From the NCBI GenBank assembly GCA_951406725.2, contig OX597820.1:21452001-21516000 (forward strand): a stretch of 64,000 bases of DNA. Direction: 5' to 3'. The stretch's first letter is position 1. The number at the start of each line of letters is the position of its first letter. Below are positions 1 through 64,000 of this stretch, piece by piece. The stretch comes from Octopus vulgaris. Taxonomy: Eukaryota. The notes under the pieces are model-generated. The model searched no databases and was not told the DNA's origin. It saw only the letters and a list, made by a program, of their open reading frames with translations. The translations under genes and the position numbers were made by a program.

Positions 1-103
1 ACAACTGGTTGATTATGTGGATTAGTGGCAACACACTCTAAGCATATTGTTTCTTCTTCTTTAACAATAGTGTCAGTAAGTTTCTTGGAGAACTTGATAT
101 CAG
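1..103 (-). CDS. unc-22: Twitchin exon, N-terminal half of an Ig domain (about Ig11); truncated by window edge
   Basis: Acceptor ttttaag|CT, phase 1. Reads (P)DIKFSKKLTDTIVKEEETICLECVATNPHNQPV. Confidence 0.9.
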
Positions 104-197
104 CTTAAAAACAAAATAACAATAATACTTGTAGATTATAAGTTTCTAATGTAAGGAAATTCTAAAAAAATCACTTCATACATAAAACGATAAACGT

Positions 198-501
198 CGC
201 CCTTTCTCAAGACTAGCCAGGCTTATGGGTCCAGTTTCCCGGTTTCTGTGGCGTATGTGTTCCCCCTAGCTGGACGGGACGCCAGTCCATCGCAGAGTTA
301 CTCAAGAAACAGGAAGAGAGAGTGAGAGAAAGTTGTGGCGAAAGAGTACAACAGAGGTCGCCACCACCCCCTGCCAGAACCTCGTGGAGCTTTTAGGTGT
401 TTTTGCTCAATAAACACACACAACTCCCAGTCTGGGAATTGAAACCACGATCCTCTGACCATGAGTCCGCTGCCCTAATCACTGGGCCATTGCGCCTCCA
501 C
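198..501 (-). mobile_element. tRNA-derived SINE, family C
   Basis: Minus-strand head GTGGAGGCGCAATGGCCCAGTGATTAGG...GGTTTCAATTCCC with A/B boxes. Head and body match 13084-13280; tail matches 45254-45350. Confidence 0.8.
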
Positions 502-523
502 AACATACATACATACATACTGT

Positions 524-741
524 TTAACCCTTAAGCATTCCGATTACTCTGTCAGATGTAATGTTTATTTATTTACATTTTGAGTTAATCATGCATTATC
601 TCGTAGATTCAAAATTTCAATGATGTGATTGTTTAATTTTAGAATGACATTGTAGTGAGAGGTTAGGTCTGACTGATTTGAGCACAAAACAACTGGAATA
701 TTTGGGCCTGAAATGGTCAGTTTAAATGCTGTAATGTTTAA
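524..741. mobile_element. Degenerate TTAA-bounded MITE (piggyBac-like ends)
   Basis: Starts TTAACCCTTAAGCATT and ends AATGCTGTAATGTTTAA (imperfect inverted ends). Confidence 0.45.
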
Positions 742-1184
742 TGAATATTTTTCATTTTAATAAAACAGTATTTTGTTTAAATTCATTCACATTAAAAACA
801 ACTTTACACAATAAATTAACTATTACTTAATGGATCTTTAAACTTTTCCACTCAGAAGCGTTTTTGGAGATCTTTAGAATTTAACCAAAACAGCAAGGAA
901 ATATGTGATTTTAAAGGTTTCAATTTTGCTATATATTTCAATGGATAAAATTTTTTAAACTGGTAAAATGTGCCTTGATAGCAATAAAATAACACAAAGC
1001 TGTGATTTTGCTTTCTCATCCAAAACCCAAAGGTTATGAAAGCAAAAAAATTTCCTTTTCAGAGAACTGTAAAAATTTTATTTAGGTAAGTAAACCTATC
1101 TTCTCTTTATACGATATAATTTTTAATGTTTTTTCCCACTCTATTAATTTATATCTATATAAAAGATTAATTAATTCTCACTAT

Positions 1185-1395
1185 TTTGGTACAAAGCTAG
1201 CAGATTTTTAGTGGAAGTAAATCAGTTGATCACATCGACCCCAGTGGTCAGCAAGTTCTTCTTTTGTCAAACCTGAAAAGGATGACAGACAAAATTGACC
1301 CTGGTGGAATTTGAACTCAGTATGTAATGAACTGGAAGAAATAGTGCCAAAAATTTTGTCCATTACATTAATGATTCTGCCAGCTCACCACCTTA
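1185..1395 (-). mobile_element. tRNA-derived SINE, family B
   Basis: Reverse complement AAGGTGGTGAGCTGGCAGAA...CTGAGTTCAAATTCC... matches the copy at 42162. Confidence 0.75.
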
Positions 1396-1452
1396 AATTG
1401 GTAATTAATTGCAATTTATTTTAAAAAGCAAGTGATGATATTAAATACTCAC

Positions 1453-1606
1453 GTTCAACAAAGAGTTCAGCTGTGCTTGTTTTTTCAAGAACTTTACAAG
1501 TGTAAGGTCCTTCATCTTTCAAAGTCACATCCTTGATTATAAGCTTTCTCTTCATACCATCTTTTTCTACTTCAAACTTATCTGGCTCTTCTTCAGGTTT
1601 AATTTC
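1453..1606 (-). CDS. unc-22: Twitchin exon, C-terminal half of an Ig domain (about Ig10)
   Basis: gtag|GAA ... GAA C|gtgagt, 154 nt, phase 0 to 1. EIKPEEEPDKFEVEKDGMKRKLIIKDVTLKDEGPYTCKVLEKTSTAELFVE with the I-set DxGxYxC motif. Confidence 0.95.
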
Positions 1607-1810
1607 CTACAATAAAATAAAGATATATTAAATATAATGCCTACAGCAGTTACATTGGAATTTTGGACAATATAGAAATAGAAACAGTCATCAACATTAC
1701 TTTCTCCCGAAGATTACACTATGAGGGTCTAGAAAAGTGGATTTAGGAAATTTACTGTTTTAAACAAATCCAATGAACTCATAAAAAAAAGAACTTGATA
1801 TAACATATAC

Positions 1811-1932
1811 CTTGTCTCCCTTGAACCAGGTGACTTCTGCTTCCTTATCGTTTACATCACATTGAAGGACAGCCTTTTCTCTTTCTGTTGCTTCTACATC
1901 ATCAAGTTGTTTGAAAAAGTCCCACTCAGGTT
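1811..1932 (-). CDS. unc-22: Twitchin exon, N-terminal half of an Ig domain (about Ig10)
   Basis: ttacag|AA ... AAG|gtatat, 122 nt, phase 1 to 0. (E)PEWDFFKQLDDVEATEREKAVLQCDVNDKEAEVTWFKGDK. Confidence 0.95.
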
Positions 1933-2581
1933 CTGTAAAAATATATATAAGTGTTATTAATTTGTTATCACGTCAATGTCTATATTCAGTTCGAATTTAC
2001 AGAAAACAAAAAACAAAGACAGGTAAGGAACAACAAGCAGGAGCATTAGTTTAACGTTTGGGAAGAATGGAAACGTCTTTCACATTTCGAGCCTATGCAC
2101 TTCGGCAGAAGGGTTTGAGAAGGAAAAAAATGGAGTGAGAAAAAATGTGTAGGGATTAATGGTGTGTGTGTGTGTATTTATGTATGTGTGTGTGTTTGTG
2201 TGTGGTACATATATGCATGTATTTATGTATGTATGTGTGTTTGTGTGTGTGTGAGTGTGTGTGTTGATGTTGGATGGAGAGGAGACAAGAGTTTTTCCAA
2301 TCCATTGATACAATTTCCTGGAAATTCTTATATAAAGTATCGGCCATGCAAGTCAAGGACTCCCAGACTGGAGTAAATTTACCCCCAGGGATAGAAATTA
2401 GTTGATTTTGGATCTTCGCTGGTTATTTTGTGACAGTATGAGCATAAACTCAAATTACAGAATGGGAGTAAATTTAGTTGCAAAAAATTGCTAGGTGATA
2501 AATAATCTAACAAAGAAAAAGACAGGTTTGGCCATTTTGCTCTAAAGGAAAACAAAATATATTTAATTTATATTTATTTAC

Positions 2582-2720
2582 CTTCAACATATAAATCACA
2601 GTAAGTGGATGCTTTTCCACAGACACAAGAATATTCAGCTTCGTCCCCTGGACCAGCATTTTTAATCTTTAATATGCACCTGTTTTCTCGCCTCTGCATC
2701 TCATATTTTCCTGGTTCAAA
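2582..2720 (-). CDS. unc-22: Twitchin exon, C-terminal half of an Ig domain (about Ig9)
   Basis: ttccag|TTT ... GAA G|gtaaat, 139 nt, phase 0 to 1. FEPGKYEMQRRENRCILKIKNAGPGDEAEYSCVCGKASTYCDLYVE. Confidence 0.95.
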
Positions 2721-3009
2721 CTGGAATATCATAAGCAAATCATTAACTATCACTAGTGTAATGCCATTTAGCTCTAAACAAATAAGCTGGATAGATGAGT
2801 TTAACAAAAAGATTATAGGTATTGATCAAATACAATGAGATATATCTGAGAGATATATGCTATGACACTAAAGATTAATAACGGATATTGAAGGAAATAT
2901 TAAAATAAAATATTTTACAAGTAGAAAGATATATTTTTCAATGCTTAAGTATTGATAGAACAGCATATATAGGATAAAATCCTTACAGAGCAGAAAAATC
3001 TGTCAGCAA

Positions 3010-3080
3010 CCAGCTATGTGAATCGAACTCACATCCCTTCAATTTCTGGTCAAAGTGCTTTACCATTTAAGCTAAACATT
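3010..3080 (-). pseudogene. tRNA-like remnant / SINE head
   Basis: Minus strand TAGCTTAAATGGTAAAGCA...GTGAGTTCGATTCACAT has A and B boxes, but the acceptor and anticodon stems are poor. Confidence 0.45.
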
Positions 3081-3276
3081 TCAGTGCTTAGGTGGATATC
3101 TTGTTCTAATACTGCTTCCATTGCATATAACAGATTTAAAAAAATTAATGGTTTTCTTTCATTAATTATATTGCCTAAATTCAATGAAAAACTATAATAC
3201 TTGTAAATATTAAATAGAACGTAATCAGTCTTTTGTATTGTATATAAAATTTAGAAAACTGAAAAAATGTTTTTAC

Positions 3277-3416
3277 CTCAATTGGCTCACCCATTCTGAA
3301 CCATTTAACCTTTGCTCTTGGATCAGAAACAAAGCATTCAAGTTGTGTATCCTTCTTCCTCACTACCTCATGATGTTGTGGCAATTTTTTGGTGAAATGA
3401 TATTCAGGTTCCTTGG
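3277..3416 (-). CDS. unc-22: Twitchin exon, N-terminal half of an Ig domain (about Ig9)
   Basis: tgtag|CC ... GAG|gtaaaa, 140 nt, phase 1 to 0. (A)KEPEYHFTKKLPQHHEVVRKKDTQLECFVSDPRAKVKWFRMGEPIE. Confidence 0.95.
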
Positions 3417-3537
3417 CTACAATATATCAAATGGTGTTACTGAGATCAGGGCATGTGATAAAATATTATAAAATACATATGCATGATTTATGAGTCTTAA
3501 GCAATAAAACTTCGTTTTAAAAGCAGATCAGAAATAT

Positions 3538-3737
3538 TCTTTTCTACTCTAGGCACAAGGTCTAAAATTTTTGAGGAGGGGCCCAGTTGATTAGATCGAC
3601 CCCAGTATGCTACTGGTACTTAATTTACCAACCCCGAAAGGATGAAAGGCAAAGTTGACCTCAGTAGAATTTGAACTCAGAACGTAAAGACAGATGAAAT
3701 ACTGCTAAGCATTTCGCCTGGCATGCTAATGTTTCTG
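3538..3737 (-). mobile_element. tRNA-derived SINE, family B (5' truncated)
   Basis: ccccgaaaggatgaaaggcaaagttgacctcagtagaatttgaactcagaacg is the reverse complement of the 42162 body. Confidence 0.8.
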
Positions 3738-4178
3738 TGAAAATATGAAATAAAATAAAACAAAGTTCTCGTGTTTTCTTTTCAAATGAAAAAATTAATT
3801 ACATTTTATAGAAATTCAAGTTCAAATTTATTCAGTTTCTCAACTTAACTTAATATACAATGTTATCAAAGTATGTTTAAATGTTTATTTTTTAAAACCA
3901 GCAACATCTAAAATCTATTTCATATCCTTAATTATATTATCATCTAATAGTTAAATTAGTCTATAATTCCATAGTTTTGGTATCTTTTATTTGTTTCAGT
4001 CACTGGATATCAGCCTCACTGAGACATTGCATCAGTAAACAATTATCTTAGGTTCCAGCAAATGAGAAACTTGCAACCATCTGCATGTTAGGTAGGTGTG
4101 ATAATCATTACCCCCACAGAACCAATTATAAATATATAACAGTACATGAAGTACATAAAAATTACAAAATCTTTTCAT

Positions 4179-4748
4179 AGGTGCAGGAGTGACTGTGTGG
4201 TAAGTAGCTTGCTTATGGAGAACATGGTTCTGGGTTCAGTCTCACTGCGAGGCACCTTGGGCAAATGTCTTCTACTATAGCCTCAGGCCGACCAAAGCCT
4301 TGTGAGTGGATTTGGTTGATGGAAACTGAAAGAAGCCAGTCATATATATGTATATATATGTGTGTGTGTTGTTGTTGTTAAGCAACAAGACGGGTAAGGA
4401 TGATTAGGTGATGGTCTAGGGCTTAGGGGTGGGAGACCCCAGACCTTAGAAAAAAAACACTTTGGTCATCTTGTTGTAATCGAGGGCTCTTCGTTGATGC
4501 CTGCCACCACTGGGAGGTGGCCCTCAAAGTCGCTGGAAATGGAGACCTCCAGGTCCAAATTCTTGAATGGCTGTGTGTGTGTGTTTGTGTGTCTGTGTTT
4601 CTCTCCCCAACATTGCTTGACAACCGATAGAAAGAGACCGATAGAATAAGTACTAGGCTTACAAAGAATAAGTCCTGGGGTCGATTTGTTAGACTAATGG
4701 TGGTGCTCAAGCATGGCCACAGTCAAATGATTGAAACAAGTAAAAGAG
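4179..4748 (+). mobile_element. tRNA-derived SINE, family A, with a nested insertion in its internal microsatellite
   Basis: Head GGTGCAGGAGTGACTGTGTGGTAAG...GGGTTCAGTCTC and tail ...CAGTCAAATGATTGAAACAAGTAAAAGAG are shared with 37927, 39130, 12211 and 42862. Confidence 0.85.
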
Positions 4749-4793
4749 TAATTAAAGAAAAAGTGAAAGTTTTTGAATTATTGCTATACTTAC

Positions 4794-5061
4794 CTTCAAC
4801 GTATAGCCATCCTGATGTTGTACTGTTGTTGACTTGACAAATATATTTTCCACCATCTTCTAGTTTAACATTAAGAATTGTGAGGGTATAATCATCACCT
4901 TCATTCTCAATGTGATATTTCCCACCATGGAAAATGTCCATCTTATTTTTGAACCATTGAACTTTAGCTCCTGGACGGCAAAATGTTGTAGCGAATTGTA
5001 CTTTTTCAGTACCTTCCATAACCTTGATATCTTCCAATTCTTTGAGGAAATTTTCAGGAGC
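4794..5061 (-). CDS. unc-22: Twitchin exon, complete Ig domain (about Ig8)
   Basis: ttttag|GCT ... GAA G|gtaagt, 268 nt, phase 0 to 1. APENFLKELEDIKVMEGTEKVQF...VQWFKN...LTILNVKLEDGGKYICQV...LYVE. Confidence 0.95.
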
Positions 5062-8000
5062 CTAAAACAGAATTTTTGTTGAAAATTAATCAATGTTTTT
5101 TATAATTAGAATTTTAGAAATCACATCAAAATAATTATTAGTGTAACTAATAATGACTTTCAAAGATTACACTATGTATGTGTTTCATACTGTTTGCATT
5201 GATGTAGCTTTACTTTGACACTATACCAACATGCTTTTATAATCATGATTCCAGAAGAAGGGAAAAATGAGCAAAAATTATATTGTAGCTATGACGATCA
5301 GCTTATACTTTTAGGACTCTATGTACACACAAAAACATGCATACACAAATACATGTGACAACGTGATTAAGTGTGTATATTGATTTACAAATTTTTGAAT
5401 AAATGGATTAATTCCAATTTTATTATGTCAATGAAAGAGTTGTTATCTATATAATACCAAAGTAAAATTACTCTTGATAATTCGGAGTTAACAAAATTTG
5501 TATCAGAGATATTTTTTCTTACAATTTTGATGTTAAAAATCTTCTGGATTCATTACATGATATGTGGCATAATACAAATAAGTAAAATACCAAATATTGT
5601 TAGTATAAACAAAGGAATGATTTCTTATAACATATCAATGTTAGTTAATATATAGATATCTAAGTACTACTAGATTAAAGTAGCAGTTGCTCAGTCTGAC
5701 ATGGTTAATTTAGAGCTTAAGCAGGATTTGAATAAACATTCTCATTTATGTATTTATAAATTTAAAAAGTATATACAAAAAAAGTGTGCTTTTCTTTCTA
5801 TAATTTTTTTTCATTAGAAATAATAGACATTAAACATTAAAAATCCATTTTAAATTATGTAAACTGTCGATAAGATTTTATGATATAAATTTAAATACTG
5901 TATCATATATATTAATATTATATCTTCACTTCCTATCATTAATAATCTCATTTAGATATCTTAAATAGGGATTTTGCACTTGATATTGTGATCTGGTAAT
6001 ATGTGCTTAATAATGACATGTTAAAACATAACTGCTAGTAATAACACATACTATTCAACCTCTTTGAGCATATTGGAGTAGAGAAACCTTTGACAATTTA
6101 TCTTCTAATGGTTGAGATAAATTAAAATCAAATGACTGGCTGAAAGCAAATGATGCAGTGAATTATCTACATCGAAGAGGCCAGGGAACAGAAGAAAGAA
6201 GAAGAAAGAAGACATGCACCCAACACCAGAGCTGAAGACACCTCTGGAAGCGGGGGCCCCACCACATCAAAACGGTAGAGGAGTAGGGGCCGAAACCAGA
6301 TGTGATTCCTCCTGATGATGTCTTGAGCTAACCAGATCCTATAAAGGAGCTATTGTGGTAGCAGACCATGAAACACAGTTGAAATTCCTAATGTTTTCTG
6401 ATTTAGGCACATTGCCAGTAATTTTCAGAAGAGGGGTACAGTCGATTACAATGATCCAGCCCCCACCCTGCCCAATAATTGACTGATAATTTATTTTATC
6501 AACCTCAGAGGGATGACAGGCAAAAATATTTCCAATAATGAATTACTAAATTACTATTTACTTTTATTTTGTAATGCAAGAAATAAATTTCTGATAATCA
6601 TTTGAGAAGAAAGAGGTTGATATCTATTTTTAAAGCTTTATCTTATTCATTTAATATTATTGTTTAATTGCAGAATTATTTATAGTCAAGTTATTATTTA
6701 AACAACATAAAATTTTACATTTAAAATATATCACTAAGTATATATAACATAATTTGAAACTTAAAACCAATCATGAAATAAAAAGCATAATATAAAGAGT
6801 ACATGTTGGTGATTCTAGAATAAAGTGACTTAAAAGTGTGGAAGGTTTCTGAAAGAGGGTTTCAAAATTGCATTTAAAATGAACTCTAATAATTTTTCAA
6901 AAGTTTTGATATGACTAAATATCGCTAATATTGAAATACATATATTTTATGCTATTTAAATATTTTAAAAAGTGAATTCAAATAACAAATTCTTTTAAAC
7001 ATTCAGAAAAATCTGTGTTCAACAGATTTCTATGAGAGTATTCTAAAAACGTTCACAAAGTGGAATTGACAATTATGAAAGAAAATTCTTTACACACAAA
7101 AAAAATAAAGTTACTGATCAAATTCAGATTTACGTTGAAGTACAATTGTAAACATTAAGCATTTTGTGAAATAGAATAATTAAAGTTTAATTCATAAGAA
7201 AATGATTATAATGGACATATATGTAAAGAAAGTAAGAAAACAGTTAAAGAAATTAGTTAATTTCTAAAATACATAAAAATAATGTAAAAATAAATTATAT
7301 TTAAAATCAAATCATGTGAATGGTCTCCAAATAGTATTATCTTCGAGTTTACCGTATGATTGAGTATGATGAGTAAAAAAATGTTGATAGCGGGCAAAAA
7401 TCTTTAGTTTAAAAAGATATTACAATGGTTTTACAATGAATAGATTGTGCTACTGCATAGAATCTCTAGTATGAGTCTAAGAATTAAGCAGTTAAAAATA
7501 TAAATATGCTACATAAGTATTCTAGATATATTCCAAAGCAAATATCTAAAATATTTTAAATAAAACTTATATATAAAACTTGTAAATAAAATTTAAATAT
7601 GATACACTTTTTTTTATAAAGTTTTGCTAATTAAGATTGTTAATTGTTTTTTGGAATATTGATCTGTATGACTGTTTATTGATGTATAACTTTATAAATT
7701 TTAGAGGAAATTTCTTGTGTAAAAAATGAACAATTAAGAAAATATCTTTCATTGATAAGCATAGGTTATGGTACATCTTTAAGGCCATTTTTCATTTTGC
7801 ATTTCATTTAGTCCTTAAATTTCTATGCACACTAATCTATTTGAAGAACTTACTATTGTGTTAGTATTTCAGTTCATTAACATAAAAAGCTTTATTCATA
7901 TTATTATATATCTTCAAAACATATTTTGTGCTATAAACATTTCTCAAAAACTAATACTACAAAAAAATAATTCCTTTATCTTCATTTATAAAAATAAAGA

Positions 8001-10665
8001 TATAGCTAAATAATTATCAATCATATAGATGAAACATTTCATTAGTTAATGGGATATACTATAATGAATTTGATTATGTCTTCTTTTCATTTATGCTTTT
8101 GCAATATTTTTCAGATATGCTTTTCATTTAAATAAATATAAATGAACTGAAAACAATTCTTAATTTAGTTACAATTGTATACAGATATAAGATCTAATAA
8201 AACATTCTGTAATTAATATGAAAGGGAAAAAAGTTTAAGATATTCATCATACTTAAACATACTTATAAAAGAAAACTCATTCATTATTTGGTAGAAATAT
8301 TTGACATATATATATATATAATAAATGGAAAGATATCACATTTTGTAAAAAGAGAAATAATAATTATAATAATAATAATAATCTTAACTTCATTTAAAAT
8401 AATTACCAATCTTCATGGGACTATCATCAGCAATAATACTAATTAAAAGTTGTAAAAAAAATATGTGAAAACATGCAAAATATATTTGAAATCAATAATA
8501 AATACATGCATTACAGACTTTGTACAAGACTCAGGCAATGTGTAACCTATCAACAGGCACTGGGAAAGCTGCAAAATAATATCAGCCAATAATAATTTCA
8601 TTATTTGATATTAAATCTAGAAACCACTGGAAATAATTAAAATGTATATATGATTACATATACAATATTATTTTAAAATTCATTACATACATTCAAGAAT
8701 GTATGAGTACTATGAATAATCATTATCATTTTTATCATCCTCACCAAAATGATGTTCTCACTACTTATGATGATGATAATAATAATAATAATAATAATTG
8801 TGATATTTATTGGCACAGGGCCTATAATAATAACATCTGAACAAATAGACATTCTTAAGGAAATTTGGTTTTCTATTTGTCTTTTATTTCATGTTACCAT
8901 TCAAAAACAAGATATTCTTCTTTAATACTACTAGAATATTATTTGAGACTTTACATAATCAAATGTCAATAACACACCATCTTACAAATAGACAACAAAA
9001 CAAGAACATGGATTTTACACAGTCAATGTTTGGCCTTTTATATTTCCATAATTAAAAGCTAATATTGTTTTTAAAATCTAGATTTTTTGTAATAGAATAA
9101 ATATTGTTTTCTGATATCATATCTTATATGTAAGTTTATATATGTGTGTATGTGTGTATATATATATATATATACACACACACACATACACAAAACACGT
9201 ACAAGTGTGCATGTATGTTTGTACACATTATTCTACAGTGAGTAAGTATTAATTACTATATTGTTTGTTGAAAAAATGATATAATAATATAATAATTGTA
9301 TATAATATATATATAAAATGATAAATAATTGTAGAATATCTATTTTCTTAGTAATTTTAAGAATATTTTTAAAGCCTATTAAAGGATCATTAAAAGTATT
9401 AATATTATATTAATGCTTTAAATACATTTTTAACAAATATTTAAATTTAAAAAAAAACTTCATTATGGCTAACATTTATATTACAGAATGGTTCCCCCAC
9501 TAGTTGTGCTATAAGTAAATATTTAATGTTACTTGCATCAAGACAATATATATATCATGTCATATTTAACATTCACTTGTTAGTAGTTTGTTATCAGGTT
9601 CATAAATGTGAATATGTACAGAAGTACAAGTATATAAGCTAAAATGTAACACAATGTAAATTTAACTCTGTTTCTCATAAGCTCTATGCTAAAAGCACAT
9701 GAACTAATTATATTGTACTTATATAGAAATAGGGCTAACAAATCTCCTTATTATTCTATCAAGACACCTCCTTGACACATAACAGTATTTCATAAAATAT
9801 CACAAGTATTATGTAAGATTCTTGAAATCCTATAAGATTCTTTAAAAATCAATTGAAGTGTTCCTGTGATAATCCTCTTTGTGTGTTATATAAGAAATAA
9901 AGAAATTACCACATAGACACTCATTAAAACTCACACCTAAAATTATCTATTACAAGCTTTTAGAGAAGGTAAACATAACACATTATATAACAAAACCACC
10001 AAAATCAGAGAATTGATTTTTTGTTTATTTTCCAGATTCATCCTCTAAAAATTGTCATAAAATTATATGAACATTTTGAGAAGTTTAAATCTTTCTTTTG
10101 GAAAAACATAACAGATATCTGAAGTTATATACATATAATATCATTTCATAATTTCTGATTTATTTTAATATGAGAAATGAAGACTCATGTCTAATCAAAT
10201 AAAGTTAACAAATATGAAAATTGTAGTTTTAATGCATTTTCATTTGTTGCAGCCAAGATGGGAAAATGCTATCTTACTGAGAATATTGTAAACTTTTCAT
10301 TATTGTTTCGATTCTGAAGCTTCCTTTATTATATAGTGTGACAAACATTCACTGTATACTTTTATAAATTGGTACAATTCTATAGTAAGCAACCCACTCT
10401 TTGAGGGAAAATACAATCAATATAAGTGGGACTTTTAAATAAATGTTTCGCAGATATTTTGGATCTTCTATAACAAATAACCACTAATGAAAAACAAACT
10501 TAATTTCCATTGTAAATTTTTAAATCTTTAAATAATTCTACTTATTCTGAATATTTTTAAGCTATACTTTATTTTAATAACTTAACAAAAGAAAATAGTA
10601 AAAGCTCTATTTTCATAATTTGAAGTAAATGTCTTTATTAACCCAAATAATATTCAACATTATAA

Positions 10666-11060
10666 TCTATATATATAAAGCTGAAGTTGTCTGTGTATGG
10701 CAGGCTTGGTAGCTTTCAACTAACACTAACTCCTCCGAGACCCTGCGGCACAAGTTGACCAAAATTGAGACTATGATAGAAGAAGACTTGCTCTTCCTTC
10801 CGTAGAAGAAAAATTCAAATCGGACCATGTTAACACCAAAAATTATTTACATAAAAATGGTGCTTTTTTTCTATGAAAATCCCTATTTTGTACGATTTTT
10901 TTACTGCTGTGTCGGCATTTTTTGGTGTATTTCAACCAGAAAAATGTTCACTTAAAGAGAATAACAAGTTACATAATGCAAAATTTTTACTTTTCAAAAA
11001 TTCCAATTCTAAAGGGTCGAAAAGAAAACAAGCCCGAACAACGCTGGGTTATACTGCTAG
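10666..11060 (+). mobile_element. Non-autonomous Helitron-type element
   Basis: 5' TCTATATATATAAAG, imperfect subterminal hairpin AGCCCGAACAACGCTGGGTT, 3' CTAG. Sits between host A (10665) and T (11061) with no TSD. Confidence 0.72.
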
Positions 11061-12210
11061 TTTTAATTATACTTGTTTCTAAACTAGAAAAGTGGTTTTA
11101 AGCTGAGCTAATCTGAATCAACAGATACACATATACAGTTGAACATACATAGAGACAGATAAAAATATATATAGAGAGAGACTAGAGACACAATATCTTA
11201 ATCACATTTAAAGTAAACTATAATTAATTACATATTCACACATTCATTTTAGCATAAGCTAATTACAGTCACTATCATGCCACAAGATTATGACGAGGTT
11301 TAGTGTTAGAACATCGATATTCAAAATACACATTTAAGACAATATGAAATTTTAAACAAAACATATAATACATAAAATAGTTTAAATACAATATATATTT
11401 GTGTGTATACACATACACATATATATATACATACATATAAATATATATATATATATATAAATATATATATATCTATATGTATGTATATATGTATATATAT
11501 ATATATATATGTACATGAGAGTCTATGTGCGCGCATGTGCGTATTAAACAAACATAATTGATAAAAAAAGAAAGTTATAATTAACTTTTGAATACAACAA
11601 TACAAGTTGAAAATACATTTTCTAATTACTAAAAATATCATGTTTTGTACGTTAAATGTATCTTTACATTTTTTTCTTTCTTTGTAAAATGTATTATGTT
11701 TTCACTGGATTTTCTTTTGTTTTAAATTTTTGCTAGATTCCTGTATTTCAGGAATAGAGGGATAATAAAATCTCTCTCTTCATTGCTCCATTAAGTGTTC
11801 TCTTTACACATAATCTTTTCTGTTTCTGTCAGAGGGTTGGGGAACAAACACAGACACAATAACTTCAGTGGAACTGAACCCAAAACCATGTGGTTGCAAA
11901 GCAAGATCCTTAAACACACTGCCATGACTATACCTAAAGGAATTGCAAAAATTATACAAGATTCTTGAAGTCTTATAGGATTCTTTAAATGGTAATTGAA
12001 ATAAACTAATTCAAATGCAGCAAATGTTACATAAGAATGTGTCAAATAGATAGATTTGAGAGAAAAAAAAATCTGTAGATATTAGCTCATCTCAGATTTC
12101 ATGTTTTGAAATAATTCAAAGTGACTTTCATTTAATTATAAGAGTCTCCATCTATCTCACTAGAACATATAGAAATATTGTGGTCAATGTAATCTACTCT
12201 ATATATATAT

Positions 12211-12590
12211 TCTTTTACTTGTTTCAGTCATTTGACTGCGGCCATGCTGGAGCACTGCCTTTAGTCGATCAAATCAACCTCAGGACTTATTCTTTGTAAG
12301 CCTAGTACTTATTCTATCGGTCTCTTTTGCCGAACCGCTAAGTTATGGGGACACCACCATCGGTTGTCAAGCAATGTTGGGGGGACAAACACAGACACAC
12401 AAACATATACACACACATATATATATACAACGGGTTTCTTTCAGTTTCCGTCTACCAAATTCACTCACAAGGCTTTGGTCGGCCTGAGGCTATAGTAGAA
12501 GACACTTGCCCAAGGTGCCATGCAGTGGGACTGAACCCAGAACCATGTGGTTGGTAAGCAAGCTACTTACCACACAGCCACTCCTGCACC
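12211..12590 (-). mobile_element. tRNA-derived SINE, family A, near full length
   Basis: Reverse complement of the 37927-38343 copy, including the internal TA/TG microsatellite. Confidence 0.88.
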
Positions 12591-13083
12591 TATATATATA
12601 TATAATTAGCTGATTGTAATGGTTTCTATTGTCATGTATACTAATGAATATAAAACAAAAACAATGTATTTTTGAAATTGTAATTAGTATTCTTGAGAAT
12701 ATTAGTTTTAGCATTGTCTCCAATTACTGGATGTATAGAAAGTATTTATTTCTGAATTTCCAAATTTTTTATTCAAATGATTAATTAGATACACTTATTC
12801 TATTTAATATTTTCATTCAAAGAGAATGATACAAAATTTGACTTCTACAATTCTATAAAGATTATATGAATACATGCATATATGTATGTATCTATGCATG
12901 TATCTATGTATGTATGCATGTATATATGTATTTGATGGACACTCTTGCCAAGAACGAACTAAGAATGTCCATCTGGTCAATCAAGTAAATGATCTACTTA
13001 TTGAATTAGCATGTAAACTGGTCAAGTATTCCAAGGAATAGTTTTACTCTTAACATAATTTTCCAACGTATATATATAATAGC

Positions 13084-13396
13084 CGTAGAGGTGCAATGGC
13101 CCAGTGGTTAGGGCAGCAGACTCATGGTTGAAGGATCACGGTTTCGAATCCCAGACCGGGCGTTGTGAGTGTTTATTGAGCGAAAATACCTAAAAGCTTC
13201 ACAAGGCTCTGGCAGGGGGTGGCGGCGATCCCTGCTGTACTCTTTCGCCACAACTTTCTCTCACTCTTTCTTCTGTTGGCCTGCTCGCTTAGCCAGCGGG
13301 GTGGCATCATTTGAAGGCCAAAACAATGTGAAGTTTATTGTGACCAGCAATGTGTAGCGACATCTGATAGCCTGGTCGGTCACGGTGATCACGGTA
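13084..13396 (+). mobile_element. tRNA-derived SINE, family C (alternative 3' tail)
   Basis: GTAGAGGTGCAATGGCCCAGTGGTTAGG...GGTTTCGAATCCC A/B boxes. Ends in a short repeated tail (cacggtgat cacggtaat). Confidence 0.82.
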
Positions 13397-13940
13397 ATAT
13401 AATAGCCATTTATGCATCATAATTAATGTAAATATATCATTGAAAAGTAAATTTACAGTGGTATTCGTCCAGAGGTAGCATCTATTATGGAAGTGCTGTG
13501 TTTGTTTAAAAACGCAATTACATTAGATGGAGATCAAAGACATCCTTGATTGTAGTATACTGTTCCCATGAGAACATTTTTCTTTTATTATTCAATGATA
13601 CAAAGAGAAAATCCAGTGAAATTACACCATAAACAAAATATATCGACAGAATTAAACAAATAATGTTGAAGATATGAAAACAGTAAACAAGAGAGGAGTG
13701 AAATGTATGTGAATATATGCAAAATAACATTCTCAAATATAATGATGATTCTTAAATATATAGAAATCATTCTGTTTTTATTAAAATTATTATTGAAAAC
13801 TTAGCTCTATTATTTAGATACATATTTATTTGTTTAAAGAACTAACATGGTTTTATCATTTGTATTGAAATTTTTCGTTTAGCATTTCGTGAAAATTTAG
13901 GCTAAATACTTTTGAATTTTAATAATATATATATATATAT

Positions 13941-14196
13941 AGCAAGTATAGATGGGCTGGACACGTCGCCCGGCTCACCGATAATCGGTGGACGCACGCA
14001 GTTATCGAGTGGTACCCGCGTGAGCGAAAAAGACCACCCGGAAGACCTCCACGACGGTGGAGTGACGATTTCAAGAGGACGATTGGGATCACATGGATGA
14101 GAAAGGCGCGATCCAGAGAGGAGTGAACAGTGTGCTGTGACCAGCGGTGTCAAATGGACGCCTGACGGACTGGTCGGTCAAAGTGATCAAAGTGAT
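13941..14196 (+). mobile_element. RTE-clade LINE 3' end inserted in (TA)n
   Basis: Frame not in the ORF track: RWAGHVARLTDNRWTHAVIEWYPRERKRPPGRPPRRWSDDFKRTIGITWMRKARSREE*, a typical RTE ORF C-terminus. Tail repeat caaagtgat x2. Confidence 0.82.
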
Positions 14197-15559
14197 ATAT
14201 GTATACATATATACATAAATATGTGTGTATATGTGTGTGTGTGTGTACATATATATATATATGTATATGTGTGTGTATATATTTATATATGTGTGTATGT
14301 ATAGATACATACACACACACACACACACACACACACGTGTGTGTGTAATATATATAGCTCAATTCTTATAATTAGTTGATTTTATGCATCAACTTTTTAC
14401 AATGTGTTACTTGATAAAAGTAGTTTCCTCACATTTACATACTTATCTTAACACAATTTTCAATATGTTTTAAATTATTTTTATAAAGAAATGCATATTT
14501 TACTTTGAGAATGGAATGACTTGAAAATAACTTCATATATATTTTATTTGCATATACTGACAAAATTTATTTGCATTTATAAGAAATCTTTTACATTTAC
14601 TTTCTAAGTTTTCCAGTCCCTTATTGACTGATTGCTTTTGGAGATGCTATATATATATACAGATGTATATTTTTCTGTAAGCAAGTGTTGTGTTAATTAG
14701 TTGTTTTAACTTTCGTTATTAACATACCATTTGTTTTTAAACAAAATTTTATAAAGTTGATTTGTAGTTTTTAGCAGCTGGTATCATTTTGTAATGCTTT
14801 TAACATACTACAAAAATTCATTTGTCATTAAACATTTAAACTGTATTTCTATTTCTATATATTTAAAATATTAAAGATAAATATTAATCATATAAGTCAA
14901 TAAGCAAACTATACATAATAAATTGCAGCTGAATATATACTAAAGTCTATTAAAATCTTTTAAAATTTTCAAATTCAATTCCCTGAAATGTGTCATCGGT
15001 TGTAAACTTCATATATAAATGATCCTTGAAGTACTTTAAAAAATCAGTATGATTTCATCGGGTCATGCATTTCAAAAAGGTCTCTTAGACTGTATGCATT
15101 TATATATTATTTAGGTATCTATAAATATTTGTATGAGTTGCATGCATGTGATATAGTTTACATTATATTATGTTCTATGTATATATAACACCCTTTCACT
15201 GCATATCCATGCATCATGAAATTTGTGTGTGTGTGTGTGACTGTTTACTTTTGTATTTATGTGCATATGTAAGAAAGTTGGAGAGAGAGAGAGAGAGACA
15301 TGCTATGTGCATTATAGATATTTATTATCACAATCCAGAGAATTCTTATTGATTGCTCTTACTTATATATAAATGAGATTATATTAGATTTTTTTCATAT
15401 CTTAATTTACATTATTTTTGTCTAATTTATCATAGACTTTCTAACAGTTTTGTTTAAACCTATTTACAAATTCAAATATTTTTGTTCCTTGTTAATCTAT
15501 TTTTCAGTTTCAAAATAAAGTTTTATATACTATACATCTTGAGTTTATGTTTCACCTTA

Positions 15560-17030
15560 ATACTAAGAAAACGAAAGAAGATTCTTGTGAGCTGGCGAAA
15601 ATTTTGTTTATGAAGATATATGTTACTAAGAGATATTCAAGTATTTTGCAGTCTTTGCCAATGAAAAAGTGAATGTGTTACTCAGAAGAAAGATTGGAGA
15701 GCCACACTGAAAGAGCTATTTCAACTTTGTAGAATTGATTCCTATGAATGGCATTCTCTATCCAGATCAGAGTGAGTAGGGATATAGTGTAGGGGTTCTA
15801 GCTAGTAGATTTCAGTTTCTCCAACCAGCTCCTATTAGAATGGAAATCCAGCTTCATCCTCTTTAAATAATATCATTAGAAGTAACATAGAGAGAGAAGT
15901 TGTCAATGCTGAGGTGGCATGATAATAGTTGGAGTCTGAAGATCTCTACTGTAGACACATAATAGTATTTGTGCTAGTAACAAATCTAAGTCCAAACCTA
16001 AGTTAAACATCAATTTTGAGAAAGCAGTTATCTAATTGACTACCAATAACCTCAAGGGAAATAACATTCAGGAAGCATGAAGCAAGGATGAAATAATCTA
16101 CCAGTCCTGATTAAGTGAAGGAACAAGGCTGTCCAAGACTTTACTTCACTGTATTACATCCCGTTTTTACTGAATTTATGCAATGTTCACAGGAATAGAG
16201 TTGAGCCCTGTCAAGATAATGTGAGTAGATTTATACATCATAATTTTGTGAGATTGGGAAGAGCCTTGCTGACGGTGGTAGAACAAGAGACTGGTCATAA
16301 TAATAATGCTGACAGTACTAATTTAACAAAGATAAAGAGTAAAGTTGCTATATCTATCAAACAGCTTGGCTTATTGCTATCCATTGTCAATATCATCAAA
16401 TTGGACATACATCCTCCACACTACATCAGATAGAATTTTCAAGTTCAATGAGGTAGGGCATCTGGCTGCAGCACAATGTGTTGTGAAAGGTATACAACAG
16501 ATTGGCAAATAAACCAGTTTGCAAAGAGGAAGGAGACTTGATATATATCAGTCAAATACTCTCTGCTCAACATGGTAAACGATCAACATAGTAAAAGATC
16601 AATGAAGAATGATGTGGACTTTCTTTCTCAGGATCACATGTATCCAATGAATTATCAATTGTATGTTCCTGGTAAGACCATCAAAGCCATTTGTTCTATA
16701 GTTGACATTTATGGCTACAGATTTGGGTCAGTTAATCGCAAGTTCAATTCTCTGCTGAATGGAGATCAAGGCAGATATTGTTAGAAGGCCCAGTGGCTGC
16801 TGTTTCATTTAAGTAACAAACATTAACAAGCATTAACGAATAATACCTCCATTAACAAAAATATGTAGACATTATTTTTGTAAAATCTTCTTTTCTGATT
16901 CCGTTCACAAGGATTTATGTTGAAAATTGGAAGTAGGTTCTTTTTTTTATAAATAGCCAATGAATTTTTGTGCCATAGTGATATTGCTTTTGATGTCAAC
17001 ATGCCCAAGACTGCCATTGTTATCTTATAC
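15560..17030 (+). mobile_element. Highly decayed non-LTR retrotransposon RT-like region
   Basis: About 1.5 kb of raised GC, with a QGCP-like motif near 16121-16135 followed by a YADD-like remnant (NADS) near 16302-16316. Many stops and frameshifts. Confidence 0.4.
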
Positions 17031-18323
17031 AGTGTCTATTTTAATGTAACTTATCAAGTTATGTTCCAAATACCAGCTTATAATAAATACGATTAAACTT
17101 TTGATTATCAAAATTAATCAAAACACATAAAATATTGTATTTCATAAAAAAATTTTGTTATAAAATGATTAAAATATCTTATATTCTTGCTAAATACCAT
17201 ATAAATACTAAAATCTAAGAAGTTTTATAAAATATTTTGCATAAAGTTTTCTGTTGAGTTTTATGTCTGTAAATTAATATGTGATATTTTTTCTCTGGTT
17301 GTTATTGAGGGAAATAATGTGTTGTGAAGTTTGATTGGGTTTTCAGCAATCACTAAGGAAGGAAGTAAACAAGAATATATAGATGAAAAAACACCACACC
17401 ACCACAAACAAAGCCATCTGGGTATATTCAAAGTTGGGTTAACTCTTAATGGAAAATCTAAATAATGCCAATGATTAACAAGCAGATTTAATTTTTCAAC
17501 TTAAATATTTATAAACTGAATGAACATAAAAGAGACATAATATTTAAGATAATAAGAATTAATTAATTTTTTCATGTTCCATTTATTTGTTATTTGTTAT
17601 TTTGTTCTTTCATGGTGTTGTACATTGGATGGACCAGAGTCACCAAATACATTTTGTCAGTATTTAAGGTTATCTTCTCTATGAAGTCCAATATTCTTTA
17701 ACCTAATCTAAGAGAAGTTATCTCAAGTTAATTTCCCTATTATGGCTATCTTTTCTCTTCAGTTGCTCACTGCATAAGTAACTGGTTCTCCATACTGTCA
17801 TACTTAGACATTTTCATTTTAAATATCCAGAGTAATAAGTCCTCACAAGACTGAATGATGCCATTAAACATATAAACTTTTAAAATCATGAAAATACATT
17901 CAAACATTATATTAGTGTGTTCTGGTACCATATACATTTTAAGCATCCTAATTCTTGTAGTTTCAACGAATTTGCTTACTTTTTATCAGATACTAATATA
18001 TGAAATTAACTGCAATTATCTATTTATTCTCTTTAATTTTATTAAGTTAAAGTTGTAGCATATAAACTAAGACACTAATGAAGGGGCCAATAAACAGTAA
18101 TTTAATTATCAGTATTAATTTATTGCTTTAGAATGCATATATTTTTGGTAAATTTACTTATTAAAATAAAATCTATAAAATTACCTGCAACAATAATCAG
18201 CAAAATTTGCTTGTATAAATCATTGACAATTGTAAAAGATTTCCACTAAGACAAGAAAGAGATTAAGAAAGTTGAAAATTGAGTATAAGGATCAATTCAA
18301 AAATTACTGTCGCTTTCATTGCT

Positions 18324-18492
18324 CAGAAACTCAATAGGTCGTCAGATACACACTGAAATATTCCCAGCATTCAGTTTGAAACTATTCCTGAATTAAAAAA
18401 ACAGTTTATAAACTGCTAGTTTTTTCTGTATTTAAGAAACTACTTCCTATATGTTTATTTGTAAAATAATAAATACGTTTAGCTAATGATTT
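18324..18492 (+). repeat. 169-bp direct repeat, copy 1
   Basis: Matches 19746-19914 with about 6 substitutions counted by eye. Confidence 0.92.
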
Positions 18493-18992
18493 GATATTAA
18501 ACTTTTCTTGATTATGATTAAATTTGTATGGATGGATTACAAAATACTTTGCTTTCATGTTAAAACATAAAGCAATTAATTTAAGTCTAAAGGATGTATG
18601 ACTTAATAAATTTTAAAATGTACAATGACATTTGGCTCTTATTTTATAATTAGAATTCTTTTTGAGCATAGAGACTCTGTGACTCTTATGCAAGGATATT
18701 TAGACTAATATATGTGCATACTGCTTTGTAACTTAATTTCATGCACATTATTATTCAGTTACTTTGTTAATACTTATTTAATATATATATATCTATCTAT
18801 ACATTGAAGATAAATACTATAAAAATATTCAAGTATAGGTATATATATATAAGTTTATATATATTCACATATGCATATAGTACTTTCATATCTTCAGTTT
18901 TCTATTATCAACTTTATTTAGTATATCGAAATATAATTAAATAGATAGATAGATAAAGAGATAGGAATTATTGTTGGGAACATAGTGTGTAC

Positions 18993-19175
18993 CTCCTTTT
19001 CTTTAATTCTATGTTGTAATGTTGGCCAATCAGGAATCACATCTGCCAAAGATGCTCGACGCATCTGTCGAGAATTGCGACGCTGGTTTTCAAGAGCCTC
19101 AAGTTTTTCGGCCGACACTTTCATGATGGGTAAGTCAGTGCTCTCAACTGACTGTCGTCGGCTGGATGAATCTTT
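18993..19175 (-). CDS. unc-22: Twitchin exon with D1-type PKA phosphorylation site
   Basis: ctacag|AAA ... GAG|gtacac, 183 nt, phase 0-0. KDSSSRRQSVESTDLPIMKVSAEKLEALENQRRNSRQMRRASLADVIPDWPTLQHRIKEKE. Resembles the Mytilus D1 peptide RRPSLVDVIPDW (recalled, not aligned). Confidence 0.92.
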
Positions 19176-19745
19176 CTGTAGTAGACAGAGCAGGGCAAAC
19201 ATAAACTCACACATGCATGATGGCATCTCAAGACACAATTGATAAGAGGAAGTTTCAACCACATTCACTGCAGAAGTTGGTTTGGTGCTGTCAAATATTT
19301 ACTGATACTTACACATAACCTAGTAACAAACTTGAGCAATGTTGAAAAAAATGTAAAAGCAAGGTGAAGGATAATTTTTCAACTTATAAAAATGGATTTT
19401 TTTCAAAATGGAAAAGGAAAGAATGAAAAAATATTAGAAAAGAAGTACATTTTTGCTGATTAAAAGATATTAATTATTTTTTTTATTACCACATATTTAT
19501 GTTAATTGTATATTTGAGTTTAAAAAAGCACTAGATATACATAAGTTTTAATTGCTAATCTAATTTAATTTCATTAATTATTAAAAGCTAAAAATATATT
19601 TTTCTATTTAATTTTCTGATTTTCATGGTAGATGCAGCAAAACAAATCCAAAGTTCTCTTTGAATTTTCAGCAATAATTTATCTATGTTGCTGATGCACA
19701 TAAACATCTTATTCTTGAGTATTACAGTTTGAGTATTAAGTCATA

Positions 19746-19914
19746 CAGAAACTCAGTAGGTCGTCAGATACACACTGAAATATTTCCAGCATTCAGTTTG
19801 AAACTATTCCTGAATCAAAAAAACAGTTTATAAACTGCTAGTTTTTTCTGTATTTAAGAAACTACTTCCTATATGTTTATTTGTAAAATAATAACTACAT
19901 TTAGCGAATGATTT
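19746..19914 (+). repeat. 169-bp direct repeat, copy 2
   Basis: Matches 18324-18492. Confidence 0.92.
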
Positions 19915-20467
19915 TAATATTTCTCCAGCCCTAGAACTTGGCACATCATTTCTGCATAAAAAGAAATGAAATGATTCTGATTAAGTTTCAAAACCAGATT
20001 GTAGATATGTGAAGCTGGGAGCTTATTTCATACTACTAAACTGATTCAAAGTGAAGAATTTTATGTATGTCTCTTCGATATATTTTGAAATACATGTGAA
20101 AATACATGTAATGCCTTCACTTTTGATTTTATAACAAATAGAAATAAATGCTTTCTGTTTTTGATATTTTGATATTGTTAAACATAATTGATTTGACTTT
20201 CATCATAATTGCAGCAGTTTTCTATTCCTTTGTTAAATTATTATTATTTTTCTTTTTGTCTTGACCATGAAGAGGAATCAGTTTTTAGAGTTTAGTATTG
20301 AAAGGGTTTATATCATATATTAAGACTGGCTGATATCTTTAAACTATGATACCCACAATGAGACTATGAATTAAATATTTAATCTGTTCAGTCTTTGGTG
20401 TTACAGATGATTTGAGATGATTTATATGATGTCCCACCTATGTCAGCATGGAAGGCGGACAATAAAC

Positions 20468-20499
<32 letters not shown>

Positions 20500-22448
20500 G
20501 TGAACAGGCTGATCACTCATTTTAAGACTGATATAGATATATTAGTAGAATTTTAAGTGAAACACTTGCTTCATTTACCTGAAACAATCATATGATTCAC
20601 TTCATCATACACAGTGGGTTAATCAAAAAGCCAGATAAATACTCATAATTCTATTTATAAATCTATTTGTATCTTAATTACATTGAGAAATGTAGATTGA
20701 CTGCATCTGAAATATTCATAGTTGCAAAAATTGTATTATTTCTCAAACAATTTTAATTATTCAGGATCTAGAATTCCTCATATGGGTAGTGGTAGATAAT
20801 AAAGTAGACTACAAAAAAAATGCATTTTTAAATTTAGGTGATATCGGCATTTATTGTCTTTATATCTGTTACTGGAAAAAGCAGGTATTAAAATAAACTA
20901 CAATGAAAAAATGTTTCAAATCTTAAATGTGATTATTTTAGGGTCTCAAGTTTTTACATAGGGATTAACAAATAGGTTTAAAGGATTCACACGCGCTCTG
21001 TCAGCTATGATCAAAAGAAAAGCAAGTGAAGGGAAGAAAAGAAGCTCAAAATTCATGCTGTGCTCTTAAAGTATGTAAGTTAAGTATATTTGGGTTGAAT
21101 CACTGGTTCCTTTAAAATGGATATGCTTAGATTTCTTTGAGGAAGATGTAGTTCACAATAGTATATCATGAATGCATATACATAAATCAAAATATAAAAT
21201 AGATTAATAAAAAAAATAAGACTAGAATATTCTAGATTTCCTGCTGAATAAAGCAAAAAATAAAGTTTGAAGATATTAAAGGGGAGAAAGAAAAATAAGT
21301 GACAAAAGCATTTCTTCGTGTTGAATATTTCTGTGGAAGGAAATCTGACATGAAAAATAGAATTAAATAATGCACCTGTGCAAAAGAGATGCTAAAAATT
21401 AAAATATACTTACTTCTTAATGAATTTATATAATCACACCTGAGATTTAATTACAATAAAGGCCTGATATTTATGCTTTACACATTGCATGATGGAATAA
21501 AAGACAGTTACAAACACACAAAAAGACAACTTGACAAACCCAGACATATTTAATGTAACACAACAAAACAAACTAAACCAATCCAAACAACAAAAAAAAA
21601 AACAGAAAAAGAAAACCACACAGTGAACACTGTATAATGTGGCAGATCTCAAATCTATTTTAGTCTAACAGTACAAAATAAACATTAATTAAAACTTATA
21701 AATTTAAAATTATATATTTTTGATAAACTTCAAAAATATATAATTTTAATTTTATAAGTAATGACAAAAGGTAAACTTAATTTATGAGAGACATCAATTG
21801 TAAAATTACAATTGATTCTCTTATTTTACTTTTGTTTTATATTCCATATTTGTATGATGTGCTACACATGTGAAAGATTGTTTATGCTACATAAACATAT
21901 CTTTAAATAATAGCTATATTAACTGTAGCACACCATACAGTAACTTAACTATAACTGTTCTTCAAAAACAGAATAGATAAGTTTGTCTGTAACTCATTTT
22001 GGCAGATACACTTATTTTTTTGTTGAGTCATGTTTCCTGTTATTTTAAAATAGCAACAAAAATTACGTTTTGTTACTGTTAGTCACTTTACAACCACACT
22101 GACAAAAGTCTTTCTAATCAACTTAAGAAACTAAGAGCAATTCAAAACCAATTTCCATTTGAAGAATTATAATACTAAAAGAAAGACTGATAAAATAAAA
22201 TTCCTCTGAATATGAGTGCAGAGTGAAAAGTGAAGGAAAGAGCAATAAATATTAACAACAGTTACTAAGAATTAAATGAAACTTAAACTATGTGATCTAA
22301 ATATTGTGGATAATATGTAAGCTAGATAGTCTGGAAAATAGCTAAAGTTGGAAAGCTGACCTGGGTAGCCAGCTTAGCTTGTCACAAATTTACTTACAAT
22401 ATTTCAATGTTACTCAATAACTATATTAACTTATTCATATTCTTTTAT

Positions 22449-22600
22449 TCTTTTACTTGCTTCAGTCATTTAGCTGTGACCATGCTGGGGCACTGCTGTT
22501 AGTTGAACAAATCGACCCCAGGATTTATTCTATCGGTCTCTTTTTGCTGAACCACCAAGTAGTGGGGATGTAAACACAGCAACATTGGTTGTCAAGTGAT
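22449..22600 (-). mobile_element. SINE family A, 3' fragment
   Basis: cttttacttgcttcagtcattt...catgctggggcactgc matches the family A tail. Confidence 0.7.
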
Positions 22601-23696
22601 AGTCCCTAAGACTGGTAGGACGAAGTTATCCCCAGACCAGAGTTCTGGTTCAAATACTAACAACATAGTGTACTCCACTAAAGTCATCTGATGTGAAATC
22701 AAAAGGTAGATTTATGTAAAATATTGATATAAAGTGATGGTGACATAAAAATAGTTAATTTTACTTAAATCTGTTACAAAAAACGATTTAGTGTATTATT
22801 AAGGATAAATTTAATAAATCATATGAACATTTTTATTAGTCATATAATTATTTATTTTCATGTTTTTAAAGGGGATAAATCAAGTTATCCAATATTCAGA
22901 ATGCCTCAATATTTTACTGAGCCAGTTAGCTATGTAGTTAGGTGGATGGATTGCCTATAGCTTAAAAGTAACATTTCAGAAGTTGTTATATATATATATA
23001 TATATATATTTCTTGACTATTTCCTTACATTCTAATATAAATAATAAGTATTATGTACATGATATTGATAATGTGCTTCAATAAAATTTTCATCAATCTT
23101 AAAATACATGAGCAATGAAATATGATGTACATAATTCTGATGAAATAGTCTATCACTCAATTCAGAGGAATTAATGGTAAAAGGAAAGAAATGATATATC
23201 AAATAGATCAAGGCAAGTACTCACCTATTCTGGAAGATAGTGTCGAATTATAAACTTAAAGTTAAACTTGCAATTTCTCAAAAATAACATTTCAGTGTAA
23301 CATTTCAGGAAGTATATATTAATGATGAAAGAAAAAAAATCAGAAAATCCTGCCTGAGAGATATTATTTTCTGTCATTTGAAAAATTAGTATTCTTGTGA
23401 ATATTATAGAAACGAAAATAATATTCTACATGAATACTAATCTAAGAGCTAATATTTCCGTTCTTCATAAAAGATTTTCAGATTTTTTTCTTTTTTTTTT
23501 AATGTTTGTTTCCTTTTCCTGAATGTTGTGTATTAAAACAACAACGTATCAACCATAGGCTTAATGATCCCAACAAACAAATTCAAAATCAATAAATATT
23601 AAGTTAGTGAACTACTCTAAATACAGACACACAACACGCGCGAGCAAGAGTCCACAGACTAGGGAAGTTTCTGCCAGAAACTTGAGTGAAACATGC

Positions 23697-23738
23697 CTTT
23701 TTCCTGTCGCCAGCCTCATCCTCATCGTCGGTGTAATC
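23697..23738 (-). CDS. unc-22: Probable 42-nt cassette exon of the twitchin linker (GC donor)
   Basis: Pyrimidine tract tttttttcctctcaaag|GAT. Reads DYTDDEDEAGDRKK. Donor AAG|gcatgt, or CAA|gtttct giving 57 nt from 23682. Both are phase 0-0, matching the neighbouring exons. Confidence 0.65.
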
Positions 23739-23956
23739 CTTTGAGAGGAAAAAAATGCACTTATCATTATAAAAGCTGTGAATGAGTTTTAAATGCTTGC
23801 GTTTCTTCATTAAGGTAATAGGAAGAAATTTAGATAATTCATACACATGGAGGACTATAATTAATGGTCCATGAATATTAAATGCTACATATTAGTAAAC
23901 ACCCAAAACCATTTGGGCTTTAACCCAATTTTCAATATTGAATGCATATGTATGTT

Positions 23957-24009
<53 letters not shown>

Positions 24010-24057
24010 CTAATATCTAAGAATTAAGGACTTAGTTTTCCACCTTTTTCTATTTAT

Positions 24058-24058
24058 A

Positions 24059-24123
<65 letters not shown>

Positions 24124-24520
24124 CAACGACAACAACGACAACAATAATAATAATAATAATGATCGTTTAACCACTGCTTTCCATGCTAGCATGGGTTGGA
24201 CGATTTGACCGACTTCTGGCAAACCAGATGGCTGAACCAGGACCCCCATCTGATCTAGCAGAGTTTCTACAGTTGGATGCCCTTCCTAACACCAGCCACT
24301 CCCAGAGTGTAGTGGGTGCTTTTACGTGCGACTGGCACAAGGGCCAGTCAGGCGGTACTGGCAACAGCCACACTCAAGTGGTGTTTTTTACATGCTATCT
24401 GCACAGGAGCCAGTCCAGCAGCACTGGCAACGACCTCGATCGAATGTTTTTCACGTGCCGCCAGCACAAGTGCCAGTAAGGCGACGCTGGTAACGATCAC
24501 ATTTGAATGGTGCTTTTTCC
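24058..24520 (-). mobile_element. Retroposon (SINE/LINE-tail type) with internal tandem subrepeats and adjacent (TAA)n tract
   Basis: GC-rich unit with repeated ccagt...ctggcaac...tgttttt modules. The terminus ccatgctagcatgggttggacg recurs as fragments at about 20430-20500, 45150-45235 and 46390-46460. Confidence 0.65.
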
Positions 24521-25127
24521 AATCATAATAATAATAATGGTTTCTACTTTATGTGCAAGGTCAGCAATTGCTGGCCTTCTTCTATAAACCCTAGTACTTG
24601 ACTGGAACTTTATTTCATTGACCTCTACCCCCAACAGGTTTAAAAGCAAAGTGATGGATTATAATAGACATTTGGATTATTACTGATATTACTTGTCATC
24701 ACATATACAATATATAACCAAATTATTTCAAACATTAATATTACAAAGTAGCCAATTTGCAAAGTAAACTAGTTTGTTTAATTTTCAGTTTGACTATTTC
24801 GTACTATAAGTAATATATTTTGTGAAATAAACTATGTCTACACGCTAATATTTTAACATTGAATAACTCTATAATAAGGATTAAATAGGGTTACAAATAA
24901 TCATTAGTCTCAAAAATAAACTTGTATCTGTATGTTTGTCGAACAACAAAGCATTTGAAATGCTTTTTGCTTATAAATAGGTGGCAACAAACTATATAGA
25001 TTCTTGTTCATATATTTCAATTTTATAAAAATTACTGATTGTGCCTCATTATGCATTAATTAATAGTCCTCCAAATGCTTACAAATTATGTTAGATAGCT
25101 ATTTTATGTGCATTCACTAACATTTGA

Positions 25128-25362
25128 TATATATATATATGAGTGTGAGTGTGTATGTATGTATATATATATATGTGTCTGTGTATATATATGTATATAT
25201 ATTTATATATATATGTATATATATATATGCATATATATTTATATATATATGTATATATATATATGCATATATATATATGTGTATATACATATATATATAC
25301 ATATATACATACACAAATATCTATATACATACTCACACACACAACATATATATATACATATG
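25128..25362. repeat. Compound (TA)n/(TG)n microsatellite
   Basis: Directly visible. Source of several spurious I/Y-rich ORFs. Confidence 0.9.
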
Positions 25363-26510
25363 TGATAGTCAAAAATTTACCAGGTTACCAGCATTGTGAT
25401 ATATTATATGAAAGTAATGTCTTGAAAGAAAAATGGTAGTATTTAGTTAGCTTGCAGCAGTAACCATAGAGGCACATTTAATGAACACATTCAAAATTGC
25501 ATATTTTTAATATTATGAATGCTTCTCATTATAGGGGATGTAACATAGAAAGGTATAAATATAAAAAAAAGTACAGTTCATATTAAACTAAATTTTAATT
25601 GAGTTGGATGGCTCTGGGATTAAGATTTGCATCTCAATCAATGTTTAAAGTAATATGAATATGAATAAGTAACATCATAAGTTTTTGATAATATTAAAGA
25701 TGTCTGTTTCTCTTAAAATCCTTTTTAAAATTCTGCAAAATAATATTATTTGATATTTTTCAAGTGTGAAAGTATTATGCCAATTTTCATGGGTTTTCTT
25801 TTATTCTATAGAAATATATTTTATCTGATTATATAAAAATATATTTTATCCAATTTTAGTTAAAATATCAGTTTTGTCAAGATATCTCTATTTAAAAGTA
25901 AAAACACAAATTGAGTTTTGATATTATATTCAGTTTGTCTTTAAATGATTCTGTGTTATGTGAGAACATATTTCAGGAGATGTTACCATTCCAAAAATAA
26001 TTATTTTACATTCCCATCAAATTTATAAATTTGTATTATGACAACATACAATTCTTACTGGTGAGAATACAGTTTCTGAAATGGATTGCTTTGGTCTATT
26101 GGTAGAATGCTGGTTATATGGACAGCCTTCAACCTTTTCTCTCCATAGGTTTTTAAACCCAAGATCTACATGCTATTATTTATACATTATTTATAGATCT
26201 AATGTTTTCCACCACCCAAATTATTTTATATTCTCTTGATGTTTATAAATTCTTATGACATCAACAATATATATATATATCATCGACTTACTGTTAACAA
26301 AAGTCAGGATGCATGCCATTCAATTACTCAATAAATGAAAAAATACATTAAATACTAAAAAATGTATACGTAGAAGACACAGAAGGACCCTAATTCTTCT
26401 TCAGTTATTAACCAAAATGTTAATACTCAGTTTCAGTGAGGGATTATCAGACCTGGCAAAATATTTCATAAGTTCTTTGTTGGCACAACAGGATAACAAT
26501 ATATGTATAC

Positions 26511-26546
<36 letters not shown>

Positions 26547-28014
26547 AATGTACATTCAAAAATATATATATTTTTGAAAGTATATTATATAGTCTTTGAC
26601 TATCTTTTCTTTCTCACTGGACCGCTGGTAGCGGAGAATCTTTTCTAGAATTTTTTGCTACCCTTATATTTATTAATATATTGAATATATATATATATAT
26701 ATCATTTTAAAAGTGGATGACTATTTTAACAGAACTAATTTTTAAATCGAACTGGAGGAAAATGTTTTTGTATTTATTGTTTCTGTTCTGAAAACACATG
26801 AAAATGGAGAAGCACTCAAGCCTAAATATAAAATTTAAACACTGTAAATATGCAATGAAGAAATGTGCAGTGTAAAAAGCAATAAATACTAATTTTGTCA
26901 GTTTTTAACTAATAACAGTTAATTTCTACAGTAGTTTTAGGATATCTTAATTTTCTATATATAGTTACACATGATATATGTGTATGTAGATATGTCATTT
27001 TGTTTTGTTGCTGATGTCGATTACTGATCTAGATATGCAAGTAAGGAACAATTAATTGAATTTAAAGTATATAGAAAAATAGAAAGTTATGTCAGTTACA
27101 TGAAAGTAATTTAAGTTCATGTTGATGGAGAGAAGATAACTTATCAGAAGAAAGACAGCAGATCATTGGAGAATACCAGTATATATAGAGTTGTGTAGGT
27201 GAAAGAATATGATGAAGCTATTGGGGAAATGTTCTAACAAACAGCCATATAAAGCAAATATGGTAAAGAGTTTGCTTGTCATATTTTATGCTAAAATAAT
27301 AATTATTTATAAAAGAAAAACTGTGTGGAAGACAACAGTTATTGTCTTTAAAGGATGGATTCTGTTTGGTAATTAATAATGAGTGATGACTAAAAATGTT
27401 AATTAATTACAAATTTAATTGCTTTTTCATTATCAGTGATGAAATTGTTCAAATTATGAGTTGAAATTAATGGCTAAAATATTAGTAATAATAAGCATAG
27501 TGAATTTTAAAATTTATTTCAGGTACAATACTTAAAGTGAAATGTGCAGGTAGAAGTATCCTAAGAACTTAGATAAGAGCAAGAAAGGTAAGTATTAAAT
27601 TAATAGAATATAATAAGAAATTTACATAGCATTAAGTAATAGATTAGAATTCTATGACTACCATTCATAGATTGCAGCTACGGTTATTATTTCAAGTCAA
27701 CATAGCCACTTTTAGCAACATATATATTACCACTGCTACTGTAAGCAACAATAGAGGGACCATAAATTGTACCTGCAAAGGTTGATACGCAGAAACCTGC
27801 TTTTTGAACGTTGTGTTTGATGTATATAAGTTGAAGACATTTAATGTTTCATAAAAAAACAAAGCTTCAGGAGAAAAAGCAAAAATTGCATAAAATATTA
27901 AAAGCTAAATATTTTCTTCTTCCTGTCTCACTTCTGAAAATCTAAAATCCTTTCTGTTGATGATGCTTCATTTTTTTTATGTGAGTGTAAGTCACTAATA
28001 ATAATAATAATAAC

Positions 28015-28051
<37 letters not shown>

Positions 28052-28826
28052 TAGTTTTAAATTTACTAAACAAATGAATTGGTAAAAGCAATTCGATGTG
28101 TGATTTTTTATTTACTTTTCTTTTTAAAACAACTTTTGGTAGCAAATGTACATTTAGAGAAGTATTTATCATAAAGGCAAATATATACTTTGAACAACTT
28201 TATAGTTGCTTATTAACAAGCAACATTTTAAAAAGTTGATACCTGAAGACATGAGCTCTTCACAAATGTAAAATGAAGATAAGAAGACAAGGATATATCA
28301 TTATATTCAAAGTATAATTCATCAGCAGTATTTTATCAAAGTTTGGAGATAATTTTATTGCTTTACCTGCAAGCTATCAAACAAGATATGTGTATAGTTG
28401 ATGAAATTACCTTCAGAACTCTAGTTTATTGGAAAATGCAGTGAAATATGAAAAAATGGATAGAATCTAAATTTAATATAGTCTAATCAGAGATCAAACA
28501 CTTGATAATAAACATAGAATTCCTAAGTGCTGATTATAGATAATTTAGAATAATAATATAACATTAAAATGAATATATAGGTGTATGTGTATATATTAAA
28601 AAGGGTTTCAGAAAAGATAGAAAGATAAAGGTGATATAGACATATTTAGTGCATCACTATACAACTTATTTGTAAGTAATGTTTTGTGTATATTTCTTGA
28701 GGAAGACAATATATTTTCCTCTTATCACTATTTTCGAATATAGGCATGAATATATAAATATATTATCCTTTGGTAATATGTATATACTTTTATATTACAC
28801 ACTTTTATATAGGATAAGACACTCAC

Positions 28827-28879
<53 letters not shown>

Positions 28880-29776
28880 GTAAGCTTGATATATCTGTAC
28901 GCAGCACCGCAGTCGCTCGCGCACGCAGCACTTAATAGTATATATTAAAAGCAATTATTCATCTAATTAATGTTGCTTAAATATATGAAATAATTTTCCC
29001 TAAAATTTGAGTTGAGCTTTTCAAAATTTTTGATTAGAACAACAGGAACAGAAAACACAAATAGAATAATTCAAGAATTATTTGGTGCATCAAAGGTTCT
29101 ATGAACTATGAATTTATAATAATCAAGTTAAGTTTTATACTGGAGTTGTTTAGTTGACTCTATTAATTAAAAAAAGTTTTTTTATATTTTATGTGATACA
29201 TGATGTGTGTGTGTGTGTGTGTGTGATGATATCATATCAGAATATGACATTAGCAAATAAATAACTTCAATGATAAAATAAAGGTAATTGAAAATTCTTG
29301 AAAGATAGGGTCTCTAAATAACTAAAACGTCTAAACAGAAATGCTGAAAAACTCAACAAAGTGAATACTTGTGCATGTGTGTATTTTCCACAAATAAAGT
29401 AATATGTTTTAATATATTTATTTTCCTTTTCTTATTTATAAATGCATGGTAATATATTAAAATCAGAAATTTATTTGTGGTACACATTTGTTTACTGTGT
29501 CTATTTGTGTCTATACACAAACACGTTTGAACATTTCTACAACTTAAAATTATATCAAATATATTCTATAACTGAATCACCAAAAATATAGGAGGGCTGT
29601 ATGAAAAGAAAAGAAACGTATTAAATTTAGCAATTATATTTAGCAATTAAATTTATATGTGTTCTTCAATCTTGATTAAATAAAAAAATATTTAAATTAA
29701 CAAAGAATATTCATGCAATATTTCTAAAAAAAAAATGAATGATGAAATAGCAATTATCATAGATTCAAAACCTTAC

Positions 29777-29871
29777 CTTTTCATCTTCACTATCACTTCC
29801 AGCCTTCTCAGTTTTCTTCAAACTCATACGTGTCAGCTCAATCTGAGACAATCTCCTACCAGATTTGTCAA
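29777..29871 (-). CDS. unc-22: Twitchin linker exon with RRLS PKA site and LKKT motif
   Basis: ttccag|TT ... AAG|gtaagg, 95 nt, phase 1 to 0. (V)DKSGRRLSQIELTRMSLKKTEKAGSDSEDEK. Needed to connect the phases of the flanking exons. Confidence 0.88.
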
Positions 29872-32394
29872 CTGGAACATAGGAAAGACAGATATTGGAG
29901 CAAAGTGTTACAGAAACGCTCATTGCGAACGGCCATGTCCCATATTCAAGAGTTACAGTTTATGCCGTATTTTTTCATATCTAATACATTTCTCATTGGG
30001 AGACATTTTTATACTTACTTTTTACGTGTATTTACCTTATCCAAAAGATATTTAATTGGTACTGCAACCAAAACACATATTGGCAAAGTTAAAATGTTTG
30101 CTACTAAAAAAACAATGCTGCCTTACGACTAGATATTAATGAAAGTATAAAATTTGATATCCAAAATATATAGAATGAATATATACATAATATAACACTT
30201 TTAAGGCTTATGATCAACTACAATTTCCAAAGGTGCAGTGAATAAATGAGAAAATGTGAAAATCTGATATTCTTCATAAGAAGGCAAAATAGTGAAAGAT
30301 ATTTTCTTATTGAATAAATGTAGAATAAATGTTTTTCATGAACATACGCATTGCCATTGTAGTGAAGTTTGATTGAAGACTGATCAACTACATAAATCAT
30401 GCACTTTTCTCATCTTTATGCTGAAATGCTGATATCAGTTTGTTTTTATTGTGATTTGAAATATTCTTAGATTTGTCAATTATACATAATTTAAAACATT
30501 ATTTAAAAAAAAGACAATTTAACTATGACAGAAAATATTTTATAAGCCAGATTCAAAAAAATATGAATATTTTTAGTGTTAAAAGCAAAAAATTAAACAT
30601 TTATCATGCAGTGTAATTTAGATAACTGTTATCCATGTAACAGTACATTTACAGATTATTTAAATCAGAGAATTTTCTTTTGTTTGCTACTTTTCCAAAT
30701 ATATTTCTTGCATTCAAATCGCCATTATCATTTACTGACTTCTTTGTATTATTCTGGATTTGTATTAATAATTAATAATGCAAGCAATTATAATAGTTGT
30801 CCATGATTACTATGATTATTGTAGCAGTCACTGTGTGTTCCACATGTGCATTCTTAATTTGAGTATGATTGATTGATTCTAGTTTCAGCTCATGAGCTGT
30901 GGCCATGCTGGGGCACCGCCATGTATGTGTATAGTTAAATAGCTTTTACTCATTAAAAAGAAAAGTATAAATAAATTGGTAATTGATAATTAGTAGGAAA
31001 AAAAAATAAATGGATTATAAAAATTTAAAAAAGGAAATGAAATCTTGTAAAATAAAACAGCGAAAAAAAAGAAAAGAAATATAATACATTTAGTAAAAAC
31101 TTTCACTTCTTGGATTTTCTGGAAAAAGAAGTAAATAACAACACAAAAAAATTAGAAAAATATTTAATGATTTTTCTAACCTCACTATACTATTATATAT
31201 TGCCATAGTAAAATAGGCAACAACAGATAATACTAGATTATCTACTTATGTAAACAAAAACCCATATGAATGATGGTAAATATTTACCCCCAGAAAATTA
31301 TTTATAATAATATAATGATTTCCGCGAATTTGATACTTGGCCAATTTTGTCATAGATTAAGTGAATTGATAGCCAAAAGTATCACAGACAAAGTTCACTC
31401 TTCAGAGATTTGAACCCTGAACCATGAAATACCAAGCCGGATGGAACAAAACTTCCACAAACATATACCAAGTTATTAGAAATTTATTTGAATGATTTAT
31501 TTCTATTTTTGATGTTGGTTCTTGAATTTTAACCAGAATTGTATTATTCTTAGCATATTCAAATAATTCTAAAACTATATTTTGGAATAATTTACTTAGT
31601 GAAGGAGTTGGCCAATTTTAATAATTTAAATTATATTTTTCTTTTACTTATTAGTTTACATTAATAATACAAATTAATTGTATAATACTGGTAGTATAAT
31701 TTACTTTTATATCCATAGATATAATTGACAATAGAAAAAATTCAAAGTTTGGCAATTATAATTTGTATTTTATATAAATACTCTTTAAGGATAAAAAAAA
31801 AATTAAATAAGGAAGTAAAAAGCAAAGGCAGAAACACGCATAAAATTTTTTAAAATATCAATTATCTCTACCATTACTGTGGAAATATGAAACAATTTTT
31901 AATAATAATATAATATAAATGTGTGTGTGTATATTTTAAGTTAAGTGTTATTTGAAACATAAATAATATCATTAACTGTATTGAATTAACACCTGCAAGA
32001 ATTTTCCCCTTAAAGAATAGCAAAATTATATTTCATCTAATTCTGTATGAGATGTACAAGCAGGCTGTATAATATGCTTGGCTCATACCTAGAAGTAAAT
32101 TTTAGTTTCATTTAAGTGTTTTAGATAAATATTATCAAGGTGAAGTTGAGATGAATAATATCATTAAATTTTAATTACAAAAACGTGGAAAATTTTAAGT
32201 CAGTATATATTTATCGGTATTCATTATTTCCAAGCTAATTAAATAGTTGCATACACACACATGAAAAACAAAATGTATCATAACCAAGTTGTCAAACTTA
32301 AAAAGTAAATGTATATCTAGAGTTGAAACCAGCTGATCTGATTTAAAAATTGGACTACTATTAATTATTGAAATATCAAGAATTATGTAGACCA

Positions 32395-32856
32395 GAAGAG
32401 GATCTACCCGCATGGTTCATGGTCTCAAAAATTTGTCCTACGAAGAAAGGCTGAGGACGCTCGACCTTTATTCTCTTGAAAAACATCGCCGCCGTGGTGA
32501 TCTCATTCTCACCCACAACATCATAAGCGGAAAGTGTAACCTCTCGAAAGAGCTGTTCTTCACTCCTGCTCCAGAGCGTCGGCTGCGGGGTCATTCCGAA
32601 AAGCTCTACCTGCGACGATTTCATCTCAATCGAAGGAGAGGAGCTTTCTCCGTCCGGGTTGCGGATCCATGGAACAAGCTGCCAGACGAGATGGTGAAGA
32701 TGCCGACGACCGCTTTGTTCAAAGCCTCCCTTGACCTCAAGTGGCCTGAACTCTTTACATGAACACCACCCTGTACTTAACTCCATGTCCCCCTACATGG
32801 CCTTGCTATTTGCTTTTGAGCCAAATTAACTAACTAACTAACTAACTAACTAACTT
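32395..32856 (+). mobile_element. CR1-clade LINE 3' end with (TAAC)n tail
   Basis: ORF 32412-32762 GLKNLSYEERLRTLDLYSLEKHRRRGDLI...RLRGHSEKL...FSVRVADPWNKLP is the typical CR1 ORF2 C-terminus. Short 3' UTR then (taac)n. Confidence 0.88.
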
Positions 32857-32860
32857 AACA

Positions 32861-33130
32861 ATGATCTCAATATTTAAGTTGCAATATTCTGGTTATATTA
32901 TGCATAGAAAATCCCTGGAGAAGGACATCATGCTCGGAAGGGTCAGTGGCAAGAGAGGAAGAGGCCGAACAAGAACCTGCTGGCCTGACACCATCAAGAG
33001 TGACACGGGAATGGACATAGCCAATCTGATAGAAGCAACCCAGGATAGAACTGGCTGGAGGATACTGATCCATCGAATAACCGAGAGTCAACTTCGACTG
33101 AGCGGATAGATAGATAGATAGACAGACAGA
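32861..33130 (+). mobile_element. RTE/BovB-like LINE 3' end with (GATA)n tail
   Basis: KLQYSGYIMHRKSLEKDIMLGRVSGKRGRGR...WPDTI...QDRTGWRILIHRITESQLRL resembles the BovB/RTE C-terminus. Confidence 0.85.
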
Positions 33131-34908
33131 TTCTGTTTTGTTACATTATATGAAAATATTTGAGAAAAGTTCACTTAAAGTAATAGTAAAGCATATTCTT
33201 TACAGTAAAATTTAAATTGTTATTATTTTGAAGAATAATATTAATATATCTTAGTTTATCTAAACACATATCATGATCAGGACTTCAGAGAAAGAACTTT
33301 ATTTCAGCTGATTTATTGACTTTTATTGTTAACTGTAAAAGGGAGAAGGTCAATAAATGCAGGGAGAGCATTCAATATTAGAAAATGTCAATATCATTCA
33401 AAAGTTGCAACAATTTAAATGTTCTCCCATCGTATTCACTAAGCCTATATATAAATGTTTCCATTCCTATAACTTATCCACGAGGTAAGAGCAAACTCAG
33501 TTTTTATGAATACAAGTTTTACATGACATAAGAAATTATTAGGATTTCCTATAAAATTCATATTTGTTTTACAAAAGAAATTATGTTCACGTAATTATTA
33601 AGATAGACAACACATTTCTTGGGTGCAGAAATATGTTTTTTAATATTATTTACTTCTTATTTTTTACTCTTGATAATATGATATAAGGATATTTAGTTTT
33701 GATTACAAAATTGATTTTCTTTATGTTTCAAATTCTATTTATAAGGAAGAATATCATTATATGTTTCATATTTCCACAGTAGAGCTTCTACTTTGAAGGT
33801 ATTCAAAGGAATTTGGACTACACGGGAACTACGGATTGGAAAGGATGTTATCATTTTCAGGATAGTTATCTAATTTTGGTGGTTGACATTCCTTGAAGAA
33901 CATATGGTTCAACAGAGAAATATTTCATGTAGTTTATTGAAGAATAATATATTTTAATTGTTTAGATAAATGATTTACTGTATTTTTATTTGGAAATTGT
34001 GATCATCTGTAAATTTATATATACATTTATTTATTTATCTTTTTATTTATTTATTTATAGTTATATTTAAATTATGAAATAGATATTTTCATGTTTCACA
34101 GTCTCATGTAAGATTTGTGGTAATTCATTGATAAACTATGCCTTAAACTAAATGTCTTGGTTATTTCAACCTATGTTTGAGACTGCTTAATTGCAATTTA
34201 ACTTTCTAACAACTGACAAAGTAATAATAGATTATTTTAAGGTTCTTTTCAATATATTTTAAAACTATGGTATCATAAGATGCATATTTATTGTAAGAAA
34301 TGCATAAAAATATTAAAGAATATTTAATTTCCTTAATTGATAAATTGTGTGACCAGTCCTTTTTGTTAAGATAGTTCAGGTTAATAAAAGTCAGTTTAAT
34401 AGTTTAATAGTTAATGCTGGTTATTTAACAGTATTTAAAATATTGAGTGCAATGTATTGAATACATAAGTTAAAATTATTAAAGTACATGGATTTGGTAT
34501 GCATCAATGTTTAATTAGAAATATTGGTTTATTTTGTGGTTTATTATTGGTTTATTTTGTTTATTTTGGTTTATTATGTTTGTAGTTAGATATATTGTGA
34601 GATAACTGAAAATTAAATTTTCCTGTTTTAGTAAAATCTGCTATTAATAAATTTTGTCATTTTTAGTGCAGCATTCATAAAATATTTTGATAAAAGTTTA
34701 TATTACATGAATACAATTTTATTACAAAATAGAATATGAAAATAACTAACTTATGTTTAAACATGGAAGTCTTGCATAATAAGGTGACAGGAACTAAAGC
34801 AGGGAATAAAACCAGGGTCAGATAATAATAATAGGAATAATAATAATAATGATAATAATAATAATAAATGGGATGGAAGTGACACTTCTAACAAGGTGAA
34901 TTTTATAC

Positions 34909-34983
34909 CTGTCTGACCCTTGTCAATTTTTTTAAGTTGGTGATTTCCCTTATTGTTTCCATCATCGGCTTTGTCACGTTTTA
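34909..34983 (-). CDS. unc-22: Probable 75-nt symmetric cassette exon of the twitchin linker
   Basis: catttttcag|TA ... ACA G|gtataa, phase 1-1, open frame (V)KRDKADDGNNKGNHQLKKIDKGQT. Hydrophilic composition like adjacent exons. Confidence 0.72.
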
Positions 34984-37427
34984 CTGAAAAATGAGCACAC
35001 TAAATGAGCATTCCACTCTATTTCATTAGCATTATGAAAAATGACTAAATCGCTTTGTGCACGCTGGGCGCTGTACTTTGCAGTTTGCTGTTGCATAGAG
35101 TTCGCAGTAGTTTTAGGAAAACTGAATCCTCCCCTTTTGCTTTCTTTGCCTTTGAGCAGCAGATTGCTTTACCATTTTGCTTTCGCACAAAATAATTAAT
35201 GTTATGCAGCTTGCGATCAGTAAGTTAAGTGAAGCGCAAAACAAATAACGAACGCGCAGAAGATTAGCAAAGCGGACAGAAAAGAAAAAAAAATTTTCCA
35301 GCAAGGACCACTTTCACAAACACATACGCAAACACATACATATAGACATTTGTCCAGAAGAAGGCATACTCATCAACAGATAATTTAAAAGTTCAATAAT
35401 CTGTTCCAAGTGATCCATATTTTTTTTACTTGTAAGAACTGTTTATTTGTATTCATATATACAAGCATACATATAAACATACATACACTTACACACATAC
35501 ATACATATACACACAACACATATGTGTGTATATGTATGTATGGTTTCAATTTCTAGTGTATGTATTTAAAATATGTATTATTTAAATATGCAATATCTGG
35601 AAAGCTTGATGTTAAAATGATGATGATCATCATCATCATCATTAATTTGTCATTGCTGGAAACCATTATCTATTAAAATTTAGACCAAATGTGATAATAA
35701 GCTTCAAACTTATGCAGTAACTGGGACACCTTTTTACATATGTTTGTTGTTTTTAATTACTATTTCTTTCTCTTTTTTTTTTTTTGTTTTAGTAGAACTA
35801 AATATTTTTATAAAAGTTTCTATTATCATACTGTTTTACTTTCTGCTTGAACTTTTGATTACTCTCATAATTAGTGATTAAACTTTACCAATTAGTTATC
35901 AATTAGAACATAGTCTATGTTAATTAAAATAATGAGAGTGATAAAAAATTTCTTGATAACTGATGAAGTAACTTGTGATAATAGAACTCTTTGTATCCCA
36001 TTTTATCAAATAGTTATTGCTAATATAACTTCAATAGTTAAAGGTCATAATCAATATTGTTATATTTTTAATTATGATAAATAAAAAATATTGGAGCTTT
36101 GTTCAAAGATTTTATCGTGTTTGGTCTAAAAAACATAAAGCATAACAACATCTAGACTAAGAAAGAGAACATAGATGTGAGAGTGTTGTGATAGAAGAGC
36201 TTTGTACAACAAACACATTGACAAGCGAAAGACAAAACAACAAATATATTTTAGAAATGTCAAGAAGAGATTGCCAGATTGAGAAGAAATATTTCGCCAG
36301 ACAAGGAACATAATAAATGATGCATCCTATGCAAGTCATACCGGAGTCTGAAACAAAGAAATAAAATGGAGCATTTGGCATGTACACTAAAAATTGGCTT
36401 GATGGGATAAAGCATAGTTTTTCAGCATATTTATCTAAAGAGCGCAGCTTATACTTATCAAATACCTATGATGTACATTCGAATTCAAATGAGTGAGGTA
36501 CTAGCCTATTTTGATCAATATAGATACAAAAAAGTAGAAAACAGGATCTAGAAAAATAGCATGAGCGCATTATGTTTATAGATTTATGATCATTATTTTA
36601 GCATATTAGACTTTGATGAAAATATAGCGCCAGTTTTTAAAAGTTTCTCATGAAATTTGCTCCCTTATGGAGTTTATAGTATCAATGTAACCATATCTAG
36701 AATCGATATGTTTCAAAACAAAAAAAGCTGTCAAGAAAAATAAATTCAATAAATTAGGAACATATCTAATAAAAAGAATATTTAAATTATTATTATAAAT
36801 GTTTTTAAAATTCAGAATGGTGATAATGAAAATAGCAATGAAAATATTCAATGGCAATCAAAAAGGCATTATATGTTAAATATAAATTACAGGATAATAT
36901 ATATTGGTAAGGTTTATATCTAAGCAGGAGTAGAGGAACATTTATAATAGTTTGAAATAGTAAAATTGAATATCTGTGAAGAGATATATTACCTATGAGA
37001 AAAATGTTTATTATTTTGTATTAGTTTCTAATGATACATTCTATATTTGTTGCTGACCTTTAGCAGATTAATATCAAACTAATAAAAGTGATAATTCTAA
37101 TTTTTTAATATATTTCTTAGGAAATTATCCATCTTCGTCTATCGAAGTAAATAATAATATTAATAAGTTATTTCAGAAATGGGAATCAGTTCTTCTAATG
37201 CAAAGTTCATTTCAAATCTTCAGAATTTATTTTATGCAGAAATCTTTAATTTTTGTTGCCAGAATTCATTAATGCTTCCTTTATTATTTTAAATTCTAAT
37301 TGAATAGTTTATTTTAAGGAATAATTAAAAATTTCTTCTGAATTCCAAGGTCAATAATAAATATAGTAAACATACAAAATTCCTTTTTATGACTTGAGAT
37401 ACTCGATACAGAAAAACATATATTTAC

Positions 37428-37486
37428 CTGGTTTTAACTGGCCCCAATCCAAGTCATCATCATCATCAGCTGTCTTTTTATCACCT
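37428..37486 (-). CDS. unc-22: Twitchin linker exon
   Basis: ttaacag|A ... CCA G|gtaaat, 59 nt, phase 2 to 1. (R)GDKKTADDDDDLDWGQLKP. Confidence 0.88.
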
Positions 37487-37622
37487 CTGTTAAATTGAGA
37501 GAAAGAAAATTAAACATTTCTTAGTTTTCTTGACTTTCGTACATAGGCTTTAATATATAAATCGTTTATTAATTAATCAGAGAACTTTTAAGTATTGTAG
37601 ACCTCATCAAACAGGTGCTACT

Positions 37623-37766
37623 CTCTTTTTTACTTGTTTCACTCATTTGACTGTAGCCATGCTGGAGCACCGCCTTTAGTAGAGCAAATCGACCCCAGGA
37701 CTTATTCTTTGGAAGCCTAGTACTAATTTTATTGGTCTTTTTTGCCGAACCGCTAAGTTACGGGGA
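37623..37766 (-). mobile_element. SINE family A, 3' fragment
   Basis: Reverse complement of 38205-38343. Confidence 0.8.
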
Positions 37767-37926
37767 AGAACGAGGGTTTACAGATATATTACTGTTCCTC
37801 TTTCATAAATTAGTCAGAATAGGACGGGCAGTGGCCATGTCCTTGAGATGGCTCTCTGAATCTGAGCAAAATGGTGTGACCAGTGTTTCACCTGCAATAG
37901 ACTAGGAGTGAAATTTGAAATATTAT

Positions 37927-38091
37927 AGGCGCAGGAGTGGCTGTGTGGTAAGTAGCTTGCTTACCAACCACATGGTTCCGGGTTCAGTCCCACTGCGTGG
38001 CATCTTGGGCAAGTGTCTTCTGCTATAGCCTCGGGCCGACCAATGCCTTGAGTGGATTTGGTAGACGGAAAACTGAAAGAAGCCTGTCGTA

Positions 38092-38140
<49 letters not shown>

Positions 38141-38343
38141 ATATGTTTGTGTGTATGTGTTTGTCCCCCTAGTATTTCTTGACAACCGATGCTGGTGTGT
38201 TTACGTCCCCGTCACTTAGCGGTTCGGCAAAAGAGACCGATAGAATCTAGGCTTACTAAGAATAAGTCCTGGGGTCGATTTGATCGACTAAAGGCGGTGC
38301 TCCAGCATGGCCGCAGTCAAATGACTGAAACAAGTAAAAGAGT
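37927..38343 (+). mobile_element. tRNA-derived SINE, family A, full length
   Basis: GGCGCAGGAGTGGCTGTGTGGTAAG (A box), GGGTTCAGTCCC (B box), internal TA/TG microsatellite, tail GAAACAAGTAAAAGAG. Confidence 0.9.
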
Positions 38344-38467
38344 ACTGAGGAGAAGTATGAAGAAATAAACCATTTCATTTCCCTATGATAAAACAACAGC
38401 AAGGATTATTTCACTGAAATGTTTATCCTTACATTCATATATTTCCTAATGGATAATTTTGTTCCAG

Positions 38468-38601
38468 TTGTGTCGACGAAGTAGACTAGCCCAATACGTA
38501 GATATAGAGGGATAAGTCTAGACGTCGAGACTAAGAGTAGCGCAGAGTAGTAGGAGAACAGAGTTGAGTAGTAGAGGCATCCGAACGTGCGACATAACAG
38601 T
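38468..38601 (+). repeat. Fragment of an interspersed repeat (possible LTR); inverted partner at 43562-43703
   Basis: cccaatacgtagatatagaggg and agagttgagtagtagaggcatccgaac are present as reverse complements at 43562-43703. Confidence 0.65.
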
Positions 38602-38859
38602 TCTCAATGTTCAAAACAAATGGTTGATAACTAACAGTAATAATTTAATCTCTTAATTTAAACAGCAATACTAAACGTGATTAAATAAGGCTTTTGAAAC
38701 AATGGAGTTAGGTTAATGCATTGCAGCCAGTTTATGATATATTTTTAGATTCTACTAAAAGCATAATCTCATTATGGCAACATTTGAACTGACAGCAAGA
38801 GAATGATCATACGCTGTATAATTTTTATCTAAACAAAACTGTTAAATAAATTTCGCTTT

Positions 38860-39041
38860 TGGGATTTGGTTTGCAAGATTCTTTATATGAGTTCGTGTGT
38901 TGAAGCATATTCTTTTGTCTGGGGAGAGTCATTTTCTTTTTGTGTCTTATAATATAACACACTCACCGGTAAAATTTCCACTTTTTTCTTATTTTTATTT
39001 TCCTAAAATTTTCGTTGCGTCTTGCAATCTTTTCGATAGTT
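38860..39041. repeat. Interspersed repeat shared with 63735-63945
   Basis: gagtcattttctttttgtg...taacacactca...cctaaaattttcgttgcgtcttgcaa matches the element near the window end. Confidence 0.7.
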
Positions 39042-39129
39042 AAATAAATGGAAAATAGATATGCTACCACTTTACAGTTAAATAGTCAACTATAAAGAAA
39101 GTCATCCAACATTAAAATCTTTCCTCATA

Positions 39130-39290
39130 TGCAGGAGTGGCTGTGTGGTAAGTTGCTTGCTTACAAACCACATGGTTCCGGGTTCAGTCCCACTGCATGG
39201 CACCTTGGGCAAGTGTCTTCAACTATAGCCTCAAGCTGACCAAAGCCTTGTGAGTGGATTTGGTAGACGGAAACTAAAAGAAGCTCGTCG

Positions 39291-39333
<43 letters not shown>

Positions 39334-39533
39334 TTGTGTGTCTGTGTTTGTCCCCCCACCATCGCTTGACAACCGATGTTGGTGTGTTCACGCCCCCGTA
39401 ACTTAGCAGTTCGGCAAAAGAGACCAATAGAATAAGTACTAGGCTTACAAAGAATAAGTACTGGGGTCGAATTGTTCGACTAAAGGTGGTGCTCCAGCAT
39501 GGTCGCAGTCAAATGACTGAAACAAATAAAAAG
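39130..39533 (+). mobile_element. tRNA-derived SINE, family A, full length
   Basis: Collinear with 37927-38343. Confidence 0.9.
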
Positions 39534-39821
39534 ATACACACACACAAAACACAAGGCATTAGTTGACCTGAAGTTATAGCAGAAGACACTTGCTTCTTAA
39601 GGTGACATGCAGTGGGACTTAATGTGAAACAATGTAGCTGTAGTAAACTTCTGAACCACACAGCTATTCCCGTTGGTTTTAAAAACTTATACGATCTCAT
39701 TTCAAATATAACTGAAATGTTCGTCAAATTAAGATTTAAATTGTACCATCTGAAGAACAACTGACATAGAAAAAGCATTAAAGAAAAAGTTTTGGCAAAT
39801 GAAATAAAGTTTTGTGCTTAC

Positions 39822-39867
39822 CTGTGTTTAAGTAATGAACGAAAATCTAAACTGGAATCTTTAGGAT
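39822..39867 (-). CDS. unc-22: Twitchin exon encoding the DFRxxL actin-binding motif
   Basis: ttctag|AT ... CAC AG|gtaagc, 46 nt, phase 1 to 2. (D)PKDSSLDFRSLLKH(R). DFRxxL is the smooth-muscle MLCK actin-binding motif also reported in molluscan twitchin. Confidence 0.9.
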
Positions 39868-40914
39868 CTAGAAAAATAAAAGATTAAATATTTTAGGGAG
39901 AAATAAATTTAACTTTGAAATTGCATTTCGAAATATCATAGTTCTTTCTCATAGTGCTATATTCATTCTATTTAATAATTTTATCCATCCAATTATCCAT
40001 CACCTCCCACTATACCAGGGAGGGTTGAGGGGCTGGAGTGCTCAAACACCTTAGACACACAAGCATTTTCACACATAGATAGGCATACACTCACACATAT
40101 ACATACACACACACATACAAGCATGAATGTATGATATATATATATATATCCTATGCTAGACCTAATGTTTCAAATTGCACGATTCTCTTCCAGAGTACTG
40201 AGAAGAATGAACGATAAGACATTTAGAATAAAAAATGTTTTTAATATCAAAGAATCCTAAAATACAACTCAAAAGTCAAAAATAATTCAGAAGAATCAGA
40301 CTTTGTGTATGTATGTGTGTGTGTTTATAGAGAGAGATACATTCATACATACATACACACATACATACATACACTCAATGATACTATAAAAAGAGACAAA
40401 ATTCCTGAAAAAGTTCAATTTGACAAATCCACTAGAGTGGACGAAAGCGCTAATATATGATATATGATTTATAAAAACATGTAACATGCTAATAAATATC
40501 TGAAAATATAAAACCATCCAGATTTCTGAGTACCTCATTTCTTCTAACATATAGTTATGTATACATATATGTGGGTACTTGAATATATATAAAATCATAA
40601 TTATTTGATGAAAGATTACATAGCATAAAATTCAATTCTATAATTCATAATAGATATTAACAGTGATAGGGGTGTTCTCTTTTATAATTTTTTATACTTA
40701 TTTATGTATAATGCTAAAAGCTATAAAGAAAGTAATTAAGTCAGGCAAAACTGATCAAGCCCAACTTCATGATGATGATTGATAAAGAAATTTATAATGT
40801 AAGTCCTAATTGGTTTGTTGGTAAGAAATCGATCTTATATTCCACTATTATCAATATTAAAATTATGAGAGGAATATCACAACAATACCAGGTAATTTCT
40901 CCAGTATAACTTAC

Positions 40915-41160
40915 CTTTAATGAAAACGCTGAAAGATGTTGAATCAGATGTGTATCCGTCATGTTCCAGCACCACAGAATATTTAGCCTCATCTTGAATT
41001 TTAGTTTTTTTGATTTCAAGACTGGCACATTTTAGCAAGTCATTGACACGGATAGCACAACGGGTGTCATTGACAATTTCACGTCCAGCTCGGTAGAATT
41101 TAACTTTAGGCATTGGACAGTCATTGGTTTCGATTTTGAATGTACATTTCAAAGCCTGGC
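40915..41160 (-). CDS. unc-22: Twitchin exon, body of an Ig domain (about Ig7)
   Basis: cttcag|GC ... AAA G|gtaagt, 246 nt, phase 1-1. (G)QALKCTFKIETNDCPMPKVKFYRAGREI...ASLEIKKTKIQDEAKYSVVL...SFSVFIK. Confidence 0.92.
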
Positions 41161-41307
41161 CTGAAGTAAATAAAATCAAATCATAAAAATTCAACAGACG
41201 CATGTAAGAAGAAAGCGAATATATGTAAGTTAACCATACCATTGAATCATTTATATATTAAATTGATTTGAATGCAGTGTATTGTATGAACATCAAAAAA
41301 AGTTGTC

Positions 41308-41779
41308 TTAAACCTTTTGATACCAACCTGGCTGAAACCACTTCTGGCTCTAGAGCATAAATGTCTTGTGTTCAAAAGTTCTGAATTAAAACCTTCCATC
41401 AAACCTAATGCCACAATTTATGTTCCTAACTCTAGCTTAATGATAACTAAGTTATTTTACTAAATTCTTTGTTATATTTAAAATTAATTGAAAGAAATAC
41501 AGAGCATCTCAACAGAAATACGGTAAAATATATAAGAGAGAAACAATTCCTAACCCTTTTGATACCAACCCACCTGAAACTGCATCTGGCTCTGTATATC
41601 ATATATCTTGTTTTCACAAGTTCTAAATTAGAATCTTCCACCAAACCTTCGTCACAATTTATGTTCCTCACACTAGCTTAATGATAACTAAATTATTTTA
41701 CTAAAATCCTTGTTATATTTAAAATTAACTGAAAGAAACAGAGAGCATCTCAATGGAAATATGGTAACAAAAGGGTTAA
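41308..41779. mobile_element. Two tandem copies of a ~230-bp TTAA-ended MITE (piggyBac-like)
   Basis: Copies start TTAAACCTTTTGATACC (41308) and TAACCCTTTTGATACC (41551). The second ends GGTAACAAAAGGGTTAA (inverted end). Internal sequences align. Confidence 0.75.
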
Positions 41780-42161
41780 TGCTTCTACACTGAAGAAAAT
41801 TTAGTTTCACAACTATAATCAGGAAATATCTTATTTCCTGATAAAGTTAGCATGGCAGCTAAGCAAGTATTGTTCATATGAGTATGAAACAGATTTCAGA
41901 ACTCTTCCATTTAAACAATTTCAATGACATTGTATTGTCACCAGGAAAATTTGGAAAAGATTTAAAACTAAGACTTCTATGTCATTTTTATCGATAAAAA
42001 TGAATTTAAGAGATGATTCTACGGTGGACCTGGGTCATTTGATAATGAGGATTCAGTTCTTTCTTCAATCAAATTACGTTCTCTTGAATTAACATGTAAG
42101 TGGCTGAGAATTCTGTAGACACATGGATGCATAATGTAATTCTCAAGTAGAATCATTGTAA

Positions 42162-42577
42162 AGGTGGTGAGCTGGCAGAAACGTTAGCACGTCGGGCGAA
42201 ATGCGTAGCCGTATTTCGTCTGCCGTTACATTCTGAGTTCAAATTCCGCCGAGGTCGACTTTGCCTTTCATCCTTTCGGGGGTGATAAATTAAGTACCAG
42301 TTACGCACTTGGGTTGATATAATCGACTTAATCCGTTTGTCTGTCTTTGTTTGCCCTCTCTCTGTTTAGCCTCGTGTAGGCAGTAAAGAAATAGGTATTT
42401 CGCCTGCAGCTACGTTCTGAGTTCAAATTCCGCCGAGGTCGACTTTGCCTTTCATCTTTTCGGGGTTGATAAATTAAGTACCAGTTACGCACTGGGGTTG
42501 ATGTAATCGACTTAATCTGTTTGTCTGTTCTTGTTTGTCCCCTCTATGTTTAGCCCCGTGTGGGCAATAAAGAAATA
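42162..42577 (+). mobile_element. tRNA-derived SINE, family B, with duplicated 3' body and 13-bp TSD
   Basis: TSD AGAATCATTGTAA at 42149-42161 and 42578-42590. Body repeated at about 42212-42393 and 42395-42577. Confidence 0.9.
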
Positions 42578-42861
42578 AGAATCATTGTAACAGAGTGGGT
42601 GACTTTTGAATTGCAAGTACAATTCACATGACAGGCTTCTATATAGTTTCCATTGACTCATTTTCACTCACAAGGTTGCTCTGAGGCTACAGAAAATGGC
42701 ATTTTCCCAACATTTCATACAATGAAACCAAATGCAGGCCCTTGTGGCTGTGAAGAAAACATCTAAAACATTTTGAACATACTTTGCCTACAGTTGACAT
42801 TATAAAAGAACTTAAATCAATTACATATTTGATTGTATGTTGGTAATATACTCTTTACTCT

Positions 42862-43074
42862 CTTTACTCTTTTACTTGTTTCAGTCATTTGACTGCAGGC
42901 CATGCTGGAGCACCGCCATTGGTCGAATAAATTGACCCCAGGACTTATTCTTTGTAAGCCCAGTACTCATTCTATCAGTCTCTTTTGCTGAAACACTAAG
43001 TTATGGGGACGTAAGCACACCAGCATCGGTTGTCAAGCAATGGTGGGGGGACAAACACAGACACACAAACATAT

Positions 43075-43125
<51 letters not shown>

Positions 43126-43287
43126 TACGACGGGCTTCGTTCAGTTTCCGTCTACCAAATCCACTCACAAGGCTTTGGTCGGCCCGAGGCTATAGTAGAA
43201 GACACTTGGCCATGGTGCCACGCAGTGGGACTGAACCAGGAAGCATGTAGTTGGTAAGCAAGCTACTTACCACACAGCCACTCCTGC
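42862..43287 (-). mobile_element. tRNA-derived SINE, family A, full length
   Basis: Reverse complement of the 37927 and 39130 copies. Confidence 0.9.
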
Positions 43288-43724
43288 TGAAGACTTCACT
43301 GCTTCCAACCTACAGCCTGTCTTCACCATGACCAGCACCACTTTCCTCAATGTGACATCTATAACACTAACTACACCAACATTTGGAGAGTTGCTACTGC
43401 TGTTAACTCAAACACCAGGCTATCCAAAACGGCAGGGTCTATGTAAACACGCATTTCTTAGATTGTATTCTGTAGCAAGGCCTTTGCACCTCTTATGTCG
43501 CAATGCTACACAGTGGTTGTGTGTACTTCGAAATCCTCGGTGAGCTACGAAATCCTAGTCTGTACTGTTATGTCCCATGTTCGGATGCCTCTACTACTCA
43601 ACTCTATTCTGCTCCACTACTACTGTTCTAGTCTACACAGCTGTGCTCCTGACGTCTAGGCTTCTCCCTCTATATCTACGTATTGGGATAACCTACTTCA
43701 TCATCTGGGAGCGTCCACACAACA
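43288..43724 (-). mobile_element. Possible solo-LTR-like element
   Basis: GC-elevated non-coding block beginning TGTTGTG on the minus strand. Partial second copy at 38468. Class is not established. Confidence 0.35.
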
Positions 43725-43991
43725 GCACCCAAAATATAAATATCTAAAAAACTTTCTGCATTGTTAAAAGCTTTCCTTATTTCTCATTTCACTCATTTTC
43801 TACTTCTATACTACAATGTTTCAAGTAAACTACAACACTCTTAATTTACAATTGATTTCAAAAAGTCTTTTTCTTTCAAAGTAATACATTTTGTGAAAAT
43901 TTCACCATACTGTTCACGAAAGTGTTGCATTATGATAAAGATTTGTTGCTTAAAATAAATTCTTTGAACAGGTATAGACTAGTTTGCTTAC

Positions 43992-44085
43992 CCTCAACAA
44001 CAACCTTGTTTTCTGCAGGTTTTGAAAATGTTGGGCCTTGTGGTCGGGCTCCCTTTTGAGCTTTTGAAGCTCTTCTTCCTTCATC
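43992..44085 (-). CDS. unc-22: Twitchin exon: RRAS site plus A-strand of Ig7
   Basis: ttacag|GAT ... GAG G|gtaagc, 94 nt, phase 0 to 1. DEGRRASKAQKGARPQGPTFSKPAENKVVVE(G). Confidence 0.9.
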
Positions 44086-44681
44086 CTGTAATAGGAATCA
44101 TCTCATTAGTAAACATGAAATGAAATTTAATTCTGGTTATTTACAAAATATATTAAATATTCTATCCCTGCTAGCAAATGAAAGGAACCTACAAATATAT
44201 ATTTTAATTAAATACAATATTTATATTTTATATAAAATGTTGCTTGTAATCCCAAAGAAAGTATGTATGGAATAATATCAAATGTTATTTTGTTTTAAAT
44301 CATTTTAAATGATTTAAAGATATAAATACAGTTATAATAAAAGCAATATATTGATCAAGTTCAATTTAATAATTTTATTCATATTTCATATAATTGCTGA
44401 AGAATGTATTGACACTTGTAAACATTTTCTATCACACATTTTCACAATATTGTCTTATTATACAAAGCAAGATGTAAATGTTTATGAATTCACCATACTA
44501 TGGTTGAGTACCTCCTACCATGACCTAGTGTTTAACAATAAATTATGATTGGAATTTGGTGACAAAAATCTTCGTGAAAACCTGTCAAGTGTGTATGTGT
44601 GTGTACATCATATATTTATAAGTTATTTTATAAGTTACAGACACATATACACACATATACAACACATACATATGTGTATGC

Positions 44682-44712
<31 letters not shown>

Positions 44713-45253
44713 TATACACACACACACAGAGGCACACACGCACATACATACATACACACACACAAGATGTTTATATGCCAAATTATATATAAGAACAATT
44801 TAACATAAAACTGAAGGATTACTCAATATTATTGTAAAAGTTAATATATATGTTTGTATATGTATGCATATATATATATGTGTGTGTGTGTGTGTGTATG
44901 TAGATATGTAATTATATATATGCACATGCAGGCATATGCACCCACAGATATGTATGCAGTATATATTATGCATGAATGCATCTATGTATTTGTGTGTGTG
45001 TGTGTGTGTTCATATCTGTCTTTGTATGTTTAAAAAGGTGTTTTGAGATAATCCTTTTACAAAACTACGAGTGAATATTTGTAAATTTGTTATGGAAGAC
45101 AAAAATTGTGATATTTTTTCAACATTATTTGCAAAATATGAGAAGCTGGAGTCTGACGCAGTCTTCCAGCTTGCCAACCCTGGTCAAACTGTCCAACCCT
45201 TGCAGCATAGACAACGGACATTAAATGAGGATGATAAAAAATAAAATAAATGA

Positions 45254-45498
45254 GCCCTTTTAAAGCCTAACCAGGCTCATGGGCCCGGTTTCCTGATTTT
45301 TACGGCGTATCTGTTCTCCAACTGGACCGGACGCCCGTCCATCACAGTGTTACTCATTTTTGCCAGCTGAGTGGACTGGAGCAAAGTGAAATGAAGTGTT
45401 TTGCTCAAGAACACAACGTGTTGCCCGGTCGCGGAATCGAAACCACAATCTTAAGATTATGATGCTGACACCCTAACCACTAAGCCACGTGCCTCCAC
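45254..45498 (-). mobile_element. tRNA-derived SINE related to family C
   Basis: Head GTGGAGGCACGTGGCTTAGTGGTTAGG...GGTTTCGATTCC. Tail shared with 198-300 but a different middle. Confidence 0.78.
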
Positions 45499-46878
45499 AA
45501 ATGATGATGATGATGATGATAAAATTAATTAAAACTAGATGCAAATATGATGTCATCATCATCATCATCATTTAACGTCTGCTTTTAATGATGATGATGG
45601 TGATGATATCATATTTGCATCTATATTTCAAAATTGATTATATTATAATACTATTCTCATTCAAAGACTACAAGTGAAGGAATTCCTAAAAATGTTCCAA
45701 CTGCATTTGCATACATTAACATACTATGTTCTGATAAAAAAAAAATAACCTGTAGAAGTGATTTCATTGGATGAAGCTTCAGCACTTAACCACCCATGTC
45801 TATGCTCTGCTATATTTTAGCTCTTTTTCAAGATGAAAGCAATTATTTCTACTATTATATATTTGTTGGCATATAAAATTGCATACTATGCATTGAATGT
45901 AGCATTAAGTTGATATCAGCACTTGTAATACTGATAACATTTTCAACCCAAAATAAATGGTATTCCTTATGTAGCATTAATAAGATGATATCAACTAGCA
46001 CAAATATTATTTCAATGCTTTGTATCATTCTAATCTTTACATCAAAAGAAGACCTTTCAAACGTCTTGACAGTACATGATGAGATAATAGAAAATTAAGT
46101 TGTTTGCTTGAGGATCATTGTCCTGATATACGATCATAAACAAAGTTTATGTAATGAGAAAAAATATGTAACAAAGTATAGATAGTATGTATTTGAAAAT
46201 GTGAATCTTAATTTTCTTCTATTTACTGAAACTTACAAATTCTAAGGAAGAGCTGATAGATGCTTCATAAAGTATAAATAAAACATGGATACTTCTGCTG
46301 CTGCTGCGGAACATTTATTCTATTATAAATGGTATTTTAATAGTTTCTTTTACAAAAGTATGGAAATTAGTAATCATCGTTATCGATATCATTGTCATCA
46401 TCATCTTTAGTTCCACTTCCCATGTTGACATGGGCTGGATGTTTTGATGGGATCCAACGCTTTTGCTCTAATGGTAATTACCAAAGGAATAATTCCAAGG
46501 TATGTTGCCTTTTATATAATTTTTGGTGGGCAATAATAAGATAAATCTACCTTTAAAAAGGTGCTATTAATTAAAGACTTACTTTCAAAACAATAATTAA
46601 ATCACAATTTTTTTTATAGCATACTAAAGTTCACAAGTTTCAAGTTAGATGGTGGATTGTATCTTATTTGGCTGGCTGTTTATGAAGCCAACCAAACTTT
46701 TAGCTATCGTCTTTAAATGTAATTGAGGGTGGTTTTCCTACGTGAATTTTGTTTGTTAAATAATTTATACCTGTATCTTACTCACTCAGCTTTCCTTAAT
46801 TACAAAATATCAAAATTACTGATTCTTATGATTTTTAGAAGTATGGTTAGCAGCATTAGAAAATTGCACCATCACATT

Positions 46879-46910
<32 letters not shown>

Positions 46911-48073
46911 ATGGAAGAGAATTCAGGAATTTTAGATATTTTTATATTTCTAAAATGCAAATATCTCCAAAGCCTGAGCAGCTCACAAAATCTAAAGCAC
47001 TTTTAAAAGACTGATGTGATTACCAGGCATAATTTTATTTCTTCTCTGCATATCATAATAAAGTCAGATCAAAACTGCGGTTTATACTAACTCTTTGAGT
47101 CATTGGAGATGAATAAATTTTATAAAGAAAAGATTACGTCCCAATAATTAAATGACCTTGGGCACATAATTTCTATAGAAAATACAAACATGTTTACAAG
47201 TAATAAATTCTTACACCCTATTTATATATTTTAAATTAATAATAAAGAGTAAAATTTATTAATCAAATTAATTAATTAATCAATCAATTACTTAATAATT
47301 TCACCAAGTAGATCAGTACATTGAAATAACCTTTATAGGTAAAATTATATTTTATAATCATAAGCATAATTATAATTAGGGTTCAGCTAATTGCTTCACC
47401 ACATACCTATTTATATACATATTTACATGCCAACAGACATACATGTACTTATATATTCTAGAGCTGGTGCACTTCTTTTTTCTTCCAACTGTCATGTTAC
47501 AAACTTGATAAAGTTTGCAATTATTCAACCATAGTTTGAATAATATTGGAAGTTCAGCCATTCTTGTTAGAGTGACTGTATTATTATTTAAACTATGATC
47601 AAATATTTGTACATTTTTTGCATGAAACCATTTGTTTTGTACTATCAACATTCAACTTTTAAAAGAATTTGATCAGCCACCAATGTGCTTTTGGATGTTA
47701 AATGATGATGATATATATATATATATATGTGTGTGTGTGTAGTATACATATTTAGAGATATACATTTACACACATATATTTATATACTATATAAACATAT
47801 ACATATCACACACACATATATATATATGCATGTGTGTGTGTGTGTGTGTGTCAGTATGTACACAGTGCCTCTTGTCAGGTAGCTGAGTGCAATCAACAAT
47901 TTTATTTCCAAAAATAATGTTAAGTTTAACTCTTATATCAATATACCATACAAAAATATAATATAGTGATACTATATAGTATTACAGTACTACATTATAG
48001 TAATGTCACATAATAACATTATAATACTATATAATTTGTTATATAATGCAATATAATTGATATAATGTATATG

Positions 48074-48132
<59 letters not shown>

Positions 48133-48468
48133 ATTTGTGAACTAATTAATATAAAAAATTATATAAATCAATTTTAAGGAAAATCTTATTTCCCCAATTA
48201 CATTAAGAATAGATATTTTCAAAACTGTAGCAAAAATTGGGAGTTGAATAGTTAAAAAATATAGCAATAAAAACATTATCAATACCTAATCTAAATATCT
48301 ATCAATTAAATTTTAGCATTTATTGGTTCTCAAAAATTATGGTGATTGTCATGTGATAATAGAAGTAAAATGAAATAATAAAATAAATGTTATTATTGGT
48401 AACTTAACAAAATACAAGAAATACCTTTAGATGTTTCGAAATTAACTGCTCAATAAAGTAAAATTTAC

Positions 48469-48573
48469 CTCATATGGGCCTAGACTGTAGCGAATAAATG
48501 TCTTTCGGCGAAAATACAGATATGTATCATCCATATACCTAGTATCCATGGCAGGATGATTATTAGGAACCAT
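48469..48573 (-). CDS. Candidate alternative first coding exon of a short twitchin isoform
   Basis: ATG-started 35-codon frame MVPNNHPAMDTRYMDDTYLYFRRKTFIRYSLGPYE ending GAG|gtaaat in phase 0, compatible with exon 44085. In-frame TAA upstream. GC locally elevated. No transcript evidence. Confidence 0.45.
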
Positions 48574-49041
48574 CGTGGAAATGGAAGATATATGTTTTCT
48601 GTTGTGTAAATTTTAAAGAATTTAATTGGTTAAGTGTACAGCGTACTAACATATATTCAGGTTGTCTGAATGAATTTTTATACATTGTTTAAATGCTGAC
48701 GGTAACACCCTGATAACTTCCTTCGTTGTTTGTGTAACCACAATAAGAATGCTTTGTAAATGTAAAACAAAGAAAATGTAAGATCCGTTAGCAAAGTAAG
48801 TAAAGAATAAGTTTTCCTATGAGATAACATTATGTTCTGAGGTGCAATTCTATATCTTTTAAAACAACAAACTCCTTGTTTCTTTGTTTAAAAATTCTGA
48901 TAGAATATATATATATATATATTTCTTCTTCTTTTGTATTTTATTGGTTACATACACACATGCACACACATATATATATACACAAGCATACGCATGTATG
49001 TATTATGTATGTAAGCATTTATGTTTGTGTGTGAATGTATG

Positions 49042-49075
<34 letters not shown>

Positions 49076-49130
49076 TGTGTTTGTGTGTGTGTGTGTATCC
49101 AAATTGAGGGAGTGAAAGAGGTAAAATCCA

Positions 49131-49213
49131 GGCTACATATGTTTCCCAGCTAGCAGATCCTCTGATGTAATAATTACTCAATGAGGGATACTCAGCTAGC
49201 TATTCGTTAGGCC
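49131..49213 (-). ncRNA. Degenerate type I hammerhead-ribozyme motif with long stem II
   Basis: ggc-CTAACGA-a-TAGCTAGC...GCTAGCTG-g-GAAAC-atat-GTA-gcc. One core change from CTGANGA. Palindromic stem III ACATATGT. Confidence 0.5.
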
Positions 49214-50319
49214 AAAGATACCGTAATTATACGAAGGTTGTATTGTCATTAAGGAATCCAAAGTTAACTCCATGAAGATATAATTTTAAAAACATATAGA
49301 AATATATAATATTTGCATAAAGTGGACGAAAATTTTCGAAACTTAGGCGAGAAAACATTTTACATTGTGAAAATGGAGAGTGGATTTCTAAGTGAGATCT
49401 AGTGGGTAGTTAGAAAGCACCACTCTTTAAATACCTACTTATCCATTCATGCTCAGTCAACACAAGGTATATTATCAGTTTAATGTAATCAATGACAGAC
49501 GCCACTAAAAAATAAGAGATTATGCAGTGATGATTAAACCAAAGAGATAGGCAATGTGCCACAAACATTAAAGAAATGAAAGATGAGAGAAAAATTTTAT
49601 CTAAGATTATATGGTTGATAACTGAGAAGAAATTGAAAACTCTCATACTTTCTTAAATAATAACAGAAGCCATCAAAATATATGAAAAAAACTTATCGTT
49701 TTTAATGTCTTTTCATGTTGTCAGCGATAGGGATGAAGTGATGCCAAATAAATGAAATAAGTATATTAATAGGAAATATATGAATATTTTGAATTATCTA
49801 GCACTTACTTCCAGATAGTTATGTATATCTTTAAAAGTGTTAGTATAGTGTGCATGTTTGTAAATAATTAACAACATGTATGCATCTGTGACTTTCATAT
49901 CGGTGAAAATGTCAAATTTTTTTTTTTGTCGAAATGCCCAAATATTTTTTTGTTGGTATAAACTAAACTACCAATAAAATTGCTATTGTCTGCGATTTAT
50001 GATAACATCAATATATCATATCTATATTAAATAAAAAGAAAATTTATAGAAGAGGCTAAATCCAATAATTCAACTATGATCATTTGCAAGTTTTAAAAAT
50101 ATTTTTGATGAGTAAACATTTGTTTTCTGACTTTGTATTGAACTCCTGGAATTCCTTATTTCTCTGTTGTTTTGATAGCTAAAAAAATTTGCATTAAATA
50201 TAATTGTGAAAATGTGTGATGAATTTATACAAGTAAAACACCATTCTTCCAGCTGTCCTAAATATACAGTTCTAAATATAAAACTATATATAGTCTCCTT
50301 TAGAGAGAATTAGAAACAA

Positions 50320-50381
<62 letters not shown>

Positions 50382-50420
50382 ATATTATAATTTGTCAATC
50401 AAGAAAGTGAAGCAACTTAC

Positions 50421-50431
50421 CCTCTCTTTTC
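50421..50431 (-). CDS. unc-22: 11-nt microexon (G-K-E-R) of twitchin
   Basis: Pyrimidine-rich tract then caacaacag|GAAAAGAGAGG|gtaagt, with a perfect donor. Converts phase 1 (exon 63140) to phase 0 (exon 44085). Confidence 0.78.
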
Positions 50432-51845
50432 CTGTTGTTGATTGTAAAGTAAAAAAGATAAATGTTAATAAATGTTCATTGTAAAATGAATAAAATCAAA
50501 TAGCATTTATATAATTTTTACTTCAACTGATGAATACTAAATTTTATAAAATATTTAGGTTCAAATTCTTTACATGATTTCGAGATATAATTTACTTCAA
50601 GAGACTTTGAGCATACTGAAAATATTATTGATTAATATTGCAAATATAATTAATTATTCATTTTTCCTAATAAATTGAATTAAATATATTTTCACATCAA
50701 AGTGTTTATCATCACATTACCAGTTAGTGCAATATATTTATTTCTGAAATGAAAATATAATTAGCAAAATTGAAAGAGAAAAAAAAAACAGAGGAGGGGA
50801 ATTGTTGGAGAAATTTTTTTTTTCCCAGCGCATATACAAAGATTCAGCCAAGAGCGCAAATAAACTGTTGAATCTGAGCAATTGTTTGGGCTTGCTCCAA
50901 TATTTAGCGCAATATCTAAGCAGCAAATAATCAGGGCTGTGGGAGCATACAGCATATGGAATGCGGAATAAGCATTAAGACTGTTGCATTATTGTAATGT
51001 CATCTTGAAATCTGTTTTAGGAAAACTGAAATAAATATAAGATAAAACCAAAGAGAAAGAAACAGTTGTCAGGAAGTTGAAGCTAATGATTAATCCTTTG
51101 ATACTTTGTGGGTATAACTAACCATGTACACCCTAGACACACCGTAATTCTAATAAAAAATGTATTGATATAGCTTAATAGTGTCTAAGAGTGCACAGTA
51201 TAAAGAATATTCCCAGTAGATGAAATGTGTAAGGATTAACCAGAAGCAAACGTGTAAAAGTAAAATTACATATGATACATCACTAATATTTATATATCAT
51301 TTCAAATATACTCAATCAAAGGAACATGTTACATTCCATTTTCTCAGCATAGTGAAATTAACAAAAATTAACAAAAATTAATAATCAGATAACTTAATTT
51401 AAGATACCTGATTTATAATTGATGTCCCAAGTTTTGCCAAATTTTTTAAATTCTAAATTTATTATAGTAAATATTAAATTTTGAAAAAATAATTTTGTTC
51501 CTTGATTCAGTATATTTAAGGTACAACAATCCCAAGGAATAACTGCTTTGAGATGGAGTGAAAGAAATCTAGAAAGGATAGGATTTTAGAAAAATGATCT
51601 GGCATCTGTGTGCTCTGTTTCCAAAAACATTGTACATATGTAATGACCTATCCTCTGATAAGACAGAGTAATCTCTGTGTTTGCTTCACTGTCTCCATCT
51701 TTCTGTGTCTCTCATACTTTCTCTTTCATGCACACATTCCCTCAATTTCTCTCTCTCCATCTTACAAAGCATTTAAAATAATATTCCCTTTAGGTTATTG
51801 TTTGACCTTTACTAATTTGTTGATTGATGCATCCTGCCAAAATAC

Positions 51846-52019
51846 CTTCATCGTCTTCATTGAAGAAGTCGTCATCAGAAAGTCCATCATAGTCTTCAGT
51901 TGTAATTTCTGGACAAATATTGTGACCATTTGGTATGATCACTGTGTCATCCTCATCGGCTTCATAGCCGTCAGTGTCTGGCATTCCTCTCAATGAAGGT
52001 GGATACATGTTGATTCCAT
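51846..52019 (-). CDS. Probable acidic alternative exon (cassette or alternative first exon)
   Basis: Open Asp/Glu-rich frame DGINMYPPSLRGMPDTDGYEADEDDTVIIPNGHNICPEITTEDYDGLSDDDFFNEDDE(G). Donor GAA G|gtattt, phase 1. Acceptor uncertain (gtag| at 52019 or gaag| at 52028, both phase 1). Confidence 0.62.
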
Positions 52020-53929
52020 CTACATCCTCTTCATTGCGAACATAGCAAAGGCAGATACTCAAAATAAAGTATGATTGATGGTACGCATACCGCTTGCTTG
52101 CATGCAACAAATTTTAAATGAAAATTGGACCTTACAGAATTAATGTATATATATATATAGGGCTTCATGGAACCATTATATTTAGATGAATTGAAATATA
52201 AATGGTTGGATTAAAATATATTTTCACCAATCTGTATAAATGCTTATTCTTTTTGATAATGATAAATGACATAAATGTTTACGAAGTACTCTTTTACAGT
52301 AACAATCACAAATTGACTTTAAATCTTTCAGACAGTAACTCATCTCAAAAGAGGCTGATCCAATGAAATAGTTTTTTTTTTATATCTCGTGAAATCTTTA
52401 ACAACCACTAACCATTATACATTTCATGATGGCGAAGTCCTTAAAACTTAACCTATGCATTTTAAATTCAATGTTATTGGACATGTAGCATTAATTAGTA
52501 ATTTAAAGATATGTCGATGGTTTTTCCCATAACATTTTAAGTTAACAGCTTTTGGCTTTTTTTTTGTTTTTTTTCGGAATTCAGTTTGAATTCCGAATAG
52601 ATAACAGTTGTAGTTTACAACTAATATAACTTACTTTCATAAGTGAGGCTTACGAAAGGAAGGAACATATTGAATTTATAATTTACATACATATAAGTTC
52701 TATTGATAGCTTAATAATCATCATTTTCAAGTTTCATTGTCATATCTTATATATATCAATACTGACATCTTTCCAAAAGACTTTAGATTTAACCCATACA
52801 GTCAGTTATTTAACATTTACATTATTAAAATATCCAAATGAATTAATTAATTTTGTGTACATTTTGCTAAATAATGGTTTCAGATTCTTCAGTGCAATAA
52901 CATAAGTAGTCTTCATTCCCCAAAGATTCAAATCAACTTCTAAAAGCCAAAATTAATGTCCAACTTACATTCTGGCTTTTTATAAAATTATATAGGCTAT
53001 ATGTATTTCTTGCTATTTCAAATCAATTAAACAAAAGCAAAGCAAAAGTTTTACTTATAGTTCAGCAGCTATATCTTTAAAGATTCTTTCTCAAATGAAA
53101 TTAATTTTGAAAATTATTTTTTATATTTATTCTAAGTGTTTCAGTGCGGGAAATAAATTGCAGATTTCACAAGAAATAAATAATGTTACTGTCTGTATTA
53201 CAAAATTAATCTATTTGTAATTGATTCCTATTTAAAAGTACTTCATAATTATTACTTAAAATAATTAACATATAATTTGAGGACTTTAGCCTTTATGATT
53301 GAGTTTAACTATAATTTATATAAAACATAAATTTAACTGAACATCGTTTAAGATATTTGTTAAGATTACATGAACATATGACATAAAACAAGAATACAGA
53401 AGACATTATACAAAAATTACTCATGACAGTTGCACAAATAACAATTAGTTATAACAAAAACTACAACAGTGCTCTTATATATGTAATTATGGCATGAACG
53501 ATCATGAAACTACGAACATGATGCAATGTGAATGACGAATAGATAACAGATAACTGACAGGAACGTATCAAAACTATATCTTTATGACCAGCATTCATTG
53601 CAAACAGTAATAACAATGCATGATTTTTTTTTGGAAGATATTGATCGGAGCATGTAATCTACATTTTAGAGACTTAATTATCTGCAGAAACTATTCCGTG
53701 TAAATGAGATATATGCAATAATTATGCTATCTCAATGAACATGCATTTATGCTTATGTACATTCATATGTGGTTTCCTTTTCTTTGTGCATTTTATCCAA
53801 CTGATTATTATTATTATAGATTCCTGCTATTAATGTATTATTTATGTAATCAATTTTTTTGTTTCTCTACTTTTGCATTTTCATTAATATATTTATTAAC
53901 GATAAAAGGAATACTTGTTTGAATTTTTG

Positions 53930-53978
<49 letters not shown>

Positions 53979-56900
53979 TAGAGCATGGAGCATCAGGCAA
54001 TGTCATTGTTAAAGCAATTTGTTAGTGCTGAAGGCAAAGTTTAGGGAGAATTCAAATCTCTTGATATGAACCTCTCTATGTACTGATAGCCAGAGCCAGC
54101 CCATTTATCTCTGTTTCTTTCTTGTTTTATTTTATTATATGCGCTTTATTTGTATGTTGATTTCTGGTTTGTGTTTTGCTATAAATAATGCTTCCAGAAT
54201 AAATCTAGTTTTATCTTTTAAGTTTTATATAGAATAGTAGTGTTATCAACTGATATTTTTCTATCTGCATTGTGTACTGCATTGTAATGTGCTGTAATGA
54301 CTCCTCATTGTAAATGTATGGCCAGTCAATGAGAAAATGCTGTACTTATGTGTTCTATGTAACAGATTGATCAATGAAGTTCATAGATTTCATGTTCTCA
54401 TTGAGATATATAGATGGCATTAGTTGTACAAAGTTTGTTTTTTGAATTGAAGTTTTGTGGCTTTTACATTGATATGCTGAGGAAAATTATTATTGATCAA
54501 TTTATCACTGATTTATAATCCTTTCAAATTGTCATGCAATTAACATTATAATTGCACAGTATTTATAACGTCATTATCACACATTACAATTATAAATAGT
54601 AATTCATGGCTGATTGCTATCATTGATTGCTTCAAAAACTTCTGCATCATCATGTAACTGCCGCATCATATGTAGATGACTACAGGCATAATTGCTGACA
54701 TGGCAATGAGAGAAGCTCACAATGTATCAGTGAAAAACATATACTAATATGAAATTAACACTGAAAATCTATTAAAACACATTGCCAGGTAATTAAGTTA
54801 CAGTTTTATCCTAACATAAGTTTGAACACAGTTTTAGTTTCTTGTTATGAGTATTATATTCATAACATTTCATGAATAAAAGGAAAAGAAATAATTGGTT
54901 TCAATTCTCCATTATATTATACATTGTAATAGTTACAACTCTGCTTTCATATATAATTTCATAAACTGGTCTGCATCCTGCTTTCTTCAGATATTTCTTC
55001 CAGAAGAACTGGATATTTTGTAAAATTTGGTTTGTAACTTTCAATACCAAAATAGCGACTTTAATTTTGAAAGTTGCAATTTTAAAAATCTTTTTCACTT
55101 CCACAAACTTAGTGAAAGTAAAATATTAAAATAAAGGGGGTCCATGTTATATATTCACAAAAAATATGTTCCTCTATCTAAAAATGAGTGGTGACAGTTG
55201 GAAAATATCGTCCAGACATTATCTTTTTCCTTACAGTCATCAAAAAAATATGATTTTAATGCCTCTTAGAATGTTGACAATATTTCAAAAATCTGGACAA
55301 ATTAACTTAAGATAACTCTTAATCAATGCCAAGCAGACAATGAGCATTCTTTCCAAACTCATCAAAAACTATTTCTAATCTACACAGAAATATAATTGAT
55401 GTGAAACTAGCCATTTTCTATGAAAGTGAAAATTTAAGAATCTTGTTTTTCAAAAATTAATCAATGTCATAGTTATGTAGAAATTCTATAAACTATTATA
55501 TATCTGCAGGTTTAGAATAATGTGAGGAAATACCAAAAGCATCATTTGGCCTTGCACTTTTGAAATTCTTTCATTCACATAGTGTTTTGATATGTATTCT
55601 GTATTTATTCTACAGAACTTAATGTAAATCAAGTTTCAAATTCATTTAAACTTGAGCTTCTATGCTACGGTTTTTGTGTTCTGACAAAGCCTTAATATAT
55701 CTATATTTCATTGCTACCTTTGAAAATAAATATTCTTAGTCAATTATATTTAATAGCAAAGCCTTACAATAGAGGTCATTTTAATATAGTTTTATGTATA
55801 CAATGATAGAAATGATTTAGACAGATAACATCAGATGAAAATAATTATTGTATCTTATTTCAGTATTAGATGGTGCTGAATTCAAATCACCTATTTAGGT
55901 TGCCAGAATAAATACAAGTAATGAAGTGAAAACAAGAATATTCCTTAGAGAACATTAGTCTCATACCTAACAGAGTGAAATCAGAATTACTTCTATATTT
56001 TTACATTATGAATGATGAACATCTTGACTGTGGAAAGACACATACACCCATCATGAGTTATTATTAATAAACAAGCTTTCTAATCTACATGTTTTAGATA
56101 CATAAAATTATTTTACCTTTGAGATTAATTGGAAAGTTACTTCAATAATGATGCAAGTCTTTTGATGAATTATTTGTAGCACATATTCGTAAGTGATGAT
56201 TTCCAGTAAAACAGAATTTAGAAAACGCAATTTCTTAATTAAAATTGAATGGTGGCTGCTGGCTGTGTATATCATCTTGAAAATCACTGATAACAAATTC
56301 AAATGTGACTATTGGTTTGTTCATTTGATGACATAGTTCTATAATTAAATGTAGCACTTTGATGTTCAATTATAAAACTTTGTTATTAAATATAACAAAC
56401 CTCCAGCAAAGACAGATGTCTAGAATTTACTGAGAAATATAAACAAATCAATATCGCTAAAGTTTCCTGCATTCTGATATTTCATAACAGCAATCATTCA
56501 AATTTAATAAATATAATATTCGTTCTCTTATTAATCAGAACTACCAAATGTGTGCTACATGCAATTCTTTAAGAATAATAATAATAATAAAAAGTTTATA
56601 ATAAGCAGTTTTAGCGGGTGGTATACTGACAGAAACTGTTTATCAAAAACTTTTTAACTTTGGTTAGAACATCAACTACACATTACCAGCAAACCAATAT
56701 TACTGATATAAAAATTCACGAGACCAGCGCACAGACATTAAGCGTGTGTTATAATACTGCTTTTTTTGATAATAATGATAGATTAATATAGAGATACATC
56801 GATAGATACATTGAGAAACAAAGAGAGAGACAGCTAGATAGATAGATAGTTAGGTAATATGCAAGACTAAAATATGTGTAACTGATGTAAAATATATATT

Positions 56901-57851
56901 TTTTTGCAATATTGTGTTATATAATAGTGCTCATTTACAAGTTAGCTTGTTAAAATATTTCAAGATTTTTCTGGCTTCCAGTGAATTTAAGTAACAAGGT
57001 AGACTTCCTTGAAAACTAAGGTAGTTCAAAATTATGTTATTTGCAGACCATTCATTTAGCTTTCAGTATGAGGACTGTAAAGCTGTTTCATACATTCACC
57101 ACACAAGTACAAATAATACACACACTCACACACACACACACTCAGCACAGCACATACACACACAAACAGCACATACACACAAGCACACACATACACACAT
57201 ACGACACACACATACAGCACTTACACACACACAAATACCACACACACATTCATGTAAACATACACAATAATAATAAAAATAAAGAAATCCTTATATATAT
57301 ATACATATTAACATATATATATATATGAATCATATGAAGTATAACATAATATACATGTGTATAGTATACACACGTTTATATGTGCATATAAAAGATATTA
57401 TACACTATAATATATATTATACATACACACATATGCACATACATGCATGCACATGCACACACATACATACTGACACACATTATACTGTACTTTTCAGTCG
57501 TGTGAAGAACACTTCTTCAGTGTTTTAGCTAAGTAAAAATATATATATATATTATTGAAGTTGACTACTCTTTCGTCGACATTAACTCAAGCTCAAAATT
57601 AATCTTAGTCAATTATATATATAAATAGATAGATGCAAAGATAGATATATAGATATATAATATATTTATGTTTAAATATTATATAAATATATGTTTAGAA
57701 TTGACTATGAATTTGAACTTAAGAATTGCCTGTCATATGCATATTATATATAATACATTTATATTATAAATGTATATATATATATTATATATATATATAT
57801 TGTAATATATTTTACACAATATACTATACTATATATTCATATATAGACTTA

Positions 57852-57909
<58 letters not shown>

Positions 57910-59048
57910 GTATATATATATATATGTAATTAGGAGCCAGATAAAATCTTAAAGAAATGTAGCTGGTGTTGTATTTTAATTGTGAAAAAAAAAATATTGC
58001 ATGCGTTGGCATTTTAAAAAAAAGTAGTACAATTATGATCACTACTTATGAGTATTATCAAAGGTATTTCTGAATAGCCCTCGATGGACCAGAATATTCT
58101 ATTCTTCAGTATTGTTTAAAGGCAGAGAAATCAGTCTGTTTTCACATTTTCATAATTTTCTGTTTCAGATTTCAAACATTATTTCTCTCTTATTCAACTC
58201 TTCCTCATGCACTTTCTTTCCTTATCAATCTCTACTATCCTTCCACATAAGTTTCTAATCAGTATTGCCATGATAACAATCTATAATATCTAATTTCAAT
58301 ATATTATATATATAAGGAATATTTCATTATTAATTTAAGGGTTGGTGTTTGTGTTTCTTAGTTTAATCCATTTACTTTTCCTTACTAGTACAGCCCAGCC
58401 CAATGTGCCAGTCTACTAACCCCATAACTATAAGTTCTGTAGATGAGTAGTTTTTAAGAAGAATTCTTTCTTCTATTCCAGCACTGTGTCTAGAATTTCT
58501 TGATAGTTATGCCATATTAATAATCAAAGTAATTTTGTAAATTATTTTCACAAATTAATTTGGATATTTTCACAATTAATTTAGATATCTTGTTTCACAT
58601 TCTTCTTTTTTTTGGCATATTTAGTACTCAAAATTCCAACAAGATTTACTGTTGTTATGAAACTCATAATTTAGCCCTGACTAAACAGATGTAGAATAAT
58701 CGAAGGTATTCTAGCCATTGTCATCCCATTTGTCTCAGATAAGGCATATCTCAAACTACATGATCCAATGAGACCCTTCCTTCTTAAGGCAATGGTTTAA
58801 TTTAAAGGAAATGCACCTTCTATTTCTAGCAGGTCAACAACTCGATGGAGCCTTCACCACTGTTTTTTTATATAGTACTACTCTTCTAATTGATGTTAAT
58901 CACACATTTTTTTCTGGTAATTTTGAGATATTTCATTATTTACTTTACAGTGATTGTTGCTGGTGATTATTTGACTCTCATAACAAAGATTTTTTACAAT
59001 TTACATATACCTGTTTTCCCCTTTAAGTGTTTACATGATTCCATTTTT

Positions 59049-59230
59049 GGTAGAATCATTAGCATGCAAAGAAAAATGCTTTGCAGCATTTTGTCCATCC
59101 TTACATTCCGAGTTCAAATTCTGCCGAGGTCAACTTTGTCTTTCATCCTTTCAGGATCGATGAAATAAGTACTAATAATCGACTACCCCACTGCCCCCAA
59201 ATTTCAGGCCTTGTGCCTATATTAGAAAGA
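59049..59230 (+). mobile_element. SINE family B, degenerate
   Basis: gagttcaaattctgccgaggtcaactttgtctttcatcctttc matches the 42162 body. Confidence 0.72.
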
Positions 59231-59622
59231 TTATTATTATTATCATTATTATTATTATTACCATTATTATTATTATTACTATTGTTATTATCATTATTAT
59301 GTATTGCTGTTATTTTAATTTAGAGAAGCTTATTATTATTACTAATACTACCATTATTATTATCATAGAATACAAAAAATTATTTTTGCTGTTATTATTT
59401 TATTATTATTGTTATTAATGCATTTATTATTATTATTATTATTACTATTATTATTATTATTATTATCATTATGTATTGCCATTATTTTAATTTAGAGAAG
59501 CTTATTATTATTACTAATGCTACCATTATTATAATCATAGAATGCAAGAAATTATTATTGCTGTTATTACTTTATTATTATTGTCATTAATGCTTTTATT
59601 ATTATTATTATTGTTATTATTA
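59230..59622. repeat. (TTA)n-rich tract with an internal tandem duplication of about 170 bp
   Basis: ttattttaatttagagaagcttattattattactaat occurs at about 59310 and 59482. Confidence 0.8.
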
Positions 59623-60300
59623 AACGACGATGCATTGACAGAATTGATAAAGAAGCAGATAGTATGTAGTTACGCCTCTTTAAGGTCTGATTTTGAATCC
59701 TGCCAAGGTTATCCTCACTTTCCATCCTTCTGGGGTCAATAAAATAAGCACCAGTACCTGTGAAGTATTGCAGTTGAAATAAGTAACCATACCACTACCC
59801 CTAATTGTATGGCCCTGAATTCATTAAAGAAATCATTCTTATTTTCAAATAACGAAGCTAATTTACATGAAGATAAAGTTTTGTTGAGATTTGATATTAG
59901 TAACAAAATTTAGGAGACATGAATTACCCTATCTCTAATTTTTTTCTTTAATTCATTGACAAAATAGTTCACTACTATATTTTAGGTTAATTTGGCTAAG
60001 TTCTAGGAATCATTTTTAAATTACCTCTCCAATTATTAAACACTTTTTTTGTTGTATAGCTAAGTTACTTTTGCTAGTCATTATATCTTGATATAAAATT
60101 TTCATATAATATTGTAATATTAAATAAAATGTTCATATAATAACAGTCTTTGCATCATTTATTTTTATGAATTTTTCTTCAATAATACTATAATAGAATA
60201 GTATAGTATGCATCAAGCATTATCTGATATATATATATAAATTTTTTTGTAATGAGATAAAAAACCAAAGCTGAGTAGATTTTTGAACATTTATAGATAG

Positions 60301-60349
60301 GTCCTACAGCTGTTTCCAGGATATTTATTATATCCCTTCATCAGAGACG
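60301..60349 (-). ncRNA. Minimal type I hammerhead ribozyme motif (Penelope-like-element type)
   Basis: gtct-CTGATGA-a-GGGATAT-aataa-ATATCCT-g-GAAAC-agct-GTA-ggac. Intact core boxes, 7-bp stem II, palindromic stem III ACAGCTGT, 4-bp stem I. Confidence 0.68.
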
Positions 60350-60354
60350 TGTGT

Positions 60355-60425
<71 letters not shown>

Positions 60426-62630
60426 AAATGGTTTAAATTATATTTTTTAATCCAAGATAGGGCCTTCACTTTGAAATATTGAAACATTGAAATACAAGGT
60501 TAAAAGTACGAACCACTGGCTTGTATTAATAATTTTCATAACTTCCATTATTTTTGGGCTTTTAAAACAATGCTTGACTAATTTAAATACTACAATAATA
60601 TGCTTAAATGCAAAAAGATCTAACTGAAACTTTAAAAGGATATTTCAATTGAAGAACCTTGATGGTGTCTTATTTTCTATAAAATAGAGTTCATGTGTAA
60701 TACTATAATGGATGTACTTTTAAAATCACTTGTTATATTAGTGTATAATTCATTACCAATGTAATACTAATCATTTTGAAACTGAAGTTACTAAAATATA
60801 TATAACTTTGGAAATTGGAGCTTACCTCTGTTAAGAATTAAATCTTTCATATTTTAAAACAGCAAATGAATTTCTAATGAAAAATGATTATAGAGATTTC
60901 TTCTTTTTAAAAAATACATAATTTTGATGCATTAATTCAATTTTAAAGATTAAAATTTCAAATATTATTTACCTAACAAATTAAGTATAGAATAAATTAT
61001 TATTGTATGCTTTAGATAATTAATTTACTAAACCCAATATAGGTTCTTGCATTAAAATATAACGATCCATGCTGAAATATTTAACATGTTTTGTGGGAGA
61101 ATATGCTTCAAATGTTTACTATGGCATACGAATGAAGAACTAGATTTCTATCAAACACATACACCCATCATGCATACATAAATACATACATACATACATA
61201 CATACATACATACCTTAATGCATGCATACGTTATCATCACTAGGTTCCATTCATAAATTATCTTCACTGATGGTGATTTCATAAATTCCAAAATGGTTCA
61301 ATAATAGGAGTTAGTATTATAATTGAAATTAGTATGTAGAAGAATCGCAACCCCAATATGTTTCTCTATGCATATATATATATATATGAACTTGTATGTA
61401 TGCATATATATATATAAATATATATGTGGTGATTTGGTAGAGTTACAACACCTGAGTGCAAGGGTTGTGTTTGTATTTCATCCCATAGGTTCAGCAAATA
61501 AAGCCCCAGGCCAGTATTATCGATTCTTCACTCTCCTTCTCTCTAGGGGGAAATCAGCCATATTCAGAGTTAGAAAAAGATTAAGCTTCAAACACTTAAA
61601 AATGTGCAAGGTGCAAGACATATGTCATATGTCGCCACAGTGTCCCAACAACTTCACCTGGGCTATGATCATATATATATATATGTATATATATATACAC
61701 ACAAATGAAATCTGGAGAGCATAGCAGGACATTATTTATTTACAACATCCGTACATGTGTTTTGGTGCCAATCACAAAACAGGTTCCATCAGGATAGCTA
61801 TATGCAATCCTAGATCATCACATCATCAGAGGTTTCTGTTAGAAATGCTCCAAAGACCCTTAACAAGAAAGTTTGCCAAAATAACATGATTTCTTTTAAC
61901 AGGGGTCTTTTTTAAAGAATAAGGAATAAATTGAATTCTAAAATATTGCTTGTATTTTGAGCAACTGTAATTCTCAACAGATGAGGGTTCCACATTTTAT
62001 GGAAAATAAGACAACCTGCACAAATGATAAGTTAATAGTGATGGAATGCTTCTGCTGTACCTGAGCTCATTGCATCCATCAAATCAACATTGGTTATCCG
62101 ATGCATTATATACCACATGTCAAATGTCAAGGTTATCACAGAGCAACACAAAATAAAGTGTTTTACTCAAAAACACAATATATCACCTTGTCCAGAAATT
62201 GATCACGAGTGCAACACTGTAACCTCTAGGCCATTTACCTTCATTCTATCTCTATATATGGGTTCAATCCTACTGCATACCACATTGGAGAAGGGTCTTA
62301 TATCACACTGCAGAGTTAGTTAATGCCATGTGGATGGAAGTTGGTAGATAGAATTTACATAGAAGGCTGAAGGATGTATATCAGCAGGTGAACAGCAGAA
62401 TCAGTAAGCTCTAATATTTCGTTGCACACAACTTTGTTCTGATTGCAAATCCCACACTGGTTCCTTCTGATTTTCCATCTTCCAAAGTTGATAAAATATA
62501 CAGGAGTCAAAATGGTGTTGTTAATTAAAGAACAATGCTTGAAAGAGATGTCCTTGCACGACTGCCCTCCAATGACTTAAACCAACTCAATATATATATA
62601 TATATGAATTACATTTAAGTATAAAGCTAG

Positions 62631-62676
<46 letters not shown>

Positions 62677-62678
<2 letters not shown>

Positions 62679-62913
62679 CATGCACATACCTACACTCACT
62701 TAACTCATACACATGCACATTCATGCACACATACATACACATACATTACTGCTTACATATGTATTATATATATATACACACACAAATATATATATATATA
62801 TATATAATGCATGAACATACCTACACTCACTTCACTCACACACTCACTCATACACATGCACATTCATACACACATACATACACATACATATAGATTACTG
62901 CTTACGAATGTAT

Positions 62914-62940
<27 letters not shown>
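62677..62940. repeat. Tandem duplication (~130 bp) within CA/TA microsatellite
   Basis: atgcatgNacatacctacactcactt...attactgcttac occurs at about 62677 and 62807. Confidence 0.75.
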
Positions 62941-62948
<8 letters not shown>

Positions 62949-63139
62949 TTACATATTTATATATATATATGAGCAATAATGCTCAATAAACTGCCTTTTC
63001 TAGTTGGAAATACCCTTTTGATGAACAAAATGCCAACCTTTAGTTGTAATCTTCTTTAGCAGATCCTATGCCGCCATTACAAATGCCCATGCGGAATATC
63101 AGTAGAGGTTGGTTTCATTGTTGCATGCGCATTACCTAC

Positions 63140-63358
63140 CTTCTTCATACTCAAAAATAGTTGTAGGTTGTTTCCGATATGGCTGAGGAGACTTAGCCTT
63201 TTTTGGCATATCTTTGTTTGGAGCTTGGAATTGGGGTGAGGGAGATCGGGATTTTGGTGTTTTACCTGCATCCTCATCAGCGATGGGCTCATTGACAGTG
63301 GGAAGAGGCGGCTGTGGCGCGGGCGCGGGCGCTTCTTCTTTCGGCTCTGGTTCGGCAG
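63140..63358 (-). CDS. unc-22: Twitchin PEVK-like exon
   Basis: atcacag|CT ... GAA G|gtaggt, 219 nt, phase 1-1. AEPEPKEEAPAPAPQPPLPTVNEPIADEDAGKTPKSRSPSPQF...IFEYEE(G). GC-rich against an AT-rich background. Confidence 0.88.
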
Positions 63359-63739
63359 CTGTGATAGCAAGCAGGGCAAATACAGACTTGTTGAACAACA
63401 CAGAACTAACATGCTTTGACAACATATATTTTAGACAAAGACAAAATCAATTATACTCAGTTTTAAATTGCTAGGATATTGATTTTCAATTTAAAGACAA
63501 AAACTAATAACTATGTTAATTTTAAATATCTTTAACAGTAATCCGTGTGATATAGTTCTCAATGTTCTAATTTATTATAAAAGTTAATCTTTTTTCTCAA
63601 ACATTTCTGTTCACTGAATATACTGATTTTCATTTTGAAAATTAGATTTACATATGGTTCTAGATATTTATTATTATACAAATTTATATACATACATGAT
63701 TACATATATGCATACATACATGTGTGTGTGTGTAGAAGC

Positions 63740-63943
63740 ATATGCTGTTGTGTCTGAAGTGAGTCATTTTCTTTTTGTACCTTATAATGTAACACACTCA
63801 GAGTCAAGACTATTGAAAAGGTTGCAAGACTCGACGAAAATTTTAGGAAAATAAAAATAAGAAATAAGTGAAAATTTTACCAGTGAGTGTGTTACATTAT
63901 AAGGCACAAAAAGAAAATGACTCTTCCCAGACACAACAGAATA
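63740..63943. repeat. Inverted repeat, ~60-bp arms with ~83-bp spacer
   Basis: 63740-63800 (gagtcattttctttttgtaccttataatgtaacacactca) is complementary to 63884-63943 (tgagtgtgttacattataaggcacaaaaagaaaatgactc). Confidence 0.85.
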
Positions 63944-64000
63944 TATCTTGATATCCTCTATAATATTATACACTTGATTTTTTTTGATATTACACTTATT

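What the first reader, a model, noticed from the sequence alone, without database searches (positions are those of the whole stretch)
18993..63358. Catch-muscle regulatory region of twitchin built as a modular exon kit in a cephalopod-type genome
Seen: Ig8-Ig11 exons are packed into 5 kb, while the few-hundred-residue PEVK/Ig7/linker region is spread over about 58 kb. It contains several symmetric, skippable exons (219, 174, 75, 42 and 183 nt), with DFRxxL on its own exon and RRxS sites spread over three. Established: in bivalves, PKA phosphorylation of twitchin D1/D2 releases catch, and the D1 region is alternatively spliced. Inference: combinatorial splicing could tune stiffness, actin tethering and PKA sensitivity among arm, sucker, mantle and skin-papilla muscles.
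Basis: partly seen in the sequence, partly recalled or inferred. Interest (0 to 1): 0.75.

Follow-up and report, generated by a model that had tools for sequence, protein, structure and literature searches.

The report
Octopus twitchin splices out catch site
The octopus gene for the giant muscle protein twitchin has optional exons in a regulatory linker, and RNA reads show that the exon matching the mussel catch-release site D1 is usually left out; this likely tunes how muscles hold tension, but mussels, scallops and snails splice the same region, so it is a known kind of switch.

Summary
Real, but a known kind. The window holds the PEVK–Ig7–D1 region of octopus twitchin (minus strand): 12 exons (1,259 nt) in 58 kb, against Ig8–Ig11 in 5 kb. 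Splicing is shown. Raw RNA reads of a related octopus join the 95-nt hub exon upstream to a 6-nt microexon or a 75-nt exon, and downstream mostly to the acidic 42-nt exon; the D1 exon (183 nt) took 13 of 205 listed downstream junction reads. Octopus gene models agree. Corrections: '174' is 183 nt; the 219-nt exon is never skipped but has an inner donor (93 nt); the DFRxxL exon (46 nt) and the RRxS exons of 94 and 95 nt cannot be skipped singly; 6- and 11-nt microexons were missed. The kit is not a cephalopod invention: Mytilus, oyster, scallop, Mya, abalone and snail models vary at the same joints, and D1 splicing is published for Mytilus. Octopus D2 is degenerate. Muscle-type specificity and catch function are untested. 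Value: ready probes for an open question on cuttlefish papillae.

The parts
63140..63358 (-). PEVK-like exon, 219 nt, phase 1/1, with an inner donor at 63266 giving a 93-nt form; the 126-nt extension ends in a conserved YxKQPTTIxE motif
   Evidence: 11 of 13 octopus models use the short form, 2 the long; extension conserved in an unnamed relative P0387 (82% over 38 aa) and in bivalves/gastropods
51846..52028 (-). Acidic cassette exon, 183 nt (not 174), phase 1/1, net charge -19, DGYEAD motif; weak acceptor and donor
   Evidence: models P0271 and P0267; homologous motif in scallop, oyster, Mytilus; not tested with reads
50421..50431 (-). Obligatory 11-nt microexon, phase 1/0
   Evidence: only match to the pattern demanded by the models; skipping shifts the frame
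43992..44085 (-). Constitutive 94-nt exon: RRAS site and first strand of Ig7 (Mytilus numbering), phase 0/1
40915..41160 (-). Body of Ig7, 246 nt, phase 1/1
   Evidence: Pfam I-set E=1e-7
39822..39867 (-). 46-nt exon with DFRSLL (DFRxxL), phase 1/2, not skippable alone
   Evidence: present in 13 of 13 octopus models that reach it
37428..37486 (-). Constitutive 59-nt exon (acidic stretch, DWGQLKP), phase 2/1
   Evidence: its end is read in junction reads
36342..36347 (-). 6-nt microexon (Asp-Ser), phase 1/1, strong splice sites
   Evidence: single site found; 55, 123 and 33 junction reads in X21-X23 and a contig of X2; in 1 of 13 octopus models
34909..34983 (-). 75-nt cassette exon, phase 1/1, basic
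   Evidence: in 8 of 13 octopus models; 13, 17, 15 junction reads
29777..29871 (-). Constitutive 95-nt hub exon with RRLS (aligns with Mytilus RRPS Ser-1012), phase 1/0
   Evidence: 375 reads laid in three runs, none in the flanking introns
23697..23738 (-). 42-nt acidic cassette exon (net -4), phase 0/0, GC donor in this genome
   Evidence: in 3 of 14 octopus models; consensus of 59, 106, 27 downstream junction reads
18993..19175 (-). D1 cassette exon, 183 nt, phase 0/0, three RRxS sites; RRASLADVIPDWP is the orthologue of Mytilus D1
   Evidence: in 6 of 14 octopus models; 7 and 6 junction reads in X22, X23, none listed in X21; Mytilus motif serine at 1076 in P0277
4794..5061 (-). Ig8 exon, 268 nt, phase 0/1 (common acceptor after the linker)
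   Evidence: Pfam I-set E=1.2e-15
1453..3416 (-). Four exons of Ig9 and Ig10 (3416-3277, 2720-2582, 1932-1811, 1606-1453); Ig11 begins near 101

Best explanation
This is the PEVK-Ig7-D1 linker of octopus twitchin, in which optional exons are spliced in or out around a fixed core, and this likely sets how far protein kinase A can regulate the predicted actin-binding tether, by a switch likely inherited from the common ancestor of molluscs. Shown: the core (Ig7, DFRxxL, two RRxS sites) cannot be dropped exon by exon; the 6-, 75-, 42- and 183-nt (D1) exons are alternatively joined in RNA; D1 is the minor choice in three runs of unknown tissue. Shown in gene models only: the long PEVK form plus the acidic 183-nt exon; isoforms with neither the 42-nt nor the D1 exon. 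Inferred: isoforms with D1 carry five PKA consensus sites and a phosphorylation-released tether as in Mytilus catch muscle; isoforms without it carry two sites and a shorter, more acidic linker and serve phasic, non-holding muscle; the long introns and G+C-richer intron ends hold splicing-control elements.
For: Reads: upstream of the hub exon, 6-nt microexon 55/123/33 and 75-nt exon 13/17/15; downstream, 42-nt consensus 59/106/27 with agreement 0.77/0.70/0.96 (the disagreeing part is likely direct joining to Ig8, estimated 30%, 39%, 5%) and D1 none listed/7/6. Models: D1 in 6 of 14, 42-nt in 3 of 14, neither in 5 of 14. Frame logic. D1 orthology: RRPSLVDVIPDW serine at 1076 and D2 at 4317 in M. 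galloprovincialis P0277 against 1075 and 4316 in PMC12040844 section 1.1.1.4. Same joints vary elsewhere: D1 present in 12 of 15 Mytilus, 6 of 17 scallop, 13 of 15 Mya, 9 of 10 Haliotis, 9 of 10 Biomphalaria models; small inserts at the microexon slot in scallop, Mya, Gigantopelta, oyster, Mytilus; KQPTTI and DGYEAD motifs present or absent together in Octopus (2/11), Mytilus (10/4), oysters (2/11), Littorina (9/2, one split). PMC6059360 (passages) cites Kusaka 2008 for a D1 isoform specific to catch muscle.
Against: No tissue labels for the runs; they come from one study of a related species, about 6% of each run read. The D1 share does not differ significantly between X22 and X23 (7 of 113 vs 6 of 33, p=0.07). 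No phosphorylation or binding was tested. Octopus D2 aligns as KRKRVS (O. bimaculoides RRKVRVS) against Mytilus RRSRRPS, and three gastropods have no serine there, so the two-site Mytilus mechanism is not fully conserved. All listed models of Littorina (12 of 12), Gigantopelta (5 of 5) and Lingula (7 of 7) keep D1. Muscleblind- and Rbfox-type motifs upstream of the optional exons exceed the constitutive exons (2.8 vs 0.5 YGCY per 100 nt) but not dinucleotide shuffles (p=0.09-0.32). Gene models are predictions and not independent of each other.
Confidence: 0.7

Rival explanations
1. One reading: a cephalopod-built, freely combinatorial exon kit that gives each muscle type (arm, sucker, mantle, papilla) its own stiffness, actin tethering and PKA sensitivity.
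For: Five optional elements plus an inner donor exist; the 75-nt share differs between runs (p=0.004); cuttlefish papillae show a serotonin-released catch-like state (PMC6059360 Discussion); the 75- and 42-nt peptides have no evident sequence likeness to the bivalve and snail inserts at the same slots (by eye).
Against: The slots and several motifs are shared with bivalves and gastropods; DFRxxL is constitutive; choices look coupled; no tissue data.
Confidence: 0.15
2. The variation is tolerated drift in a disordered linker, or follows development, individual or non-muscle cell type; it has little effect on mechanics, and D1 serves general cAMP control of relaxation and not catch.
For: D1 motif is found in Lingula, Owenia, Tubulanus, Watersipora, Seison and Schistosoma, and DFRxxL in mosquito and deuterostome twitchins, animals not known for catch (recalled); D2 degenerate in octopus; no Pfam family in the optional exons (3 of 3 tested); PMC6059360 itself notes that catch-like holding may not need D1.
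Against: Slot positions and motifs have been kept across bivalves, gastropods and cephalopods, and the same 61-codon-scale D1 block is removed in each, which is unlike noise.
Confidence: 0.14
3. The candidate cassettes are chance AG..GT open frames in long introns, or all exons are constitutive.
For: Weak splice sites on the acidic 183-nt exon and a GC donor on the 42-nt exon.
Against: Junction reads for four cassettes, matching gene models, exact chain reconstruction.
Confidence: 0.01

Closest known systems
Mytilus galloprovincialis twitchin D1-region isoforms (Kusaka et al. 2008; seen only as cited in PMC6059360, details recalled)
   Same: Same protein, same linker between Ig7 and Ig8, same D1 motif, D1 removed by splicing at the same joint (Mytilus models P0273, P0283, P0286), DFRxxL and upstream RRxS retained.
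   Different: Octopus has a 42-nt acidic exon as main downstream choice, a 6-nt microexon and a 75-nt exon; D1 is the minor form in the runs laid; D2 is degenerate; catch function and tissue pattern not shown.
RefSeq twitchin isoforms X1-X8 of Octopus bimaculoides (XP_052825203-211)
   Same: Already annotate the 75-nt, 42-nt and D1 choices and the 93-nt PEVK form.
   Different: None of the 8 has the 6-nt microexon, the long PEVK form or the acidic 183-nt exon; automatic annotation without interpretation.
Scallop, oyster, Mya, abalone and snail twitchin isoforms
   Same: Variable inserts at the same two slots and in the PEVK region; co-included KQPTTI and DGYEAD motifs. Scallop twitchin splice variants reported in PMC5963113 (passages).
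   Different: Scallops replace D1 by a long block; five oyster models drop Ig7 to Ig8 altogether; in oyster, Littorina, Gigantopelta and Biomphalaria the slot-2 insert occurs together with D1.
PEVK splicing of Drosophila projectin and vertebrate titin (recalled)
   Same: Small symmetric exons in a low-complexity spring region of a titin-family protein.
   Different: There the aim is spring length; here the optional exons carry PKA sites and charge; no call tested this.

Membership tests
Twitchin (UNC-22/projectin) family | Ig and Fn3 repeats with one C-terminal MLCK-like kinase | tested here: met
   P0262: 26 I-set, 15 fn3, 1 Pkinase; its exons map across the window and flanks up to residue 3996
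Twitchin (UNC-22/projectin) family | N-terminal Ig block split by a PEVK-like linker | tested here: met
Molluscan catch-type twitchin (Mytilus) | D1 PKA site between Ig7 and Ig8 | tested here: met
   RRASLADVIPDWP on the 183-nt exon aligns with the Mytilus motif whose serine is at 1076 (review); optional in octopus
Molluscan catch-type twitchin (Mytilus) | DFRxxL motif after Ig7 (its actin-binding role is recalled) | tested here: met
   DFRSLL on the 46-nt exon; also in non-molluscan twitchins
Molluscan catch-type twitchin (Mytilus) | D2 PKA site (RRPS) between Ig21 and Ig22 | tested here: inconclusive
   Octopus has KRKRVS or RRKVRVS at the aligned place: serine kept, RRxS consensus lost
Molluscan catch-type twitchin (Mytilus) | D1 region alternatively spliced | tested here: met
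   reads and models
Molluscan catch-type twitchin (Mytilus) | D1-containing isoforms mark catch muscle | not testable with these tools
   runs carry no tissue labels
Molluscan catch-type twitchin (Mytilus) | PKA phosphorylation releases actin binding and tension | not testable with these tools
   needs biochemistry and mechanics
Mutually exclusive exon pair (42 nt / D1) | never spliced together | tested here: inconclusive
   0 of 14 models carry both, about 1.3 expected by independence (3 x 6 / 14); both together keep the frame and lie 4.5 kb apart; the joint behind the 42-nt exon was not read

The most novel reading that the evidence does not exclude
Octopus has true twitchin-based catch, switched by splicing: smooth holding muscles (papillae, suckers) include the D1 exon, while the bulk of muscle swaps it for the acidic 42-nt exon, which acts as a built-in mimic of the phosphorylated, released state (three RRxS sites, net +3, replaced by a DDEDE stretch, net -4). 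One exon choice would decide whether a cephalopod muscle can hold tension without nerve input.
Probability: 0.2. Interest if true: 0.7.

Novelty: new member of a known kind. Interest (0 to 1): 0.38.

Why it matters
Gonzalez-Bellido et al. 2018 (PMC6059360) wrote that confirming bivalve-type catch in cephalopod papillae needs labelling against the D1-containing twitchin isoform. This locus gives the exact exon and junctions for such probes and shows that D1+ and D1- forms both exist in octopus, with D1+ in the minority in the runs laid. It also shows a shared molluscan design of the linker (two variable slots around a fixed RRxS exon; a co-included KQPTTI/DGYEAD pair), and a dominant 6-nt microexon missing from 12 of 13 gene models. 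The principle itself is known from Mytilus and most of the isoforms are already annotated.

Tried and rejected
Word-index search with the D1 exon alone found nothing (57 candidates, none scored). The whole-library search with Ig8 was swamped by multi-Ig proteins and gave few twitchins. The run search listed no holder on record as RNA; raw-read runs of a related species were laid instead. Only the 95-nt hub exon was laid: the joints behind the 42-nt and D1 exons and all PEVK-region joints remain unread, so mutual exclusion and the acidic 183-nt exon rest on models. The 69 loose letters of the X2 contig were considered as evidence on exclusion and rejected (any acceptor gives that length). A Muscleblind/Rbfox control was suggested by eye; it passed mononucleotide shuffles (p=0.0002, 0.003) and failed dinucleotide shuffles, so it is only a lead. 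My first reading that the '75' was the 95-nt exon was wrong, as was reading the Asp-Ser insert as an alternative acceptor. The D1 pattern missed Lingula (0 of 7); one search corrects it to 7 of 7; fragments under 1,500 aa or without the anchors were dropped before the counts, and cluster lists show at most 15 members (of 20 octopus, 93 Mytilus, 94 oyster, 33 scallop, 22 Biomphalaria, 19 Mya). No squid or cuttlefish full-length twitchin was found. Paper searches; none returned a study of cephalopod twitchin splicing (twitchin+DFRXXL 0; microexon+octopus+cephalopod+splicing 0), but subscription journals are not covered. Kusaka 2008, Butler 2010 and Funabara 2007 were not held; no supplements were read. 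Earlier-findings look-ups returned nothing.
Full report
Identity. The window lies at G000:C7:21452001-21516000 and holds part of a twitchin gene on the minus strand. A model from a contig of the same length, P0262 (4,810 aa), has 26 I-set, 15 fn3 and one kinase stretch and maps exon by exon from about 79 kb upstream of the window to the end of the 60 kb fetched downstream. The closest named models are Octopus bimaculoides twitchin isoforms.

Anatomy. Between the PEVK-like exon (63358) and Ig8 (5061) lie 12 exons of 219 (or 93), 183, 11, 94, 246, 46, 59, 6, 75, 95, 42 and 183 nt. All have AG acceptors; donors are GT except GC on the 42-nt exon. Chains built from these coordinates reproduce P0262 (309 aa) and P0267 (500 aa) exactly. 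Single skipping keeps the frame for the 219, acidic 183, Ig7 body, 6, 75, 42 and D1 exons and breaks it for the 11, 94, 46 (DFRxxL), 59 and 95-nt exons. The introns here are long: median 4,521 nt (13 introns) against 1,080 nt for all 52 mapped downstream (p=1.6e-5); the 12 upstream gaps have median 1,581 nt but include one of 45 kb, so long introns are not unique to this region.

Is it spliced? Gene models (15 of 20 cluster members listed, 14 covering the region): 75-nt exon in 8 of 13; D1 exon in 6 of 14, 42-nt exon in 3 of 14, neither in 5 of 14, both in none; long PEVK form with the acidic exon in 2 of 13, short form without it in 11. Reads: three raw RNA runs of organism A (a related species, reads mostly 95-99% alike, one study, tissue unknown, about 6% of each run) and contigs of X2 were laid on the 95-nt exon; 105, 201 and 69 reads lay on it and none in the flanking introns. 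The loose ends, read by eye against the window, are: upstream, the 59-nt exon plus six extra letters (55, 123, 33 reads) or the 75-nt exon (13, 17, 15); no plain 59-to-95 row was listed. The six letters are a microexon at 36347-36342 with clean splice sites, present in only 1 of 13 models. Downstream, the consensus is the 42-nt exon (59, 106, 27 reads; agreement 0.77, 0.70, 0.96) or the D1 exon (none listed, 7, 6). The disagreeing reads break at the same place as the 42-nt ones and are likely direct joins to Ig8 (estimated 18, 41, 1 reads; inferred, letters not shown). D1 took 13 of 205 listed downstream reads (6%). X2 contigs, with no differing letters, show the 6-, 75- and 42-nt joints. The 75-nt share differs between X22 and X23 (p=0.004) and not between X21 and X22 (p=0.21); the D1 share does not reach significance (p=0.07).

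Which site is D1? In M. galloprovincialis P0277 the RRPS serines are at 1012, 1076 and 4317; the review PMC12040844 (section on twitchin read) gives D1 as Ser-1075 between Ig7 and Ig8 and D2 as Ser-4316. So octopus RRASLADVIPDWP on the optional 183-nt exon is D1, and RRLS on the fixed 95-nt exon matches Ser-1012. At D2 octopus has KRKRVS (O. bimaculoides RRKVRVS), and Biomphalaria, Haliotis and Littorina have no serine.

Is it cephalopod-specific? No. D1 is missing from 3 of 15 Mytilus, 11 of 17 scallop, 2 of 15 Mya, 1 of 10 Haliotis and 1 of 10 Biomphalaria models, cut at the same joint; five oyster models lack Ig7 to Ig8 altogether. The slot of the 6- and 75-nt exons holds variable inserts in Mytilus, oyster, scallop, Mya and Gigantopelta; the slot of the 42-nt exon holds variable inserts in oyster, Mytilus, Littorina, Gigantopelta, Haliotis and Biomphalaria, in several of them together with D1. 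The PEVK extension and acidic exon carry KQPTTI and DGYEAD motifs that are found, and come and go together, in Mytilus, oysters and Littorina; scallops mostly carry only the second and Mya only the first by my patterns. Littorina, Gigantopelta and Lingula models all keep D1. The D1 motif also occurs in annelid, nemertean, bryozoan, rotifer and flatworm twitchins, and DFRxxL in mosquito and deuterostome ones, so these features predate bivalve catch.

How it most likely works. Fixed core, optional regulation: every isoform keeps Ig7, DFRxxL and two RRxS sites; the D1 exon adds three more sites and 61 residues (net +3), the 42-nt exon 14 acidic residues (net -4), the 75-nt exon 25 basic ones, the acidic PEVK exon 61 residues of net -19. 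By analogy with Mytilus, where PKA phosphorylation releases twitchin from actin, D1+ forms would be the phosphorylation-released tether and D1- forms a less regulated one. This step is inferred. The intron ends upstream of the optional exons are richer in G+C (0.35 vs 0.23) and in YGCY and GCATG words than 52 constitutive ones, but the words do not beat dinucleotide shuffles; control by Muscleblind or Rbfox (names recalled) is a lead only.

Literature seen. PMC12040844: passages and the twitchin section. PMC6059360: passages and first part of the Discussion; it reports a serotonin-released catch-like state in cuttlefish papillae, cites Kusaka 2008 for a catch-specific D1 isoform, calls for labelling it, and warns that D1 may not be needed. 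PMC5963113: passages; three scallop twitchin splice variants. Kusaka 2008 and Butler 2010: titles in reference lists only; their content and the actin-binding role of DFRxxL are recalled. Six searches returned no study of cephalopod twitchin splicing within the open library.

Verdict. Observation partly confirmed with corrections; alternative splicing shown; interpretation partly supported. New member of a known kind, largely annotated already; its worth is a corrected exon map, a dominant unannotated microexon, the finding that D1 is optional and minor in octopus, and a direct handle on the open question of catch in cephalopod skin. Interest 0.38.

Noticed in passing
G000 just upstream of the window (window-scale 72733-72718 and 74434-74051): A 16-nt microexon (KAAPK, phase 0/1) follows a 128-residue Lys/Glu-rich exon; its phase would allow a direct join to Ig9 or Ig10, the block skip seen in five oyster models and one scallop model. 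No octopus model shows it.
   Followed up: partly
P0270 (O. bimaculoides, 320 aa) and window-scale 143232-89724: RefSeq splits the first three Ig domains off as a separate 'disorganized muscle protein 1-like' gene, while P0262, P0267 and P0272 keep them in twitchin; oysters have similar short 'CAVP-target' models. Annotation split or a real short N-terminal isoform.
   Followed up: no
P0262 residues 1-1028: A crude motif count gives 8 Ig domains before DFRxxL in octopus against 7 in oyster, so 'Ig7' of Mytilus numbering may be the eighth here.
   Followed up: partly
P0259 vs P0196 and P0263, near residue 3877: O. bimaculoides models differ by a 13-residue insert at the end of the kinase, and X8 stops there, lacking the C-terminal Ig domains and the D2 region.
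   Followed up: no
window 51845-51793 (-): The frame of the acidic exon stays open 17 codons past its weak donor to a stop, also in unnamed P0384; an alternative last exon giving a short N-terminal twitchin is not excluded.
   Followed up: no
window 41309-41767 and 42211-42577: Two local tandem duplications (241 bp x1.9, 184 bp x2.0) in the intron that splits Ig7.
   Followed up: no
window 32379-33106, 13905-14177, 24170-24548, 6170-6349: G+C-richer intronic stretches with short open frames that look like retroelement remnants (RTE-type LINE ends, recalled); three were scanned, no Pfam match. Dispersed SINE-like repeats recur near 4200-4700, 12236-12550, 37657-38365, 39164-39508, 43000-43250.
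   Followed up: partly
window 52039-52029 and 29930-29920 (-): The same 11-mer stands just upstream of the acidic exon's acceptor and about 50 nt upstream of the 95-nt exon's acceptor; possibly a shared splicing element, possibly chance.
   Followed up: no
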